This document shows, in pieces, positions 1 to 64,000 of a DNA stretch of 64,000 bases. How positions within the stretch are numbered: the stretch's first letter is position 1; each line of letters opens with the position of its first letter. The translations under genes were made by a program, and so were the position numbers. The DNA is taken from assembly GCF_028368995.1 (NCBI RefSeq), contig NZ_JAQNDL010000003.1, forward strand, positions 2,304,001 to 2,368,000, given 5' to 3'. The DNA is from Nannocystis bainbridge. Its GTDB lineage: Bacteria; Myxococcota_A; Polyangia; Nannocystales; Nannocystaceae. Under the pieces are notes generated by a model. That model searched no databases. It had not been told where the DNA came from and was given only the letters and a program-made list of their open reading frames with translations.

Positions 1-264
1 CCCGATTCGGGGCGCTGGCGGACCGTGCGCGGCTCCGATTTCCTCAACGAGCTCACCGGCTGGGGCAACGGCCACGCCACCCACCAGGACCCGTTCCTCG
101 AGAGCTGCGAGCTGCTCGCCGACGGTGACGAGGACGCCCGCGTCGACTGCATCCGCCAGCTCGGCGTCGCCGACCAGCGCGGCTACTGCTTCGCCCTCGA
201 CTGCCCGTGCGTCGAGGACGTGTGCGACCAGAAGAACCCCGACTACGTCCCGCGCTGCGACTGA
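1..264 (+). CDS. 3' end of a Cys-rich hypothetical (probably secreted) protein, truncated by the window start
   Basis: Frame 1 is open from base 1 to TGA at 264; high GC3; Cys-rich tail (YCFALDCPCVEDVC...PRCD). Confidence 0.6.
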   Translation, partial: PDSGRWRTVRGSDFLNELTGWGNGHATHQDPFLESCELLADGDEDARVDCIRQLGVADQRGYCFALDCPCVEDVCDQKNPDYVPRCD

Positions 265-1121
265 CCCCCGCGCCAGCGCCACCACAGCGTCAGCAGCGAC
301 GCCGACAGCAGCACGAACAGCGCGTACAGCAGCGGCAGCCACAGCATCCGCTCGTGCAGCGCCGCCGGGAAGCTGGCGAGGATGATCCCGAGCGCCAGCG
401 GGCTGTTTTGGATCCCCGTCTCGAACGCGATCGCGCGCCGGGCCGCCTGCGACGTCTCGAGCAGCGCCGCTAGCAGGTAGCCGAGCACGAAGCCGAGCAC
501 CCCGAGCCCGATCGCCGCCGCGTACATCGCCGGCGTCGTCTGGGCCAGCAGCGCCCCGTTGTGCACCAGGCCGGTCACGATCAGCAGCCCCAGCACCCCG
601 ATCCCCGACAGGCTGCCGACCTTCTCGAGCACCGCCGCCGCGCGCGGCCAGCGGGCGCGGATCGCCATGCCCAGCGCCAGCGGCACCAGCATCACCGCCA
701 GCGTCGTCGTGATGTTGCCGTACGGCACCTTGAGCGCCGCGTCGGTGAACGCGCTGGCGTAAAGCATCAACAGCAATGGCATCACTACCACCGCGACGAT
801 CGTCGACAGCGCCGTCATGCTGATGCTGAGCGCCACGTCGGCGCGGGCGTAGTACGTGAAGAGGTTCGAGGTCGTGCCGCCGGGCGTGCAGCCGACGATG
901 ATCAGGCTGATCGCCTGGTCGTTCGGCAGGTCGAGCGCCCTGGCCAGCGCGAACGCGATCAGCGGCATCCACCCGTACTGCGAGGCCAGACCGATCAGCG
1001 GCCCGCGCGGGCGCTTCAGCACCGCGCGGAAGTCGGCCACCGTCAACGACGCGCCCATCCCCATCATCAGGACGACGAGGAGCAGGGCCAGCAGCGCCTG
1101 TTCGAGGCCGGACAGCATCAC
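243..1121 (-). CDS. Bile acid:sodium symporter (SBF/SLC10) family transporter
   Basis: MMGMG, SQYGWMP, GCTPGGTTSNLFTY, AFETGIQN motifs; about 9 hydrophobic segments. Confidence 0.9.
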   Translation of the reverse strand: MMLSGLEQALLALLLVVLMMGMGASLTVADFRAVLKRPRGPLIGLASQYGWMPLIAFALARALDLPNDQAISLIIVGCTPGGTTSNLFTYYARADVALSISMTALSTIVAVVVMPLLLMLYASAFTDAALKVPYGNITTTLAVMLVPLALGMAIRARWPRAAAVLEKVGSLSGIGVLGLLIVTGLVHNGALLAQTTPAMYAAAIGLGVLGFVLGYLLAALLETSQAARRAIAFETGIQNSPLALGIILASFPAALHERMLWLPLLYALFVLLSASLLTLWWRWRGGQSQRGT

Positions 1122-1168
1122 CTCATGCTCGCACGCGGCCGGCCGGGCGGCAACCGGGCCGACCGGTG

Positions 1169-1975
1169 CTAACCTGTCTTTTCAGACATGTCCGAACGGC
1201 CCTGCGCGCGCACCGGCGGGCGCTCCTCGGTGAACAGCCGCAGCGCGAACTGACCGGCGGGGGTCGCCCGCGTGCGCGCGGCCCAGTCCGCGGCCGCGGG
1301 CGTCAGCCGGTCCAGCGGCAGCGGATAGCCGTAGCGCGGGGTCATCAGCGCCGGCCCCGAGAGCGCCGCGAACGTCAGGTCGGCCGCCGTGAAGCGGTCG
1401 CCGACCAGGAAGCGCCGGCCGTCCTGCAGCAGCGCCGCGACCTCGACGTAGATCTCGTCCAGCCGCGCCTGCGAGCGCGCCGTCGGCCCCGGGTACAGCC
1501 CCAACGCCCGCCGCATCAACGCCTGCATCGGCACCGTCAGCAAGCGACCGATCCGCCGCTCCCACGCCGGCCCGGTCGACGTGACCAGGTCGCGCGTCCG
1601 GCCGCGGTCGCCGAACATGTGGGCATAGGCAACCCGCCGCACGGCCGGCCCGAGCGACCGATCGAACAGCGTCACCAGCCGCTCGACCTCGGCGCGCAGC
1701 GCCGGCTCGGCGGGGAACAGCTTGCGCTCGCCCGGCAGGTGCTCGTCGGCGAAGCGGAGGATGTCGCTCGACTCGCCGAGCACACCACGCGGCGTCACCA
1801 GGGCCGGCACGGTGCGCTTGGCACCGGCGGCGCGGTTGGCCGCGAAGTGGAGGATCGGGACGTGGTCGTCCTCGACGTAGTCGAGGCCGGCGTGGTCGAG
1901 GGCCCAGCGGGCCTTCTCGCAGTAGTGGCTGAAGCCGATCGTGATCAGCCGCAGCGGCGCACCCGAGCGGCTCAC
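1169..1975 (-). CDS. Glutathione S-transferase family protein
   Basis: SHYCEKARWALD, TVPAL, ESSDIL, FLVGDRFTAADL; GTG start overlaps the upstream stop (GTGA). Confidence 0.88.
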   Translation of the reverse strand: MSRSGAPLRLITIGFSHYCEKARWALDHAGLDYVEDDHVPILHFAANRAAGAKRTVPALVTPRGVLGESSDILRFADEHLPGERKLFPAEPALRAEVERLVTLFDRSLGPAVRRVAYAHMFGDRGRTRDLVTSTGPAWERRIGRLLTVPMQALMRRALGLYPGPTARSQARLDEIYVEVAALLQDGRRFLVGDRFTAADLTFAALSGPALMTPRYGYPLPLDRLTPAAADWAARTRATPAGQFALRLFTEERPPVRAQGRSDMSEKTG

Positions 1976-2256
1976 GAAGCGGCGGTGAGCTTCTCGAGCT
2001 CCTTGTTCAGCGTCTCCTCGATCTTGCCCTTGAGGGGCGTGAGCATGAAGCCGAGGTCGAGGTTCACGTCGACCTTGCTCTCGCTGATGATCAGCTTGCC
2101 CTCGACGCCGGTCCCCTTGACGTTGAGGGTGCGATCGTCGGCCCACGAGGTCTTGGCCTGGTACTTCTCCTGGAGCTTGGCGCCGAGAGTGGCGATCCGT
2201 TCCTTGATCACGGCGGGCTCGAGGGAGTGATTGCGGGACAGGTTGATCTTCGGCAT
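1972..2256 (-). CDS. Polyhydroxyalkanoic acid system family protein (PHA_gran_rgn-like)
   Basis: 94 aa, MPKINLSRNHSL...GTGVEGKL...LGFMLTPLKGKIEE. Confidence 0.8.
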   Translation of the reverse strand: MPKINLSRNHSLEPAVIKERIATLGAKLQEKYQAKTSWADDRTLNVKGTGVEGKLIISESKVDVNLDLGFMLTPLKGKIEETLNKELEKLTAAS

Positions 2257-2364
2257 CGGCGTGTCTTGATACCAAAAAGGCCGCGGTCCCTGCAAACCGG
2301 CGGCGGTGGGGGCGCCAGGGCGACCGCGGGCTTTCGTCACAAATTTGGCCCGCGGGGCGGCCCC

Positions 2365-3342
2365 GTGGAAGCTGCGGCCGTGCTCCAAAGCGTCAGCGCC
2401 ACCGAGACCGCTCTGCCTCCTTCGGACCTGCGAGTGCCCGCGGACCCGAAGGCAACCGCGCAGGCTCCGGCTGCGGCCCCTCAGTCGGGTCCGGCCCGGG
2501 CCACGAGCGCGCGCGCGGCTACGCCGGCGCAGAAGCCCCTGCCGGAGCCGACCTGGCGCTCGCCCGACAACCGAGCTCGGCTTTACAAGGGCGACTGCCT
2601 CGAGATCTTGGAGCGCGTCCCGGCCGACTCCGTCGACGTGATCTTCGCCGATCCCCCGTACTTCCTCTCGAACGGCGGCAGCACCTGCCGCGCGGGCAAG
2701 CGGACCAGCGTCGACAAGGGCGCGTGGGACAAGTCGAACGGCATCGAGGAGAACCACGCGTTCAACCATCGGTGGCTGAGCGCGTGTCAGCGGGCGCTCA
2801 AGCCCAACGGCACGATGTGGGTCTCGGGCACCAGCCACGTGATCTACTCGGTCGGCTACGCGATGCAGCAGCTCGGCTTCAAGATGCTCAACGAGATCGT
2901 GTGGGAGAAGCCGAACCCGCCGCCGAACCTGTCGTGCCGCTACTTCACGCACGCGACCGAGACGCTGCTGTGGGCGGCCAAGAGCCGCAAGAGCCGGCAC
3001 GTGTTCAACTACGACCGCATGCGCGAGATCAACGACGGCAAGCAGATGAAGTCGGTGTGGCGGTTTACCGCGCCCGGCCAGAAAGAGAAGCTGCTCGGCC
3101 GCCACCCGACGCAGAAGCCCGTGGCCCTGCTCGAGCGCCTGCTGCTCGCCTCCTGCCCCGAGGGCGCCCAGGTGCTCGATCCGTTCAACGGCTCCGGCAC
3201 CACCGGCGTCGCCGCCGTCAGCCTCGGCCACAGCTACATGGGCATCGACCTCGAGCAGGAATACATCGACCTGACCCAGGCCCGCCTGCTCGACGCCGTG
3301 CCCTCCCTGCGCGAGCGACCCGCCCTGCAAGTGGTGCGCTGA
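2365..3342 (+). CDS. Site-specific DNA amino-methyltransferase (N6A/N4C, beta order), no adjacent endonuclease
   Basis: DPPY motif IV precedes HPTQKP and DPFNGSGTTG motif I; Pro/Ala-rich N-terminal extension; start (GTG 2365) uncertain. Confidence 0.9.
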   Translation: MEAAAVLQSVSATETALPPSDLRVPADPKATAQAPAAAPQSGPARATSARAATPAQKPLPEPTWRSPDNRARLYKGDCLEILERVPADSVDVIFADPPYFLSNGGSTCRAGKRTSVDKGAWDKSNGIEENHAFNHRWLSACQRALKPNGTMWVSGTSHVIYSVGYAMQQLGFKMLNEIVWEKPNPPPNLSCRYFTHATETLLWAAKSRKSRHVFNYDRMREINDGKQMKSVWRFTAPGQKEKLLGRHPTQKPVALLERLLLASCPEGAQVLDPFNGSGTTGVAAVSLGHSYMGIDLEQEYIDLTQARLLDAVPSLRERPALQVVR

Positions 3343-3554
3343 ACGTTGTCGCCAGCGCGGGCGCCTCGTCTCGCACCGCGCGCGCCTGCCGAACCGACGA
3401 AGATCTCGGCATCGCGGCAGTGACTCGCGACGCAGCGACGATCTGGCCGTCGCCGCTCGGCCGCCCTGCGCGAGCCGATTAAACGCGAACGGCGGCGATC
3501 GCTCGCCGCCGCGGTCGCTCGCTGTCACGAGCGACCTGTCCCTTCGGACAGGCC

Positions 3555-4109
3555 TCAGACCTCGGTGATCTCGGCTTCCTTCTTGGCCAGGATCTCCTCG
3601 GTCTGCTTGATGAACTTGTCGTGCATCTCCTGGACCTTCTCGAGCGCCTTCTTGAGCTCGTCCTCGGTGATCTCGCGGCCCTTCTCGGCCTCCTTGAGGA
3701 ACTCGTTGGCCTCGCGGCGCGACTGGCGGATCGCCACCTTGGCCTCCTCGCCGAGGTCCTTGACCTGCTTGACCAGGCCCTTGCGGCGGTCGCCGGTGAG
3801 CGGCGGGATCGCCAGGCGGATCACCACGCCGTCGCTCTGCGGATTGATGCCGAGGTTGGCGGCGTTGATGGCGCGCTCGATCGGCCCGATCATGTTGCGG
3901 TCCCACGGCTTGACGACGAGCAGGCGGGCGTCGCCGATCGAGACGGTGGCGCACTGGTTGAGCGGCATCAGGGTGCCGTAGTTCTCGACGCGGATCTCGT
4001 CGAGCATGGCGGGGTTGGCCCGGCCGGCGCGGACCTTGGAGACCGCCTTGCGCAGGTGGTCGAGCGCCTTGTCCATACCGTCTTGGGCCAGTTCGAGTGC
4101 GTCGTTCAT
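3555..4109 (-). CDS. frr: Ribosome recycling factor
   Basis: KVRAGRANP, LGINPQSDG, IPPLTGDRR; downstream of pyrH. Confidence 0.97.
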   Translation of the reverse strand: MNDALELAQDGMDKALDHLRKAVSKVRAGRANPAMLDEIRVENYGTLMPLNQCATVSIGDARLLVVKPWDRNMIGPIERAINAANLGINPQSDGVVIRLAIPPLTGDRRKGLVKQVKDLGEEAKVAIRQSRREANEFLKEAEKGREITEDELKKALEKVQEMHDKFIKQTEEILAKKEAEITEV

Positions 4110-4159
4110 GGTCGTGCTCCGTCGTGCGCAGTGGGTGAAGTGGTTCGTATTCGCGCGGG

Positions 4160-4882
4160 TTACTCCGCGCAGACCAGCGTGCCGAGCTCCTCGCCGCAGA
4201 CCACGCGGCGGATATTGTCCCGCCCGAGCATGTTGAAGACAAGGATGGGCAGGCTGTTCTCCTTGCACAAGGAGATCGCCGTGCTGTCCATGACGTTGAG
4301 GCCGCGGGCCAGCACGTCGAGGTAGGTCAAGCGGGTGTAGCGGACCGCGTCGCTGTGCTTGTGCGGGTCCTTGTCGTAGACCCCGTCGACCTTGGTCGCC
4401 TTCATCAGCACGTCGGCGTGGACCTCCATGGCCCGCAGCGCCGCCGCCGTGTCGGTGGTGAAGTAGGGGTTGCCGGTCCCGGCCGCGAAGATGACCACGC
4501 GGCCCTTCTCGAGGTGCCGGGTCGCGCGCCGGCGGATGTACGGCTCGGCGATCTCCTTCATCTCGATCGCCGACATCACCCGCGTGTACACCCCGCGCTG
4601 CTCGAGCGCGTCCTGCAGCGCCAGCGAGTTCATCACCGTCGCCAGCATGCCCATGTAGTCGGCGCTGGCGCGGTCCATGCCCGAGGCCGCGGCCGACAGC
4701 CCGCGGAAGATGTTGCCGCCGCCGATGACCAGCGCGACCTCGACGCCGAGGCCGACGACCTCTTTGACCTCTTCGGAGATCCCGCGCAGGACCTCGCCGT
4801 CGACGCCGTAGCCCTGCGTGCCCTGCAGGGCCTCGCCGGACAGCTTGAGCAGGATCCTCTTGTAGCGGGGGGCAGCTGCCAT
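4160..4882 (-). CDS. pyrH: UMP kinase
   Basis: [43 protein letters not shown]. Confidence 0.98.
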
Positions 4883-4939
4883 GCGGACCGTCTCTCCGAC
4901 CCGCGGGGCCGGCTCTGGGGAATCATCGTGACGCACATA

Positions 4940-4970
4940 GCGAGAGAGCGGGGGTCGCCCGCTCTCTCGC
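4940..4970 (-). terminator. GC-rich stem-loop between tsf and pyrH (terminator or stabiliser)
   Basis: GCGAGAGAGCGGG-GGTCG-CCCGCTCTCTCGC, 13-bp perfect stem just after the tsf stop; no strong U-tract. Confidence 0.5.
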
Positions 4971-4978
4971 TCGCGTCT

Positions 4979-5632
<654 letters not shown>

Positions 5633-5635
5633 GGC

Positions 5636-6547
5636 TCAGTCCTCTTTGGTGACGGTCTCTTCGTCCGGGGTGGCCGCGGCCTCGGGGGCCGGCAGCTGGG
5701 TGCGGCGCGACACGACCTCGACGCGCGGGCCGTCGCCGCCGGTGGTCACGCGGATCGTCTCGGGGGCCTGGTGACCCTCGGGCTCGTTGACCGCGCGCGA
5801 CTTGCCGAGGCGCGCGCCCTCGAGGCAGGCGTCCGCCATCTTGCTGCAGAACAGCTTGATCGCGCGGATGGCGTCGTCGTTGCCGGGGATGACGTGCTGG
5901 ATGAGCCGCGGGTCGGCGTTGGTGTCGGCCACCGCGACCACCGGGATGCCGAGGCGGTTGGCCTCGACCACGGCGATGTGCTCCTTGACCGGGTCGATGA
6001 CGAACACCGCGCCGGGCAGCTTCGGCATGTCCTTGATGCCGCCGAGGTTGCGCTCGAGCTTGCCGCGCTTGCGCTCGAACATCAGCGCTTCCTTCTTGGT
6101 GATCGCCTCGTACGTGCCGTCCTGGCTCATACGCTCGATGTTGCGCAGCTTGTCGACCGACTGGCGCACCGTCGTCCAGTTCGTCAGCGTGCCGCCGAGC
6201 CAGCGGCTGCAGACGAAGAACTGGTTGGCGCGGAAGGCCTCATGGCTCATGACGTCCGAGGCCTGCTTCTTGGTGCCGACGAACAGGACCGGCTTGCCCT
6301 CGGCGGCGATGCCGCGAATGAACGCGTACGCCCGCCGGAACATGACCGCGGTCTGCTGCAGGTCGATGATGTGGATGCCGTTGCGGGCCCCGTAGATGTA
6401 GGGCTTCATGCGCGGGTTCCAGCGCTCGGTCCGGTGACCGAAGTGGACGCCCGCTTCAAGGAGCTGGCGCACGGTGATGATCCGCTGACCGTCCGACATT
6501 TCGAGCGACTGCTGCAGGTCGCTCTGGGAGACATCTTGGTTGCTCAT
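5636..6547 (-). CDS. rpsB: 30S ribosomal protein S2
   Basis: [38 protein letters not shown]. Confidence 0.98.
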
Positions 6548-6670
6548 CGCTTCTTCTTTCTTGGCGTTGGGCCGCTGCCCCGATCGTCGGACCCCGAACA
6601 CCGCACCCTGCGGTGACGCCACGGGGCCCTCCCGAGGCATGTGTGTTGGTTGGGCGGGCCGTTTAGCACG
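6548..6670 (-). promoter_or_regulatory. Putative rpsB 5' leader (S2 autoregulatory RNA) and promoter
   Basis: Position upstream of rpsB; minus strand reads AACACACA...GGGUG... with structured GC stems; weak resemblance only. Confidence 0.35.
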
Positions 6671-6940
6671 CACCCCGGCCACCGGGCAAGGCGCCGCCGG
6701 TCCCGCCTCCCCGGCGTCCTCACACCCGGACACGCACCTGCAGCGGCCACCGCGAAGCCCCCGGGCCGCCCCGGGCCGCGCGCCCGAACACGTGAGCCTG
6801 CTCGTCTCGCCCCGCGACTCCATCACGCCGCCGTCCCGGTCCAAGCCTCCGAGGCGTCCAGGTCCGCGTCTCACGCGATCGGACAGCCCCGTCGCGGCCC
6901 TCCGGACCAATAGCGCCGAACGCGCAGCCACCCCTGTGAT

Positions 6941-7903
6941 ATGAGCGCCTTGTCGATGTCTCGCCGCCCGCTTCTCGCCCTCGCGTTCGCTCTCGGCGCC
7001 CTCGGCGGTTGCTTCCTCAGCGCCAACCCGCCGCCGTCGTTCCGCTACAACTGCAAGATCGACGGCGACTGCCAGGTGCTCACCTGCCGCGGCGACCTGA
7101 TCGCCATCCCCGACGCCGACGCCGCCGGGCTGCAGCTGGCCGAGGACTGCGACGAGGTGCTCGAGGCCGAAAAGAACAAGTTCTACGAGGCCCGCCAGGC
7201 CTGCCTCGACGGCCTGTGCGAGTACCCGTGCGAGCTCAGCACCGACGTCTGCCCGGCCGACAAGGGCCATAGACTCTGCTTCAACGGCACCTGCGCGACC
7301 GCCTGCGGCTACGACGACGAGCGCTTCCCCAACCCCGACGCCACCTGCTCGCAGTCCCAGAAGTGCGTCCTGTTCGGCGACGACATCGAGCTGGCGCTGA
7401 TCGAAGATCTGTTCGGCAGCAGCAGCGGCAGCGGCAGCAGCAACGGCGGCTTCGGCGGCGGCGGTAGCGGCAGCTCCAGCCTCGAGGACCTCATCGGCAC
7501 CGGCCTGTGCGGCATCCGCTGCGACGCCGAGGGCGCCCGCGCCTGTCCTCCGGGACAGTACTGCAGCGGCGCGATGTGCCTGCCCGACTGCGCCCACGAG
7601 AACGCCACCCCGTGCGCCGACTCGGCCCAGTGCTACGCGTTCGGCGGGTTCTCGACCTGCATCGTCAAGTGCGACCCAGCCGGCGAGAACACCTGCGAGA
7701 AGGGCGAGATCTGCGTCCAGGGCCTCGGCCTGTGCCTTTCGACCTGCCTCGGCGAGGACGCGACCACCTGCCGCGAAGGCCTCACCTGCAGCGAGGAACT
7801 GGCGATCTGCGTGCCCGAGGATCTGCCGGCCGACACCATCGGCACCGACACCGACGTCAGCGACACGGAAGCTCCCACCAGCGAAACCGAGACCAGCGGA
7901 TGA
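6941..7903 (+). CDS. Cys-rich lipoprotein
   Basis: Signal peptide with lipobox LGGC; many Cys; Gly/Ser linker; Thr/acidic tail. Confidence 0.8.
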
Positions 7904-8616
7904 CCCACCGACCGCTCCACGGCCCCGCGGGCCACGACGTCCCCCGCCGACTGCTGGTCGCCGCGCTGGCGCTCACCACCGCCTGTGCCACGACCGCGGC
8001 CGACCTGCCGCAGCCCGATCGTCGACTGGCCTCGATCGGCAACCTCGGCACCCGCTCGAATTTCGAGATCCGCACGCTCTACGCCGCGCAAGATCCGTCC
8101 CCGCCGCCGGCGGAGGACCGCGCCGGCAAGCGCCGCCGCCCGGTCACGCCGATCCTGTTCTACCTCGGGATCTCGATGGCCGTGGCCGCCGGCGTCGGCA
8201 CGATCGCCACCAGCTTCGCCTCCTACGGCCTGCGTCGCAAGCTCGACGACGGCTACTTCGAGGACGGCTTCACCTACGACGACTACAACCGCACGGTCGA
8301 GAACGGCAACCGCCTCAGCAAGGCCAGCTGGGGCCTCGGCCTGACCGCGGTCGCGTTCGCGGCGATGGCCCTGATCGCCTACAGCGTCGACTGGTCGCGC
8401 TGCGGCCCGCTCGCGCCCAAGCGCCGCCGCGAGACCGCGCCGCGCGGCCGCTGCGAGGAGTTCCACCCCGACCACAAGCCGGCCGATGCGCCGCTGGTCG
8501 TCTCGGGCGAGGCCTCGCCCGCCGGCCCCGGCCTGGCCCCCGGGCCCGCCGCCGAGGGCGCCTCCGCCCAGCCCGGGCCCGCCACCGAGGGCCCCGCCCC
8601 GGCCCCCGGCAACTAG
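7900..8616 (+). CDS. Lipoprotein / membrane protein of unknown function
   Basis: ATGA overlap with the previous gene; lipobox-like LTTAC; two hydrophobic helices; Pro/Ala tail. Confidence 0.7.
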
Positions 8617-8627
8617 CGCCCGCGGCC

Positions 8628-10730
8628 ATGTCCTCCGCGCCAGCTGGTCCCGAGGACATGGCGAAGACGCCAGGTCCGAAAGGTCCTGTCGCTACGGACA
8701 TGCCCTCCGGGACAGGCGGGATGACGCCGCACGGACGTGACGACCTGTCCACCGGGACAGACGGCATGAGCTCGCGCGCCCGCGAGGCCGCCTCGCCCGA
8801 CCTGTCCTTCGGGACACCCGGCTCCCTGTCCCCGCGGGTCGCCGTGCTCGGCGTCCTCGCCCTGATCGCCCTCGTTCACGTGCCGCTGCTCGGCTTTCAG
8901 TTCGTCTACGACGACGGCTGGACCCTGGTCGCCAACGGGTTCTTGCGCGCGCCGGCCGACCTCGCGCTGCTGTTCTCGCCCGAGGCGATCGCCCGCCACG
9001 TCCCTGACGCCTTCCGGCCCGGCCTCGTCGTCTTCGACCTCCTCGGCTACCAGCTCATCGGCCTGTCCTCCGGCCTGCACCACGCCCTCTCGATCGCCCT
9101 CCACCTGGGCGTCTGCGCCGTCCTGGTCCGCTGGCTGCGCGTGCTCGGGGCCCCCTTCGACCTGGCCCTCGGGACAGCCGCGCTGTTCGGCCTGCTGGCG
9201 ATCCACGCCGAGGCCGTCGCCGTCGTCTCGTACCGCGAGGACCTCCTGGCCGCCCTGCTCGGCCTCGCCGCCGCCCTCGCCGCCTCGCGCCGCCGCCTCG
9301 CCCTCGCCGCCTTCCTGTCTCTCGGGGCATGTTCGATGAAGCTCAGCGCCGGCGCGATCCCGGCGCTGTGGCTGCTCGCCGAGGGCCTCTCGCCGTGGCG
9401 CCCGCGCCCGCCGGTGACCCACCTGCTGCGCGGCGCCCTCGCCCTCGCCCTCGGCGTCGCCGCCGTGATCGCCTACACCTTCGCCCTCTACGGCGCCCTC
9501 GACCCGTACGGCGCAGGCAACCTGCGCGTCTTCAGCCACCGCGTCGGCCTCGGCCCGGTGCTCGCCGCCTCGCTGCCGATCCACCTCGGCTACTTGCAGC
9601 AGATCCTGGTCCCGCTCGGCCTCTCGCCCGAATACACCGACCGCGCCGCCGGCCTCCGCGAGCCCGCGGTGCTGCTGGCCGGCGCCGCCCTGCTCGCGCT
9701 CGCCGGCTACGGCCTCGCCTGCGCCCGCCGTCGCCCGCTGGTGGCCCTGGCGATCCTCGGCGCCTTCGCCCTCGCCCTGCCGACCAGCAACCTGTTCCCG
9801 ATGCCCAACATGCGGGCCGACCGCTTCATGTACCTGCCGAGCGTGCCGGTCTGCCTCGGCCTGGCCGCGCTCTTGCTGACCGCCGGTCGCTGGCTGTCTC
9901 GACATGTCCCCGAGGACATGCGACTGTTCGCCCGCGTCGCCCCGCTGGCCGCCGTGGTGGTCGTCCAGGGCTCGGTGCGCGTGGCCACGGCCGCGGTCTA
10001 CCGCGACAACTCGCACCTGTGGGGCGTGGCCCACGTGCGCGCCCCCGACTCGGCCCGCGCCCTCGCGGTGCTCGGCGAGCTGGTGCTGCGCAACGTCCCT
10101 GCCGACGCCCCGCGCGAGGACAAGGCCCTGGCGTTCGCCCGCGCCGAGGCCCACTGCCGCAACGCCGAGCGCCACGACCCCCGCTACGAGCTGCCGCAGC
10201 TGTGCTTCGCCCGCCTCGCCGCCGCCCGCGAGGACTGGCCCGAGGCCTACCGCCGCTACCAGGCGGCCCTCGCCGTCAGCCCCGACCGCAACGCGGGGAT
10301 CTTCGCCGGCCTCGCCGAGGTGAGCCTCGACCTGCCCGCGACTTCCGAGACGACACGCACGGACCTGGCCCGCCGTCACCTCGCCGAGGGCCTGGCGAGC
10401 TACCCGTACAGCCCGGAGCTGCACGCGACCGCGGGGCGGATCTTCCATCGCCTCGCCGACCCGGAGCAGGCAACGCTCCATTATCAACGGTCCCTCGCGC
10501 TGGCCCCCGAGCGACCCGAAGCCCTGCTCGCGAACATCGAGCTGCTCCTCGACCTCGGACGTCCGACCGCCGCGACCGAGCTCCTGCTCCACGAAAAAAC
10601 CGCCTGGCTCGCCGCCGATCCCGACGATCGGACCGCGCTTGTCGCGCGGCACCGCGACGCCTTGCGGCTGTTCGAACCTTCATCGATACTCTCAGCCGAC
10701 CCCGTCGGAGTCCTCGCCCATGAGCCGTAA
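8628..10730 (+). CDS. TMTC-like GT-C membrane glycosyltransferase with C-terminal TPRs
   Basis: FVYDD luminal motif, FRP, HAEAVAVVSYREDL, ADRFMYLP, C-terminal TPR-like helices; true start may be ATG 8766. Confidence 0.75.
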   Translation: MSSAPAGPEDMAKTPGPKGPVATDMPSGTGGMTPHGRDDLSTGTDGMSSRAREAASPDLSFGTPGSLSPRVAVLGVLALIALVHVPLLGFQFVYDDGWTLVANGFLRAPADLALLFSPEAIARHVPDAFRPGLVVFDLLGYQLIGLSSGLHHALSIALHLGVCAVLVRWLRVLGAPFDLALGTAALFGLLAIHAEAVAVVSYREDLLAALLGLAAALAASRRRLALAAFLSLGACSMKLSAGAIPALWLLAEGLSPWRPRPPVTHLLRGALALALGVAAVIAYTFALYGALDPYGAGNLRVFSHRVGLGPVLAASLPIHLGYLQQILVPLGLSPEYTDRAAGLREPAVLLAGAALLALAGYGLACARRRPLVALAILGAFALALPTSNLFPMPNMRADRFMYLPSVPVCLGLAALLLTAGRWLSRHVPEDMRLFARVAPLAAVVVVQGSVRVATAAVYRDNSHLWGVAHVRAPDSARALAVLGELVLRNVPADAPREDKALAFARAEAHCRNAERHDPRYELPQLCFARLAAAREDWPEAYRRYQAALAVSPDRNAGIFAGLAEVSLDLPATSETTRTDLARRHLAEGLASYPYSPELHATAGRIFHRLADPEQATLHYQRSLALAPERPEALLANIELLLDLGRPTAATELLLHEKTAWLAADPDDRTALVARHRDALRLFEPSSILSADPVGVLAHEP

Positions 10731-10842
10731 GTTCTTCTCGTTCCTGCTCCTCACGGCCCTCATGATCGCCGCCGGCAGCATGGCCTGTCTGCAGACCGTC
10801 GAAGAGTTCGACAAGCAAGACGAGACCGACGGCGCCACCTGA
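10720..10842 (+). CDS. 40-aa small lipoprotein-like protein
   Basis: MSRKFFSFLLLTALMIAAGSMAC-LQTVEEFDKQDETDGAT; overlaps the end of the GT gene; strong GC3. Confidence 0.55.
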   Translation: MSRKFFSFLLLTALMIAAGSMACLQTVEEFDKQDETDGAT

Positions 10843-11130
10843 GCCCCGTCTCCCTCGCATCGAGCCCCACCTGGCGCTCGGGACAGGTCGCCCTCCGCGA
10901 CCTCCCGCGCGCCAAATTGTTTTAAACCACTCCGTGAGCCGAGCCCGCGACTTGCGCGGCGTCCCCGGCATCGACCACGAGCTGGCCTCGGGGACAGTCA
11001 CCCCGAGCCCGCCGCGATCCCGGCGCAGACAGGTCCGCGTCGTCCAGGGCAAGTAGTGCCGCCTCGGCGAGGCCAGCGAGGCGCGAGCCTGCGAAGTGAC
11101 CTCCCACGCGTCCGGGCCCCTTGTATGTTC

Positions 11131-12506
<1,376 letters not shown>

Positions 12507-12701
12507 CGCCGCAACACAACTGCTCGCTCGCGTCGCCCGAGCGGGGCGAACCGATCGCGGTCGGCAGCATCGACCTGTCTCTTCGGACAGCTCGACATTT
12601 CCAAGTCAGCCCCGACGCCGCGGCGGCCAGGCCCACGGGAGCCCCTTGCTCCGCGTCCGCACGCCCGTCGGGCCTAGCCGTCGACGAGGCCCCGGGTCCC
12701 T

Positions 12702-13562
12702 TCACCAGCCGTGGGCCGCGAACAGCCCCGGACCCTGGACCGACACCACCTCGCGACGCTGCTCGTCGCGGTGGCAGTGGGCCGCGCAGCCGCAGGCGTC
12801 GAGGCGCATGCCGTGACGCTCGGCCAGGCCCTTGAGGCCCTCGACCATCCCGACGGTCGCCTGCGCCGTCAGGCGCCAGCCGGTGCTCGTCGGGGTCGCG
12901 TCGCGGCTCTGCGCGGCCGGGGGCACGCCGTAGCGGCGCAGCACCGAGCCCATGGTGTCGGCGTCGAGCACGCCCGAGAGCGCCTGGATGCGGGCGGGGG
13001 TCAGGCGGCCCGGCACGAAGTGGAGATCGCGCAGTTCGGCGGCGGCGATGTGGCGGAGCAGCGGCTCGAAGTCCGGGCCCAGCGGGCGGTCGTGGAGGCC
13101 CGCCATCAGCGGCCCCAGGTGGACCGAGACCGGCACGCCGAGGCGACGCAGGTACTGGGCCTGGAGCAAGAGAGCCGGCGCAGCTTCCGCGTCGGCGCCC
13201 AGCAGAGCGCGCTGAACCTCCACCTTTTGGTGCGCGATCTCGTACGCCACCGACGCCTGGCAGTCCTTGGCCCGCAGGACCAGCGAGCGGGCCAGGGTGG
13301 CCGGGCTGCGGAGGATCACCCGCCGCCCGTGGGCCGTCAGCCAGCGCAGCGCCGGCTCGGCCCAGCTGGCGTCCTCGCGCCTGGCCAGGCGCAGGGTCAC
13401 CACCGTCACGCGCTCGCCACGCGCCTCGAACTCGCCGAGCAGACCGGCCAGAGCCAGCTCCGGCGAGGCCGAGGGAACCGGAGCACCGGCACGGCTGCCG
13501 AGGATCACGTGCAGGCCGGTGCAGGACGACAGGACTTGCAGGGTGGTGAATCCGGAACTCAT
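12702..13562 (-). CDS. Radical-SAM-barrel-like protein lacking CxxxCxxC (SplB/Rv2578c-like C-terminal resemblance)
   Basis: LRRLGVPVSVHLGPLMAGLHD...LLRHIAAA pattern; C-terminal CGCAAHC; family call tentative. Confidence 0.5.
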   Translation of the reverse strand: MSSGFTTLQVLSSCTGLHVILGSRAGAPVPSASPELALAGLLGEFEARGERVTVVTLRLARREDASWAEPALRWLTAHGRRVILRSPATLARSLVLRAKDCQASVAYEIAHQKVEVQRALLGADAEAAPALLLQAQYLRRLGVPVSVHLGPLMAGLHDRPLGPDFEPLLRHIAAAELRDLHFVPGRLTPARIQALSGVLDADTMGSVLRRYGVPPAAQSRDATPTSTGWRLTAQATVGMVEGLKGLAERHGMRLDACGCAAHCHRDEQRREVVSVQGPGLFAAHGW

Positions 13563-13569
13563 GGTCAGC

Positions 13570-13585
13570 TTGCTCGCTTGTTCAG
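13570..13585. promoter_or_regulatory. Possible myxobacterial-type LexA (SOS) box
   Basis: TTGCTCGCTTGTTCAG matches 14 of 16 positions of the M. xanthus-type consensus CTRHAMRYBYGTTCAG (recalled, not searched); 8 bp upstream of the 13562 start. Confidence 0.35.
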
Positions 13586-13847
13586 TAAAGTGCGCCCGAC
13601 AAGCAGTGGGGTCAATGCAGCGCGTGATCTGGTTCAGATCAAGCGAGCGATATTTCCCAGCCGACTTCCAAGTATTTCACCCCCATCCAGAGCGATTCCG
13701 CCCCGCTTTGCGCGGCAACGAACCTCGGCCCCCCCGACGCGAGGCCGATCCGCTCCGTGCACGCGAGTCTCGAGACCCCGAGCGCCCGCAACAGTTCAGC
13801 GGGCCTCCCGACAGCCCGCTGCGATCAACACCAGCGAGGCGCCGGGC

Positions 13848-14459
13848 TCACTGGCAGACCAGCTCCGGCTCCTCGTCGCACAGCATCTGCAGGCTCTCGA
13901 GCCCGGGCAGGTACGCCGAGTCCTTGCACACGCAGACCTTCTGGCAGCACAGCTCGTCGGACACGAGCACCGTGCTGCAGGTGGCCCCCGTCATGCAGCC
14001 GGGGATCGGCGGGCAATCCGCCACCGCCTCGCAGCCCTGCGTACAGCGCTGGCCCTCCGCGAGCATCGCCTTCGAGACGGAGCAGATCCCCCCATCACAC
14101 GGCGCATCGGCGCCGCAGTCGGGGTCGGCTTCACACTGGTAGGCCTTGTCGATGACCAGCAGGCAGATCCCGCCATCACACGCCGGCTGGGGGCTGATCG
14201 CGGTGAAGTTGATGATGGGGCGACTGCCGACCAGCTCACAGACCGAGCCATAGGCGCCGCCCGGTAGCCCCGTCGTGTCGCCCGGGGCGGTCGTGGTGCT
14301 CGCGCCCTCGTCGGGCCCGGTCGTCGTGGCCACCGGCTCGCCGCTCGCGCCGCTGTCCGTGGTGGTGATCGTCGCGCCGACGAACTCCGGGGTCAGCGGG
14401 CAGCCCGCCACGATCAGCGCGACCGTGACGAGCAGCGAGCGGGTCAGGACGCGTGCCAT
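13848..14459 (-). CDS. Cys-rich lipoprotein with Thr-rich linker
   Basis: MARVLTRSLLVTVALIVAGC lipobox; TTT/G linker; Cys-rich domain (CCQKVCVC). Confidence 0.8.
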   Translation of the reverse strand: MARVLTRSLLVTVALIVAGCPLTPEFVGATITTTDSGASGEPVATTTGPDEGASTTTAPGDTTGLPGGAYGSVCELVGSRPIINFTAISPQPACDGGICLLVIDKAYQCEADPDCGADAPCDGGICSVSKAMLAEGQRCTQGCEAVADCPPIPGCMTGATCSTVLVSDELCCQKVCVCKDSAYLPGLESLQMLCDEEPELVCQ

Positions 14460-14701
14460 CGGTGCCCGCAGCATCCCCGGCCCGGAGCCGATCCGTCCGA
14501 AAAAATGGCCCTTTGAACCCCATGCCCGCCTCGCCAAAAAGCGCATCCAGCGCTCCGCCATCCAAACAGTCTCCACTCCGCGCCCTGAGCGCCGGCCCGT
14601 CACCCCTTTATTAAACCGCCTCGCGTTCGCGCGAGTTCGCGCAAGAGCGGCTTTCCACCATCTCGGGCCCCCCGTGTGGTAGAGGGGCGCAGCAGCACGC
14701 G

Positions 14702-16039
14702 ATGCCCGAAGCGAAGGCAAGCAGCCCCTCCGTCCCGACGCCGCGCCTTCAAGGGGCCATCTCCATCCGTGACGTCGACCCGGACGCGCTCAAGGTCGTC
14801 CGTAAGTTGGTCGCCGGGGGCCACGAGGCCTATCTCGTGGGCGGTTGTGTCCGCGACCTGTTCCTGAAGCGGCGCCCCAAGGACTTCGACGTGGCCACCA
14901 GCGCCACTCCGGAGGCCATCCGCAAGGCGTTCCGCAACTGTCGCATCATCGGCCGCCGGTTCAAGCTCGCGCACGTGTTCTTCGGCCCGAAGATCATCGA
15001 GACGAGCACCTTCCGCACCACGCCGATCACCGCCGAGGACGACCCGCTCATCACTCACGACAATGAGTGGGGCTCGGTCGAGGATGACGCGCGGCGGCGC
15101 GACTTCACCATCAACGGCCTCTTTTACGACACCGACGCCGACGCCATCGTCGACTTCGTCGACGGCCTGGCCGACCTCGAGCGCGGCGTCATCCGCACGA
15201 TCGGCGACCCGCTGCTGCGCTTCCAGGAGGATCCTGTGCGCATGCTGCGGGCGGTCAAGTTCGCCGCGCGGCTCGACTTCACCATCGAGGAGGCCACCTG
15301 GCGGGCCTTGCTCGACACCGTCGGTCACATCGGCAAGTGCTCGCGCGCTCGCGTGCTCGAGGAGATCTACAAGCTCCTGCGCGGCGGCGCGGCGCGGCGC
15401 AGCTTCGAGCTGTTGCTCGAGGCGCGGCTGATGACCGAGCTCATGCCGAGCTACGTCGACCTCTACCGCAAGCTCAGCCCGAACGGCCTCGCCGGTCCGG
15501 CCAGCAAGACCCGCGCGGGCGAGCCCTCGCGCGTCATGTGGAACCTGCTCGAGGCGCTCGACGAGTACACCAGCGCCACCAGCCAGATCGCCAGCAACGG
15601 CGTGCTCCTGGCCGTGCTGTTCGCCCCGCTGCTCGACGAGCAGTGGCACACCGCCAGCCGCCAGGGCCTCGACCGCCTGATCGACGACCTCATGGGCCCG
15701 GTGTGTGTCAGCCTCGGCGTCGCCCGCCGCGACCGCGAGCTCGCGCGGCAGATCCTCATGGCGCACCGGCGCATGGTCGAGTCGCTCAACCGCAAGAAGC
15801 GGCGGCCCTCGCTGGTCCAGCGCCAGTACTTCCACGAGGCGCTCGTGTTCCTCGGCCTCACCGTCAAGGCCCGCGGCGGCGACGGCAGCGAGCTCGGACA
15901 CTGGCAGCGGCTCGCCGCCGTCACCCAGCCGCTGCGCGTCGAGTCGGAGGGCGACTACGACAGCGGCCCGCGGCGCAAGCGGCGGCGGCGGACGCGGCCA
16001 GACGGTCGGCGTCACTCCGCCGAATCGGGCTCGCCGTGA
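14702..16039 (+). CDS. pcnB: Poly(A) polymerase
   Basis: LVGGCVRD, DFDVAT, RRDFTIN, EDPVRMLR; PAP-specific IIGRRFKLAHV; Arg-rich tail. Confidence 0.9.
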   Translation: MPEAKASSPSVPTPRLQGAISIRDVDPDALKVVRKLVAGGHEAYLVGGCVRDLFLKRRPKDFDVATSATPEAIRKAFRNCRIIGRRFKLAHVFFGPKIIETSTFRTTPITAEDDPLITHDNEWGSVEDDARRRDFTINGLFYDTDADAIVDFVDGLADLERGVIRTIGDPLLRFQEDPVRMLRAVKFAARLDFTIEEATWRALLDTVGHIGKCSRARVLEEIYKLLRGGAARRSFELLLEARLMTELMPSYVDLYRKLSPNGLAGPASKTRAGEPSRVMWNLLEALDEYTSATSQIASNGVLLAVLFAPLLDEQWHTASRQGLDRLIDDLMGPVCVSLGVARRDRELARQILMAHRRMVESLNRKKRRPSLVQRQYFHEALVFLGLTVKARGGDGSELGHWQRLAAVTQPLRVESEGDYDSGPRRKRRRRTRPDGRRHSAESGSP

Positions 16040-16890
16040 CGCGGCGCAGCAAGGGCCCCCTCGACCCCGAGGCCCTGCTGCGACTGGGCACCAGCGAGCA
16101 CTACGAAGACCCCGAGCTCTACGACTTCGAGTACCGGGACCACCGCCACGACGTCGCCTGGTACCGCGGCCTCGCCCGCGACCGCGGCCCGCGCCAGCGG
16201 GTCGTCGAGCTCGGCGCCGGCACCGGACGGATCAGCCTCCCGCTGTGTCACGACGGCCACGGCGTCGTCGCCGTCGACCGCATGCCCAGCATGCTCGACC
16301 ACCTGCGGCGCAAGGCCGCCGACCTCCCGAGCGACGTCGCCGCCCGCCTCGAACCTGTCCTCGGGGACATCACCGCGTTGCCGCTGCCCGACGCCAGCGC
16401 CGACCTCGTGTTCGCCCCCTTCAACGTGCTCATGCACCTCTATTCGTGGGAGGACCTGCTGCGCTGCTTCCGCGAGGCCGCGCGCGTGCTCGTGCCCGGC
16501 GGGCGGTTCGCCCTCGACGTCCTCCTGCCCGACCTCGAGTGGCTGACCTGGGACCCCGAGGAGCGCCACAGCGTCACCCACTTCACCCACCCGCGCACCG
16601 GCGCGCCGATGGTCTACTCGACCAATCACCGCTACGACCCGCACACCCAGGTGTGCCACGTCCGGATCTTCTACGACGACGCCCCCAAGCGCCCGCGCGC
16701 CTTCAAGCCGCCGCCCGAGCCGGTCCAGGTCGTCCACCTCGCCCACCGCCAGATCTTCCCCGAAGAGCTGCGCCACCTCGTCGCCGCCGCCGGCCTCGAG
16801 CTCGACAGCCTCGGCGGCAACTTCCGCGGCACCCGCCTCGTCCCCGGCGTCGACTCGCAGTGCGTCCTGTGTACCAAGAGACATGTCTGA
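16036..16890 (+). CDS. Class I SAM-dependent methyltransferase
   Basis: VVELGAGTGR, VAVDR, GDITAL, LVPGGRFALD; GTGA overlap with pcnB. Confidence 0.88.
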   Translation: MTRRSKGPLDPEALLRLGTSEHYEDPELYDFEYRDHRHDVAWYRGLARDRGPRQRVVELGAGTGRISLPLCHDGHGVVAVDRMPSMLDHLRRKAADLPSDVAARLEPVLGDITALPLPDASADLVFAPFNVLMHLYSWEDLLRCFREAARVLVPGGRFALDVLLPDLEWLTWDPEERHSVTHFTHPRTGAPMVYSTNHRYDPHTQVCHVRIFYDDAPKRPRAFKPPPEPVQVVHLAHRQIFPEELRHLVAAAGLELDSLGGNFRGTRLVPGVDSQCVLCTKRHV

Positions 16891-17077
16891 AACGACATGC
16901 TCTTCGGGCCATCTCACTCGCTCGCGGCGCCCGTGAGCTCCAGGCTCGAGCTCCGTCCTCGCTCGCGCTCTCGGGCTCTCGGCTGCTGGCGCGCCGCCCG
17001 CCGAGCCTCGACTCGCTTTACGCGCCGGCCGATCGCTCTGGACCCTCCGCGCCTGCGCCCTCCGCGTCTGTGAGCCC

Positions 17078-17647
17078 ATGACTGCAGTCCGTCGCCTCTC
17101 CAACTTGCTCGGCGTCGACGACGCTCCGTTCGCGCGCGAGCATCGGGGCGACGTGGCGATCATCGGCACCATCTGCACCTCCGGCCGGCTCGACGGCGTC
17201 CTGCGCGGCAAGGTCCGGCGCGACGGTGCTGACGCCGCGCGGCGGATCGCCGCCATGCTCCTCGGCTCGCCGTTCGCCGAGGCGGTCCAGGCCGTCGTCC
17301 TGCAGGGCATCGCCCTCGCCGGCTTCAACGTCGTCGACCTCGACGCGCTGCACGAGGCGATCGCTCGCCCGATCCTCGTCGTCGCTCGCCGACCCCCCAA
17401 TCTCGCCAAGATCCGCGCAGCCCTGGAGCGGCTCCCCGGCGGCGCCCGCAAGTGGAACCTGATCCAGCGCGCTGGCGCGATGGAGCCGCTCGCCGGCGTA
17501 TGGTGTCAGCGCAAGGGCCTGAGCCCCGCCGAGGCTGCTCTCTTGCTCGAGCGCGGCCGCGTTCACGGGGCATTGCCCGAGCCGTTGCGGCTGGCTCACC
17601 TGATCGCCGGCGCATACGGGCGCGGGTACAGCAAGGGTCGGGCCTGA
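17078..17647 (+). CDS. DUF99 family (endonuclease V-like) protein
   Basis: GVDDAPF, DGADA, GIALAGFNVVD, LPEPLRLAHLIA. Confidence 0.85.
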   Translation: MTAVRRLSNLLGVDDAPFAREHRGDVAIIGTICTSGRLDGVLRGKVRRDGADAARRIAAMLLGSPFAEAVQAVVLQGIALAGFNVVDLDALHEAIARPILVVARRPPNLAKIRAALERLPGGARKWNLIQRAGAMEPLAGVWCQRKGLSPAEAALLLERGRVHGALPEPLRLAHLIAGAYGRGYSKGRA

Positions 17648-17964
17648 ACGCCCCTTGCGGACCTGCCTGAAAAGACAGGTGCAAACATTCACTCCAGGAT
17701 CGTCCATAGGCCCTTTGAGCCCGGCGAATTCCTGCTCTGACGCATTTCATTCGCGACTGCCCGCGTGCTTGGCGACCGCAGCTCGGAGGCCGCCCGAGTC
17801 GTTGCAGCTCCCACGTTCCACGAAGCGCGATGCGTGGTCGGGGCTCGACTCGGCGACCACCCGAGCCGCGTGTGCGGCCTGACCTTGGCGACATGTCCGA
17901 CGAATCGTGCGCGCGGATCCATGCCCCTCGCAGTCGGCCCTGTCGCGATGCTAGCCTGATAAAC

Positions 17965-18411
17965 GTGCCGCCCAAGGTCATCTTCCTCGACATCGACGGC
18001 GTCATGAACAACCTCGGCACCCCAGGCGAGCCCGAGCGTCCGGGCCTCGGAGCGTGCTTCGATCCGCACAACGTCGCCGTGCTCAACCAGATCGTGCGGG
18101 CCACCGGCGCCGTCGTGGTGGTCTCGTCCTCGTGGCGACTGTCACTACCTCTCCACGAGCTGCGGGCCAGCTTCGCCGCCGCCGGCTGCGAGGCCCAGGT
18201 CGTCGGCATCACGCCCGACGTGGACGGCCCGCGCCGCGGTCGGGAGATCCGCGCCTGGCTGGACGCGCAGTCCGAGCCGCCGACCCGCTACGTCGCCATC
18301 GACGATCAGTTCGACATGCCCGAGCTCCCGGGTCATCTGGTCAAGACCAGCCGGTTCCACGGCCTCACCGCCCGCGAGCTCCCCCAGGTGCTCGCCCGGC
18401 TCGCCGACTGA
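17965..18411 (+). CDS. HAD-domain protein (Swiss-army-knife RNA-repair-like HAD)
   Basis: VIFLDIDGVMN, VVSSSWR, RGREI..WL, YVAIDD. Confidence 0.8.
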   Translation: MPPKVIFLDIDGVMNNLGTPGEPERPGLGACFDPHNVAVLNQIVRATGAVVVVSSSWRLSLPLHELRASFAAAGCEAQVVGITPDVDGPRRGREIRAWLDAQSEPPTRYVAIDDQFDMPELPGHLVKTSRFHGLTARELPQVLARLAD

Positions 18412-18477
18412 GCAGCGCCGCGAAGTCGCGCCCTGGCCCGGCTGGTGCAGCGACCTTCGGCGCTCTATCCTCGGCCC

Positions 18478-18912
18478 GTGCTGCATTACCGCCAGGCCGA
18501 TCTCGCCGACATCCCGCGTCTACAGGTCATCCGCGCCGCCGTCCGCGAGAACATCCTCTCGAACCCCGCGCTTGTGACCGTCCCCGACTACGAGGAGCAC
18601 ATTCGCGGGCCCGGCCGCTCGTGGGTGGGCGAGGAGGACGGCGTCATCCTCGGCTTCTCCTCGGCGCACCCCGGGGGCCGATCGATCTGGGCCCTCTTCG
18701 TCGACCCTGCCCACGAGCGCCGCGGCATCGGCCGCGTGCTCCTCGACCACGCCGTCGCCTGGCTGTGGACCTTCTCAGAAGTCGACGCCGTGCAGCTCAC
18801 CACCGCCGTCGGCACCCGCGCCGACAATTTCTATCGCGCCGCCGGCTGGTCCGACACCGGCCGCTCCCGCAGCGGCGAGGTCATCTTCCGCCTGCCCCGC
18901 CCGGGCCGCTGA
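18478..18912 (+). CDS. GNAT family N-acetyltransferase
   Basis: IWALFVDPAHERRGIGRVLL, ADNFYRAAGW. Confidence 0.88.
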   Translation: MLHYRQADLADIPRLQVIRAAVRENILSNPALVTVPDYEEHIRGPGRSWVGEEDGVILGFSSAHPGGRSIWALFVDPAHERRGIGRVLLDHAVAWLWTFSEVDAVQLTTAVGTRADNFYRAAGWSDTGRSRSGEVIFRLPRPGR

Positions 18913-19181
18913 ATGGACATAGCGAGGAGTTGACCGCCGAGCTCAGGGGCTGCCGCCGCGCCTCGGTCCACGCTGTCTCCGCGCCTCGTCCAGGTTTCGG
19001 TCTCAAGAGACATGTCCTTCGAGACATGTCTCTCGAACCATTTTCGAAACTGTCGCACTGTCCCGACACATGCGCGGCGCGCAGGCAGCCGTCGTCACCG
19101 CGGTCCCTGCTCTCTCCGCGCCTCGTTTAAAACCTGCCTCAAGGGGCATGTCCATCCAGACATGCCCCTTCGAACATGCTT

Positions 19182-21683
19182 CTAGAGCGGCTTCGGCCCC
19201 GGGGCCCCGTCGAGCGCGTCGAGCAGCGAATCCCACTCCGCGTCCTCTGCTCCTGCCGCCGCCGGCGGTTCGACGCCCGGTCCTGGCGCTGCCGGTGCGG
19301 CCGCGGACACCACGGGCGGCGCCACGCTCGGCGCCTGCGCCACCGGCGGGGACAGCTTTCCTCCCGGCGGCATGAGCGGCGGCGCCACCAAGGGAGCGGC
19401 GGGGAAAGCCGGCGGCACCAGCGACCCGCCTGAAGCCGCCAGCGGCGCGCTGGCAGCCGAAGGCCGAGATCCCGGCAACGGCGCCCCGGCAGCGGGCCTC
19501 GGCGGCAGCAGCGGCGCCCCCGGAACCACCGGCACGGGCGGGGCCATCGACGCCCCCGCGAGCGGCGGCGCAGCGGGCCTCGACGCCGGCAACGTCGGCC
19601 CGCTCGCAGCCGGCGGGCTCTTCACCGGGACGGGCGGCAGCCCCAGCGGAGGCCGCCCGGCCGGGCTCCCGCCCACCGGCAGCCCCGCGACCGCCGGCGG
19701 CTTCGCCAGCGGCACCGAGAACGCCGGCGGCTTCACCCCTGCCGCGGCGACCGGCCCGGACGTCTCGGGCCGGCCGGCGATCGGCCCCGACTGCGCCGGC
19801 GCCCCGAGATGCCCGAACAACGCCCCCGCCGAAGGCGCTCCCGCCTTCGAGTCACTCGCGGCGCCCCTGTCCCGAGGGACATCCGCCCCGGCGACACCAG
19901 CCGTCAATCCGGCCCTGTCCCGAGGGACATCCGCCCCGGACAAACTACCCGTCAATCCGGCCCTGTCCCCAAGGACATCCGCCCCAGCGACACCAGCCGT
20001 CAATCCGGCCCTGTCCCCAAGGACATCCGGCCCAGCGACACCAGCCGCCGAACCGCCCCTGTCCCCAAGGACATCCGCCCCAGCGACACCAGCCGCCGAA
20101 CCGCCCCTGTCCCCAAGGACATCTGCCCCAGCGACACTCGCGTCCGGCCGCGCCTCGCCGACCCTGGAACCTGCCCCTTCGACCCTGTCCCCGAGGACAG
20201 CCACACTCGAACCAGCCGGAGCCGCCGCACGCCCCACGACCGTTTCGGCGCCGCCCTGCGGCTCACGAAGCGCCTCGCCGACCCCGCCCGCCCGCGCCAC
20301 CGGACCCCCGAGGCTCGCCGCCGGCGCCTCCACCCGCGCCGTCACACTCGTCTTCCCCGACCTGTCCGAAGAGACAGACCCGAGCTCCGGCTTGCCCGCC
20401 TGCCGCGTCGCGCTGCGCGGCGGCGTGCTCGTCACTCGCGCCGTCCCTCGCCGCTCGGCCTTCGCCGCGCGCCTGGCCGCCCGCCGCTCCTCCCGGCGGA
20501 CGTTTCGCTTCCCGCGCGGCTGCTCCGCCTCGCGCCCGTCCGGCCGCTCCGCCTCGTCCTCCGCCGCGCCGACCGGCAGCGCCAGCATCACCCCGCCCGC
20601 GACCGCCGGCTCGCCCCGCGACGGCGCCGCGACAGCCGCCTCACCGGGCTCGATCGGCCGCGGCGCGCTCGCGACCTTCGCCGCCGCCTGTCCATTCGGA
20701 CCTGCCCCCGAAGACATGTCCTTCGCGCCATCCGAGCGCCTCGCGGCCTGTCCCTTCAGACCTGCCCCGGAGGACATGTCCTTCACGACATCCTTGCGCT
20801 CGCCCGCCCGCGCCTCGAGCTTGCGGGCCCGCTTCTCGCTCGCCTTGACCGCCGGCCGCAGCATCCGCCGCGCCCGCTCGACCAGCGCCTCCGCCAGCCT
20901 GTCCGGCCCGGCCTCGAGCCCCGCCTCGGCCCCGCGCAGGGCCGACAGCGCCGGCTCCGAGGCCCCCGCGCGTTGCTCGAGCAGCGCCCGCGTCGCCAGC
21001 ACCCGCGGCGTCGCCCCCAGCGCCGCCTGGGCCGTGTCGAGCAGCGCCCGCACCTCGTCCGCGCGCGGCTTGCCGGCCAGCAGCTGCGCCGCGGCCAGGT
21101 GCAGCTGATCCCACGGCCCGAGCGCCTGGCGCTTCGCCTGCGCCTGCAGCAGGTCGCGCGCCTGCTCCGGCACGTCGGCGATCAGCAGCGCGTGCGCCTG
21201 CGCCGACACGATCCCCGCCGGCGGGTCGGCCATCGTCCCGGCCAGCCGCGCCGCCTCCGTCAGCGCTTTGGCCGACGCCCGCCCCTCGCCGCGCACCAGG
21301 TGCAGCCGGCCCTCCTGCATCGCCGTCCACGCGAACGGAGCGAACCACCGCACCCGCCGGCGCTCGCGCAGCGCGCCGAGCAGCCCTGGCGCCGTGCTCG
21401 GCGTCGCCGCCATCACCGCCCGCTCGAGCGGCCCGAGCAGCCCTTGCACGAACACCGGGAACAGCGCGAACCACAGCGCCGCCCCCGCCAGCAGCCCCCA
21501 GAACACCGGCCCGCGCGGCGCGAAGATCAGCCCCCCCGCGATGATCGCCATCGGCACGTAGATCCGCGCCGCCGCCGACGCGAGCGGCCGCTTCGAGCGG
21601 AGCCACGACGTGGCGGGCAGAGGAGCCCGCGCGGGCTCGGGCGGGGCGGCAGAGGTCGGGGCAAGATCGCTCACGGAGGCCAA
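19182..21683 (-). CDS. Membrane protein with helical (TPR-like) domain and long low-complexity Pro/Ala tail containing tandem repeats
   Basis: Two N-terminal TM helices, helical middle, repeat region, acidic C-terminus EWDSLLDAL. Confidence 0.65.
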   Translation of the reverse strand: MASVSDLAPTSAAPPEPARAPLPATSWLRSKRPLASAAARIYVPMAIIAGGLIFAPRGPVFWGLLAGAALWFALFPVFVQGLLGPLERAVMAATPSTAPGLLGALRERRRVRWFAPFAWTAMQEGRLHLVRGEGRASAKALTEAARLAGTMADPPAGIVSAQAHALLIADVPEQARDLLQAQAKRQALGPWDQLHLAAAQLLAGKPRADEVRALLDTAQAALGATPRVLATRALLEQRAGASEPALSALRGAEAGLEAGPDRLAEALVERARRMLRPAVKASEKRARKLEARAGERKDVVKDMSSGAGLKGQAARRSDGAKDMSSGAGPNGQAAAKVASAPRPIEPGEAAVAAPSRGEPAVAGGVMLALPVGAAEDEAERPDGREAEQPRGKRNVRREERRAARRAAKAERRGTARVTSTPPRSATRQAGKPELGSVSSDRSGKTSVTARVEAPAASLGGPVARAGGVGEALREPQGGAETVVGRAAAPAGSSVAVLGDRVEGAGSRVGEARPDASVAGADVLGDRGGSAAGVAGADVLGDRGGSAAGVAGPDVLGDRAGLTAGVAGADVLGDRAGLTGSLSGADVPRDRAGLTAGVAGADVPRDRGAASDSKAGAPSAGALFGHLGAPAQSGPIAGRPETSGPVAAAGVKPPAFSVPLAKPPAVAGLPVGGSPAGRPPLGLPPVPVKSPPAASGPTLPASRPAAPPLAGASMAPPVPVVPGAPLLPPRPAAGAPLPGSRPSAASAPLAASGGSLVPPAFPAAPLVAPPLMPPGGKLSPPVAQAPSVAPPVVSAAAPAAPGPGVEPPAAAGAEDAEWDSLLDALDGAPGPKPL
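19864..20140. repeat. Six 48-bp tandem repeats (16 aa, AGADVLGDRGGSAAGV-like), each holding a CCTGTCC-N4-GGACAT dyad
   Basis: CCTG starts at 19866, 19914, 19962, 20010, 20058, 20106. Confidence 0.9.
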
Positions 21684-22033
21684 TTCCAGGGCGAACTTGC
21701 CCCAACACCCCCGGCGTACGCAAGCGCGCGTGTACCGTCCGTTTGCGCCATCCCATCCCCACGGCCGCGACTTCGGCCCCTGCGCCCCTGGCCGTCACTC
21801 GCTCGCGCCCACCGCCCCTGCACGCGCGAGCCCCCGCGCTCGCGCCCCCGGGCCTCGATCACCCGCGATCCATCACGACCGACCGCCACGCAGCGCCGCT
21901 CCACCGCCTCATGCCTCCCGCAGGGCCGCGGCCACACTCCTCACATTCTCGCTCTACCCACAATCCATCGTCCCGATCACCACTCTCGATTTCACGACAG
22001 CGAGCATTCGCCACGCTATCGGCCCGCGCCGAA

Positions 22034-22471
22034 TCACGGCGGCAAGCAAACCTCGCGCTTCTCGCTCCCGCCGCCCGACGAGCGACACACCGTGTTCGGG
22101 CCCGCGTGCATGAAGCAATACGCCATCGGCTCCGCGCCGAGGCGCGCGTCCTCCTCGCAGCTGATCCAGCACCGCTTCGACGTGTCGTTCGCCAGCGGCG
22201 TACAGACGTACGCCACCGCGAGCATGCACTCGCCCTCGACCGCGCAACAATCCGCGTCCGTCTCGCACGTGTGTGTGCAATAGCCGTAATCGAATTGGTC
22301 CTCGCAGAAGACCGTCCCGAGCTGCGAATGATCGAGCTCCGGGTAACAGTCCGCCGCCTCCGAGCACAGCGCCCCGGTCGGTTGTTCCATCGGCGGCGGC
22401 TCCTCGCAGGCGAACCCGAGGATCGCCGCCGTCAGCGTGCTCATGACCCATCGTAGTTTCGCGCTGCGCAT
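22034..22471 (-). CDS. Small Cys-rich lipoprotein
   Basis: LTAAILGFAC lipobox; GYCTHTCETDADCC. Confidence 0.75.
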   Translation of the reverse strand: MRSAKLRWVMSTLTAAILGFACEEPPPMEQPTGALCSEAADCYPELDHSQLGTVFCEDQFDYGYCTHTCETDADCCAVEGECMLAVAYVCTPLANDTSKRCWISCEEDARLGAEPMAYCFMHAGPNTVCRSSGGGSEKREVCLPP

Positions 22472-22716
22472 GCAGAAAACCCTGGGCAGGCTCGCCCGCC
22501 GTGCCAGGCCGCATCCGCGGACATTCCCGCCCCCGTCGCCCCGAGCGGCCGACGTGCCCGCAATCACCAGCGGCCTCATGCGATTTCGTCCGCCCCCACG
22601 GCCTCGCGCGGCGCTCCCGCGGATGTCGACGTCGTCATGAAAGAACGCTCGCATCGCGGGCAGTGTCGCCTCGATCCCCCGCGCCGCTGCCTTCGAGCGC
22701 GCGGTACCTTCGCCGC

Positions 22717-24480
22717 ATGCAGCAGCCCAAGCCCGGCCTCGCCCTCGCCCTCGTCATCGCGGCCTGCGGCGACGGCGGGGCCGTCATGACCGAAGGGACA
22801 GGTTCGGCCACCACTGGCGGCGAAGCCACCGGCGGCCCGACCGGCGCCTCGACCGGCAGCGAGGGCACCACCGGCGGTCCCACCGACGCCAGCAGCGCGA
22901 CCGCCGGCCCCACCACGGCTACCACCACGGGCCTCACCACCGGCGACCCCACCGACACCGGCGAACCGCCCCCGCCTCCGCCCGCCGGCACCTGCGAAGT
23001 CCCGGTCGAGCTCGCCGACACCGCTCGCCCGACCGCGGTCGTCGGCGACGGCACCCCTGCCAGCTGCACCGAGGCCGCGCTGATCGTCGCCGTCGCCGGC
23101 GGCGGCGTCGTCACCTTCGACTGCGGCGGCCCTGTCACCATCACCCTCGCCCAGCCGCTGAAGGTCACCGGCGACCTCGTCCTCGACGGCGACCACCAGG
23201 TCACCCTCTCGGGCGGCGGCGTCACGCGGATCCTCGACATGGACACCGGCAACTTCGAGGCGCAGGGCCCGAACCTCACCGTCCAGCGCCTGCGCTTCAT
23301 CGACGCCAAAGCCACCGGCACCGAGACCCCGCTCGGCACCGACGTCGACGGCGGCGGCGGAGCCATCTTCCACCTCGGCGGCAACGTCACCGCCATCGAC
23401 AGCACCTTCGAGAACAACGAGGCCGCCACCTGGGGCCCCGACGTCGCCGGCGGCGCCATCTACGGCATCGGCGTCGGCGCCACCACCATCGTCGGCTGCA
23501 CCTTTCACGACAACCGCGCGGCCAACGGCGGCGCCGTCGGGGCGCTGCACACCGCCCTCACGATCGTCAACTCCACCTTCACCGCCAACGAGGCCACCGG
23601 GCGCGGCGCCAACTACATCGACATGATGGGCCAGCAGGCCGGCAACGGCGGCAACGGCGGCGCGATCGTCATGGACGGCAGCGGCCGCGCGCTCGAGATC
23701 TGCGGCGCCACCGTGCAGGGCAACCGCGCCGGCGCCTTCGGGGCCGCGCTGTTCCGCACCGGCTACGAGGGCGAGTCCACGATCATCGATCGCAGCACCT
23801 TCGCCGACAATCAGATCCCCGACCACGACGACGACGCCTCGCCCAGCAGCGGCGCCCTCTACATTCAGGGCACCGCCGTCACCCTCACCAACTCGACCAT
23901 CTCCGGCAACAAGGCCCGCGGCTCCGCCGGCCTGTGGATCCTCGGCCACGGGGCCCAGCCCGCCGTCGCCGACCTCACCAACGTCACCATCACCGGCAAT
24001 TCGACCTGGCCGCAGCCCGAATTCACCATGCGCGGGATCGGTGCCGGCCTCACCATCGGCGACGACACCACCGGCACCCTCCTCAACTGTACGATCGCCG
24101 GCAACGCCGCCCAGTTCGGGTCTGGCATCCTGCGCGTCACCCCGCTCGTGGTCCGCAACACCATCATCAGCAACGACGCCGAGAATCAGTACACCCCGCT
24201 CAATTGCACCGGCTCGATGTTCGCCACTCCGCCGGGCACCGGCGAGCACAACATCCAGTGGCCGACCGGCCCCCAGGACGACATGGACTGCACGCCGGCG
24301 ATCTCCCGCGTCGACCCTCTGCTCGGCGCGCTGGCCGACAACGGCGGCCCGACGCAGACGCTCGCCCCGCTCGCCGGCAGCCCGGCCCTCGCGGCCGGCA
24401 GCGACTGCCCGCCCACCGACCAGCGCGGCGAACCCCGCGGCGACCCGTGCACCATCGGCGCCCTCGAATCAGCCCTGTGA
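22717..24480 (+). CDS. Lipoprotein with parallel beta-helix (Pmp-like GGAI/FxxN repeats) and choice-of-anchor-Q-like C-terminus
   Basis: VIAAC lipobox, Thr/Gly linker, GGAI repeats, LGALADNGGPTQT...DQRG...IGALE. Confidence 0.85.
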   Translation: MQQPKPGLALALVIAACGDGGAVMTEGTGSATTGGEATGGPTGASTGSEGTTGGPTDASSATAGPTTATTTGLTTGDPTDTGEPPPPPPAGTCEVPVELADTARPTAVVGDGTPASCTEAALIVAVAGGGVVTFDCGGPVTITLAQPLKVTGDLVLDGDHQVTLSGGGVTRILDMDTGNFEAQGPNLTVQRLRFIDAKATGTETPLGTDVDGGGGAIFHLGGNVTAIDSTFENNEAATWGPDVAGGAIYGIGVGATTIVGCTFHDNRAANGGAVGALHTALTIVNSTFTANEATGRGANYIDMMGQQAGNGGNGGAIVMDGSGRALEICGATVQGNRAGAFGAALFRTGYEGESTIIDRSTFADNQIPDHDDDASPSSGALYIQGTAVTLTNSTISGNKARGSAGLWILGHGAQPAVADLTNVTITGNSTWPQPEFTMRGIGAGLTIGDDTTGTLLNCTIAGNAAQFGSGILRVTPLVVRNTIISNDAENQYTPLNCTGSMFATPPGTGEHNIQWPTGPQDDMDCTPAISRVDPLLGALADNGGPTQTLAPLAGSPALAAGSDCPPTDQRGEPRGDPCTIGALESAL

Positions 24481-24631
24481 GACTTGCATGCGCCTTGGAA
24501 CATGTTCAATCGAACATGTCCAAAACGCCATGCCATCATTCCCAGCGCCGCGGGACATGTCCATTCAGACATGTCCCGCGCGCCAGCTACGCATTCACCA
24601 GCGATGACCCGCGCGGATCATCGCCCCGCCG

Positions 24632-25153
24632 TCACAGCCGGACCAGCCCGGTGCGCAGCATGTACACGAAGCGGCGCCGCTGCTCCTCGGCCAGCAGCGC
24701 GTGGATCTTGCCCACGGCCACCTGCACCGCCTTCTGCACGCGTTCGGCCGAGCGCGTGCGTTCGGCCGCGATCGCCGACGCCGCGGCCTCGTCGAACGTC
24801 TCGGCCGCCAGCAGATCGGCGTAGCCGCCGCTGGTGCGGCGGAGGTCGAGCTCGGCTTGCGCGCGCTCGACCTTGAGCCCGTCGAGGATCACCGCCAGCT
24901 CGCTGACCTGTCGCTCGTCGAGCCCCAGCTTGTACGCCAGGAACCGCAGCGGCCGGCGCACGCCGAACGGACCGCCGCCCCAGAAGAAGCCCTCCGGGCC
25001 GCCGCCGGGCTCGCCACCATCGCCACCGGGGCCATCACTGTCGCCGCAGCGACCTCTACCAAACCCACCACAAACGGCGCCCTCATACCCGTAATGCCGA
25101 GACGGGGCCACCCGGCGCGCGAACCCGCGCCACGCAGAGAACCAGGGATGCAT
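24632..25153 (-). CDS. Spy/CpxP-like (heavy-metal sensor-like) helical protein
   Basis: Gly-rich N-terminus, KLGLDERQ, IHALLAEEQRRR (LTxxQ-like). Confidence 0.6.
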   Translation of the reverse strand: MHPWFSAWRGFARRVAPSRHYGYEGAVCGGFGRGRCGDSDGPGGDGGEPGGGPEGFFWGGGPFGVRRPLRFLAYKLGLDERQVSELAVILDGLKVERAQAELDLRRTSGGYADLLAAETFDEAAASAIAAERTRSAERVQKAVQVAVGKIHALLAEEQRRRFVYMLRTGLVRL

Positions 25154-25364
25154 GATTGTCGCTTTCTGCCGGGGCTCTCGCTCCCGGCGCTGTCCGGACC
25201 GCGCGGGCGAAAGCCTCGCGCGTCCTTCGAGTATTCGGTCCGGGCCTGCGGCTGTCAACCGCCGGTCGCCGGCGAACCGGCGAAGCGGGCGCCGGGCTCG
25301 CCGCGCGCGCCGGTCCCCGGGCTACGCGCAGGCGGCGAATCATCGCCCTCTCCGTTCGCCGGCC

Positions 25365-26363
25365 TCAGCCGGGCGCGCCGGGCTTGAACCACTCGAACTG
25401 ATTGGGCCACACGAAATTGTTGAACGCCACGCTGATGCTGACATCGAGCGCGCGCACGTGGTGCCACCAGCCGACCGGCAGGAACAGCGCCTCGCCTGGC
25501 AGCAGCACCAGGTCGAGCCCGCACTCCGCCAGCGCCGAGCCTGCCGCCTCCGGGTCGAGCGTGCTGTAGACCCCGCGCGCCGCCGCCAGCAGCTGCGGCT
25601 CGTCGGGCGCGTAAAGGCGGAAGCGTTTGCGGCCCACCACCTGGAAGAACAGGATGTTCGAGGTGTCGTGGTGCAGCGACGTCACCGTGCCCGCCGGTCC
25701 GAACCACAGCGCCCCGCAGCTGGCGCTGCGCGCCTCGTCGAAGTAACCCGCCGGCAGCACGATGTCCGCCAGCAGCCCCGCCAGCCCCGGTCGTGCCAGG
25801 TTGCGGTTGTTGGCGATCAGGTACAGGTCGTTCGTCTCGCCGGCCGCGAGCACACGATCGACGTAGTCGCCGAGCGTCGTCCGTCGCACGTGCTGCTTGA
25901 AGCGCACGTCCGGATCGTCGTCGCCCGCGCGACCGATCGACATCTCGATCTCCGCCGCCCCGAAGCGCGCCCGCAGGTCCGCCGGACTCCAGCGCGAGAA
26001 CGCCGGCCAGCGCGGCACCACGTCGTTCAAGATCACCGGCGTGCCCGTCGCCCAGTAATTTCTTAAAAACTCCGACGGCGAGGGCGCCGGGCGGCGCTCG
26101 ATCTGCGGCGCCGCGGCCCGCAGCGTCCGTCGCAGCCGATTCACCAGCGCCTCGCGCCGCAGCCCCGCCGCCACCGCTCGCGCGCCCGCCAGCTCGGCCG
26201 AGCCACGCGCTCGCGCCAGCGCCCCGGCGATCGTCGCTGCCGGCACCCCGCGCTCTGCCAGCGCCGCCCGGATCGCCGCCTCGTCCGCGCCGCGCAGCAG
26301 GTTCTCGACCAGCCACGCGCGGAACGCCGGCGCCAGCGTGGCCCGCCCGCGCCGCGCCGACAT
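25365..26363 (-). CDS. JmjC / cupin_8 Fe(II)/2OG hydroxylase
   Basis: WPAFSRWS, LWFGPAGTVTSLHHD, GRKRF, PGEALFLPVGWWHHV (HxD...H triad). Confidence 0.9.
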   Translation of the reverse strand: MSARRGRATLAPAFRAWLVENLLRGADEAAIRAALAERGVPAATIAGALARARGSAELAGARAVAAGLRREALVNRLRRTLRAAAPQIERRPAPSPSEFLRNYWATGTPVILNDVVPRWPAFSRWSPADLRARFGAAEIEMSIGRAGDDDPDVRFKQHVRRTTLGDYVDRVLAAGETNDLYLIANNRNLARPGLAGLLADIVLPAGYFDEARSASCGALWFGPAGTVTSLHHDTSNILFFQVVGRKRFRLYAPDEPQLLAAARGVYSTLDPEAAGSALAECGLDLVLLPGEALFLPVGWWHHVRALDVSISVAFNNFVWPNQFEWFKPGAPG

Positions 26364-26484
26364 TTTTACCGATCTCAGGGACATGCTCTAAAAACCATGC
26401 TCGTTAGCACATGTCCATGTGAACATGTCCTCGAGGACATCTGGTCCCGCCGCCCGGCGACGGTCCCGAGGCGTCCCCCGCCAT

Positions 26485-27000
26485 TCACGGTCCCGTCGTC
26501 TGCGGCGGCGGCATCGGCGGGATCGCCGTCGTCCCGTCTCCCGTCGTCGTGTCCGGCGGCGGCATCGGTGGGATCGCCGTCGTCCCGTCCCCCGTCGTGT
26601 CTGGTGGCGGCATCGGCGGGATCGCCGTCGTCGCCTCCCCCGTCGTCGTCTCGGGTGGCGGCATCGGCGGCACCGCCGTCGTCCCGATCGTCTCCTCGTC
26701 CTCGGTCGTCGGCTGCGGCATCGGCGGCACCGCCGTCGTGCTCTCGGTCGCCGACGCGCTCGTCGTGCCCTCGGTCGGCGTCGGCGGCACCATCGGCGGG
26801 ATCGCCGTCGTGAACATCGGCGTGATCGTCGGGTCGTAGCTCGTCGTCGACGGCGTCTGCGTCGTCTCGCTCGTCGCCTCGCTGGTCTTGTTCTCCATGC
26901 CGCAGGCGCTGCTGCCGAGCGTCACCGCGATCAGCGTCGTGCGCACCAGCGCCGGTCCTGGCGGCAGCGGCGTGAGCGAGGGAGGTTTGGGCGCGGTCAT
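26485..27000 (-). CDS. Lipoprotein-signal protein with six TA[IV]PPM[PV][PQ]P repeats
   Basis: 171 aa; LGSSAC lipobox-like; six cores separated by Thr/Glu/Asp/Gly spacers. Confidence 0.75.
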   Translation of the reverse strand: MTAPKPPSLTPLPPGPALVRTTLIAVTLGSSACGMENKTSEATSETTQTPSTTSYDPTITPMFTTAIPPMVPPTPTEGTTSASATESTTAVPPMPQPTTEDEETIGTTAVPPMPPPETTTGEATTAIPPMPPPDTTGDGTTAIPPMPPPDTTTGDGTTAIPPMPPPQTTGP

Positions 27001-27032
27001 CCTCTGCAGCGGACGATTTCCGCCGCGGCCTG

Positions 27033-27881
27033 TCAAGCCTCGCCGCGCCGCGCCGCCACGGCCGCCGCTGCAATCATGAGCCCGCCGCCGAGCGCCAGCC
27101 GCAGCAGGTCGGCCTGCTCCTGGAAGATCGTCAGCGCCACCAGCACCCCGAGCGGCACCTTCAGGTTGTTGGCCACCGCGAGCGCGCCCGCGCCGACCTG
27201 CACCGCCCCGCGGTTCCACAGATAAAAGCCCGCGCCCGTCGCCAGCACCCCGAGGTACGCGAACACCAGCCACTGCGTGCCTGACACCTTCGTCAGCGTC
27301 GCCCAGCCTCCGCTCAGGGTCGCCGCGATCACCGTCACCGCGATCCCGCCCAGGTACAGCAGCGCGATGACCTCGCGGTCGCGCAGATCGGTCCGCTCGC
27401 GCCGCAGCCGACGGTACGCCGCCTGCCCCCACGCGAAGCACAGGCTCGACAGCTGCACCAACACGAACCCGAGCCACGCCACCCCTGCGCCCTCGCGATG
27501 CTGGATCACCGCCGCGCCTGCCGCCGCCACCGCCGCCAGCCCGACATTGACCACATCGAACCGGCGCGCGTACGCGTCGCAGATCAGCGCCACGTACAGC
27601 GGCGTCAGCACCGTGTACAGCACCACCTCGTGGGCCGCCGCGAACTGGAACGCGGTGATGTAGCCGACGTACATCAGCCCGTACTGCACCGCCCCGATCG
27701 TCATCAACCGCGCGACGAGGCCGGGCCCCAGCCCGCGCACGCGCAGCAGCGGCAGGAACAGCGGCACCGCCAGCAGCAGCCGCATCGCCGCCACGAAGTT
27801 CGGATCGAGGCCGCCCAGGTGGCGCTTGATCAGCCCGAAGGAGAACGCCCAGAGCAGGGTCGCCGCGAGCAAGGAGCGCAT
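27033..27881 (-). CDS. EamA/DMT family transporter (YigM-like)
   Basis: LLWAFSFGLI, IGAVQYGLMY, LTPLYVAL, GFYLWNRGA; about 10 TM. Confidence 0.88.
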   Translation of the reverse strand: MRSLLAATLLWAFSFGLIKRHLGGLDPNFVAAMRLLLAVPLFLPLLRVRGLGPGLVARLMTIGAVQYGLMYVGYITAFQFAAAHEVVLYTVLTPLYVALICDAYARRFDVVNVGLAAVAAAGAAVIQHREGAGVAWLGFVLVQLSSLCFAWGQAAYRRLRRERTDLRDREVIALLYLGGIAVTVIAATLSGGWATLTKVSGTQWLVFAYLGVLATGAGFYLWNRGAVQVGAGALAVANNLKVPLGVLVALTIFQEQADLLRLALGGGLMIAAAAVAARRGEA

Positions 27882-27979
27882 GGCCTGGCCGCCATCCCGC
27901 AGTTCGGGCGCGCATGCAAGCCCGGCCCACGCGCGCAATTGCACACGGCGACCGCTCTCTCACCGTGGCAGCATCACGC

Positions 27980-28543
27980 ATGGCCGCCACGGTCCCCGGC
28001 CTGCGCCTCAAGCCTGCGTGGATCTCCGCCGAGCGCGAGCGGGACCTCCTCGCCGCCATCGACGCCCTCCCGTGGGACGACGGCCTGCGCCGCCGCGTCC
28101 AGCACCACGGTTACCGCTACGCCTACCGCGGCCGCAAAGTCGAAGCCGCCGAGCCGCTCGGGCCGCTGCCTGCGTGGGCCGCCGAGCTGGCCGCGAGGCT
28201 GCACGCCGAAGCCGTCTTCACCTGTCCTCCGGACCAGGTCATCGTCAACGAGTACCTGCCTGGCCAGGGGATCTCCGCCCACATCGACTGCGTCCCCTGC
28301 TTCGGCCCGGTGGTCGCCTCTCTCAGCCTCGGCAGCGGCGCGACCATGGCGCTGTCGCATCCTGACACGGGCTCGCGGGCCGACGTGTGGCTCGCCCCGC
28401 GCAGCCTCCTGATCCTCGCCGACGACGCGCGCTACCGCTGGCGCCACGCCATCCCCGCGCGCCGGAGCGACCCCGATCGCGGCCCACGCGGCCGTCGCCT
28501 GTCGCTGACCTTCCGCACCGTCCTCCGCGATCTCCGCCGCTGA
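27980..28543 (+). CDS. AlkB-family 2OG-Fe(II) dioxygenase
   Basis: RRVQHHGYRY, NEYLPGQGISAHID, RYRWRHAI, RLSLTFR. Confidence 0.9.
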   Translation: MAATVPGLRLKPAWISAERERDLLAAIDALPWDDGLRRRVQHHGYRYAYRGRKVEAAEPLGPLPAWAAELAARLHAEAVFTCPPDQVIVNEYLPGQGISAHIDCVPCFGPVVASLSLGSGATMALSHPDTGSRADVWLAPRSLLILADDARYRWRHAIPARRSDPDRGPRGRRLSLTFRTVLRDLRR

Positions 28544-28591
28544 TCGCGGTCCCACGTCCGTTCCGGGGCTGCCGCGTTACACTCGACCATC

Positions 28592-30730
28592 GTGTCTGCC
28601 GCGCCCCGGACCCTCGCCGTCGCAGCCGTCCTCCTCGTCGGCGACCTCGTCGCCGGACCGGCCCGCGCCGACAACCTGCACATCGACGTCCAGGCGAACC
28701 CCGAGCGCAACTTCATCCCGGTGCAGGAGCTCTCCTACGAGGCGATCGTCGCCGGGGTCGACGGCTACAAGGTCGACCTGCGCCTGCGCATCGCGCTCCA
28801 CAACGCCAGCAAGCGCCGCCAGGACGCGGTCCTCAGCCTCGCCTTGCCCCGCGACGCCGAGCTCGTCGGCCTCGCCGTGGCGCGCGACGGCACCTGGAGC
28901 CCCGGTCGTCCTGCCGGCGTCGCCGTCGAGCCGGCCCACCGCGCCTCCGGCACCGTCTTCGCCCGCGCCCTCGCGCCTGCCGTCGCCGGCGACCTGCCGG
29001 CCGCCGAGGTCGTCGTCTTCAACCTCGACCCCGAGACCAGCATTCAGCTCGAGCTGCAGCTCAAGGCCCCGCCGCGGCTGCGGGCCGACCGCTGGGAGCT
29101 CGAGCTGCCGGGCCGCGGCGACGACCGCTGGGGCCTCGCGCCCGAGCGCCGCGTCATCGTCCAGGGCAGCCGCCCTGGCGAGACCGCCCGCTTCTGGCTC
29201 GACGACCGCGCCAGCGACGGCGCCGCCGTGCTCGTCTCGCACCCCGAGGAGCGGTCCGTCGTCTCCTGGCCTCATAAACATGTCTCGAAGGACAGGAGCA
29301 TCCTCGACGGCCACCTCGAGCTCGTGCCCGACCCGACCCCTCCGGGCGGCAAGGCCAGGAGCGGCCGCTTCCGCGCCTACCTGCGCCTCGGCGCCGCCCC
29401 GCCGCCGCGGCCCGACCACGTCGTCGTCGTGCTCGACCGCTCGCGCAGCACCGCCCCCGACCTCCACCGCGACGCCTTCGCCGCGATCGCCGGCCTGTTC
29501 GACGAGCTGCCGCCGAGCCTCACCTTCGACGCCATCAGCTTCGCCCGCACCGCCCGGCCCCTGCTCGAAGGCGGCGAGTTCCCTGGCGTGCGCGACCGCG
29601 GCGCCCGCGACCGCGTCGCCGCGGCCCTCGACGCCGGCGCCCGCGAACAGGGCACCGACCTCGCCGCCGCCCTCGCCCTCGCCGGCCGCCGGATCGCCGC
29701 TCGCGGGGCCCGCCGCCCGCTCGTCGTCGTCATCACCGACGGCATGCTGCCCGCCAGCATCGGCGCGCGCCAGATCGGGGATGTCTTTTCGGACAGCCTC
29801 GCCAACTCCGCCCGCCCCGAGCTGCTCTTCATCGTCGACGAGCCGATGCTGCTGCGCGGCGGCATCACCCCGCAGCACCCGATCGCCAGCGTCGCCACCG
29901 CGCTCGGGGCCCGCATCAGCCTCGAGTCGCTGGCCCAGCACGCCCGCCGCAGCGGCGGCGAACCGCCCGAGGGCCTCACCGAAGCCCTGCTGGCCGCCCC
30001 CGCCGTCCTCTCCGACCTCGAGCTGTCGCTGCCGCGCCGCGCCAGCCTCGACGAGCCGGCCCCTGGCGCCCTCGTCGCCGGCAACGTGCTCGTCGTCCGC
30101 GGCCGCTACACCGGCGCCCCGCCGAGCGTCGGCGTGCGCGGCAAGCTGGCCGGCGCGCGCACCAGCCGGACCTTGCGCGCCGTCACCACGCCGCCGCCGC
30201 CCGCCGCCCTGGTCGCCTCGTTCGGCGTCGCCGACCTCGAGCGCGCCGCCGCCGACGGCTTCACGCGCCCGCCGTGGTTCGGCCTCAATCAACAGCGCGT
30301 GGCCCGGCTCGGCATCACCTGGGCCGGCCGCGGCAACGGCGAAGAGCGCGGCTTCCTCGACGAGAAGATCTTCCGCAACTACCTCGGGATCCGCGTGTTC
30401 CCCCGCGCCCGCGCCTGTTTCAATAAGGGGCTCATGCGCGACCAGCAGCTCGGCGGCAAGGTCGTGTTCGAGATCGAGGTCGGCAAGGGCGAGGTGATGT
30501 TCGCCAGGGTCGACACCACCGGCCTCGCGCGCCGCGAGCCCGGCTTCGAGGCCTGCCTGCTCGAGGCCGCCTGGGCGCTCGAGATCCCCGCCGGCCGCCT
30601 CGACGACCAGATCTACCGCCTCCGCTACCCCGTGGTCTTCAACCCGCCGTCGGGCGGCCGCCCGGCCATGGAAGACGACCCGCTCGGCCCGGGCACCGTC
30701 GAGCTCCTGCTCGGCCTGCCGAACCGCTGA
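28592..30730 (+). CDS. Secreted VIT/vWA-like protein with AgmX/PglI (TonB-C-like) C-terminal domain
   Basis: Signal peptide; VVLDRSRS MIDAS, GTDL, VITDG; C-terminal ACFNKGL...GKVVFEI...CL...YPVVF. Confidence 0.7.
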   Translation: MSAAPRTLAVAAVLLVGDLVAGPARADNLHIDVQANPERNFIPVQELSYEAIVAGVDGYKVDLRLRIALHNASKRRQDAVLSLALPRDAELVGLAVARDGTWSPGRPAGVAVEPAHRASGTVFARALAPAVAGDLPAAEVVVFNLDPETSIQLELQLKAPPRLRADRWELELPGRGDDRWGLAPERRVIVQGSRPGETARFWLDDRASDGAAVLVSHPEERSVVSWPHKHVSKDRSILDGHLELVPDPTPPGGKARSGRFRAYLRLGAAPPPRPDHVVVVLDRSRSTAPDLHRDAFAAIAGLFDELPPSLTFDAISFARTARPLLEGGEFPGVRDRGARDRVAAALDAGAREQGTDLAAALALAGRRIAARGARRPLVVVITDGMLPASIGARQIGDVFSDSLANSARPELLFIVDEPMLLRGGITPQHPIASVATALGARISLESLAQHARRSGGEPPEGLTEALLAAPAVLSDLELSLPRRASLDEPAPGALVAGNVLVVRGRYTGAPPSVGVRGKLAGARTSRTLRAVTTPPPPAALVASFGVADLERAAADGFTRPPWFGLNQQRVARLGITWAGRGNGEERGFLDEKIFRNYLGIRVFPRARACFNKGLMRDQQLGGKVVFEIEVGKGEVMFARVDTTGLARREPGFEACLLEAAWALEIPAGRLDDQIYRLRYPVVFNPPSGGRPAMEDDPLGPGTVELLLGLPNR

Positions 30731-30750
30731 TCACGGGCTGTCCCGGAGAG

Positions 30751-30810
30751 CATGCCCTCCGGGACATGCTCTTCACGACATGACCGAACAGACATGCCTC
30801 GAAAGGCATG
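30751..30810. repeat. Array of CATG-core palindromes with 14-bp period (representative of a dispersed family)
   Basis: CATG at 30751, 30765, 30779, 30793, 30807, between convergent genes. Confidence 0.9.
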
Positions 30811-30822
30811 TCCATAAGCGCA

Positions 30823-32955
30823 TCACTCGCCCGCCCGCACCCCGAGCGCGCGCTCGAGGTCGCGGATCCGGATCTCCTGCAGCTCTTGCTCGATCCGCCC
30901 GCGCTCCTCGTGCAGCGAGTAGTCCGTCTCCGTCGCCGCCAGCCCCTCGATCATGCGCTCGATCGTGCGGGTCAGCCCGCCCGGCCCGAAGAACTGCCCG
31001 CCCTCCGCCTCCAGCCCCTCCGCCGTCTCGCGCAGGTTCACCGCCATCATCCCCAGGCTGTCCGCCGCCGCCAGCGTCATCTCTCTGCGCCGCCGCTGCT
31101 GTGCCGCCTCGACCTTGGCGATCTTCGCGTCGAGCCGCAGCCACTCCTTGAGCCGCGCCCTGTACCCCGGCGACTGCGGCACCTTCTCGAGCGCCCCCTG
31201 GGTCGCCGACGGGAACCGCCAGTACGGCTGGTTGCGCGACGGGTCCCAGCGCTCGCCCTCGTCCCCGGCGCGGCCCATGAAGATCCCCAGCGGCAGCGCG
31301 TGGTCCAGCATCAGCGTCGCCGCCGCGCCCGCGCTCGTCACGATCGGCCCGACCTGGGCCACCCGCGGCTGCCATTTGCGCGCCGATCCGCGCTCGACCT
31401 GCGGAGCAAACTTCGGGTCGGTCGAGATCGTCAGCGTCGAGCCGACCAGCGCCACATGGACATCGCGCCACGCCGGCACCGTCACCACGTGCCCGCCCCC
31501 CTTGCCGCGCTTGACCTTGAGCCCGGATCGACCGAGCGACGAGCCCGGGATCTTCGCCATCGTCACCGCGACCAGCGTCGCCGCCGTCGTCGCGCTCTTG
31601 AACCCGAGCGCGAGGTTGAACCCGAGCTCCGCCTTGTTGCCCGCGCGGGCCAGCGCCCGCGCGTCCGCGGTCGTCAGCGCGAAGCTCACCGCCCCGTCGA
31701 GCAGCTCGAGCGCCGTCCGCGGCTCGCCGCCGATCTCCCGCTGCAGCGTCGCGAACAGCGCGTCGACGCTCTGGCCGTCGGCCCGCAGCAGCACGTCGAG
31801 CGCCGCCAGCCCCTCGTTCACGTCGAGGTTGCCGCTGGTCCCCAGCAGCACCCGCTCGCTCGCCGCCGTGATCGCCAGCGGCGGCGTCGTCCCCGGCTGC
31901 AGCGCCTTCCGCAGCAGCGCCGTCTCCGGCGCCCGCGTCCGCGCCGTCCCCGTGATCGCCTCGGGCCCCAGCGACAGCCCCAGCGCGATCGGCCCCAGCG
32001 GTCCGAACAGCGCGCGCCACACCTCCTGATCGCGCTGCCGACGCTCGCGCTGCTGCCTGTCCATCGCCTCCTGCTCGGCCGCGACCTGCTCCCAGCGCGC
32101 GATGTCCTCGGCCGGCGCCCCGTGCTCGCGCAGCCGCTGCAGCTCCTGCTCCGCCCAGCTCGTCGCCTTCTCCTCGCTGCGTCGGCTCGCCTCGATGTCC
32201 GCGCGCAGCCGGCCGGCGACGTCGACGAACGCGATCAGGTCGCGCGTCAGCACCGGCGTCATCGCCTGCTGCCAGCGCGGCGACGCCGACAGGCCGCGCG
32301 CCGGGTCGACGCTCGCCAGCTCGCGGGCGAAGTCGTAGGGCGCGAGCTGCGGGCTGGAGACGAGCACCAGGAACGCGAACTCGTCGCGCAGCACCAGCTG
32401 ATGGGGTGCACCTGGCTCATGGGCCAGGACGATCCCGCGGTCCTCGAACACGAGGTCGACGGACCCGCCGAGCTTCGTCCCGGCGCGGTCGACGAATTCG
32501 CGGAACCGCAGCGGGTCGGTCAGCGAGAAGAAGTAACAGCTCGCGCCGCTGCCCGCGTCGAGCAGCGCCATGCCGATCGGCCGATCCGGGTCGACCCCGA
32601 TCTCCGGCCAGCGCCCCGGGTCGAGCAAGTTCACCCCCAACATCTGTTCGAGGTACGCCGACGCCTGCTCGTAAAACGGCCGGTAGGTCCCGATCAGCGC
32701 CGCCACGTCGACCACGCGCAGCAGGTGGCGCACGCTCGCCGCGCTCACCACCACACCTGTCCTTTCGGGCAGCAGATCGATCGGCGCCCGCGCCAGCGCC
32801 ACGGCCGGCGGCCCCGCCGGCTTGCGCGTCGTCGGCGGCGCGGCCACGGGCGCCGTCGTCGGCGACGCGGTCGGCGTCTCCGGCCTCGGTCGACAACCGG
32901 CGACGACCAGCCCCGCCGCCAGCACCCCGGACCACCACCGCGAACTTTCGCGCAT
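30823..32955 (-). CDS. Large lipoprotein of unknown function
   Basis: MRESSRWW...VVAGC lipobox; Pro/Thr linker; coiled-coil inserts. Confidence 0.75.
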   Translation of the reverse strand: MRESSRWWSGVLAAGLVVAGCRPRPETPTASPTTAPVAAPPTTRKPAGPPAVALARAPIDLLPERTGVVVSAASVRHLLRVVDVAALIGTYRPFYEQASAYLEQMLGVNLLDPGRWPEIGVDPDRPIGMALLDAGSGASCYFFSLTDPLRFREFVDRAGTKLGGSVDLVFEDRGIVLAHEPGAPHQLVLRDEFAFLVLVSSPQLAPYDFARELASVDPARGLSASPRWQQAMTPVLTRDLIAFVDVAGRLRADIEASRRSEEKATSWAEQELQRLREHGAPAEDIARWEQVAAEQEAMDRQQRERRQRDQEVWRALFGPLGPIALGLSLGPEAITGTARTRAPETALLRKALQPGTTPPLAITAASERVLLGTSGNLDVNEGLAALDVLLRADGQSVDALFATLQREIGGEPRTALELLDGAVSFALTTADARALARAGNKAELGFNLALGFKSATTAATLVAVTMAKIPGSSLGRSGLKVKRGKGGGHVVTVPAWRDVHVALVGSTLTISTDPKFAPQVERGSARKWQPRVAQVGPIVTSAGAAATLMLDHALPLGIFMGRAGDEGERWDPSRNQPYWRFPSATQGALEKVPQSPGYRARLKEWLRLDAKIAKVEAAQQRRRREMTLAAADSLGMMAVNLRETAEGLEAEGGQFFGPGGLTRTIERMIEGLAATETDYSLHEERGRIEQELQEIRIRDLERALGVRAGE

Positions 32956-33008
32956 ATCCCATCGTAGCACCGGGCTCGTGCCCCGGCGGTCGCCCGCGCG
33001 CGCCCGAT

Positions 33009-33521
33009 TCATGGCGACGCCGGCACCCGCTCCCACGCCTCGTACTTGCTCGCCGGCTCCGGCCCCGCGAACACCTGGATCGCCACCAGCGGCTCCGCCC
33101 CGTTCTCGAAGCTGACGAGCGCGCCCGGCGGCATGTAGATCGTCGTCCCCGGGCCCACCTCGTGCGATTGCCCGTCGATCATGAAAATGCCCGCGCCGCT
33201 CAGGATGTGAATGTACTCCTCGGTCGGGTCGCGGTGCTCGGGCACCTTACCCCCCGGGGCCATCTCGAGCTTGCCGATGAACGCGTTGCGGCCCCGCGCC
33301 AGCGTCCAGATCTGCGCCGCCCCGCCGCCCTTCTGCCGGTGCTCCGCCTGCGCCAGCGACGTCACCGCCGCCGGCAGCGGCGTCTCTTGCTTCGCCGCAT
33401 CCTGCTTCGCCGCGTCCTGCTTCGCCGCCGACGCCTGCGGCTCGCTCTTCGGCGCCGGCGCGCGGTCGCAGCCGATCGTCACCATCATCGCAAAGAGGAT
33501 CGAAGCGCCGCGGCGTGGCAT
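33009..33521 (-). CDS. Cupin-domain lipoprotein
   Basis: VTIGC lipobox; PEHRDPTEEYIHILSG; AAKQD x3 linker. Confidence 0.8.
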   Translation of the reverse strand: MPRRGASILFAMMVTIGCDRAPAPKSEPQASAAKQDAAKQDAAKQETPLPAAVTSLAQAEHRQKGGGAAQIWTLARGRNAFIGKLEMAPGGKVPEHRDPTEEYIHILSGAGIFMIDGQSHEVGPGTTIYMPPGALVSFENGAEPLVAIQVFAGPEPASKYEAWERVPASP

Positions 33522-33798
33522 CGCGCCGCAACGTACATCACCCCGCGCACGCCTCGCAACGCCTCTCGCCACATTTGCCGGGACTCGATACGCGCCGACG
33601 ACCTCGAGCTCGACGCGGCAGATCCAGCCACCGCGCCGTCGCTGTCGCGAGCAGACGCGGCGAGGTCCGTATTACGCCCCGTCACGCGCCCTCACTGCAC
33701 TCGAAAGTCGAACCCGAGGCTCTCTCGGCGCGACGGCGGCCCTGCGTCAGCCGGCGCACCTCGCCGCCCACGCAGTCACGCGTCACGACGCCCCCGCC

Positions 33799-36700
33799 TC
33801 ACAGCACCGGGAAGTCGAACTCGAGGTTCTCGCGGCGCGACGTCGGCGTCTGAGCGCCCTGCGTCAGCCGTCGCACCTCGCCGACCACGTAGTCGCGCAG
33901 CTCGGACACGCGGATCGTGCCGTCGCGGTCGAGGTCGGCCAGACCCGAAGTCAGCCCTTGCAGCACGCTGAACGTGAACACCCCGTTTTGCCACTGCGGC
34001 GACTCGAGCGCGAACTCGGCCCCGCTGGCCGACGAGATCACCGCCGCCCCCGAGCCGCGGCGCAGATCGGCGAACAGCTGCGCCAGCAGCTCGTGCGTGC
34101 TGTCCGGGCTCTGGATCGCCCCGCTGTAGCTGAACGAGCGGAAATCGGTCGCCAGCTTGACCTGCCCGCCGCCGCGGACCGCCCCGCCCGGCACCGGCGG
34201 CGGCGTGCGGATCGCGTCCTCGTCGACCTCGCCCGAATGGCAGGTGTCCATCATCATCAGCTTGCGCCGCGCCGGGATCCCGTCGAGCAGGCTCTCGAGC
34301 TGCTCGTACGACAGCCCGCGCTTGCCCGGCGCCTCGCGCTCGAAGTCGTGGGTCACGAAGTAATAATCGAGGTTGGTGTCGAGCATCCCGTGCCCGGCCA
34401 CGAACACCACCACCTGATCGTCGATCTTGGTGTTTTGAAGCGCCTGCCGGGCCGCCAGGATGTTCTCGCGGCGGGCCTCACCGTCGAGGATCTGCAGCAC
34501 CTCGACCTTGCCGAACCGCTTGCCGCGGGCCTTGAACAGCCCGGCGACGTCGCGCGCGTCCTTGGCCGCGTACTTGAGGTTCAGCTTCACGTCGGCGTAC
34601 TGCGACACCCCGACCGCCAGCACGTAAAGATCCGACGCGCGCGCCGACGCCGTCGACACCACCTCGACCGTGTCCTTGCGCGACTCGGTGCCGGCCGCGT
34701 TGAGCGTCGACACCTGGATCTTGTTGCGCCCCGGCAGCAGCTCGATCGCCAGCGAGCGCTCGTGGCGGCGCGAATTCTCCGGCCGCAGATCGATGCCCGC
34801 CGAGCCGTGGATCGGCACGTCGTTGACGTACACCAGCAGGCGGTCGAGCTCGAAGCGATCGTCGGTGGCCGTCAGTTGCAGTTGCAACGTCCGCTCCGGC
34901 GTGCTGACCGGCACCTCGCTCGTGATCTTCGCCGTCGGCAGGTGGTACTCCGGCCGCAGCGACGCCTCGTCGATGCGCATCTTCTTCAGGCGCTTCTTGT
35001 AGGCCTTCTCGTACAGCCCCAGCAATTCCGGCGGCGCGTAGCCGAACCGCCGCAGCACCAGGTCCGGGCGATTGAGCCGCAGGTCGAACAGCTCGACCGG
35101 CACGATCGTCTCGCCGAGCCGGAACGACACCGACTCGAACCCCTGACGCGACGCCGTGTAGTAATGATCGGGCGTCTCGATCACGTAGCCGTCGGCCCCG
35201 ATCGTCACGATCGTCGCCACCTCGGCCTTCGTCGCCAGGTCCCACACCTTGACCGTCAGGTCATAGCTCGCGGTCGCCACGAAGCGGTCGTCGTGGCTGA
35301 ACGCCACCGAGTCGACCTCCGCCCCGTGGCCCGCCAGCGTCGCCACCAGCGAGCCCGTGCGCATGTCCCACAGCCGCGCCGTGCGGTCGGCGCTGGCCGT
35401 CGCCAGCAGGTTTCCGTCGCGGCTGAAGTCGGCCCCGAGCACCGCCAGCGAGTGGCCCTTCAGGCGGTGCAGCAGCGGCATCTCGCCCGCGAGCCCGAAC
35501 ACGTGGACCGCGTTGTCGCCGAAGCTGATCTCGCTGATCGTCTGCGCCAGCATGTGCGTCCCGGCGCCGATCGCCACCTTGTCGCGCGCGTCGGACCAGG
35601 TCACCCCATTGATGCTGTCGCGGTGGGCGCAGCCGCCCTTGCCGAGCGCGAACGTCTTCGCGTCGAACTCGACGAACGTCGAGGTGTCTTTGAACACCAC
35701 GTAGATCGTCTTCGCGTCGGCCGACCACCCGAGCCCCGACACCGTCGCCATCGTCGAAAGCGTCTGGCGGCCCATGCTCTCCTGACAGCCCGCCTCGAGC
35801 CCCCCGCCCTTGCTGCTGCGCAGGCGCTTGCCCGTGGCCACCTCGTACACCGACACCACCGCGTCGCCGTGGGCGATCGCCAGCGAGTTGCCGTCGGGCG
35901 CCATCGACTGGGCCGTCGCGCCCTCGGCCGCGAACCGGCGCACCAGCGTCAGCGTGCGCGCGTCCCACATCGACACGCCGAGGCCGTCGCGCGTGATCAG
36001 GTGACGCCCGTCGCGCGAGAACTGCACGTCGTCGACCAGCCCGACCTTGGCCCACTCGAACCCGAGGAAATTCTCCTCTGCCGGATCGCGCTCGACCTTG
36101 GGCCCCGCCGGCACCGACTTCGGCGCCGCCCCGCGCCGCAGGTCGATCACCCGCAGCAGCCCGTCGAAGCCCGCCGTCGCGATCACCGGCGCGTTCGGGC
36201 TCCACGCCACGTGCAGCAGCTTCGCGTCGTTGCCGAACGCCCCGCCGACAGTGTTCCAGAACGTGCTGCGGAACGTCCGCAGCTTGGCCCCCGTGGCCCC
36301 GTCGTAGAGGTCGACCTGCATGTCGTCGATCGCCGCCGCCACGCGCCCGCCCGGCGACAGCTCCGCGCGCGCCAGCCCCGAGTCTTGCGCGGCCGCGAAC
36401 CCGCTGATGCGCCGCCCGCTGCGCGGCTCGACCCGCAGCAGCTCACGCCCGCGGTGGACCGTCAGCTCGCCATCATTCGCCCACCCGACCAGCGTGCCCG
36501 GCACCCGCGCGGCCTCGGCCCACGAGCCCGCGTCGTAGACGTGGACCGCCTCGCCGGCGTCGATCGCCACCAGCTTGCCGTCGGGGCTGAAGCGCAGACG
36601 CTTGCCGCCGGCGCCGCCCGCCGCGACCGCGATCGTGCCGAGCAGCCCGCCCGCCTCGGCGTTCCACACCTGGACCTCGTCGGTCACCGTCAGCAGCGTC

Positions 36701-37287
36701 TTGCCGTCGCGCGACCACGCCAGGTCCTTGACCTCCTGGGTGTGCATCAGCGCGTGCTTGACCGCCTTTTGCTCGAGGTCCCAGATAGCGACCACCTGGT
36801 CCTGGATCTGCGCCGCGCTGGCCAGCCGCTTGCCGTCGGGTGAAAACTCGACGCTGCCGACCCACCCGCTGTGGCCCGGCAATGTCGCCACCTCGACCCC
36901 GCTCGCCACCTCCCACACGTGAATCGCCTTGTCGAAGCCCGCGGCCGCCAGGCGCTTGCCGTCGCCGCTCCACGACAATGCATGGACCGGCCCGGTCGCG
37001 CCGGTGAGCGTGCGCCACTCCTTGCCCATGCGCACGTCGTACAGCTTGACCAGCCCGTCGACGCTGGCCACCGCCAGCCACCGGCCGTCGGGCGAGAACT
37101 TGGTGTCCCTCACCCAGTGGCTCGATCCGGCCTGCACCACCAATTCCGGCTGCGGCCCCGCCTCCACGCCCGCCGTCGCCGCCGGCTCCTCCGGCGCGCG
37201 CACCGTCGGGCGCTTGCAGCCAACCGCCCCGAGCGTCGCGCACACCAGCCCCGCGAGGCCCCAGGCCCGAATCGTCGCAGCCCTCAT
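33799..37287 (-). CDS. Lipoprotein with WD40 repeats and C-terminal caspase-like (peptidase C14) domain
   Basis: LGAVGC lipobox; many FSPDG...WD repeats; VAGHG and DTCHSG catalytic dyad; NGVFT, QTP. Confidence 0.92.
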   Translation of the reverse strand: MRAATIRAWGLAGLVCATLGAVGCKRPTVRAPEEPAATAGVEAGPQPELVVQAGSSHWVRDTKFSPDGRWLAVASVDGLVKLYDVRMGKEWRTLTGATGPVHALSWSGDGKRLAAAGFDKAIHVWEVASGVEVATLPGHSGWVGSVEFSPDGKRLASAAQIQDQVVAIWDLEQKAVKHALMHTQEVKDLAWSRDGKTLLTVTDEVQVWNAEAGGLLGTIAVAAGGAGGKRLRFSPDGKLVAIDAGEAVHVYDAGSWAEAARVPGTLVGWANDGELTVHRGRELLRVEPRSGRRISGFAAAQDSGLARAELSPGGRVAAAIDDMQVDLYDGATGAKLRTFRSTFWNTVGGAFGNDAKLLHVAWSPNAPVIATAGFDGLLRVIDLRRGAAPKSVPAGPKVERDPAEENFLGFEWAKVGLVDDVQFSRDGRHLITRDGLGVSMWDARTLTLVRRFAAEGATAQSMAPDGNSLAIAHGDAVVSVYEVATGKRLRSSKGGGLEAGCQESMGRQTLSTMATVSGLGWSADAKTIYVVFKDTSTFVEFDAKTFALGKGGCAHRDSINGVTWSDARDKVAIGAGTHMLAQTISEISFGDNAVHVFGLAGEMPLLHRLKGHSLAVLGADFSRDGNLLATASADRTARLWDMRTGSLVATLAGHGAEVDSVAFSHDDRFVATASYDLTVKVWDLATKAEVATIVTIGADGYVIETPDHYYTASRQGFESVSFRLGETIVPVELFDLRLNRPDLVLRRFGYAPPELLGLYEKAYKKRLKKMRIDEASLRPEYHLPTAKITSEVPVSTPERTLQLQLTATDDRFELDRLLVYVNDVPIHGSAGIDLRPENSRRHERSLAIELLPGRNKIQVSTLNAAGTESRKDTVEVVSTASARASDLYVLAVGVSQYADVKLNLKYAAKDARDVAGLFKARGKRFGKVEVLQILDGEARRENILAARQALQNTKIDDQVVVFVAGHGMLDTNLDYYFVTHDFEREAPGKRGLSYEQLESLLDGIPARRKLMMMDTCHSGEVDEDAIRTPPPVPGGAVRGGGQVKLATDFRSFSYSGAIQSPDSTHELLAQLFADLRRGSGAAVISSASGAEFALESPQWQNGVFTFSVLQGLTSGLADLDRDGTIRVSELRDYVVGEVRRLTQGAQTPTSRRENLEFDFPVL

Positions 37288-38669
37288 CGCGACCCCTGAA
37301 ACCCGATCTTCAGGCCCACGTGCCAGCGCCACGCCCGGCCGAACCCGCGCTCGCCGTCGATGTGCCGCTCGGCCGCCGGGAAGTCGTTGCTATAACGATA
37401 GGCCGGCAGCGTGATCCCGGCGTACGGCGCCAGCTCGAAGCCGCGGGTCACGCGAATGTGCAGCGCGAAGTCACCGCCGAAGATCCCGCCGATCCCGATC
37501 GCCCGCCCCTCCTTGACCATCGGCAGCGGCGCCGGCAAGTTCGGATCGGCCTCGCCCACCAGTGAATCGGTGCGGCCGAAGCCGAGCCCGAACCCCAGCA
37601 GTGCCATCAATGCCGGGCGTACCCGCCAGTCGGGCGGCAGCGCCAGCAGGTCGAATCCGTAGATGATCTCGACCCGCCGCACCAGCAATTCCTCGACCTT
37701 CGGCACCTGCCACACGTCGCGGTGGAACGTGAACTGCACATAGGCCCGCGGGTGCAGCAGCGCCCCGATCGAGATGTCGAACCCGTTCTTCTCCGTCAGC
37801 TTGAGGCCCGACAGCGTGTAGTCGCCGAACGCCTTGCTGTAGTTGCCGCCGACGAACACGTAGGACTTGTGCGAGCCGCCGCGCCAGTAATCCTTGATCT
37901 CCCTGGCGAGCCGCCCCTTCGATCGCTCGGGCGCGGGCTCGGGCGCCGGCTCGGGCGTCGGCGCGACCGGGACTGACTCGACCGGCGCCGACGGGGCCGG
38001 CACGGGCTCGACTGGTTGCGGCTGCGGCTGCACCGGCACCGGCGCCGCAGCGACCCCGCGCGGCTCGGCGGCCCGGATGCGCTCGACCGCCTTCTGCCCC
38101 AACGCGGCGACCATCAGCGGCGTCAAGATCTTGCGCTGCTTGGCCTCGGGCCCCTGGGCGACGAACAGCTTGACCACCACGTTGTCGACCCGGAACACGA
38201 GGTTGTACATGATGACCTCGATGCCGATGCCGTAGGTGTCGCCCTGCGCGGTGAACATCCGCGTATCGGCCCCGACCGCCGGCGGCGTGTTGACCGGCGG
38301 CAGGCCCTCGGCCAGCTCGTCCATCGCCGAGGGCATGAACCGCGCCGCCGCGTCGGCGCTGGGGAACACCCACCGCAGATCGTGGACCTGCCACATCGCC
38401 GTCGAAGCGTCCTTCGCCGTCCACAGCTTCTTCCCCCAGTGCGTGCAGCCGAACTGCGCCGCGCCCGGCTCACAGCCGGCCTTGGCCCAGTCCCCCGTCA
38501 TGTCCGACGGGCTCGCGAGATCGCCGGCCTGCAGGTACGTCGCCTGAAAGCTGCCGTCGTCGGTGCCCCACGGCGGCCCCGCGTGGGCCACCCGCGCGAA
38601 CGCCAGCGTCGCCGCCAATACACACACAGCTCGGACACCCACGCGACCCGGCGTCGACATTGCGCGCAT
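37284..38669 (-). CDS. Secreted protein with Pro-rich linker and probable C-terminal outer-membrane beta-barrel
   Basis: Signal peptide ending VAHA; alternating beta pattern ending WHVGLKIGF; ATGA overlap with the caspase gene. Confidence 0.65.
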   Translation of the reverse strand: MRAMSTPGRVGVRAVCVLAATLAFARVAHAGPPWGTDDGSFQATYLQAGDLASPSDMTGDWAKAGCEPGAAQFGCTHWGKKLWTAKDASTAMWQVHDLRWVFPSADAAARFMPSAMDELAEGLPPVNTPPAVGADTRMFTAQGDTYGIGIEVIMYNLVFRVDNVVVKLFVAQGPEAKQRKILTPLMVAALGQKAVERIRAAEPRGVAAAPVPVQPQPQPVEPVPAPSAPVESVPVAPTPEPAPEPAPERSKGRLAREIKDYWRGGSHKSYVFVGGNYSKAFGDYTLSGLKLTEKNGFDISIGALLHPRAYVQFTFHRDVWQVPKVEELLVRRVEIIYGFDLLALPPDWRVRPALMALLGFGLGFGRTDSLVGEADPNLPAPLPMVKEGRAIGIGGIFGGDFALHIRVTRGFELAPYAGITLPAYRYSNDFPAAERHIDGERGFGRAWRWHVGLKIGFQGSR

Positions 38670-38761
38670 CGTATCACTTCCTCGCTGCGGCGATATCCGC
38701 CGCGCCGGAGGGCCGCCGATCCGCGGCGGCCGAAATCACCCCAACGAAATCACCCCATCGA

Positions 38762-39739
38762 TCAGGGCGTGTGCTGGAACGCGAAGATCTGGTGGATGCT
38801 GGTCGCACCCGCCGTGTTGGCGGCCTTCATCGACACACCCGGCGCGTCGCCGGGCTGGGCCAGCCCGAACGTGCGCGCCTGGGTCCCGCCGCACGGCGTG
38901 CCCGGGTTGTACGAGAGATCGCGGGCTCCGCAGGCCAGCTCGTCGGCGTTCGTCTTCTGCTTGCCGAGCGCCGTCTCGAGCCGGGTCAGCGGCTCGACCG
39001 ACGCGACGACGTGGACCTGCTCGAGCCCGACCCCGTCGGCCTCCAGCGTGAAGAAGCCCGGCTGCGGCGGGATCCGCAGGTCCTTGCCCGCCGGCAGCGG
39101 ATTGGCCATGGGCATCTGCGGATGCGGGAACATCACGTTGATCCCGCCCGACGGCGTCTCTTGATATAGATACACGTGCGCCTGCGCGCTGGTGCGGAGC
39201 GTGAGGTACACGTTGGTGCCGGTGGCGATCGCGGCGTTCGGCGGCACCACCGAGTATTGCGACTCGCCTGGCCGTTGCGCCAGCACCCCGAATTCGAGCT
39301 GGAGGTCGACCGCCTGCTCGGCGGGCACCATCGCCACGTAGATCTGCTTCAGCGCCTTCTGATACGACTCCGCGTCGGGCGCGTGCTCGAGCACCAGCAG
39401 CAGGCTCTCGAGCTTCTCCATCCGCTCGCGCAGCGATCGCGCCTCGCCGCGGTACTCGTCCGGCGACATCGCGCCGTTCTTGTAATCCATGCACAGCGTC
39501 CGCCAGCGCGACAGATAGCGCTCGACCGCCGAGTCGACCTCGCGGACCGCCGCCACCGACGTCTCGGCCTCGGCCCCGAACTTGCCGACGTTGACGCGGC
39601 CCTCGACCTTGCGCGCGTCGTAGCGGATCTCGGTGTCGCAATCGGGGCTGCCGCTGCCGCCCGATTTTTTGCAGCTGCCCAGCGCGAAACCGAGCGCCAC
39701 TGCGACGAATGCTACTCCAACCCTCGAGCCAGCGCGCAT
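38762..39739 (-). CDS. DUF4384-domain lipoprotein
   Basis: ALGSC lipobox; HVYLYQETPSGGINVMFP...LRIP...GLEQVHVVAS. Confidence 0.7.
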   Translation of the reverse strand: MRAGSRVGVAFVAVALGFALGSCKKSGGSGSPDCDTEIRYDARKVEGRVNVGKFGAEAETSVAAVREVDSAVERYLSRWRTLCMDYKNGAMSPDEYRGEARSLRERMEKLESLLLVLEHAPDAESYQKALKQIYVAMVPAEQAVDLQLEFGVLAQRPGESQYSVVPPNAAIATGTNVYLTLRTSAQAHVYLYQETPSGGINVMFPHPQMPMANPLPAGKDLRIPPQPGFFTLEADGVGLEQVHVVASVEPLTRLETALGKQKTNADELACGARDLSYNPGTPCGGTQARTFGLAQPGDAPGVSMKAANTAGATSIHQIFAFQHTP

Positions 39740-39800
39740 GTGCGTGAGCAACCTGCCCGCACCGGCCCGGGGCTGTCAATGGTCATGTTTGACCGGGCGC

Positions 39801-40289
39801 TTATGCGGACAGTGCCCGCTCGACGGCCGCCATCACCTCGGGCGCGAGCGGCTCGACCTGCGGCTCGAAGCGGTGCGTCACGTGGCCGTCCTTGTCGACC
39901 AGGAACTTCGTGAAGTTCCACTTGATCTCGCCGCGCAGGCCCTCCGGCAGCTCCTCCGTCAGGGTGCGATACAGCGGCGACTTGTCGCCCTTGGCCTGGA
40001 CCTTCTCGAACAGCGGAAAGTTGAGCGAGAACCGCGTATCGCAGAACTGCTGGATCTCCTCCGGCGAGCCCGGCTCCTGCGCGCCGAAGTCGTTGCACGG
40101 GAACCCGAGCACCGTAAAGCCGCGATTGCGGAAGCGCTGGTGCAGCGCCTCGAGCGCTTGGTACTGCGGCGTCAGCCCGCACTGGGAGGCGGTGTTCACG
40201 ATCAGCAGCACCTGGCCGCGATAGTCGGCGAGCGAGCGGGGAGCGCCGGCGAGGGTCCGGACTTCGTGGTCGAGCGCAGGGCCTTGCAT
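39801..40289 (-). CDS. Glutathione peroxidase (Cys type)
   Basis: VNTASQCGLTPQY, LGFPCNDFGAQEPG, IKWNFTKFLV. Confidence 0.95.
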   Translation of the reverse strand: MQGPALDHEVRTLAGAPRSLADYRGQVLLIVNTASQCGLTPQYQALEALHQRFRNRGFTVLGFPCNDFGAQEPGSPEEIQQFCDTRFSLNFPLFEKVQAKGDKSPLYRTLTEELPEGLRGEIKWNFTKFLVDKDGHVTHRFEPQVEPLAPEVMAAVERALSA

Positions 40290-40370
40290 GGCCGGCACCC
40301 TACCACGCCCCTGCCTGCGCGCGCACCTCCGCCGCGTGCGCGCGGCCCGACGTGTGGCACCCTCCTGGCG

Positions 40371-41534
40371 ATGCCGGAAGTCCCAGCCCGCGTCCACAAC
40401 CTCCCGGCCGCGCGCGCCCAGTTCGGCGACCTCATCGGCCGACTCCTGCCCGCCTTCGAGCGCGCCGACCCGCTCGCCGACGCGGCCGCGGCCTGGCTCT
40501 CGACCTGTCCCGAAGGACATGCCGTCTTCGCCGCCGCGCTGACCGACCCCGGGCGCGCCCCCGAGCCCGTCGCTGCCTTGCTCGAGTCGGTCGCCGGTCT
40601 GCCCGCGTGGGTCGAGCCCGACCGGCTCGCGCGCGCCAGCCACCTGTTCTCGCGGGCGGGTGTGGTCGGCGGCTTCGTGCTCGGCCTGCGCTCGCTCGTC
40701 CTTGGCTACGCCGCCCCGGCCGGCAACAAGCCGCTGGCCTTCAGCGGTCGCCTGCGCGAGGCCGCCCCGCGGCGGCTCGCCGAGACCGCCCGCTTCGTCA
40801 CCGCCGTGTGCGAGCCTGGCGGCCTGCTGCCTGGCGGCGAGGGCCGGGCCATCGCCCTGCACGTGCGCCTCATGCACGCCCAGGTGCGGCGCCTGCTGCT
40901 CGCCACCGGTCGCTGGGACAGGGCCGCCTGGGCCGTGCCGATCAACCAGCACGACATGCTCGCCACCAGCCTCCTCTTCAGCCACACCTACCTCGACGGC
41001 CTGCGCCTGCTCGGCCTCCAGATCGGCGCTGACGAGGCCGACGACTACGTCCACCTGTGGCGCCTGGCCAGCTGGATCCTCGGCGTCGACGACGAGCTCG
41101 TGCCTGACCGCGAGCCTGCCGCGCGGCGCCTCGCCGAGTGCATCTTCCTCACCCAGGGCCCGCCTGACGCCGACTCCCGGGCCCTCACCGCGGCCCTGCT
41201 CCAGGCCCCGCTGCAGGCCGCGCGCACCCCTCGCGAGCGGAAGATCGCCGCCGCGCGCGTGCGCATCAGCGGCAGCCTTTGCCGCCACCTCGTCGGCCAC
41301 GGCGTCGCCGACGCGCTCGGCGTCCCCTCCGAGCGCCACCCCTTCTCGATCCCCTTGCTCGCCTCCGTGTTCGGCGGCCTCGACCGCCTGCGCGCCGTCC
41401 TCCCCCCGCTCGACGCCTCCGCCGTCGCCCTCGGCCGCCGCTACTGGGACCTCGTCGTCGAGGTCGGCCTCGACGGCGAGCGCCCGACCTACCCCATGCC
41501 CGAGCGCCTCGGTCGCCGCCCCACCGCCGCCTGA
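40371..41534 (+). CDS. ER-bound oxygenase MpaB / Lcp-like (DUF2236) protein
   Basis: DPLAD, RRLAETARF, VRLMHAQVR, PINQHDM. Confidence 0.85.
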   Translation: MPEVPARVHNLPAARAQFGDLIGRLLPAFERADPLADAAAAWLSTCPEGHAVFAAALTDPGRAPEPVAALLESVAGLPAWVEPDRLARASHLFSRAGVVGGFVLGLRSLVLGYAAPAGNKPLAFSGRLREAAPRRLAETARFVTAVCEPGGLLPGGEGRAIALHVRLMHAQVRRLLLATGRWDRAAWAVPINQHDMLATSLLFSHTYLDGLRLLGLQIGADEADDYVHLWRLASWILGVDDELVPDREPAARRLAECIFLTQGPPDADSRALTAALLQAPLQAARTPRERKIAAARVRISGSLCRHLVGHGVADALGVPSERHPFSIPLLASVFGGLDRLRAVLPPLDASAVALGRRYWDLVVEVGLDGERPTYPMPERLGRRPTAA

Positions 41535-41635
41535 CCCTTTTTAAAACATGTCCTTTGGGTCATTGTCATGACATGACCCGAGGGACATCCGATGCTCCCC
41601 GCCCCGACGTTCCCCGCCCGTCCCCGAGCCTCCCC

Positions 41636-43087
<1,452 letters not shown>

Positions 43088-43310
43088 ACCTGGCCGCGGG
43101 CCCGTTGCGACGATCCCTGCGACTCGCTCGCGCGGGCAAGGAGCGACGGCGAGTGCGCGCCGCATCCGGAGCGAGGTCAGCCTCGCCTCGTCCCGAGATG
43201 GCCGTCGAGTTACTTCGAGTCACGTGACTCGCCGTGACGCCGTCGCCCTAAAGGACATGTTTTAATAGACATGTCTTTCGGAGCACGCCCTTAAGAGCAT
43301 GTCCTTTAGA

Positions 43311-43970
43311 CTAGTCGCAGGCGACCGTCACCAGCGCGGCCTCGCCCTCGATCGTCGGCGCCGCCCCGCTGGTGCACACCGTCACGCTCGCCGATTCGCC
43401 GTCGACCGTCACGCTCGCATGCTCGGCCGTCAGGCGTGACGCGCCGACGTGGGCCATGTCGGACGCCGCGATCGTCACCTCCGGCCCTGCGCCGGCCAGC
43501 GTCACCCGGCTCGCGTCGCGGGCGACCACCGTCGCCGCGATCTCGGTCAGTTCGCTCGCCTCGACCAGGCTCGCCAGCTCGGCCTCGATCGCCAGCGCTC
43601 CGCTGGCCCCGAGCACGCGCACCACCGCACGGTCGGACGCGAACACCCCGACCAGCGCCGGCACCTCGAGCGTCACCGTCGGCTTCAGCGTCAGCTCCTG
43701 ACGCAGGTTGGGATCGGCCGCGATCGACAGCACCCCGTCGCCGTGGACCTCGGTGAACAGCCGCCCGAGCGCGTTTGCGTCGCCGGTCACGCGCAGCGTC
43801 ACGTCGGCCTCCGGGTCGAGCTCGGGCCGCACCGTCACCGTCACCTCGAAGTCGTCGAACACCTCGATCTGGGCCAGCGGCGGCACCGTGCGCTCCGCCT
43901 CCGCGGGGGTCCCGTCGCCCTTCAGTTCACAGCCCGCCAGCAGCGCGAGCGTCGCGATGGTCCTGCGCAC
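43311..43970 (-). CDS. GIN / DUF2807-like lipoprotein
   Basis: LALLAGC lipobox; VTGDAN..., repeated beta-strand units. Confidence 0.65.
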   Translation of the reverse strand: MRRTIATLALLAGCELKGDGTPAEAERTVPPLAQIEVFDDFEVTVTVRPELDPEADVTLRVTGDANALGRLFTEVHGDGVLSIAADPNLRQELTLKPTVTLEVPALVGVFASDRAVVRVLGASGALAIEAELASLVEASELTEIAATVVARDASRVTLAGAGPEVTIAASDMAHVGASRLTAEHASVTVDGESASVTVCTSGAAPTIEGEAALVTVACD

Positions 43971-44089
43971 GGCCGGCACCGTAGCGCGTCCCGGTGGCCC
44001 CCGGGCGCCCCTCGGGCTCGTGCGGAACCGCCCGCCGCCCGCCACAGCAGGCGTGGACGGCCTCGCGGCCCGCGTGGCAGCATCCTGCG

Positions 44090-45559
44090 ATGGTCTCCGT
44101 CCAGCGCAGCTCCCTGCTCGTCACCTCGCTCGTCCTCGCCGCCTGCGGCGACTCGCAAGCGGGCACCGACACCGCCGCCACCACCGCCGAGACCGAGGCC
44201 CCCGGCAGCAGCGAGGCGAGCGGCGGCAGCGAGGCCACCGGCACCCCGACCACCAGCGAGCCCGCGCCGACCACCAGCACCACTGACGGCGGTGAAGCCG
44301 TGCGGCCCAACTGGCATCAGGACATCGCCCCGCTGGTCACCGCCAGCTGTCAGAGCTGCCACGTCGCCGGCGGGATCGCCCCGTTCGCGCTGACCGACTA
44401 CGAGGAGTCGAAGCAGTGGGCCGGCGTCATGGCCAGCAGCGTCGCCCTCGGCCTCATGCCGCCGTGGCACGCGCTCGAGACCGACGTCTGCCAGCCGCCG
44501 CTGCCCTACCTGCACGACCCGCGGCTGTCGGACGAGCAAAAGGCCATGTTCCAGGATTGGGCCGATCTGGGCGCGCCCGAAGGCGATCTCGCGCTCGCGG
44601 CCCCGCTGCCGTCGCCGCCCTCGCTCGACCTGGCGAACCCGACCAAATCGATCACGATGGCCACCCCGCTGACCGTCGACAGGGTCGGCAACACCACCGA
44701 TTTCTTCCACTGCCTGAGCCTGGACCCGGGCAACGACGCCCCGGTCTACGTCGACGGCATCCAGGTGCTCGCGGGCAACCCGAAGATCGTGCATCACGTG
44801 CTGATCTACGTCGACGCCGGCGCCGACTCGGCGAGCTGGCCCGGCGGGGTCAAGCAGAACTGCGGCGGCGGGTCCGGCATCGGCAACGCGCAGCTGATCG
44901 GCGGGTGGGTCCCCGGCGGCATGCCGATGATCGCGCCCGCGGGCGTGACGACCGAGCTGCCGGCCGGCGCGCGGCTGATCCTCAACGTCCACTATCACGC
45001 CACCGGCGGCGGCCCCGAAGAGGACAAGGCGACCGGCCTCGCCCTGCGCTGGAGCGACACCGCGGCCGAGTGGTCGACCCTCTTCACCCTCATCGGCGCC
45101 CCCGGCATGGGCACGTCGTTGAACGGCCCGCTGATGATCCCCGCCGGCGCGTCCGGACACGTCGAAGAGTACGAGTACACCGTGCCCGCCGAGATCCCCG
45201 TGTTCGCCGACGTGCGCGTCTGGACCGTCCTCAATCACATGCACAAGGTCGGCGTCGACATGCGCGTATGGGTCGAGAGCGGCGACACCGAGACCTGCCT
45301 GCTGCACACCCCGAAGTGGGACTTCAACTGGCAGCGCTCCTATCAATACGACGCCCCGATCGGCTCGAGCTTCCGCGTCCGCGCCGGCGACAAGGTCCGC
45401 CTCCGCTGCGTCTACGACAACACGATGGCCAACCCCGGCGTGGTCGAGATGCTGGCCGAGGCCGGCCTCGACGCCCCGGTCCCCGTCGGCCTCGGCGAGG
45501 GCACGCTCGACGAGATGTGCCTCACCGGCGTCGGTGTGGCCATCAAGGGCGGACTCTGA
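44090..45559 (+). CDS. Lipoprotein: c-type heme motif plus copper type II (PHM/DBH-like) monooxygenase domain
   Basis: VLAAC lipobox; CQSCH; IVHHV, VHYH, NHMH, WDFNWQ, DEMC. Confidence 0.8.
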   Translation: MVSVQRSSLLVTSLVLAACGDSQAGTDTAATTAETEAPGSSEASGGSEATGTPTTSEPAPTTSTTDGGEAVRPNWHQDIAPLVTASCQSCHVAGGIAPFALTDYEESKQWAGVMASSVALGLMPPWHALETDVCQPPLPYLHDPRLSDEQKAMFQDWADLGAPEGDLALAAPLPSPPSLDLANPTKSITMATPLTVDRVGNTTDFFHCLSLDPGNDAPVYVDGIQVLAGNPKIVHHVLIYVDAGADSASWPGGVKQNCGGGSGIGNAQLIGGWVPGGMPMIAPAGVTTELPAGARLILNVHYHATGGGPEEDKATGLALRWSDTAAEWSTLFTLIGAPGMGTSLNGPLMIPAGASGHVEEYEYTVPAEIPVFADVRVWTVLNHMHKVGVDMRVWVESGDTETCLLHTPKWDFNWQRSYQYDAPIGSSFRVRAGDKVRLRCVYDNTMANPGVVEMLAEAGLDAPVPVGLGEGTLDEMCLTGVGVAIKGGL

Positions 45560-45748
45560 GGGCAGATGCCCGCCGGCTCGAGCCGGCGACCGGCGCAGGT
45601 CGAGCGGCATGCGGGCGAGACACTCTCGCCACGCATGACACGTGCTGTGAAGCCTCGCGACTCGCACGACTTCCGCCCCGCGCGCCGAATACGGCGAACC
45701 GCCAATCGCCCGCCCCCGACCCCTCGGGGAGTGGTAAGAATCCGCGCC

Positions 45749-46156
45749 ATGCTCGACGAGTCGCAGAGGATCCCCGCCTTCGAAGCCGCCCTCAGGCACG
45801 GCTTCGGCCTCGACCCCGCCGCCCTGCTCGAGTCCGAGGGCTGGTGGCGCTTCGAGATCGAGGGCATCAAGTTCCAGGGCGGCATCCACTCGCGCGATGT
45901 CCAGGTCTCCGCGCTGATCTGCAACCTCGACCCGGGCTGCGACTTCGACGCGTTCTACGAGGACATGAACCAGGCCGCGTGCCCCGAGGGCCTGGCGCGC
46001 TTCGCCGAAGCGGACTGCTACCTCTACGCCAAGGCCGCGCTGCCCTTCGGATCGGTGTCGCAGGCGCAGATCGAGCAAGCGATCCGCGACTGCATCACGG
46101 TCAAGCGCTCGCCCGGCGCGACCGGGCTGCGCGCGAACTGGGCCTGGTACGGCTGA
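45749..46156 (+). CDS. Hypothetical protein (YbjN/T3SS-chaperone-like size and pattern)
   Basis: 135 aa, high GC3; fold guess weak. Confidence 0.55.
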   Translation: MLDESQRIPAFEAALRHGFGLDPAALLESEGWWRFEIEGIKFQGGIHSRDVQVSALICNLDPGCDFDAFYEDMNQAACPEGLARFAEADCYLYAKAALPFGSVSQAQIEQAIRDCITVKRSPGATGLRANWAWYG

Positions 46157-46165
46157 CCCGCGAAT

Positions 46166-47620
46166 CTACACGACCCTGCGCCGACGGCGGAAGCCGAGCA
46201 GCGCGAGCAGCCCGAGCGCGGCCGCAGGGCCGTTCTGCTGCCGGCAGCCGCAACCGCCGTCGTCATCGGTGCCGGCCGCGGTCGTGGCGCTGTCCTCGCT
46301 CGTGCCGCCGCTGCTCGAAGTCTCGCCTTCCCCGCCAGTCGTGTCGGCGCCGGTCGTCGGCTGCTCGCCGGTCGTCTCCGATTCGCCGGTCGTCGACAGC
46401 TCGCCTGTGGTCGACTCGTCCGGCAGCTCGGGCGCCGGCTTGTTGACGCCGATGGCGATCGGCGCGGCGTAGGCCTCGTTGCCCGCATGGTCGACCGCGA
46501 TGGCGCTGATCACATAACCGCCCGCCGGTAGTCCGACGCTCCAGGTGTACGGCCCGGCCTCGCGCTTGCCGTTCGGGACCTCCTTCTCGTTGAAGACGAG
46601 CCGCACCTCGGCGATACCCCAGCCGTCCGGCTTGCCCGCGCCGTCGCTCGCCACGGCGGTGATCTTCAGCGGCAGCGGGCCCTCGGACTCATACGTATGA
46701 CCCTGCATCAGCCCGACGATCTCGACCTGCGGCGGTTCGTCGTCGACAATTTCACCATAGGCCGGACCGCAAGCCGCGCTCGCCTCCGAGACCGGCGCGT
46801 CGGCCTGGCAGCCGGTCGCCCAGGTCCCGGCAGGCACCCCGGGCTGCAGGGCGAAGCCGCCGCAGTCGGGGCTCGGATCCCACGTGCCATCGGGCGTATG
46901 GCAGGGCGTGATATCGACGTTGAGGTAGGACTCGAATTTCTCGATGTGCTTGTGCATCATCGAGAAGTATTGCTCGGCTCCGCAGCCGCCGATGACATAC
47001 GAGGCGATGCCGAACACCCGCCAGCCGCCGTCGGGCAGCTGCAGCATCACCGGACCGCCGGAGTCGCCGTAGCAGATGCTGTGCATGTCGTCGCCCGTGA
47101 TCAGCATCTCCTCCCCGGGGAAGCCGGCGATCTTCGCCGTCGTCTCGCGCTTGAGCCCCGTCGGGCCGTTGTCGGCCTGGCCGAAGCCGATCAGCGACAC
47201 CTCGGCGCCGACCTGCAACGCGTCGAGCTCGCAGCCCATCAAGATCGGCACGATCGGGACATCGGTCACCGGCTCCGCGAGCCGGCACCCGCCGATGTCG
47301 CTCCCGAAGGTGATCCCGTCGGGGACCATGAAGCAGTCCTCGGTCTCGACCACTCGCGCCTGCGGGTCGGCGCGGTCCTCTCCGAACAGAGCGAACTTGA
47401 AGTCGGCCCCGCAGTGACCCGCGAAGATCACCACCTCCGGGTGGACGAGCGTGCCGGTGCAGCTGTTGCCGCCGTCGTCCAGATAGACGGTGGTCGGCCA
47501 GCCGCACTCCTGGACCTCGGTCCCCTGATAAATCCCCTGCGGGAGCTGCGGGTCCGCGGACGCGAGGCCCGGCGTGAAAAGGAAGATGGATGCGAATGGG
47601 TAAAGATAGATGGAAAACAC
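46166..47620 (-). CDS. Trypsin-like (S1) serine protease with Ig-like domain and MYXO-CTERM-like tail
   Basis: CTGTLV, FAGHC, CYGDSGGP; Thr-rich linker; GCGC...LLALLGFRRRRR. Confidence 0.9.
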   Translation of the reverse strand: MFSIYLYPFASIFLFTPGLASADPQLPQGIYQGTEVQECGWPTTVYLDDGGNSCTGTLVHPEVVIFAGHCGADFKFALFGEDRADPQARVVETEDCFMVPDGITFGSDIGGCRLAEPVTDVPIVPILMGCELDALQVGAEVSLIGFGQADNGPTGLKRETTAKIAGFPGEEMLITGDDMHSICYGDSGGPVMLQLPDGGWRVFGIASYVIGGCGAEQYFSMMHKHIEKFESYLNVDITPCHTPDGTWDPSPDCGGFALQPGVPAGTWATGCQADAPVSEASAACGPAYGEIVDDEPPQVEIVGLMQGHTYESEGPLPLKITAVASDGAGKPDGWGIAEVRLVFNEKEVPNGKREAGPYTWSVGLPAGGYVISAIAVDHAGNEAYAAPIAIGVNKPAPELPDESTTGELSTTGESETTGEQPTTGADTTGGEGETSSSGGTSEDSATTAAGTDDDGGCGCRQQNGPAAALGLLALLGFRRRRRVV

Positions 47621-48031
47621 CGAATCATCCTAGCCATGATTCGCGGCTCGCGGCGAACGCCCCCATGCTCCATGCAGCGAGCGGACCATGAGCTTGGAGC
47701 GATCGACGCCGATCGGAACCGTGAAACATCGGCAAATCGCCGACGGTCGGCGCCAGAAAGCCGCGGCGCCCCTGTGTGAGTACGACTGCGACCCGATCGA
47801 CCGGCTCCGCCGATTCTTGGAGAATGTTCGGTGCGAGCATCACGGTCTCGCCGAGGCGCGCACGGGGAGACGCCATCAGGAGGTCGCCATCGAAGTCACG
47901 CCTTCATGGTTTCACGCGGCGACGATCTTGCGCAATCGTAAACTCTCGGCCCGTGACACACGCCGGGACAGCGCGTGGCCCGGCATGCCCGGCAAGCTCC
48001 TCGACCTCGATCGGGCGCGAGGCCCGTCGAC

Positions 48032-48268
48032 TCAGCCGGCCCGCGCCTGCGCCAGCTTGAACAGCAGATGGCTGACCTGGGCGAACTTCAGCACCTGGGG
48101 ATTGCGGGTGCGCGCCGACATCTCGTGACACACCAGCTTGAACTGCACCACGTCGAACAGCACGTGGACGGGATCGGGGTCCTCTGCGACTCGCCGGCGC
48201 AGCTCGATCACCTGGTCTCGCAGACCCGGCGGGATACTCGATAGATAGGGCGCGAGATCGTCGAACAT
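48032..48268 (-). CDS. Small helical hypothetical protein
   Basis: 78 aa MFDDLAPYL...; coding-like codon usage. Confidence 0.5.
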   Translation of the reverse strand: MFDDLAPYLSSIPPGLRDQVIELRRRVAEDPDPVHVLFDVVQFKLVCHEMSARTRNPQVLKFAQVSHLLFKLAQARAG

Positions 48269-48432
48269 GGGCTGCAGGATCCTCGCAGTCGCCGCTCGAG
48301 TCGAATGCAAACGGCTGCACCCCGCCGGCGCCCGCGCTGCGGCATCCGGGGCTCGCCGGGCGGCCTCCGCGAGCGCGCGGAAAGGATCCGCACCGTTGAC
48401 AATCTTCGCGCCCTCACCGCACAGTCTCGCGC

Positions 48433-51261
48433 ATGAGCCCACCGATCTCGCGGCGCGGCATCCTGCGCGGAACTCTCGGCGGCGGCACAGTCCTCGTCGG
48501 TGAGAGCTGCGCCCCGAAGATCGTCGGCGAGCGCGCCGAGGCGCCCTCCCTGCCCGCTGTCGGCGATGCCGGGCCCGCCTCCCACGCGCTCGAGTTCACC
48601 GTCAACGGCGCCGCCAGGTCGATCACCGTCGACCCCGAGCGCACCGCCCTCGAGCTCGTGCGGCGCGACCTCGGCCTCACTGGTTGCAAGGAGGCCTGCG
48701 GTCACGGGGCCTGCGGCGCCTGCAGCGTGCTGCTCGACGACGTCCCGGTCGCCGCCTGCCTGCTCCCCGCCGTCGCCCTGCACCGCCGCAAGCTCGTCAC
48801 CGTCGAGGGACTCGCCCCCGCTGGCGAGCTGCACCCGGTGCAGCGCGCCTTCATGGCCGAGGACGCCCTGCAGTGCGGTTTTTGCACCCCCGGCTTCGTC
48901 GTCGCCGCCAGCGCCTTTTACACGCGCTGGCGCGCCGAGCACGGCGACGCCGAGCCCGACCGCGACACCGTCGCCGCCGCGCTGGCCGGCAACCTGTGCC
49001 GCTGCGCCGCCTACGACGGAATCATTCGAGCTGTCCAAAAGGCCAGCTCCGGCGCCTACGAAAAACCACCCGGCCCCGAGCCCGCGCCGCCGCGCTACGA
49101 CGCCCGCGACAAGGTCACCGGCGCCGCCAAGTACACCGTCGACGTCCAGCTCCCCGGTCAGCTCGAGGGCAAGATCTTGCGCTCCCCGCACGCCCACGCG
49201 CGCGTGCGCAAGGTCGACTGGTCGAAGGCCCTCGCGCTGCCCGGCGTGTTCGGGGCGGTCGATCTGCTGCACGGCGGCACCACCCTGCGCTTCGTCGGCC
49301 AGGAGATCGCCGCCATCGCGGCGATCGACGCCCGCACCGCCGAGGCCGCCCTCGCCGCGATCGAGCTCGACCTCGAGGTCCTGCCGCCGCTCGTCGGCAT
49401 GGACGCCGCGCGGGCCCCCGGCGCCGCCCCGGTCTACCCGACCCGCAACACCCGTAAATCGGCCCCCAACGCCAGCGAGGGCCCGCTCCTGCCGCTCGGC
49501 TGGGACGGCAACGTGCGCGGCCCGTTCCAGCTGTTCAGCACCGCCAAGCTCAAGGCCCGCCGCGCCGTCGCCCGCCTGCGCGAGGCCCCGGCCGAGGGCG
49601 TCCTGGTCGAGGGGACCTACAAGACCCAGGTCCAGTGCCACACGGCCCTCGAGCCCCACGCCTGCGTCGCCCGCTGGACCGACGACGACGCCGTCACCGT
49701 CCACCTCTCGACGCAGGGGGTCCACGCCGTGGCCGAGGACATCGCCGAGCGCTGGGGCCTGCGCCGCGACCGCGTCCGCGTGCTCGCGCCGTACGTCGGC
49801 GGCGGCTTCGGGGCCAAGGTCACCCTGCAGCTCGAGTGCGTCGCCGCGGTCGAGCTGGCGCGCATCACCGCGAGGCCGGTGCGGGTGGTGCTCGAGCGGC
49901 GCGAGGAGCTGACGACCGGCGGCCTGCGCCCGGCCCAGGAGATCGAGCTCGCGGTCGCGACCGACCGCGACGGCTACCTGCAGGGCGTCACCGCCCGCGC
50001 CTTCGCCGACGCCGGCTGCAGCGTCGGCTCGACCAGCACCGTGCTCATGCGGCTGATGTACGCCAAGGCGCCCAAGGACATCGCCGACTGGGACGTCGTC
50101 AACCACGCCCCGCCCGGCAAGCCGTTCCGCGGCCCCGGCGGCCCGCCGGTGTTCTGGGCCCTCGAGCAGGCCGTCGACATCGCCGCCGAGCGCCTCGAGC
50201 TCGACCCGATCCTCCTGCGCAAGCGCTTCGACCCCAACCCCGCCCGCAATCACCTCTACGATTGGGCCCTGTCCCTCAAGACATGGCGCGAAAGACAGCC
50301 CGCACAGAGCGACCGCGGCCGGTTCCGCCGCGGCATGGGCCTGGCCGTCGGCGGGTGGTTCTACTTCGTCCAGCCGAGCGCGCGCGTGCAGATCGACGCC
50401 GGCCCCGACGGCATCGTCGCCTCGACGGCCTGCCAGGACATCGGCAACGGCACCCGCACCGTCATCGCCGCCACCGTCGCCGCGGTCCTCGGCCTCGCCC
50501 CCGCCGACATCAAGGTGGAGATCGGCGACTCCTCGCTGGTCCCGGGCCCGACCTCGGGCGGCAGCCGCACCACCGCCTCGCTGGTCCCGGCCGCGACCAT
50601 GGCCGCCGAGCAGCTGCGCGACGAATTGCTGGAGCGCGCCGAGCAGCTCGTCGGCGCCCGCGGCGTCGCCGTACCCGGCGGCGTCCGTCACCCGCGCGGC
50701 GTCGTCACCTGGCAGCAGCTCCTCGCCGGCTCGCCGCCGCTGCGGTTCGTCGGCACGCGCAAGCGCGACAAGGGCGGCTATTTCTTGCCGCCGATGGCCG
50801 ACATCGCCCCCGGCCGCTACGTCGCCGGCTCGCTGCAGATCATCGAGGTCGAGGTCGACACTCGCCTCGGCAAGATCCGCGTGCTGCGCTCGCACACCGG
50901 CATCGCCGCCGGCCACATCGTCGCGCCCGCGCTCGCGCGCAGCCAGGCCCTCGGCGGCGTGATCCAGGGCATCGGCTACGCCCTCTACGAAGAGCGCCGC
51001 CTCGACCCGAACACCGGCGCCCTCCTCACCGGCGGCCTCGAGGATTACCGGATCCCCGGCATCGGCGACATCGGCGAGCTCGACGTCCACTTCGTCGAGG
51101 ACGGCTACGAGCGCGTCAACGGCCGCAGCGTCGGCCTCGCCGAGCTCGTCACCCTCGCCCCCGCCGCCGCCATCGGCAACGCCGTCGCGCACGCCACCGG
51201 CTTCCGCCCGCGCGAGCTGCCGCTACGCCCCGACCGCGTCCTGCAAGGACTCCGCGGATGA
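48433..51261 (+). CDS. Xanthine dehydrogenase-family molybdo-hydroxylase, fused 2Fe-2S plus Mo-binding subunit, Tat signal
   Basis: SRRGIL; C-GHGAC-GAC, QCGFCTPG, NLCRC; GGGFGAK, FRGPG, SGGSR, GLAE. Confidence 0.93.
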   Translation: MSPPISRRGILRGTLGGGTVLVGESCAPKIVGERAEAPSLPAVGDAGPASHALEFTVNGAARSITVDPERTALELVRRDLGLTGCKEACGHGACGACSVLLDDVPVAACLLPAVALHRRKLVTVEGLAPAGELHPVQRAFMAEDALQCGFCTPGFVVAASAFYTRWRAEHGDAEPDRDTVAAALAGNLCRCAAYDGIIRAVQKASSGAYEKPPGPEPAPPRYDARDKVTGAAKYTVDVQLPGQLEGKILRSPHAHARVRKVDWSKALALPGVFGAVDLLHGGTTLRFVGQEIAAIAAIDARTAEAALAAIELDLEVLPPLVGMDAARAPGAAPVYPTRNTRKSAPNASEGPLLPLGWDGNVRGPFQLFSTAKLKARRAVARLREAPAEGVLVEGTYKTQVQCHTALEPHACVARWTDDDAVTVHLSTQGVHAVAEDIAERWGLRRDRVRVLAPYVGGGFGAKVTLQLECVAAVELARITARPVRVVLERREELTTGGLRPAQEIELAVATDRDGYLQGVTARAFADAGCSVGSTSTVLMRLMYAKAPKDIADWDVVNHAPPGKPFRGPGGPPVFWALEQAVDIAAERLELDPILLRKRFDPNPARNHLYDWALSLKTWRERQPAQSDRGRFRRGMGLAVGGWFYFVQPSARVQIDAGPDGIVASTACQDIGNGTRTVIAATVAAVLGLAPADIKVEIGDSSLVPGPTSGGSRTTASLVPAATMAAEQLRDELLERAEQLVGARGVAVPGGVRHPRGVVTWQQLLAGSPPLRFVGTRKRDKGGYFLPPMADIAPGRYVAGSLQIIEVEVDTRLGKIRVLRSHTGIAAGHIVAPALARSQALGGVIQGIGYALYEERRLDPNTGALLTGGLEDYRIPGIGDIGELDVHFVEDGYERVNGRSVGLAELVTLAPAAAIGNAVAHATGFRPRELPLRPDRVLQGLRG

Positions 51262-51455
51262 CCCTCTCCTCACGAGCCCGAAGCCCGCGCATGACCTCTC
51301 TCGTCGCCGCAGCTCGGCCCGGGCGCATCGCCGAACAGCCCTCGCGCATGACCTCTCCCGTCGCCGCTGCTCGCCCCGGGCCCATCGCCGAACAGCCCCC
51401 GCGCATGACCTCTCTCGCCACCGCACTTCGCCGCTCCGCACGAGGTGCCCGATGA
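51258..51455 (+). repeat. 57-bp tandem repeats forming a 65-aa ORF that overlaps both neighbours by ATGA
   Basis: ATGACCTCTC at 51291, 51348, 51405; in-frame ATG 51258 to TGA 51455. Confidence 0.7.
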
Positions 51456-52465
51456 CCGCGCTCGAGCTCCCGACCACCCTCGACGCCGCGCTCGGCCGCC
51501 CCGGTGAGCTGCGCGCCGGCGGCACCGACCTCACCGAGCGGCGCCGGCTCGACCTGTCCCGGGGGACAGTCATCGACCTGCGCGACGTCCCCGGCCTCGA
51601 CGCCATCACCTGGCGCGAAGGACAGCTGCACCTCGGCGCCCTCGTCACCCTCGCCGCCGTCGCCGCGCACCCCGACGTGCGCGCCCGCTACCCGGCCGTG
51701 GCTGCCACCGCGGCCGCCGTCGCGACCCCGCAGATCCGCGCCCGCGCGACTGTCGGCGGCAACCTGCTGCAGCACGTGCGCTGCTGGTACTACCGCCGCC
51801 CCGGCGCCGACTGCCTCAAGAGCGGCGGCAGCGGCTGCCCGGCCCGCAGCGGCGACCACCTGTTCCACGCCTGCTTCGACCTCGGCCCGTGCGTCGCGCC
51901 GCACCCGTCGTCGCTGGCGACCGCGCTGCTGGCCTACGAGGTCCGCGTCGAGGTCGCCGGCGACCGCGAGCACACCCTCGCCAGCCTCTACGGCGACGGC
52001 TCCGATGCGCGCCGGCACCACATGCTGCCGCCCGGCGCGCTGCTCACCGGCGTGCTGCTCGGCCCGCCCCTCGCCGGCGAGCAGGCGGCCTACGTGCGCG
52101 CGACCAGCCGGGCCCGCGCGGAGTGGCCGCTGGTCGAGGTGGTGGTGCGCCTGGCGGTGGCCGCCGGCCGCATCGACACCGCCCGCGTCACCGTCGGCGG
52201 GGTGGCCAACCTCCCGCTCCGCCTCGCCGCGGTCGAGGCCCTGCTGGTCGGCAAACCCGCGCACGAGGCGACCCTGGCCGCCGCCGCCGCGGTCGCAGCC
52301 GAGGGCGCGAAGCCGCTGACCCACACGGCCTACAAGCTCGACCTCCTGCGCGGCGCGGTCCTCGACGCGCTCGAGCGCGCGCTCGCCCACACGCCGACCG
52401 CCGCGACGCCCGCCAAGACCCCCGAGCCATCGCCCGATAAACCCGCGACCGCCGAGCCGACCTGA
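51452..52465 (+). CDS. FAD-binding subunit (PaoB/YagS-like, with Cys insert)
   Basis: AGGTDL, ATPQIRARATVGGNL, RCWYYR..C.K.GG.GC...C. Confidence 0.92.
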   Translation: MTALELPTTLDAALGRPGELRAGGTDLTERRRLDLSRGTVIDLRDVPGLDAITWREGQLHLGALVTLAAVAAHPDVRARYPAVAATAAAVATPQIRARATVGGNLLQHVRCWYYRRPGADCLKSGGSGCPARSGDHLFHACFDLGPCVAPHPSSLATALLAYEVRVEVAGDREHTLASLYGDGSDARRHHMLPPGALLTGVLLGPPLAGEQAAYVRATSRARAEWPLVEVVVRLAVAAGRIDTARVTVGGVANLPLRLAAVEALLVGKPAHEATLAAAAAVAAEGAKPLTHTAYKLDLLRGAVLDALERALAHTPTAATPAKTPEPSPDKPATAEPT

Positions 52466-52480
52466 CCTCGAGGACAGCCC

Positions 52481-52699
52481 ATGCAACTGTGCCGCCACCT
52501 GCGCTGGAAAGGCCACTCGCACGACGCGACCGAGCTGGCCGAATTCATGCTGACGTTCGCCCGCAACCAGGTCCCCTACTCGTGCCTCCACACGTGCCAA
52601 CCATGGGGCCCCGACGACGAGCTCGCCGCCCCGGAGGCCTGCAACGACAGCCGCCCGTGCTACAAGCCGTCCCCGCTGGTCACCCTCCGCCTGAGCTGA
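52481..52699 (+). CDS. Small Cys/His-rich protein
   Basis: GAGG RBS; CRHLRWK...YSCLHTCQPWGPD...C...RPCY. Confidence 0.7.
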   Translation: MQLCRHLRWKGHSHDATELAEFMLTFARNQVPYSCLHTCQPWGPDDELAAPEACNDSRPCYKPSPLVTLRLS

Positions 52700-52726
52700 G
52701 ACGCCGCTCAAAAAAACAAATGTAGA

Positions 52727-52812
52727 TGCGCAGGGAGGGACTCGAACCCTCACGCCCCTCGCGGGACCTGGCCACCTCAAGGCCAGCCGTCTACCAATTC
52801 CGTCACCTGCGC
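52727..52812 (-). tRNA. tRNA-Leu(GAG), no encoded CCA
   Basis: GCGCAGG/CCTGCGC-A73; D-loop GAATTGGTAGA; TGGCC-TTGAGGT-GGCCA; long variable arm; GAGGG-TTCGAGT-CCCTC; A10.G25 mismatch. Confidence 0.85.
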
Positions 52813-52842
52813 GCGCTGCCGCTGCTCGTCGTGATTCCCTGA

Positions 52843-52928
52843 TGCGCAAGAAGGGACTCGAACCCTCACGCCCCACCCGGGGCCCGGCGTTCTGAGCGCC
52901 GTACGTCTGCCAATTCCGCCACTTGCGC
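52843..52928 (-). tRNA. tRNA-Leu(CAG), A37, no CCA
   Basis: GCGCAAG/CTTGCGC-A; CGGCG-CTCAGAA-CGCCG; long variable arm. Confidence 0.85.
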
Positions 52929-52952
52929 CTGTCGCTCCCCAGTTCAAAAGAA

Positions 52953-53038
52953 TGCGCAGGGAGGGACTCGAACCCTCACGCCCCATCCGGAGCCTGGCGT
53001 TCTGAGCGCCAGCCGTCTACCCATTCCGTCACCTGCGC
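52953..53038 (-). tRNA. tRNA-Leu(CAG), A37, no CCA
   Basis: GCGCAGG/CCTGCGC-A; TGGCG-CTCAGAA-CGCCA; A10.G25 mismatch. Confidence 0.8.
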
Positions 53039-53052
53039 GTCTCTCAAAAAAG

Positions 53053-53135
53053 TCCGCGGGGCAGGGATCGAACCTGCCCGCGCCGAAGCGCCGTCGGTTT
53101 ACAGCCGACTGCCCCACCATTGAGGCGTCCCGCGG
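53053..53135 (-). tRNA. tRNA-Tyr(GTA)-like with C1:G72 and A8
   Basis: CCGCGGG/CCCGCGG-A; GTCGG-CTGTAAA-CCGAC; variable arm GCGC-TTCG-GCGC; GCAGG-TTCGATC-CCTGC. Confidence 0.8.
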
Positions 53136-53172
53136 AAAATTCCCCCGTCCTCTTCTCCTCATCACAAAAGCA

Positions 53173-53259
53173 TGCGCAGGGAGGGCCTCGAACCCTCACG
53201 CCCCTCGCGGAGCCCGACGTTTTGAATGTCGGTTGTCTACCGAATTCCAGCACCTGCGC
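53173..53259 (-). tRNA. tRNA-Leu(CAA), atypical
   Basis: GCGCAGG/CCTGCGC-A; CGACA-TTCAAAA-CGTCG (A31.C39 mismatch); T-loop TTCGAGG; C10.A25. Confidence 0.75.
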
Positions 53260-53299
53260 GAATCACTCGTCGACCTCTTCCTTTCTTAAAAAGATACGA

Positions 53300-53382
53300 T
53301 GCACAGGGAGGGACTCGAACCCTCACGCCCGACGGGCCTGGCGCTCTCGAGGCCAGTTGTCTACCAGTTCCAGCACCTGCGC
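53300..53382 (-). tRNA. Leu-bodied tRNA-like gene, nominal anticodon GAG, aberrant loop (possible pseudo-tRNA)
   Basis: GCGCAGG/CCTGTGC-A; TGGCC-TCGAGAG-CGCCA (C31.C39 mismatch, C33). Confidence 0.65.
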
Positions 53383-53433
53383 GTATTCGTGTCACTCGTA
53401 CCCCTCAGGCCGTCCGTGGCCTGATATGGGGGA

Positions 53434-53508
53434 TCGGGGCAGCGGGATTCGAACCCACGACCTTCTGTGCCCAAGACAGACGCTCTGACCAGGCTGAGCT
53501 ACGCCCCG
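53434..53508 (-). tRNA. tRNA-Pro(TGG), no CCA
   Basis: CGGGGCG/TGCCCCG-A; GCTC-AGCCTGGTCA-GAGC; TCTGT-CTTGGGC-ACAGA; GTGGG-TTCGAAT-CCCGC. Confidence 0.92.
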
Positions 53509-53540
53509 AAAGCGTAAATGACGAGACCCCACGCGAGAGA

Positions 53541-53553
53541 CACTGTCACAGTG
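53541..53553. promoter_or_regulatory. Perfect dyad CACTGT-C-ACAGTG upstream of the tRNA array (candidate operator)
   Basis: 32 bp upstream of the tRNA-Pro 5' end. Confidence 0.4.
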
Positions 53554-54082
53554 CCATCGAACATTCGCCCGTCGGGCCGATCCGACGATCGAACCTTCAC
53601 GTGCGCAAGCCGACGCGGACTCGCGGAGGTGCAACGATTCGGATGTCTCCCCGCGCTCGTTGCAGCGCTCGCCTGCACTCCGACCGGAGCGCCCCGTTTA
53701 CCGGGGTAGATACGGCAGCAGGCGTAGATACGGCCGCGGGTCCAACAGCTCGGGGAGCAGCAAGAGCCCCGCCATAAGCGGCTGGCCCTGGAGCTTCGTC
53801 CCGATGATGTGCTGATGGTTCGCCACGACGTTCACCCTGACTCGGTCCGGGGTATGTACAGCAGGCCGATTCGCCGGTCAAGTCCCTCGCACGATTTTTC
53901 CGCGGGCCGCCGGCAGTGCCCACATTCGCCGCGCGCCCGCGTCACGCTCCGCGAATCCGCGCACCACACTCCTGCCATTGCCGCGCCGCGCCGCTCGTCC
54001 CCCGCCCGGCGGACCCCCGCGGCCGGCGCCGCTCGCCGCCGCCCTCGCGTCCGCGCGCCGCTCGTGTATCCTGGCGCCCGCC

Positions 54083-54730
54083 GTGTCCCCGACCTCGCCG
54101 ACCTCCTCGGTCCTGCGCCCACGCCTGCGCGGCGTCGCCGACATCTACGTCGCCTCCGTCGCGGTCCCGGCAGTGGTCGCCCTGGTCCTCTATGCCCGCG
54201 ACGGCGCCGCCACCCTCTCGGCCCTGGTCTACGGCACGTCCCTGGTGGTCCTGCTGGTCGGCAGCGCGGTCTACCACCTGCCCGGCTGGCCGCTGCGCAC
54301 CGCCCTGTGGCTGCGCAAGCTCGACCACGCCAACATCTACCTGCTGATCGCCGGCACCGCGACCCCGCTGGCCCTGGCCCTCGACAGCTCCGCCAGCGTG
54401 TGGCTGCTGTCGGCCATGTGGCTCGCCGCCGGCCTGGGGGTGGTCAAGACCTTCGCCTGGCCCCGAGCCCCGCGCAAGCTCAGCGCCGCGCTCTACGTGC
54501 TCATGGGCTGCTTCACGCTGCCCACCGCGCCAGCCCTCCGCAGCGCCGCCGACGAGGTGTTCCTGCTGTTCGCCACGGGCGGGTTGCTCTATTTCTGCGG
54601 CGCGGTGATCTACGCCCTCCGCTGGCCCAACCCGGTCCCGCTGGTGTTCGGCTACCACGAGCTCTTTCACGTGTTCGTCTTCAGCGCCGCCCTGGTCCAT
54701 TACCTGGCGATCTGGGTCCTCGTGACCTGA
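54083..54730 (+). CDS. Hemolysin III / PAQR family membrane protein
   Basis: RPRLRG, SAVYH, LRKLDHANIYLLIAGT.TP, FGYHELFHVFV. Confidence 0.92.
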   Translation: MSPTSPTSSVLRPRLRGVADIYVASVAVPAVVALVLYARDGAATLSALVYGTSLVVLLVGSAVYHLPGWPLRTALWLRKLDHANIYLLIAGTATPLALALDSSASVWLLSAMWLAAGLGVVKTFAWPRAPRKLSAALYVLMGCFTLPTAPALRSAADEVFLLFATGGLLYFCGAVIYALRWPNPVPLVFGYHELFHVFVFSAALVHYLAIWVLVT

Positions 54731-54876
54731 AGCGATCTGCGCCCACCGCTGGGCCCGCTGGCCCACACGCCGCGGCGCTCGCACCAATTCGCGCGCCTCA
54801 TGGTCCGCCGGACCCGGGTCTGTGATCGATCGAGCAGGCAGTATTCTCCCCAAAGCCTGAACAGTCTCTACGCCGC

Positions 54877-57639
54877 TTGACTACGGTGGAGGATCGGGCC
54901 CTCTTAGCAAAGCGCCTCGTGTCGAAGTCGCATCCAGCCCCGCATGCGCCCGATGGCAGCGGTCCCGGCCCCGTCGGCGGCCAGGGCAGGGCGGCCGCGT
55001 CGACCCGCAAGACCCCCGTCTCTCCGACCTCGCCGGACCCGGTCACGCTCGAGCCCGGCCGCGAGATCGGTCGCTTCACCGTGCTCTCGTACCTCGGCGC
55101 CGGCGCCATGGGCATCGTCTACGCCGCCTACGACCCCGAGCTCGACCGCAAGGTCGCGCTCAAGGCCCTGCGCCCGCAGGGCCGCCCCGAGAGCCACGGC
55201 CGCGTGCGCCTCCACGACGAGGCCCAGGCGATGGCCAAGGTCTCGCACCCCAACGTCGCCGTCGTCCACGAGGTCGGCCTCCACGACGACGGCATCTTCA
55301 TCGCCATGGAGTTCGTCCACGGCGAGACGCTCCAGGCCTGGCTCGAGAAGCAGCCGCGCCCGTGGCCCGAGGTGCTCGACGCGTTCATCCAGGCCGGCCG
55401 CGGCCTCGCTGCGGCCCACGCCGCCGGCCTGGTCCACCGCGACTTCAAGCCCAACAACGCCATGATCGGCGACGACGGCCGGGTCCGCGTCCTCGACTTC
55501 GGCCTGTCGTGCACCCCTGAAAAGGCCCGCCGCGAGATCGTCGGTACGCCGGCCTACATGCCCCCGGAGCAGTTCCTCGGCCTCCCGGTCGGCCCCGCCT
55601 CCGACCAGTTCAGCTTCTGCGCCTCGCTGTACCAGGGCCTGTTCGGCCAGCTGCCGTTCCCCGGCGACAGCGCCGAGGAGCTGCGCGTCACCATCACCGG
55701 CGGCCAGGTCCGCGCGCCGCCACGGCACGTCCGCGTGCCCTCGTGGCTCAGCTCCGCGATCCTGCGCGGGCTCCGACAGAACCCCGAGGACAGGTTCGCC
55801 AGCATGGAGGAGCTGCTGCGCAACCTCGACCACCACCGCAGCCGCGGCCGTCGCACGCTGCTCGGGGCGGTCGCCGCGGCGGCGCTCCTCGGTCTCGGCG
55901 GCGGCTACCTCGGCGCGCGCCCGCTGGCGGTCGAAACCTGCAGCGACGGCGCCGCGCAGATCGATCCGGTGTGGCACCGCGACGCGCAGGCGGCGATCGA
56001 GCGCACCTTCGCCAAGTTGCCGCCCGCGTTCGCCACCGAGTTCTGGCCGCAGGTCCGCGCCAAGCTGGGCGCCTGGACCCTCGACTGGAAGACCCATTAC
56101 CGGGCCGCCTGCGAGGCCCGCGAGCGCCACGAGTTCTCCGAGGAGCTGGCGCTGCGCAGCTCGGCCTGCTTCGAGCGGGCCCGCGCCGCGCTGGCCTCGG
56201 CCGTCGTCGTCCTGCGCAAGGCCGACGCCGGCGTGGCCTTGCACGCGCTCGAGGTCGCGACCTCTTTGCCCGACCCCGCCGAGTGTCGCAGCAGCGCCAG
56301 CCTCGTCGCGCACACCCGGGCCTCGCGCGACATCGGCACCACCCTGCGTCGCCGCAAGGTCATGGCCGAGCTCGAGGACGTCAAGATCCACGCCCGGGCC
56401 GGACGGATCCGGACCTCCCGCCAGCTCGCCGAGTGGACCCTGCGCGAGGCCCACGCGCTCGGCGACCGGGCCACCCTGGCCGAGGCGCTGCTCCTGCGCG
56501 GCCGCCTCGACATCGAGATCGACCCGACCCGCGCCGAACCATTCCTCACTCGCGCCTATCTCGTGGCCCTCGGCGCCGGCGAGGACAACCGCGTGGTCGA
56601 GGCGCTCGCGCTGCGCCTCTACGCCCGCAGCCACGCCCCGCACGGCCTGCCGCGCGCCTTCGAGGACCTCGAGGTCGTCACCGCCTTGTTGCCCCGGATC
56701 GGCAACCCGCCGAGCCTGCAGGCGCTCGCCTTCAACAACGCCGGCTCGCTGTACCTCACCGCTGGCGACGGCGCCAAGGGCGAGCCGTACCTGCGCGAGT
56801 CCTTGCGCCTGCGCCGGGCCGCCAGCGAGGACGACGTCGAGGTCGCCAAGACGCTCGGCAACCTGGCCCTGCTGGCGCGAGATCCCGCCCGCACCCGCGA
56901 GCTCGTCGGCGAGTCGCTGACGATCCTCGAGAACAACCTCGGCCTCGCCCACCCCGAGGCCATGGCGGTGCGGATCCTCGCCGGCGCCCTCGCCGAAGAT
57001 CCCCAGGAGGCCGTGCAGCTGCTCGAGCGCGGCTGCGACGCCCTCGACTTGTACCGCCCCGACGATTCGCGCGCCCGCGCCGAATGTCTACAGCACCTGG
57101 CCGCGCACGCGCGCGACGCCGGCGAGCCGGCGATCGCCGACGACGCGATCGTGCGCGCGCGCGCGCTGATCGAGCGAATGGCGGATACGGAGCCCGATTC
57201 ACCGTTCCGCTTCGACAACGCCCTGATCCGCGGCTACGCCGGCCTGGTCGACGGCGCCCACGCTGACGCCCTGATCTACCTCGGGCGCACGCTCGACGAG
57301 CTGCGCGGCGGCGAATGGTGGCAGCGGCGAAAGGTCGCCGAGATCGAGCTGTGCATCGGCCTGCACCTGCTCGCCGACGGCGACATCCCGGGGGCCCGGC
57401 GCGCGCTCGCGGCCAGCGTCGCCATCTTCGAGCAGGTCGCGGCCAAGGCCCACGACAACGTCCTGCCGCGGACCCTCGCCGGCGCCCGGCTGGCCTACGC
57501 CGACGCCCTGCGCGCCAGCTTCGACCCGGAGGCCGCCGCGCACGAGCTCGCTGTCGCCGAATCATGGTACCGCGAATCCGCGGGCGATTTCGCATGGCGC
57601 CTGCCGACAATCGCCCAACGCCGTCAGCGACTGGAGTAA
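54877..57639 (+). CDS. Transmembrane Ser/Thr protein kinase with C-terminal TPR-like domain
   Basis: LGAGAMG, VALK, HRDFKPNN, DFGL, GTPAYMPPE, SDQFSFC; TM; NNAG/TLGNLA TPRs; start uncertain. Confidence 0.93.
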   Translation: MTTVEDRALLAKRLVSKSHPAPHAPDGSGPGPVGGQGRAAASTRKTPVSPTSPDPVTLEPGREIGRFTVLSYLGAGAMGIVYAAYDPELDRKVALKALRPQGRPESHGRVRLHDEAQAMAKVSHPNVAVVHEVGLHDDGIFIAMEFVHGETLQAWLEKQPRPWPEVLDAFIQAGRGLAAAHAAGLVHRDFKPNNAMIGDDGRVRVLDFGLSCTPEKARREIVGTPAYMPPEQFLGLPVGPASDQFSFCASLYQGLFGQLPFPGDSAEELRVTITGGQVRAPPRHVRVPSWLSSAILRGLRQNPEDRFASMEELLRNLDHHRSRGRRTLLGAVAAAALLGLGGGYLGARPLAVETCSDGAAQIDPVWHRDAQAAIERTFAKLPPAFATEFWPQVRAKLGAWTLDWKTHYRAACEARERHEFSEELALRSSACFERARAALASAVVVLRKADAGVALHALEVATSLPDPAECRSSASLVAHTRASRDIGTTLRRRKVMAELEDVKIHARAGRIRTSRQLAEWTLREAHALGDRATLAEALLLRGRLDIEIDPTRAEPFLTRAYLVALGAGEDNRVVEALALRLYARSHAPHGLPRAFEDLEVVTALLPRIGNPPSLQALAFNNAGSLYLTAGDGAKGEPYLRESLRLRRAASEDDVEVAKTLGNLALLARDPARTRELVGESLTILENNLGLAHPEAMAVRILAGALAEDPQEAVQLLERGCDALDLYRPDDSRARAECLQHLAAHARDAGEPAIADDAIVRARALIERMADTEPDSPFRFDNALIRGYAGLVDGAHADALIYLGRTLDELRGGEWWQRRKVAEIELCIGLHLLADGDIPGARRALAASVAIFEQVAAKAHDNVLPRTLAGARLAYADALRASFDPEAAAHELAVAESWYRESAGDFAWRLPTIAQRRQRLE

Positions 57640-57771
57640 ACAGATCGCGGCATCTTCGCACTCGCGAGTGCGAGGCCTGCGCGCCCCCGTTCTCGTCGAA
57701 TACGATTCAACAATCGCCGTCGTTCCTCCCTCTTGGGTTGCACATCACACAATCCCGGGACCGGAGGCTAT

Positions 57772-58734
57772 ATGCGACACTGGCGAATCTGCGCAGCTAT
57801 CATGGTTTCGTCTCCTCTCTTCGCGGGGTGTGACGACCCCGAGATCGAGGACACCCGACTCCGCCCCTACAATTGCCCCACATGGCAATGTGGATTTAAC
57901 GCCGCCGACCTCAATGGTCGCTCGATCCGCGAGCTCAACCTCGACGGCGAGCCCAACAGCGACGGCGTGCGCATCGTCGGCTTTGTCGCGCCGCTGGGCC
58001 TGCTGGGCGGCTACAAGCTCGACACCGACGGTGACGCGCTGATCGCCCGAAACGCCCAGGGCAAGACGCTCAAGGGCGCGCAGCTGTTCGGCGCAATCAT
58101 CTTCGTCCGCAAGGACGGCCCGCTCGAGCTGCCGATCCCGCTGACGGTGCTCGGTTATCAGGAGGTCGACGCCTGGGCCGACGGCGCGGCCAAGGTCCCG
58201 ACGTACACCATCGTGTACCCCGACGTCGGCGCGCTGCTGGGAGTGCGCAATGTTTGCAGCGGCGACCTGGTCGACGCCCTCGCCAGCGCGGTCACGGTCA
58301 TCTCCGACGAGACCTATGATTTGACGCAAAAAACCGTCAATCCCGGGCAGCGGCGCTGGCTCACCCTCGCGTGCGCGGGCTCGGCCGCCGCCAAGATGCG
58401 GCTGATGAACTACAGCCCGCACACCGACTTCGACGGCCAGGGCCACGCCTCGAGCGTGGCGCAGCGCCAGGCGACCCTCAAGATGATCACCGCCGACTAC
58501 TGCGGCACCGGGCACAGCTATACCGCCAACGGCACGCCGCTGCAGTGGGAGAACCAGGACGGCACCGTCGCCTCGCCTGGCCCCTACGGCGCCGTCGAGG
58601 CGATCTGGACCGCCTCCGGGGCGGCGTGTCTCGACGCCACGCGCCTCCCCGACGTCGAGGTCCCGTGTGCCCTGCCCTCGTGCTCCGAGTACGACGGCCC
58701 GGCCGGCGAGTGGTCGACCTTCGTGCCCGACTGA
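57772..58734 (+). CDS. ADYC-domain lipoprotein, paralog 1
   Basis: LFAGC lipobox; CPTWQCGFN; LACAGSAAAKM; RQATLKMITADYCGTG.SYT.NGT. Confidence 0.85.
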   Translation: MRHWRICAAIMVSSPLFAGCDDPEIEDTRLRPYNCPTWQCGFNAADLNGRSIRELNLDGEPNSDGVRIVGFVAPLGLLGGYKLDTDGDALIARNAQGKTLKGAQLFGAIIFVRKDGPLELPIPLTVLGYQEVDAWADGAAKVPTYTIVYPDVGALLGVRNVCSGDLVDALASAVTVISDETYDLTQKTVNPGQRRWLTLACAGSAAAKMRLMNYSPHTDFDGQGHASSVAQRQATLKMITADYCGTGHSYTANGTPLQWENQDGTVASPGPYGAVEAIWTASGAACLDATRLPDVEVPCALPSCSEYDGPAGEWSTFVPD

Positions 58735-58897
58735 CGTCTCTTGCGCGCACGCTCGCAGCCGGCACCCCACAATCGACCGGGCCCGGCGGCGGCTTCGCAC
58801 CTCGACGCACGTCTCGCGGGCCGCCGCGGCGCCCGCCACAGACACCCCCCGTGGCCGCCGTTCGCCCGCATCCTCCGGCGGGCCTCACAGTGGGAGC

Positions 58898-59902
58898 ATG
58901 ACATCAGCGACCATCCCGCTCCGGCGGTTATGCGGTGGCGTCGGCGCGATCGCGGCGCTCGTCGCCGGCTGCGTCGAACCCGGGCTCGAGGCTGACATCG
59001 ACGCCGACATCGACGCCGACATCGAGGCGCGCCCGTATCATTGCCCTGTCTGGCAGTGCGGCTTCAACTCGGCCGAGGTCAACGGCCGATCGATCCGCGA
59101 GCTCAACCTCGACGGCCTCGCCAACGCCGACGGCGTGCGCATGATCGGCTTTATCGCCCCCGCCGGCCTCTTCGGCAATTACAGGCTCGATTTCGCCGGC
59201 GACGAATTGATCGCCCGCAACGCCGGCGGCAAGGTCCTGCGCGGTAATCAGTTGGTCGGCGCGACGATCCTCGTCAAGAAGCCGGGCCTCCTGTCCTTGC
59301 CGCTGCCGATCACCATCATCGACTATCAGGAGATCGACGGCTGGGCCGCGGGCGCCGGCAAGGTCCCGGCCTACGCGATGCTCTACCTCGACCTCGAGTC
59401 GCTGCTCGGCGTGCGCAACGTGTGCAACGGCGACCTGCTCGACGTCCTCACCACCGCGGCCACCGTGCTCGGCGGCGAGACCTACGACCTCGACGCCAAG
59501 ACCGTCGAGCCCGGGCGCGACCGGTGGTTGACGATCGCCTGCGCCGGCTCGGCCGCGGCCAAGATGCGGCTGATGAACTACGGCCCGCACGGCGACTTCG
59601 ACGGCGACGGCCACCCTGCCAGCGTCGCCCAGCGCCAGGCCACCCTCAAGATGATCACCGCCGACTATTGCGGCCACGGCGACAGCTATACCGGCAACCA
59701 TATTCCGCTGCAGTGGGAGAACAGCGGCGGCACCGTCGTCTCGCCCGGCCCGTGGGGCCTCCCCGAGGCGATCTGGGGCCCTGGCGGCGCGCTCTGCCTC
59801 GACGCCACCCGGCTCGACGACGCCGACGTCGCCTGCCCCCTCCCGGCCTGCGACGCCTTCACGCTCGACGACGGCGAGTGGGCGACCTTCGTCCCCGACT
59901 GA
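58898..59902 (+). CDS. ADYC-domain lipoprotein, paralog 2
   Basis: LVAGC; CPVWQCGFN; RQATLKMITADYCG. Confidence 0.85.
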   Translation: MTSATIPLRRLCGGVGAIAALVAGCVEPGLEADIDADIDADIEARPYHCPVWQCGFNSAEVNGRSIRELNLDGLANADGVRMIGFIAPAGLFGNYRLDFAGDELIARNAGGKVLRGNQLVGATILVKKPGLLSLPLPITIIDYQEIDGWAAGAGKVPAYAMLYLDLESLLGVRNVCNGDLLDVLTTAATVLGGETYDLDAKTVEPGRDRWLTIACAGSAAAKMRLMNYGPHGDFDGDGHPASVAQRQATLKMITADYCGHGDSYTGNHIPLQWENSGGTVVSPGPWGLPEAIWGPGGALCLDATRLDDADVACPLPACDAFTLDDGEWATFVPD

Positions 59903-60132
59903 CGCACCGATCGCCCGGGTCCGCCCAAAGATCTCGCCAGCGGGCGAGCGGAGGGCAATGTCATGACATGTCCTTTACGCCATGTCTTGGACACGGAGCC
60001 GCCCGCGCACGCTCGCCTGCGATCGCGCCGCGCGGACCGCCCGCCGGCCGCGGGCGGGCTGGACGGCGCGCAGGCGCATCTGCGATCCGGGCCACATGGC
60101 ACCGCGGCGCGAATGCGGCCACCCCTCCGGCC

Positions 60133-60798
60133 ATGCACCACCGCAAACCTTCTCCGATCGCGCTGACGCTCGTGCTCGCCGCCGCCGCCTGCTCGCGCAC
60201 GAACCCGGACACGAGCCCCCCGACCCCGATCTCGTCCGACCTGCCCGCCACCAACACCCGGACCGACGACCCGGCGGCGGTCGCCGTCGCGGCGATGCCG
60301 GAGGACGCCAAGGTCAAGGCGCCGCCCGAGTACATGACCAACGACGACGAGATCTTCGGCGTCCTCAGCATCATGAGCGAGGAGGAGATGAAGATGGCCG
60401 AGTACGCCAAGAAGTGGGCCAAGGGCACCCGCGTCAAGGAGTTCGCGGCGCTGATGATCAGCGACCACGGGGCCATGAAGGCGCGCGAGGAGGAGACCCG
60501 CGACCGCCTCGGCCTGCGCAAGACCGACAGCCGGCTGCGCGACGACATCAAGAACGACGCCAAGCAGAAGATGGAGGTCCTGGAGAAGGTCGGCAAGGGC
60601 GACGACTTCGACAAGACCTACGTCGACATGCAGGTCGACACCCACGCGATGTGGATCAACTTCATCGACACCAAGCTGCTGCCGCACGCCCAGATGCCGG
60701 ACCTTCGGGTCGAGCTGAACAACTTCCGCGCCACCCTCGAACGCCACTACGACACCGCCAAGCAGCTCCAGGCCAGCCTCACCGCGCCCAAGAGCTGA
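60133..60798 (+). CDS. DUF4142-family lipoprotein
   Basis: AAAAC lipobox; VKEFAALMISDH; FDKTYVDMQVDTH; LERH..AKQL. Confidence 0.85.
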   Translation: MHHRKPSPIALTLVLAAAACSRTNPDTSPPTPISSDLPATNTRTDDPAAVAVAAMPEDAKVKAPPEYMTNDDEIFGVLSIMSEEEMKMAEYAKKWAKGTRVKEFAALMISDHGAMKAREEETRDRLGLRKTDSRLRDDIKNDAKQKMEVLEKVGKGDDFDKTYVDMQVDTHAMWINFIDTKLLPHAQMPDLRVELNNFRATLERHYDTAKQLQASLTAPKS

Positions 60799-60874
60799 CG
60801 CCCCGGCAGGCGAGCCGCCGCCGCCGCCGCCGCGGTTTGCTCGCCGGCGCGCCGGCGTGGCATCATGGCGAGGC

Positions 60875-61444
60875 ATGCAAGCCGTCCGCGACATCGAGGT
60901 CCCCGTGGTCCCGGCCTCCCGAGAGGCCGTGGCCGACTATGGCCTCTACATCGGCACCGAGGTCCCCCAGGCCGGCCTCGGCATCCCCTTCTACAAGGGG
61001 GCCGTCGAAGAGGGCCATAACTTCGCCTTCAAGTGCAACGGCCGCTGCGTCATCCGCTCGGCCCGCATCCACCGCCGCCAGCCCGAGATCACCTGGCTCG
61101 AGCGGCACATGAACATGACCCAGCTGTTCGTCGGCCTCGGCGACCAGCCGTTCGCCATGGTCCTCGGCAAGCCGACCCACCAGCGCGGCATGGACACCCC
61201 CGACCTCGACGACGTGCGCTGCTTCGTCCTCCCGCCAGGCAGCGGCGTCATGATCCACGAGGGCACCTGGCACGACTTCCCGCTCGCCGTCGAAGGCCCC
61301 GTCACCGTGCTCACCGCCAACTCCGAAGAGGTCGTCGAGGCGCTCGCCAGCATGCGCGAGCCGGCCGAGATGGCCCACGGCGACGTGTTCAAGCTCGACA
61401 TCCGCAAGCGCCTCGGCGCCCAGCTGCGCGCGGTGCTGTTCTGA
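60875..61444 (+). CDS. Ureidoglycolate lyase (AllA)-like cupin
   Basis: WLERHMNMTQLF, GVMIHEGTWH.FP. Confidence 0.75.
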   Translation: MQAVRDIEVPVVPASREAVADYGLYIGTEVPQAGLGIPFYKGAVEEGHNFAFKCNGRCVIRSARIHRRQPEITWLERHMNMTQLFVGLGDQPFAMVLGKPTHQRGMDTPDLDDVRCFVLPPGSGVMIHEGTWHDFPLAVEGPVTVLTANSEEVVEALASMREPAEMAHGDVFKLDIRKRLGAQLRAVLF

Positions 61445-62538
61445 TGCGCGTCGACGCCTTCAAGCTGCCCACCGACGGCCCCGCCGACGTGCGCGGGCTG
61501 CAGGCCCTGCTCGACGACGGGGTCGTGCGCGCCGACCGGCTGGTGTGCGTGCTCGGCAAGACCGAGGGCAACGGCGGCCGCAACGACTTCACCCGCGACC
61601 TCGCCATGCGCGCGCTCGAGGACCTGCTGGCCCCGCGCCTCGGCCTGCCGCCGGCGCGCGTGCAGGACCGCGTGGTGTTCTCGCTGTCGGGCGGGACCGA
61701 GGGGCTCGTCTCGCCGCACGTGGTGGTGTTCGCCCGCTCCGGCACCTGGTCCAAAGAACCTGGCCCGAAGCGCATGGTCGTCGGGACAGCTCACACGCGG
61801 CCGTTCACGCCGGCGGAGATCGGGCGCACGCCGCAGATCGAGGAGACCGCGCGCGCGGTGGCCGAGCTGGCGAGCGAGCTGCGCCTGGCGCCGGCCGACG
61901 TCCACCTCGTGCAGATGAAGGGCGCGATCCCGAAGGCCGACCACGAGGCCACGCTGGCCGCCCGCCGCGCCGGCGCCCCGCTGCGCAACGACATGGTCCA
62001 CTCGCGGGCCGCCAGCGCCCTCGGCGTGGCCCTCGCCCTCGGCGAGGTCACCCGCGCCGACCTCTCCGACGACGTCGTCTGCGACGACTGGTCGCTCTAC
62101 TCCGGCGTCGCCTCGTGCTCGGCCAAGCCCGGCCTACAGCGCACCGAGATCCTCATGTTCGGCAACAGCGACCGCGCGAGCGGCGACCTGGTCGTCGGTC
62201 ACACTGTCCTCAAGGACATCCTCGACGTCGACGCCGTGCGCGCCCTGCTCGCCGAGCTCGGCCTGCCCGTGGCCGGCGGCCAGCTAACCCCCGAGCAGCG
62301 CGCCCGCGTCGTCGGCGTGTTCGCCAAGAGCGAGGCCGACCCCCGCGGATCGATCCGCGGCCGCCGCCACACCATGCTGTCCGACGACGACATCGACGAC
62401 ACCCGCCACTCCCGCGCCGCCCTCGCAGCCGTGCTCGCCAGCGTCGTCGGCGACCCCTGCATCTACGTCAGCACCCGCGCCGAACACCACGGCCCCCTCG
62501 GCGGCGGCCCGCTGGCGATCATCGCCCGCGCCCCGTGA
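61444..62538 (+). CDS. Ring-opening amidohydrolase (cyanuric acid hydrolase / barbiturase family)
   Basis: GKTEGNG..NDFTR, SGGTEG.VSPH, VQMK, SRAASALG, ASCSA, RRHTML.D, AEHHGP.GGGP; TGATG coupling. Confidence 0.92.
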   Translation: MRVDAFKLPTDGPADVRGLQALLDDGVVRADRLVCVLGKTEGNGGRNDFTRDLAMRALEDLLAPRLGLPPARVQDRVVFSLSGGTEGLVSPHVVVFARSGTWSKEPGPKRMVVGTAHTRPFTPAEIGRTPQIEETARAVAELASELRLAPADVHLVQMKGAIPKADHEATLAARRAGAPLRNDMVHSRAASALGVALALGEVTRADLSDDVVCDDWSLYSGVASCSAKPGLQRTEILMFGNSDRASGDLVVGHTVLKDILDVDAVRALLAELGLPVAGGQLTPEQRARVVGVFAKSEADPRGSIRGRRHTMLSDDDIDDTRHSRAALAAVLASVVGDPCIYVSTRAEHHGPLGGGPLAIIARAP

Positions 62539-62604
62539 GCTCGGCGCGCCGACTCACCCGCGCCGCGGAAGCGCCGGACCGGCGGCGACGGCAGTCCTCA
62601 GGGA

Positions 62605-62664
62605 CATGCCCGACAGAACATGCCCGACAGGACATGACCGATCGAGCATGCCCGATCGGTCATG
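62605..62664. repeat. Array of CATG-core palindromes with 14-bp period
   Basis: CATG at 62605, 62619, 62633, 62647, 62661, between convergent genes. Confidence 0.9.
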
Positions 62665-62676
62665 TCCTTCGCGCCA

Positions 62677-63645
62677 TCAGTCGGCCACGTACGTGACCCA
62701 CTCGCCGTCGTCGACGTCCCGCCCCGCGCAGCTCGGCAGGCCACAGTCGGTGACGGTGCCGGCGACCCGCGGGCTGCCGAGGCACAGCGCCCCGTCCTCG
62801 TTCCACACCGCCTCGACGTCGCCGAGCTCGGCCGTCGACCCCGGCGCCACCGTGCCGCCAGCGTTGGCCCAGTGGACCTCGGTGCCGTTCTGCGTGTAGC
62901 TCACGCCTTCGCCGCAGTAGTCCGCGGTGACCATCTTGAGCGTCGCCTGGCGCTGCGCCGGCGTGGTCGCGCTCGACTGCGGCCCGTAGCCGAGCAGGCG
63001 CATCTTGGCGGCGGCCGAGCCGGCGCAGGCGATCGTCAGCCAGCGGTTGCGGTTCGGGGTCACCGTCTTGGCCGCGAGGTCGTAGGTCTCGCCGCCGAGC
63101 ACCGTCGCCGCGCTGGCGAGCGTGTCGAGCAGGTCGCCGCTACAGACGTTGCGGACCCCGAGCAGCGCCCCCAGGTCGGGGTACAGCAGCGCGTAGGTCG
63201 GCACCTTCGGCGCGCCCGCGGCCCACGAATCGACCTCCTGATAGCCGAGCACCGTGATCGGCACCGGCAACGACAGCAGCCCCGACGCCTGGACCAGGAT
63301 CGTCGCCCCGATCAACTGCGCCCCCTTCAGGGTCTGACCGCCCGGGTTGCGGGCGACCAGCGCGTCGTTCTCGACCTCGAGGCGATAATTGCCGAGCAGC
63401 CCCAGCGGCGCCAAAAAGCCGGTGATACGCAGGCCCTCGCTGTTGGCGACGCCGTCGAGGTTGAGCTCGCGGATCGCTCTGCCGTTGACGTCGGCCGAGT
63501 TGAAGCCGCAGCGCCAGACCGGGCACGCGTGGGGCCGCAGCGCGACTTCGTCGCCGCCGCCGACCTCCTCGACGCTCTCCCCGTCGCAGCCCGCCGTCAT
63601 CGCCGTGACGGCCGCGAAGATCCAGTGATATGTCTTTTGGTACAT
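62677..63645 (-). CDS. ADYC-domain lipoprotein, paralog 3
   Basis: MTAGC; CPVWRCGFN; RQATLKMVTADYCG. Confidence 0.85.
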   Translation of the reverse strand: MYQKTYHWIFAAVTAMTAGCDGESVEEVGGGDEVALRPHACPVWRCGFNSADVNGRAIRELNLDGVANSEGLRITGFLAPLGLLGNYRLEVENDALVARNPGGQTLKGAQLIGATILVQASGLLSLPVPITVLGYQEVDSWAAGAPKVPTYALLYPDLGALLGVRNVCSGDLLDTLASAATVLGGETYDLAAKTVTPNRNRWLTIACAGSAAAKMRLLGYGPQSSATTPAQRQATLKMVTADYCGEGVSYTQNGTEVHWANAGGTVAPGSTAELGDVEAVWNEDGALCLGSPRVAGTVTDCGLPSCAGRDVDDGEWVTYVAD

Positions 63646-63674
63646 GTTACTTCCACTCCCGAGTTCGTACTGCT

Positions 63675-64000
63675 TTATGGACCGACCGTGTCCCCGGCGG
63701 CCGTGAGGGCCACCAACCGCTCGGTCCGCGCCAACTGTCGCGCAAAGCTGGGCCCGGCGCCGCGATAAAAATCGAGCGACGCTTGGAGGATCGAACGAGT
63801 GTCCGCCGCGCGAGCGAGGTCCAGCGCCACCAACGCCTCGACCAACCCCCGGCGGGTGCGGGCCATCGACGCCATGAATCGCGGCTCCCCGTCGACGATC
63901 GCCGCGTAATCCGCGATCGACGACGCGAACGCGTCGCGGGCCAGCGCCGGCTGTCCGGCGGCGAGCAAGTTGTGGCCGAGGATCGAGCGCAGCTCGGCGG
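63675..64000 (-). CDS. 3' end of a TPR-like protein (probably another kinase-TPR), truncated by the window end
   Basis: Helical text resembling the C-terminus of 54877-57639 (A...S.A...AR...L..AL...YR...F); same position upstream of an ADYC gene. Confidence 0.55.
   Translation of the reverse strand, partial: AELRSILGHNLLAAGQPALARDAFASSIADYAAIVDGEPRFMASMARTRRGLVEALVALDLARAADTRSILQASLDFYRGAGPSFARQLARTERLVALTAAGDTVGP

Follow-up and report, generated by a model that had tools for sequence, protein, structure and literature searches.

Exactly phased arrays of a 14-bp palindromic word at gene ends in Nannocystis, a possible lattice for a dimeric DNA-binding protein

The window analysed here, a 64,000-nucleotide stretch of the Nannocystis bainbridge genome (contig NZ_JAQNDL010000003.1, positions 2,304,001 to 2,368,000), carries arrays in which a 14-bp word with two-fold symmetry, TGYCC-N4-GGRCA, is repeated head to tail, the CA of one unit and the TG of the next meeting in a CATG junction. 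The sequence-only reading had placed CATG, CCTG and CAGG cores at 14-bp spacing, and these were confirmed: CATG at 16882/16896, 19011/19025, 19147/19161/19175, 24487-24529, 24556/24570, 26382-26424, 30751-30807, 43256/43270, 59967/59981 and 62605-62661, and the in-register variants CCTG/CAGG at 1173/1201 and 8671/8685/8713. The features are as follows.

1175..1202, 2-unit array (TGTCTTTTCAGACA TGTCCGAACGGCCC) with CCTG at 1173 and 1201 as bounds; near-identical counterpart at the orthologous place in relative G003
8645..8714, degenerate 5-unit array, junctions CATG/CAGG/CCTG/CATG
8746-8759 and 8803-8816, single words 3' of the 8645..8714 array
16870..16911, 3-unit array, unit 2 apparently containing the TGA stop of the upstream reading frame; G003 and G010 carry arrays here too, with partly alignable units
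18999..19040, 3-unit array, 87 nt past the stop of gene 18445-18912 (+ strand, GNAT acetyltransferase)
19135..19176, 3-unit array, separated by 6 nt from the stop of ORF 19182-21683 (- strand)
24475..24530, 4-unit array; the stop of gene 22501-24480 (+ strand) lies in unit 1, at 24478-24480
24544..24585, 3-unit array, one base off the register of the 24475..24530 array (CATG-to-CATG 69 nt)
26370..26439, 5-unit array; orthologous arrays of 3 units in G003, 4 in G001 and 5 in G010, with different linkers
30739..30822, 6-unit array filling a convergent gap; 8 nt separate it from the stop of the + strand gene 28592-30730, and it directly abuts that of the - strand gene 30823-33036; G003 counterpart with 5 units and other linkers
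41549-41562 and 41574-41587, two single words, out of register, 15 nt past the stop of the + strand gene 39633-41534
43244..43313, 5-unit array, 3-nt overlap with the stop of the - strand gene 43311-44045
59955..59996, 2-3-unit array, approximately 55-65 nt past the stop of the + strand gene 58667-59902
62593..62676, 6-unit array with convergent genes on either side, flush with TCA (reverse-strand stop) at 62677-62679; counterparts of 3 units in G003, exactly filling TGA-G-...-TCA, and 5 units in G001
40506..40519, single in-gene word (TGTCCCGAAGGACA), identical in G003, G001 and G010
32758, 51555, 29281, 29782, 49032 and 50270, other in-gene single words

CATG-N10-CATG pairs numbered 22 in the window compared to 0.59 ± 0.73 in 100 dinucleotide shuffles, none of which reached 22, and TGYCC-N4-GGRCA was found 22 times compared to 0.28 ± 0.49. 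When the distances between CATG sites in the window were counted, lag 14 gave 22 pairs versus 0-3 at lags 10-13 and 15-27. In the 11-Mb genome, CATG recurred 3736, 2073 and 1586 times at lags 14, 28 and 42, respectively, compared to approximately 70-130 at lags other than multiples of 3 (about 100 at lags neighbouring 14), PWM matches above 8 bits recurred 3562 times at lag 14 versus 27 and 28 times at lags 13 and 15, and arrays of at least three units numbered 1142 versus 1-4 at the control periods 11, 13, 15, 16 and 17. The step between successive strong sites was 14 nt in 1530 cases, 13 nt in one and 15 nt in none. The linker, initially described as 4-6 nt, turned out to be exactly 4 nt: the word matched 2828 times in the genome with an N4 spacer, versus 23-93 times with spacers of 2, 3 and 5-8 nt.

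Among 919 units picked solely for strong neighbours on both sides, the letters of the CATG junction were the best conserved of the lattice (T0 0.90, G1 0.96, C12 0.96, A13 0.90), flank positions reached 0.63-0.77, and the linker was nearly free. Neighbouring linkers in arrays were identical in 3.3% of cases versus 1.1% at random. Since the register is exact despite differing linkers and adjacent linkers are rarely identical, the units are not recent slippage copies, and indels are nonetheless excluded. The array profile is strand-symmetric, and the T after an array mirrors the A before it, showing that there is no T-tract. Multiples of three were not preferred among unit numbers, an observation that was counted against a protein-based reading of the arrays.

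Such a word might be self-propagating or maintained by drive without any host function, an explanation we consider improbable. It could be a REP-like or miniature mobile repeat surviving where it is least harmful, behind genes, or an uptake-signal-like word accumulating by biased DNA uptake and recombination; in this explanation the arrays are merely the densest packing of overlapping copies. Direct and inverted near-duplicate units (3.2% versus 1.1% and 1.7% versus 1.0%, respectively), which reflect local duplication within arrays, speak for it, as do the differences in unit number between species and the 28 of 801 strict arrays that lie inside coding-like ORFs. However, array copies could not be aligned to a master element, array ends are sharp and bear no terminal repeats (the second unit beyond the array has 3.93/10 matches versus a background of 3.43), and a search for a Y1/RAYT transposase in G000 (90% complete) found none.

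Array starts lie 0-10 nt behind stop codons. That many of them lie at the 3' ends of genes, often where two genes converge, was noticed already in the sequence-only reading and holds genome-wide: among gaps of 60-300 bp, a site with at least 9/10 matches was present in 412/603 convergent (68%), 323/1223 tandem and 49/434 divergent gaps (11%). Arrays are rare in short, operon-like gaps, occurring in 0-6% of tandem gaps below 100 bp and 12-18% of those above 150 bp. The median distance was 25 nt to the upstream stop and 257 nt to the next start, and 5 nt in convergent gaps; among 945 gene-end adjacencies of 1423 clusters, the offset from the stop peaked at −3 (84), +2 (76) and +3 (59). Genes were called roughly, from GC3-based ORFs (6389 calls, 75-78% of the genome covered), which was also counted against the protein reading. 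With regard to a drive-maintained word, harmlessness alone would leave unexplained why arrays sit flush with the upstream stop and not anywhere in long tandem gaps.

The main rival explanation is an RNA-level gene-end element, which we regard as somewhat unlikely. Here the transcribed array would fold into one or more hairpins, in which adjacent units pair over up to 10 bp around a 4-nt loop, and would act by termination without a U-tract or, more likely, by blocking 3'-to-5' exonucleases, thereby setting and stabilising the mRNA 3' end, a role also proposed for REP elements and for the mycobacterial TRIT motif; the conserved stem would possibly be recognised by a factor. According to passages of the report on the TRIT ('Tuberculosis Rho-independent terminator') motif of Mycobacterium, that motif occurs in 147 copies, each one longer stem-loop, is genus-restricted, sequence-conserved and palindromic, hence bidirectional, is very narrowly distributed at stop codons and makes up the majority of the strongly folded gene ends; the authors suspected that the conserved stem is read by a factor (PMC3152330). 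The tightness of the arrays against stop codons resembles this narrow distribution, and on the description in those passages both are restricted, conserved palindromes that dominate the folded gene ends; the Nannocystis element differs in its 14-bp word, its phased arrays of up to approximately 8 units, its number (1142 arrays and, in addition, single copies in the thousands) and its phylum.

A TRIT-like RNA role fits the location of the arrays equally well, since they hold most of the gene-end folding potential. Convergent gaps with the word had a median folding z of −3.9 (85% below −2), versus −0.86 (21% below −2) for those without it, and in the window z ranged from −3 to −8.4 in 5 of 6 arrays. 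Single arrays folded with −18 to −55 kcal/mol; as RNA, the 19135..19176 array gave a 12-bp stem at −23 kcal/mol (z −5.9). That arrays are the dominant folded element at gene ends was counted against the protein reading. Canonical terminator-like sites were not clearly enriched (7 versus 3.9 ± 2.1), a palindrome would serve both converging transcripts, and the self-complementary CATG would let a unit pair with either neighbour, which could explain conservation without covariation. Sense-strand mismatches were more often G:U-compatible than A:C (450 versus 323), likewise counted against the protein reading; this excess fits the prediction of RNA selection but would equally be expected from deamination of the non-template strand. 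Canonical intrinsic terminators likewise place hairpin-forming sequence just past the stop at unit ends, bidirectionally between converging genes; in contrast to the arrays, they have a U-tract, lack multiple phased units and combine free sequence with conserved pairing, whereas in the arrays the sequence is fixed.

Selection seems to act on the word, not on pairing, because real arrays folded hardly better than chimeras built of units borrowed from other arrays (−0.415 versus −0.397 kcal/mol/nt, i.e. 4.5% better, and better in only 55% of 400 arrays sampled from 801). Array-specific complementarity beyond the shared consensus was thus almost nil, and stem covariation was weak (odds ratios 1.26, 1.34 and 1.23). 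The G:C pairs of the word are less well conserved than the CATG with its A and T letters, which is not what selection for stem stability would give. Moreover, the arrays have no U-tract, independent hairpins would need no exact 14-nt register, and just 4/102 tRNA genes are followed by an array within 150 nt. ORF calls also contain approximately 1000 slowly evolving single words; a terminator placed there would do damage, and a hairpin of 5 bp would be weak.

The in-gene words amount to 1039 of the 2828 strict matches, and the in-frame spacer control N7 gave 23 matches genome-wide. Single in-gene copies evolve more slowly than flanking synonymous sites: third-codon positions were identical in 92.5% (98/106) within half-sites versus 82.1% (945/1151) in flanks (odds ratio 2.7, p = 0.0045), for 22 sites of one window, ascertained in G000 alone and compared with related genomes that are not independent. 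At orthologous gene ends, three relatives keep arrays with different unit numbers and linkers; for the 24475..24530 array, no counterpart was found between BLAST anchors in G003 or G001, by an anchor method that gave one false negative. The persistence of word and register under linker replacement, together with the slow half-sites, points to purifying selection, although drive could mimic it. In favour of drive, a 6.1-kb G000-specific segment, absent from three relatives, lacks the word; no site with at least 9/10 matches lies between 32771 and 40506, versus approximately 7 expected from 57 sites per 64 kb.

The array system is limited to the large-genome Nannocystis group, with several thousand copies. 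DUS of Neisseria and USS of Pasteurellaceae are likewise clade-specific short words, over-represented by orders of magnitude in genic and intergenic sequence, and their intergenic copies are often paired as hairpins behind genes. The Nannocystis word, many-fold over-represented in and between genes of one clade, matches this picture, which again favours drive; however, DUS and USS are neither palindromic nor stacked in a fixed register. REP/BIME elements of enterobacteria and pseudomonads are short extragenic palindromes with copy numbers in the hundreds to thousands, clustered in arrays and enriched behind genes and between converging genes, where they are bound by IHF, gyrase and Pol I and stabilise upstream mRNA. 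The Nannocystis element shares the many short palindromic copies, the location and the clustering, but its unit is 14 bp instead of approximately 35 bp, it keeps an exact register in which 18-bp palindromes overlap and have CATG in common, its orientation does not alternate because the word itself is two-fold symmetric, it has many conserved in-gene copies, and the search for a RAYT/Y1 transposase was negative. The first impression that the arrays are unlike REPs was only partly right, since the location is REP/BIME-like. That the element was undescribed is consistent with our searches, in which Rfam gave no match and the literature no relevant description; none of the described repeat families matches it.

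A methylation or modification landmark had also been proposed, in which CATG (RCATGY) junctions would be clustered targets of a methyltransferase or a methyl-reading protein; it gained no support and is very unlikely. CATG is indeed the lattice's most conserved part, enzymes recognising CATG and RCATGY exist, and the under-representation of GCATGC cores (odds ratio 0.49) could reflect an enzyme on that hexamer. However, CATG is not required for the word, since single words outside arrays mostly end in CCTG/CAGG, and no enzyme is linked to the word. The sole DNA methylase in the window, an N6_N4 methylase (2227-3339), is common to array-less genera. No reader of the arrays was found, and this methylase, the only candidate tested, occurs in 19/31 genomes, among them every one of the family's 8 other genera, all of which lack arrays.

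The reading we prefer, with a probability of roughly 0.4, is that the arrays are a lattice for a putative dimeric, sequence-specific DNA-binding protein at transcription-unit ends. It is favoured by the conserved letters with a free linker, the weak covariation, the small folding advantage over chimeric arrays, the near-absence of out-of-register neighbours, the strand symmetry, the position at unit ends and the conserved in-gene copies, and the clade restriction is as expected for a clade-limited reader. The cooperative sites for an abundant dimeric protein, already suggested from the letters, are partly supported: the evidence, which is indirect, leans towards dyad-symmetric, sequence-specific reading in a fixed register, but no protein was identified. 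Ribbon-helix-helix operators (MetJ met-boxes, omega-protein heptads) and plasmid centromere iterons consist of abutting short units in exact register; each unit binds one dimer, neighbouring dimers touch, and cooperativity is lost when the spacing changes. They offer an analogy for a possible mechanism, not membership, as their units are 7-12 bp and occupy one or few loci per replicon, in promoters or centromeres, compared to approximately 1100 loci behind genes in Nannocystis.

We infer the protein, its polymerisation and its effect on transcription as follows. The putative dimer would read the word on duplex DNA, with single copies, also those in genes, serving as ordinary binding sites. On abutting words, neighbouring dimers would come into contact and polymerise at the exact 14-bp spacing, each rotated by approximately 120 degrees relative to the last, so that three units would span approximately 4 helical turns. 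Up to approximately 7-8 units would form a high-occupancy block right behind the stop codon. Between neighbouring units this block may halt or insulate transcription or set the DNA topology, and between converging genes it would act in both directions. As part of this same tentative reading, the arrays may serve as punctuation at transcription-unit ends in the Nannocystis clade.

In the window, the 14-bp spacing of CATG cores reported by the sequence-only reading was found at the places it cited, and its frequency was far above that in shuffled sequence: CATG-N10-CATG occurred 22 times versus 0.59 ± 0.73 in 100 dinucleotide-preserving shuffles, and the two-fold-symmetric word TGYCC-N4-GGRCA 22 times versus 0.28 ± 0.49 in shuffles (an example run of units, at 62602–62670, is GGGACATGCCCGACA GAACATGCCCGACA GGACATGACCGATC GAGCATGCCCGATC GGTCATGTCC). 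The genome-wide scan for CATG pairs at lag 14 that the same reading had proposed was carried out on the whole assembly (G000; 11.05 Mb in five contigs, C1–C5, 71.5% G+C, with the window at C2:2304001–2368000), and gave 3736, 2073 and 1586 pairs at lags 14, 28 and 42, respectively, versus about 70–130 at lags that are not multiples of three. Matches above 8 bits to a weight matrix of the 10-bp core formed 3562 pairs at lag 14, whereas lags 13 and 15 had 27 and 28, respectively. By chaining the weight-matrix matches at lag 14 or 28, 1142 arrays of at least 3 units were called in G000, versus 1–4 when the same procedure was run with control periods of 11, 13, 15, 16 and 17. Arrays occur on all contigs at a mean of 10.3 per 100 kb (variance 31), and a few stretches of 100–200 kb have none. 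Chains of 2 to 9 CATGs numbered 1265, 328, 213, 159, 75, 22, 2 and 1, with a single chain of 12; since these counts are not geometric, the distribution has a shoulder at 4–6 and a sharp stop near 100 bp. A 42-bp superperiod of three units was considered and rejected, unit counts showing no preference for multiples of 3. The GC skew of the assembly is very strong (about −0.05 to −0.13 on C1, C2 and C5, about +0.03 to +0.14 on C4 and most of C3), and the two points at which it switches sign, one near C3:1.5 Mb and the other where C1 ends, are probable replication landmarks.

The repeat can be read as TGYCC-N4-GGRCA or as GGRCATGYCC, both of which are strongly enriched in G000 (2828 copies of the former versus 23–93 with spacers of 2, 3 and 5–8 nt; 1771 copies of the latter versus 28–78 with 1–3 nt inserted). 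The linker, described earlier as 4–6 nt, is thus exactly 4 nt. Beyond the last CATG on each side there is normally one more whole, weaker unit (mean 7.38 of 10 matches), and the next position past it scores only 3.93 of 10 against a background of 3.43, an abrupt stop, indicating that the building block is the 14-mer TGYCC-N4-GGRCA placed head to tail, with CATG as the junction. In an unbiased profile of 919 units, selected solely by strong neighbours on both sides, the best-conserved letters were those of the junction (T0 0.90, G1 0.96, C12 0.96, A13 0.90), followed by the inner stem letters (0.63–0.77), and the four linker positions were nearly free. Isolated words are mostly TGTCC/GGACA (Y = T in 91%, R = A in 92%) and have C[C/A] and [G/T]G as neighbours, which explains the CCTG and CAGG cores of the sequence-only reading. 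Successive strong sites lie 14 nt apart in 1530 cases, 13 nt apart once and 15 nt apart never. An array is in effect a series of 18-bp palindromes that overlap through a shared self-complementary CATG. Within array cores, GCATGC is rarer than ACATGT, ACATGC and GCATGT (odds ratio 0.49, p = 7.5e-21 in G000), which may reflect avoidance of the hexamer. The 10-bp core RRRCATGYYY has the same consensus as the p53 half-site, almost certainly by coincidence; the p53 case illustrates that a single protein fold is able to read two abutting 5-bp quarter-sites of such a kind.

Genes were called as GC3-rich ORFs (6389, covering 75–78% of the contigs), a crude set in which starts are over-extended and small genes are missed. 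The 1301 convergent gaps contain 457 of the 1142 arrays, the 3783 tandem gaps 372 and the 1300 divergent gaps 43; another 269 arrays are inside ORF calls, and one is at a contig edge. When arrays were restricted to those with at least 3 exact CATGs in phase (801 in G000), 687 were intergenic, a further 48 were within 90 nt of the 5′ end of an ORF call that is probably over-extended, and only 28 had coding-like flanks on both sides. One of these 28 is a 7-unit array at C3:1013325–1013413 in a coding-like, membrane-protein-like ORF, where it reads as a 14-residue peptide repeat (..RAWPMDHVSSDMTV..). At gap lengths of 60–300 bp, convergent gaps carried the word (at least 9 of 10 matches) in 412 of 603 cases, tandem gaps in 323 of 1223 and divergent gaps in 49 of 434, and the frequency of arrays in tandem gaps was 0–6% below 100 bp and up to 12–18% in longer ones. 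The placement at gene 3′ ends, often between convergent genes, that had been noted from the window therefore holds genome-wide: the median distance of an array is 5 nt from the nearer stop in convergent gaps, and in tandem gaps 25 nt from the upstream stop and 257 nt from the next called start. The commonest offsets from the gene end were −3 (84), +2 (76) and +3 (59) (945 gene-end adjacencies, 1423 clusters), where −3 means that the first unit begins with the stop codon itself (TGA or TAG). In the window, the following arrays are flush with stop codons.

Arrays flush with stop codons in the window
19135–19176: array
30739–30822: array
43244–43313: array
62593–62676: array

Of the 102 tRNA genes, only 4 are followed by an array within 150 nt and none is preceded by one. 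The window itself carries five tRNA genes on the minus strand at 52727–53508, three of which form a 110-bp tandem repeat whose copy number seems to vary among relatives, judging by multiple overlapping BLAST alignments. Relatives often have extra genes exactly where arrays sit; for instance, in G007, a related genome, the orthologue of the 30739 gap (locus L012) holds an extra small gene whose ATG start codon falls on an array CATG (..AAGCATGAGTCGC..). Promoter-side arrays were considered as an autoregulatory clue to the reader of the word, and this was abandoned because missed genes contaminated the 57 'divergent' cases too heavily.

The window is syntenic with three Nannocystis relatives (G003, G001 and G010) at about 80–93% identity, and counterparts of its arrays at orthologous gene ends were as follows.

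Window arrays and their counterparts in relatives
1175: G003 counterpart nearly identical
16870: array at the same gene end in G003 and G010
26370: kept in all three relatives, with 3, 4 and 5 units
30739: 5 units in G003 versus 6 in G000
62593: 3 units in G003, exactly filling TGA-G-...-TCA; 5 units in G001

Orthologous arrays differ in unit number and in nearly all linkers. For the 24475 arrays no counterpart was found in the anchor-bounded intervals of G003 and G001, nor for the 18999/19135 pair in that of G003, by an anchor method that missed the 62593 array of G003. Neighbouring linkers match exactly in 3.3% of cases (1.1% at random), and near-copies (at least 12 of 14 identical) make up 3.2% of direct unit pairs within arrays versus 1.1%, and 1.7% of inverted pairs versus 1.0%. 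By these frequencies, units duplicate occasionally and the majority are old. Retention of the 14-nt register despite linker turnover points to selection on spacing. Among the matches listed, short and low-depth soil-metagenome contigs over 16500–33500 of the window had no indel of a multiple of 14 nt at arrays, and one contig over 18750–19563 (X1 record 3) was identical across two arrays; neither observation bears on unit dynamics. Beside the array at 26370–26439 lie tandem repeats (26494–26791; periods of 51–57 bp and 99 bp, up to 4.8 copies) that probably encode a low-complexity protein.

The word is also found inside genes, with 1039 of the 2828 strict copies in ORF calls (the in-frame spacer control N7 has 23 genome-wide), and the in-gene words of the window use all three reading frames. 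Conservation was evaluated at 22 in-gene words of the window in 30 pairs, using only ungapped alignments that span the site and leaving out the words in a 48-bp tandem repeat (19800–20250) and in a doubtful ORF (8600–8850); because relatives were compared with each other, ascertainment of the sites in G000 does not bias the result. Third-codon identity was 92.5% (98/106) in half-sites, 82.1% (945/1151) in flanks and 78.4% in linkers (half-sites versus flanks, odds ratio 2.7, p = 0.0045). With a small sample and related genomes, this slower evolution of half-sites is supportive, not conclusive. The 48-bp repeat (19865–20137, 5.7 copies, 91% matches) contains one perfect word per copy (TGTCCCCAAGGACA or TGTCCCGAGGGACA) and sits in a long minus-strand ORF call (19182–21683) that has no Pfam match.

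A clade-specific and strongly over-represented word (2828 versus 23–93) that occurs in genes (1039) as well as between them resembles the DUS/USS words, and the arrays might represent a word maintained by drive or by selfish spread, a reading that we regard as unlikely. A segment of about 6.1 kb (33565–39724), which encodes a WD40/caspase-domain protein (33802–37332) and neighbouring genes, is present in G000 and replaced by 18–447 bp in G003, G001 and G010; between 32771 and 40506 no word (at least 9 of 10 matches) was found where about 7 were expected, which fits a word that accumulates solely in long-resident DNA. An IS110-family transposase (PF01548 and PF02371; 11535–12503) lies in a stretch (10911–12705) that is replaced by about 180–340 bp in G003 and G010, with single words near both of its sides (11564 and 12576). 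That this element targets the word was considered and dropped, as its borders aligned ambiguously with the empty site in G003.

The survey across myxobacteria suggested by the sequence-only reading located the arrays mainly in part of a single genus. When four phased RCATGY were used as the query, 407 occurrences were counted in G000, 183–220 in five genomes of the same genus of 12–13 Mb, and 0–2 in five smaller ones (4.5–9.1 Mb, 64–88% complete). The family's 8 other genera and 12 further families of the class had 0, as did every genome compared when the pattern was run backwards as a control. In 200-kb samples of G000, G003 and G001, TGTCC-N4-GGACA ranked first among interrupted palindromes (20- to 41-fold), and equal samples of G009 (same genus) and G011 (another genus) had neither the word nor any other strongly enriched interrupted palindrome. 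In a scan of one genome per prokaryote species, 76 of 80 among the matches listed were Nannocystis-titled records (exedens, pusilla, punicea, radixulma, sp. and MAGs), and two were typical-looking arrays in unclassified myxobacterial MAGs, one of them directly after TGA. The remaining two of the 80 listed, from an alphaproteobacterial MAG and a Nocardiopsis (L083 and L105), are simple tandem repeats of identical units, unlike the Nannocystis arrays.

We assign a probability of roughly 0.4 to the reading in which a protein forms a lattice on the duplex DNA of the arrays, where transcription units end. A TRIT/REP-like RNA element is a tentative alternative (TRIT, 'Tuberculosis Rho-independent terminator' motif), and the two models can be combined, with one factor recognizing the word either as DNA or as an RNA stem. 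Single-strand folding of window arrays gave z of −3.0 to −8.4 in five of six, a stable hairpin as in intrinsic terminators; unlike these, the hairpins of the arrays are not directly followed by a U-tract. In convergent gaps the median folding z was −3.9 with the word (120 sampled of 316) and −0.86 without it (all 114), and in divergent gaps −0.21 (120 sampled of 238); the difference between gaps with and without the word indicates that the word supplies most of the folding potential at gene ends. TRIT is likewise described as providing most gene-end folding potential in Mycobacterium and as restricted to that genus (PMC3152330). The likeness to TRIT is one of behaviour only, namely a narrow position at the stop codon, palindromic structure and genus restriction.

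On several grounds, base pairing in itself seems to be under little selection. Stem positions covary weakly (odds ratios 1.26, 1.34 and 1.23). Real arrays fold at −0.415 kcal/mol/nt versus −0.397 for chimeras of units taken from other arrays, the real array being better in 55% (400 sampled of 801; p = 0.009), and stems of at least 12 bp occur in 28% of real arrays versus 22% of chimeras. The A/T-containing CATG is kept better than the G:C pairs. No T-tract follows the arrays: in the 213 arrays whose orientation was set from the upstream gene, T frequencies after the array (0.44, 0.10, 0.35, then about 0.15–0.25) mirror those of A before it (0.38, 0.10, 0.37). Sense-strand mismatches were more often of the G:U type (450) than of the A:C type (323) in 213 arrays of at least 3 units after a gene in a tandem gap, an excess that was not counted because it is equally expected from replication skew and from non-template-strand deamination.

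In location the arrays are like REP/BIME elements, being extragenic and enriched behind genes and between convergent genes (687 of 801 strict arrays intergenic), so that the earlier statement that they are unlike REPs does not stand in this respect; it does stand for the unit and for the associated transposase. A REP/BIME unit is an imperfect palindrome of about 20–40 nt whose copies align as one family, whereas the unit here is 14 bp with a free 4-nt linker, and orthologous arrays cannot be aligned beyond the consensus. A RAYT (Y1, IS200-IS605-type transposase, PF01797) gave no match in six frames of G000 (90.5% complete) and gave matches in 6 of 14 control genomes, and without it the element does not pass as a REP-RAYT system. 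The distinction from slippage repeats and CRISPR was borne out: a VNTR is rejected by the low frequencies of identical adjacent linkers (3.3%) and of near-copy unit pairs (3.2%), and a CRISPR array, with repeats of 25–40 nt and unique spacers of similar length, by the 10-bp core and 4-nt linker. A MITE, with terminal inverted repeats, target duplication and alignable copies, is rejected since the arrays end sharply after a whole unit; past the ends there is no further shared sequence, and copies differ in unit number and all linkers. The arrays were thus not recognized as fragments of a known MITE or REP family.

As far as sources could be consulted, the element is also undescribed, as had been supposed. 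At gathering score, the only Rfam families in the 64-kb window were 5 tRNAs. The literature on palindromic repeats of myxobacteria or Nannocystis, as covered by the matches listed outside subscription journals, did not contain it, the text of the N. exedens DSM 71 genome announcement (PMC5658511) makes no mention of palindromes, terminators or intergenic elements, and no Nannocystis transcriptome study was among the matches listed. Sequencing runs matching the window included no RNA run, the best being soil-metagenome DNA contigs.

Under the favoured reading, a predicted lattice-forming dimeric protein would read the 14-bp word, stacked in exact register behind stop codons, and the lattice would act as a bidirectional protein terminator or insulator. 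The wider proposition is at present doubtful: a clade of Nannocystis would mark the boundaries of its transcription units by a dedicated system specific to one DNA sequence, in which such a protein largely replaces hairpin-plus-U-tract terminators. It would be a bacterial counterpart of the DNA-bound roadblock terminators that are known from mitochondria and eukaryotic rDNA. An N6_N4 DNA methylase in the window (2227–3339, PF01555), next to the tsf/pyrH housekeeping genes, was rejected as a clade-specific factor: it is conserved in the family and beyond (19 of 31 related genomes), and all 8 genera of the family that lack arrays have it. From this distribution it looks like a housekeeping methylase. 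The further idea that the arrays are a methylation landmark seems very improbable.

How transcription units end in high-GC bacteria with few canonical terminators is an open problem, and one fixed word in a fixed register at about two thirds of converging gene pairs offers an experimentally tractable signal in cultivable strains, such as those of N. exedens, N. pusilla, N. punicea and N. radixulma. The word is useful as a mark for annotating gene ends in Nannocystis genomes, which are rich in natural-product genes, and calls for caution in heterologous expression of Nannocystis gene clusters. If the word is read by a protein, it would represent a novel type of gene-end machinery in bacteria as well as a novel DNA-binding lattice; if the RNA acts, it would be, after TRIT, a second independent, genus-specific and sequence-fixed terminator-like motif.

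Follow-up and report, generated by a model that had tools for sequence, protein, structure and literature searches.

A compact array of seven tRNA genes in Nannocystis bainbridge, encoding tRNA-Pro, tRNA-Tyr and five tRNA-Leu species, is preceded by a short conserved open reading frame (ORF) rich in Leu, Pro and Tyr codons, and a match between leader composition and array content holds across tRNA arrays. The whole is, in our judgement, best explained as a supernumerary Pro/Leu×5/Tyr operon under ribosome-mediated, isotype-specific control by its leader, a reading that we hold with moderate confidence.

The seven genes are the only tRNA genes that ARAGORN calls in the window, by which we mean the whole 64-kb stretch (64,000 nt) that was analysed. 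They fill the minus-strand block 52727-53509, with seven genes in 783 bp in one orientation, and their order is that given by a first-pass annotation of the sequence: tRNA-Pro(TGG) as gene 1 of the operon (53434..53508; Rfam 65 bits); a tRNA-Leu body with a GAG anticodon, C33 and a C.C mismatch at 31:39 (53300..53382; 30.5 bits); tRNA-Leu(CAA), kept in 6 of 6 genomes (53173..53259); a non-canonical tRNA-Tyr(GTA) with C1-G72, A8, C9 and a long variable arm (53052..53135); tRNA-Leu(CAG) (52953..53038; 47.5 bits); a tRNA-Leu(CAG) variant in which the alignment places a G10.U25 pair and A26 (52843..52928; 50.8 bits); and a final tRNA-Leu(GAG) followed by the longest T run (52727..52812; 43.8 bits). 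ARAGORN folds a cloverleaf for each of them. Five pass the 29-bit gathering threshold of Rfam RF00005 (30.5-65 bits), with the Tyr and Leu(CAA) genes below it, and the array genes score 30-65 bits versus 50-69 for housekeeping genes of the same isotypes. The first-pass annotation had singled out missing CCA ends, which is true of all seven genes but not distinctive, because 46 of the 52 single tRNA genes of the genome also lack CCA. The T-rich trailers that it described are present, as a T run in five of the seven genes; T makes up 0.49 of the first ten trailer bases in the array versus 0.17 for the 52 single tRNA genes, in a count that omits three tRNAs of a 23-gene array missed by the T-loop rule. 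Array spacers are likewise T-rich and lower in G+C. Integrase and phage genes are absent from the vicinity, again as first reported, with mobile-element domains in none of the 10 flanking ORFs scanned.

All five Leu bodies have the common acceptor and T-arm ascribed to them at the outset, and four of the five have the non-standard 10:25 pair and C26/G44 described with it. These features extend to 34 distinct Leu sequences from six genomes, 29 of which have a non-standard 10:25 pair and 30 a C-G pair at 26:44. Across the same 34 sequences, 95% of 878 stem cells are paired, versus 39-56% when the partners are slid, and eight stem pairs have changed on both sides. The housekeeping Leu(AAG) gene has exactly the same T-arm as these Leu bodies. 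In the second array gene, Leu(GAG), C33 is joined by the C.C mismatch closing the anticodon loop; this loop is identical in four of the five genomes with an ARAGORN call and canonical in the fifth, and ARAGORN does not call the gene in the sixth.

The most deviant member of the array is the Tyr gene, which had been overlooked in the first pass. Bacterial tRNA-Tyr is characterized by G1-C72, U8, A73, a GUA anticodon and a long variable arm. The array Tyr retains A73, the GUA anticodon and the long variable arm, with C1-G72 and A8 versus G1-C72 and U8 in the housekeeping Tyr. Positions C1, C2, A8 and C9 are invariant in 26 sequences of this lineage from eight genomes, and the acceptor stem shows compensatory changes at pairs 3:70 and 4:69. 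The array Tyr falls outside the bacterial tRNA-Tyr pattern through its invariant C1-G72 and A8 (26 of 26). The deviant lineage is common to at least three genera. A degenerate pattern built on it matched 86 genome loci, seven of them inside tRNA, all in Nannocystis, Paraliomyxa, Nannocystaceae, Polyangia or Myxococcota records; the remaining 79 reflect chance matching in GC-rich DNA. A phage origin was rejected, as the two viral contigs matched by the pattern were not matched at a tRNA. A second tyrosyl-tRNA synthetase (TyrRS) for the C1-G72 Tyr was also rejected, the genome search having found one tyrS and two trpS genes. The C1-G72 pair is of the archaeal/eukaryal 1:72 type, and its presence beside a single bacterial-type TyrRS raises a separate question of tRNA identity.

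In five congeners, DNA matches to the array are near full length at 76-78% identity, and the locus is syntenic, with the same flanking genes in six genomes; the synteny check that the first-pass annotation proposed thus finds the array at the same locus in all five relatives. The congener arrays hold 9-13 genes with repeated Tyr-Leu units, including up to five Tyr genes per array. The tRNA-Pro(TGG) differs from those of the five congeners by zero or one base within the tRNA proper. One orthologous Leu carries a GAG anticodon on a CAG-type anticodon stem, and a TCG anticodon is found on one Leu body. At its Pro-Leu-Leu head, the array can be aligned with a Pro(GGG)-Leu(GAG)-Leu(CAG) run of a smaller congener and with part of longer mixed arrays in relatives. 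The Tyr-Leu repeats and anticodon-switched Leu bodies bear out the earlier idea of local duplication with anticodon change. Array stems are kept by compensatory change whereas spacers diverge, and the array tRNAs are, on sequence grounds, functional and conserved. In our favoured explanation the array is vertically inherited, gaining and losing tandem Tyr-Leu units and switching anticodons.

Elsewhere the genome holds a complete non-array tRNA complement covering all 20 isotypes, in keeping with the accessory role first suggested for the array; it includes a canonical Tyr gene, Pro(TGG) and five Leu genes. (Twelve of 102 ARAGORN calls, over-long or very GC-rich and with no Rfam match, were excluded as false positives before units were formed.) Among 41 relatives searched, 34 have the canonical Tyr gene as a single copy, and these include holders of the deviant Tyr. 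That the array is supernumerary stands for its isotypes, with canonical Leu, Tyr and Pro genes elsewhere, but not for Leu(GAG), which occurs only within it. The sole other CUY reader in the genome is a conserved Leu(AAG) gene, which would need inosine 34 to read the very common CTC codon. Leu accounts for 10.6% of all codons, with CTG at 52.7% and CTC at 42.4% of Leu codons, and Tyr for 2.1%. A separate 23-gene tRNA array lies 200 kb away; 10 ORFs scanned around it contained no integrase or phage domains.

Upstream of the array, on the same strand, the six-genome alignment reveals a promoter-like site at 53853..53881, with a -35 hexamer at 53881-53876, a 17-nt spacer and a -10 hexamer at 53858-53853. 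Both hexamers and their spacing are retained in 6 of 6 genomes, from which we infer promoter function, with a weak -10; an E. coli-type pattern scan of 52400-54000 called neither a promoter nor a terminator. The leader ORF (53698..53826, minus strand) begins 26 nt past the -10 hexamer, after a purine-rich stretch, and runs for 42 codons from a GTG start to a TAA stop at 53700-53698, about 190 nt from the array. It spans 42-44 codons in all six genomes, its length changing in frame, and a six-frame search of 73 family genomes found it only in the six that hold the array. Its N-terminal motif is found in more than one genus, and a search of 5.8 billion database proteins returned a single related one. 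Conservation of the 5′ half of the ORF extends to third codon positions, and pairing is predicted for this half.

Beyond the stop codon, a conserved GC-rich hairpin starts after 6 nt (53675..53692; RNAalifold columns 162-180), its pairs kept in 6 of 6 genomes and one of them through a two-sided change. A structured 3′ leader follows (53509..53630), in which stem arms at 53630-53620 and 53537-53526 (RNAalifold columns 225-235 × 321-332) show G-C/G-U changes and are succeeded by a T-rich stretch, 53525-53509, that adjoins tRNA-Pro. Because the pattern scan calls no terminator there, the role assigned to this structure is a conjecture of ours. The Rfam scan matched no leader RNA family in the window leader, and the Rfam T-box model had no gathering-score match in 50000-56000 and none at E ≤ 10 in 53400-54000. 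A separate promoter may lie inside the variable 100 nt ahead of tRNA-Pro.

The composition of the leader ORF follows that of the array. Of its 42 codons, 20 specify Leu, Pro or Tyr, as do 17 of the final 24 (Bonferroni P 5e-8 to 2e-4), the latter score being reached by 0 of 12000 random genomic windows, and a Pro-Tyr-Leu rare-codon triplet occurs twice. Rare-codon use as such was rejected as a sign of leader translation, since codons ending in A or T, at about 35%, are as frequent as expected of non-coding composition.

Several lines of evidence extend this layout beyond the window. In a genome-wide scan of 47 tRNA transcription units, the window array, a Glu-Glu-Asn unit and a Ser array scored highest; the only other high scorer, a Glu-Lys unit, was a false positive whose upstream ORF turned out to be the C-terminal end of a long ordinary reading frame, and an Ala pair had no enriched upstream ORF (P = 0.06). 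A cognate leader recurs at Ser, Ser+Tyr, Glu+Asn, Pro+Arg+Leu and Thr/Val/Ile/Met/His/Phe arrays and, more weakly, at a Cys array and the 23-gene array. The Glu-Glu-Asn leader keeps the pattern in 6 of 6 genomes and is equalled by 11 of 12000 random windows, and that of the Thr/Val/Ile/Met/His/Phe array, with 21 of 31 residues cognate, by 0 of 12000. Ser+Tyr arrays in three other genera carry cognate-enriched leaders, and the leader ORF of Pro/Arg/Leu arrays is enriched in their own isotypes. The weak leaders are matched by 937 (Ser), 614 (Cys) and 404 (23-gene) of 12000 random windows, so that none of these three families is individually significant against the empirical null, and in one genome a single Cys leader falls out of frame. 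Combining six leader families yields P = 9e-11. All 3 array families with a Tyr tRNA have Tyr codons in their leaders, versus 0 of the 6 without, and own-array isotypes are present in the last 24 codons of the leader in 33 of 36 cases versus 54 of 144 for other isotypes. The ORF of each array was chosen as the most enriched one, which biases these co-variation and combined-P tests towards the leader idea; the chosen ORFs share stop codon and frame with conserved promoter-proximal ORFs that were identified independently. Related genomes do not count as independent, and there are about six independent leader families.

Further features recur at the codon and RNA level. Ser leaders keep Ser codons across species despite switches between the two unrelated Ser codon families. 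The window leader contains a CTA codon and the Ser leader a TCA codon that the anticodons of their own arrays cannot read, so that such a sensor would report the status of the isotype or amino acid and not only the array products. Every leader family has a conserved hairpin next to or overlapping the stop codon. At the 23-gene array, a hairpin and T run about 40 nt ahead of the first tRNA are called as a terminator, and whether a 10-11 bp hairpin forms in the Glu-Glu-Asn leader depends on where the ribosome is modelled. Constraint folding of the leaders yielded no one consistent polarity.

In the explanation that we favour, transcription would start at the promoter about 340 nt upstream and pass through the translated 42-codon Leu/Pro/Tyr leader ORF, and the speed of the ribosome on the leader codons would report the current decoding capacity for Leu, Pro and Tyr codons. 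How the 190-nt leader RNA folds would depend on where the ribosome stands at the ORF end, the point at which the conserved hairpin starts, and this fold would govern the extent to which transcription or processing continues into the tRNA genes. Across the family, every supernumerary array would have an isotype-matched leader, the window array being one such unit. Translation of the ORF, a leader-tRNA transcript, the coupling step and its polarity are all things that we infer; the analogy with attenuators of the his, leu and trp type very slightly favours a polarity in which stalling gives more tRNA. Regulated rather than constitutive expression, which the first-pass annotation had pictured as stress induction, is thus suggested in a different form, by the predicted cognate leader ORF. 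Our literature search found no precedent for ribosome-mediated, isotype-specific control of tRNA operons.

A more specific version of this control is possible, if doubtful: isotype-by-isotype homeostasis, in which slow decoding of its own codons switches the array on and the deviant tRNAs could survive the depleting agent, giving a cis-encoded, demand-driven backup. Such agents might be tRNA-cleaving toxins, either passed between myxobacteria or set off by phage, and the C1-G72/A8 Tyr, the 10:25-mismatched Leu bodies and the C33 Leu would be the protective deviations.

The array might instead be a constitutive supplementary operon providing extra dosage for abundant codons, with the upstream stretch kept as promoter, protein-binding or RNA-structure elements and its codon composition incidental. 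We think this unlikely, although its anticodons do mirror the heavily used Leu codons CTG and CTC, Leu(GAG) does exist only in the array, and the third-position conservation and pairing of the 5′ half of the ORF are what an RNA or DNA constraint predicts; the two rare-codon triplets are also direct repeats of each other and might serve as a binding site, and the Ser, Cys and mixed-set enrichments are individually weak. What such an operon leaves unexplained are the own-isotype-enriched upstream ORFs of nine arrays, the tracking of Tyr tRNA genes by Tyr codons and the in-frame changes in leader length, and extra dosage sits poorly with an amino acid that takes 2.1% of codons yet has up to five tRNA genes in congeners. 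Quite improbable, in our estimate, is that each small ORF is a gene for a functional peptide or small protein merely co-transcribed with the tRNAs, or, in a feed-forward form, that the array could supply tRNAs for its own Leu/Pro/Tyr-rich product or similar proteins. Bacterial mRNA-tRNA co-transcripts exist, as with tufB behind four tRNA genes, and an N-terminal motif found in more than one genus would befit a functional peptide; against this, the peptides of different arrays are unrelated apart from their richness in array isotypes, substitutions between species exchange one array isotype for another rather than conserving residues, and the database search returned its lone relative.

Two further readings bear on the tRNAs themselves. 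The conserved deviations (the 10:25 mismatch, C26-G44, the C33 Leu and the C1-G72/A8 Tyr) could blunt recognition by tRNA-cleaving toxins, much as phage tRNAs are known to evade anticodon nucleases through loop changes, and would suit a toxin-resistant backup or decoy set, or an aminoacyl-tRNA pool for non-ribosomal enzymes, unlinked to the upstream ORF. None of the 10 neighbouring genes encodes a nuclease, cyclodipeptide synthase, Fem-type or L/F-transferase, and the T-stem, which sets EF-Tu binding, equals that of housekeeping Leu(AAG) in the array Leu tRNAs; we give this reading a slim chance. Least credible of all is that the genes are unexpressed pseudogenes, decaying remnants of a horizontally acquired long tRNA array. 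Rfam scores lower than those of housekeeping genes, with two of seven below threshold, T-rich spacers of lower G+C and copy-number variation between species would fit decay, but compensatory changes preserve the stems while the spacers diverge, the locus is syntenic in six genomes and the deviant Tyr lineage spans at least three genera.

The proposed leader control has its closest counterpart in the leader-peptide transcription attenuators of amino-acid operons and pheST (trp, his, leu, thr, ilv and pheA leaders). Such attenuators have been modelled (PMC1183508). Like them, the window unit has a promoter-proximal short ORF with a plausible start (6 of 6 genomes), cognate regulatory codons clustered near the ORF end, a hairpin that begins at the stop codon and structured RNA separating the ORF from the first gene. 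Unlike them, it precedes tRNAs and not enzymes or synthetases, and several leaders here would track between two and six or more amino acids at once. A long stretch, about 100-300 nt (36-60 nt in the Glu-Glu-Asn unit), also separates the stop codon from the first gene, and a canonical terminator is found in one family (the 23-gene array) and none is called in the window. Nor is any Rfam leader family matched.

Among tRNA arrays, the L-array (trn operon) of Anabaena PCC 7120 is described in PMC8421152 as an inducible long tRNA array. The resemblance lies in a divergent supernumerary set apart from the housekeeping set and in the idea of an inducible subset answering impaired translation, and this genome has an array of that kind in its 23-gene array; unlike the window array, the L-array spread by horizontal transfer. 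The words leader, attenuation and terminator are absent from PMC8421152. That paper defines L-arrays as holding up to 43 genes, rarely periodic and patchily distributed through horizontal transfer, and the window array falls outside that class, being short, periodic and syntenic in six genomes, with no flanking mobile-element domains. It belongs with the A-arrays, defined there as periodic, in one orientation, accretion-built and vertically inherited, by virtue of its syntenic locus and the Tyr-Leu repeats in congeners, a periodic pattern that suggests growth by slippage or recombination. High density of same-orientation genes is common to the window array, A-arrays and tRNA array units (PMC8421152, PMC4758250), from which it differs in having structurally non-canonical members. 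The tRNA array unit is defined in PMC4758250 as at least 20 tRNA genes at no fewer than two genes per kb; the window array has the density but, with seven genes, not the number, and the 23-gene array has both. Myxobacteria are not mentioned in the main texts of PMC8421152 and PMC4758250. As to decoding, tRNA-Leu(IAG) made by TadA is treated in PMC13249217 and PMC11472039 for Lactobacillales and Streptococcus. The housekeeping CUY reader here is similarly a conserved Leu(AAG) gene, in another phylum and, unlike in those systems, with a G34 Leu(GAG) co-existing in the array only.

If the favoured reading is correct, a leader that gauges decoding capacity for the amino acids of downstream tRNAs would be a new use of ribosome-mediated attenuation, and translation status would feed back onto tRNA supply isotype by isotype. 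Control of bacterial tRNA genes is generally regarded as global, acting through growth rate and the stringent response, and the inducible Anabaena array is reportedly controlled at its promoter. Leader control would also explain how a second tRNA complement of deviant structure can be maintained over long periods while the tRNA pool stays undisturbed, and short modular cis-elements of this kind could serve as specific codon-decoding sensors. Since the locus is also present in cultured Nannocystis strains, the idea is open to direct test.

A search of sequencing runs listed no RNA run containing the locus; four runs that share a little of it come from related soil organisms and are probably DNA. 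As a separate observation, contigs of 705 nt and 1848 nt from these runs keep the order Leu-Pro-leader, and in both the ~85-100 nt ahead of tRNA-Pro are replaced.

The main interest of the locus is not the tRNA array itself, which ARAGORN, run on the whole window, confirmed as the seven minus-strand genes read by the first-pass annotation (52727–53509; Pro(TGG)-Leu(GAG)-Leu(CAA)-Tyr(GTA)-Leu(CAG)-Leu(CAG)-Leu(GAG)), but a cognate leader open reading frame (ORF) about 190 nt upstream. We aligned the region from tRNA-Pro to the haemolysin-III gene in six genomes, those of N. bainbridge and five congeners with the same array at the same chromosomal locus, and found the leader region conserved far above the array spacers. 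On the minus strand, the alignment contains a candidate −35 hexamer (53881–53876), a 17-nt spacer, a candidate −10 hexamer (53858–53853), a stretch that is purine-rich on the tRNA strand, and a leader ORF of 42 codons running from 53826 to a stop at 53700–53698; a pattern scan called no canonical promoter or terminator in this leader. The ORF has 42–44 codons in the other genomes, its length changing in frame. Leu, Pro and Tyr fill 20 of the 42 codon positions, 17 of these among the final 24, and are exactly the three isotypes of the tRNA genes that start 188 nt downstream. The triplet Pro-Tyr-Leu occurs twice, each time spelled with the less used Tyr codon, which makes up 10% of Tyr codons, and with the Leu codon used least of all (0.3%). 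A GC-rich hairpin starts 6 nt past the stop, with other conserved stems beyond it, some showing compensatory changes; the leader RNA matched no Rfam family. In a six-frame search the peptide was confined to 6 of 73 genomes of the family, the holders of the array, and 5.8 billion proteins included one 45-residue relative.

Comparative sequence evidence places a conserved cognate leader ORF at each of the family's well-sampled supernumerary arrays, that is, at arrays carried on top of a complete housekeeping tRNA set. The layout at other arrays is a promoter-like site, a short ORF, 36–300 nt of structured RNA and the first tRNA. The Ser×3 array has, in all six genomes, a 26-codon leader with 8–9 Ser, including a run of 3–5, and Ser is retained across species despite swaps between two unrelated Ser codon families. 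A Ser×4-Tyr array in three other genera follows a leader with 8–9 Ser and 3–5 Tyr, and 7–8 of the 28–30 leader residues at the Glu-Glu-Asn array (6/6 genomes) are Glu or Asn. In two smaller congeners, a Pro-Arg-Pro-Pro-Leu-Leu array has a leader rich in Leu, Pro and Arg and devoid of Tyr; one of the two also carries a Thr-Val-Ile-Met-His-Phe array, with 21 of 31 leader residues drawn from these six isotypes. The leader of a 19–25-gene Pro/Arg/Ser/Leu/Tyr array in another genus is homologous to the window leader and contains Tyr. Cys arrays have leaders of 24–28 codons with 1–3 Cys near the end, the frame being lost in one genome. The 33-codon leader of a 23-gene array lacks Leu, Ser, Phe and Tyr, isotypes also absent from that array; six of its residues (Ala, His, Cys) belong to isotypes outside the array. 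This array (L019, G000 C2:2556665–2559233) covers 13 isotypes and has T-rich spacers of low G+C.

The statistical analysis took the best 15–70-codon ORF within 450 nt upstream, compared by a binomial test with a random-sequence null and Bonferroni-corrected over the ORFs tested. For ORFs thus picked by enrichment, in related genomes that are not independent, corrected P values were 5e-8 to 2e-4 for the window array and its orthologues, 2e-5 to 5e-4 for Glu-Glu-Asn, 5e-5 to 3e-4 for Ser-Tyr, 5e-4 to 4e-3 for Ser, 0.01 to 0.25 for the 23-gene array and 0.07 to 1 for Cys. Because the binomial null is too lenient for some amino acids in G+C-rich DNA, we added an empirical null of 12,000 random 450-nt windows of the N. 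bainbridge genome, applied also to arrays of other genomes. The observed value was reached by none of these windows for Leu/Pro/Tyr or for Thr/Val/Ile/Met/His/Phe, by 11 for Glu/Asn, 35 for Leu/Pro/Arg, 105 for Leu/Pro/Arg/Ser/Tyr, 148 for Ser/Tyr, 404 for the 23-gene set, 614 for Cys and 937 for Ser; with six leader families taken as independent, the combined P is 9e-11. The window array, the Glu-Glu-Asn unit and the Ser array are the top scorers among the genome's 47 tRNA transcription units. One further high-scoring unit was set aside, its ORF being the C-terminal end of a longer, ordinary one. Across nine leader families, with ORFs again picked by enrichment and related genomes not independent, 33 of 36 own-array isotypes occur in the last 24 leader codons, versus 54 of 144 other isotypes. 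The leaders of the three array families bearing tRNA-Tyr all contain Tyr, and those of the remaining six lack it.

The predicted leader anatomy is of the ribosome-mediated attenuator type: cognate codons crowd just before a stop that abuts a conserved hairpin. At the 23-gene array, a terminator-like hairpin and T run lie about 40 nt ahead of the first tRNA. The Glu-Glu-Asn leader, where the pattern scan did call a promoter, has a 10–11 bp hairpin whose 5′ arm is the last codons and whose formation depends on the modelled position of the ribosome. Leaders also hold codons that the anticodons of their own array cannot read, so the quantity sensed would be decoding or charging of the whole isotype. 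Such wiring could run in either direction, and no consistent polarity emerged from constraint folding of the leaders. By analogy with known attenuators, we slightly favour read-through upon stalling, in which a ribosome stalled in the leader would permit transcription into the array and so supply more spare tRNA when cognate decoding falters, over the reverse arrangement, which would shut off tRNA synthesis in an amino-acid-specific way.

Short motifs also recur upstream. One 6-mer and its near-complement each occur within 450 nt upstream of four of the five leader-bearing arrays in the genome, versus 3 of 42 other tRNA units, and a related 6-mer is about 40-fold above genome expectation. An A-rich block that includes it directly precedes the −35 in three leaders (the window array, the Cys array and one array at L007, a locus in a relative). 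This could be a common element, either UP-like or bound by a protein. About 95–165 nt upstream of the Cys×3 array (L020, G000 C1), in this genome only, a 10-nt unit is repeated in tandem about six times, giving Cys codons in all three frames.

We know of no precedent for a leader-peptide-controlled tRNA operon, and found none described in searches of full-text literature lying mostly outside subscription journals, including that on Nannocystis and tRNA; the putative leader-peptide control of tRNA genes would be a new form of such control. An inducible tRNA array of Anabaena is controlled via repeats at its promoter (PMC8421152). The window array is an accretion-type array as defined in that paper; the main texts of PMC8421152 and PMC4758250 make no mention of myxobacteria.

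The earlier reading of the array as an accessory set was largely right. The genome (11.05 Mb, 71.5% G+C, five contigs, estimated completeness 90.5%) has a complete non-array complement spanning all 20 isotypes, including Leu AAG, TAG, CAG, TAA and CAA, Pro(TGG), and a Tyr gene in its customary Thr-Tyr-Gly-Thr cluster. This canonical Tyr gene is single in 34 of 41 related genomes, holders of the deviant Tyr described below among them. Together with the other clusters (the 23-gene array 200 kb off, Cys×3, Ser×3, Ala×2 and Glu-Glu-Asn), the array comes close to a second tRNA complement.

Five near-identical Leu bodies are indeed present, all with A73 and a canonical Leu D-loop, and four have the non-standard 10:25 pair and C26/G44 originally noted. 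Among 34 distinct Leu-body sequences from the six genomes, 29 have a non-standard 10:25 pair and 30 have C-G at 26:44; stem cells are 95% paired, versus 39–56% with slid partners, and eight stem pairs show changes on both sides, which argues that the structural deviations are kept by evolution and are not decay. Five of the seven genes pass the Rfam general tRNA model, Tyr and Leu(CAA) falling under threshold and the second gene scoring just 30.5 bits. This second gene, a Leu body, has C33 and a C·C mismatch at the pair closing the anticodon loop; of the five genomes with a call for this gene, four share that loop and one has a canonical loop instead. Tyr is the most deviant gene, with C1-G72, A8 and C9 against G1-C72 and U8 in housekeeping Tyr; its deviant bases do not vary among 26 sequences, which come from eight genomes of three genera, and its acceptor stem shows compensatory changes. 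We found a single tyrS in the genome and two trpS genes, the latter full-length paralogues (G000 C4:418660–419346 and C3:1021253–1022098; 254.6 and 246.2 bits with the trpS model). U8 is also absent (C8 or A8) from some Ser-array tRNAs (L021, G000 C3:526095–526398, and locus L011 of a relative), and its loss seems recurrent in long-variable-arm tRNAs of the spare set. The last gene of one congener's array (L006:1168–1252, minus strand) is an array Leu body with a TCG (Arg) anticodon and pyrimidine 37; it is a copy in decay or else one whose anticodon does not fit its identity.

The five congeners match the whole array at 76–78% identity, with the same flanks in all: the gene for a xanthine-dehydrogenase-like FAD subunit and a 78-residue ORF to one side, the haemolysin-III-family gene to the other. 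The 78-residue ORF (52466–52699, plus strand), without a Pfam match, is convergent with the array, 27 nt from its 3′ end, and is 92–96% identical in the congeners, the neighbouring enzyme subunit less so (78–91%). Congener arrays have 9–13 genes, namely Pro, the odd Leu, Leu(CAA) and then repeated Tyr-Leu units; the window copy, with a single Tyr, is the shortest of the six. Anticodons have switched inside orthologous Leu bodies, in line with the diversification proposed at first. Smaller congeners have longer mixed arrays, and the Pro-Leu-Leu head aligns to their Pro(GGG)-Leu(GAG)-Leu(CAG). The 23-gene array is kept in the same five congeners, 200–300 kb from the window-type array. Ten ORFs scanned around each of these two arrays contained no mobile-element domains, which for the window array agrees with the reported lack of adjacent integrase or phage genes.

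The array had also been described as CCA-less: none of its seven genes encodes CCA, but as parsed here the same holds for 46 of the 52 single tRNA genes, which makes the absence a trait of the genome and not distinctive. The T-rich trailers are real (over the first ten bases of the trailer the T fraction is 0.49, versus 0.17 for single tRNA genes), and the base after the discriminator is T in six of the seven array genes and C in 40 of the 52 single genes. For 3′ processing, an RNase Z-like gene just under the cut-off (289.8 bits; cut-off 292.95) and two CCA-adding-type nucleotidyltransferase genes are present in the genome. It is possible that the array tRNAs have a 3′-processing route of their own. 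One of the two nucleotidyltransferase genes (PolyA_pol family) lies in the window at about 14828–15196 on the plus strand (G000 C2:2318828–2319196), about 38 kb from the array.

Leu(GAG) occurs in the genome only in the window array, the other CTC reader being Leu(AAG) alone. To read CTC, Leu(AAG) would require inosine as its base 34. Because CTC is so common (42.4% of Leu codons, with Leu at 10.6% of all codons), this modification is implied for the myxobacterial family; inosine-34 tRNA-Leu has been reported in some Firmicutes (PMC13249217, PMC11472039). The housekeeping Leu(AAG) gene (G000 C1:3087156–3087240), whose tRNA serves the CTY Leu codons, encodes CCA and has orthologues at loci L013–L017 of relatives; it is identical across the five congeners, with one compensatory anticodon-stem change in N. 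bainbridge. Leu(AAG) is additionally found inside arrays of other genera (L009 and L010).
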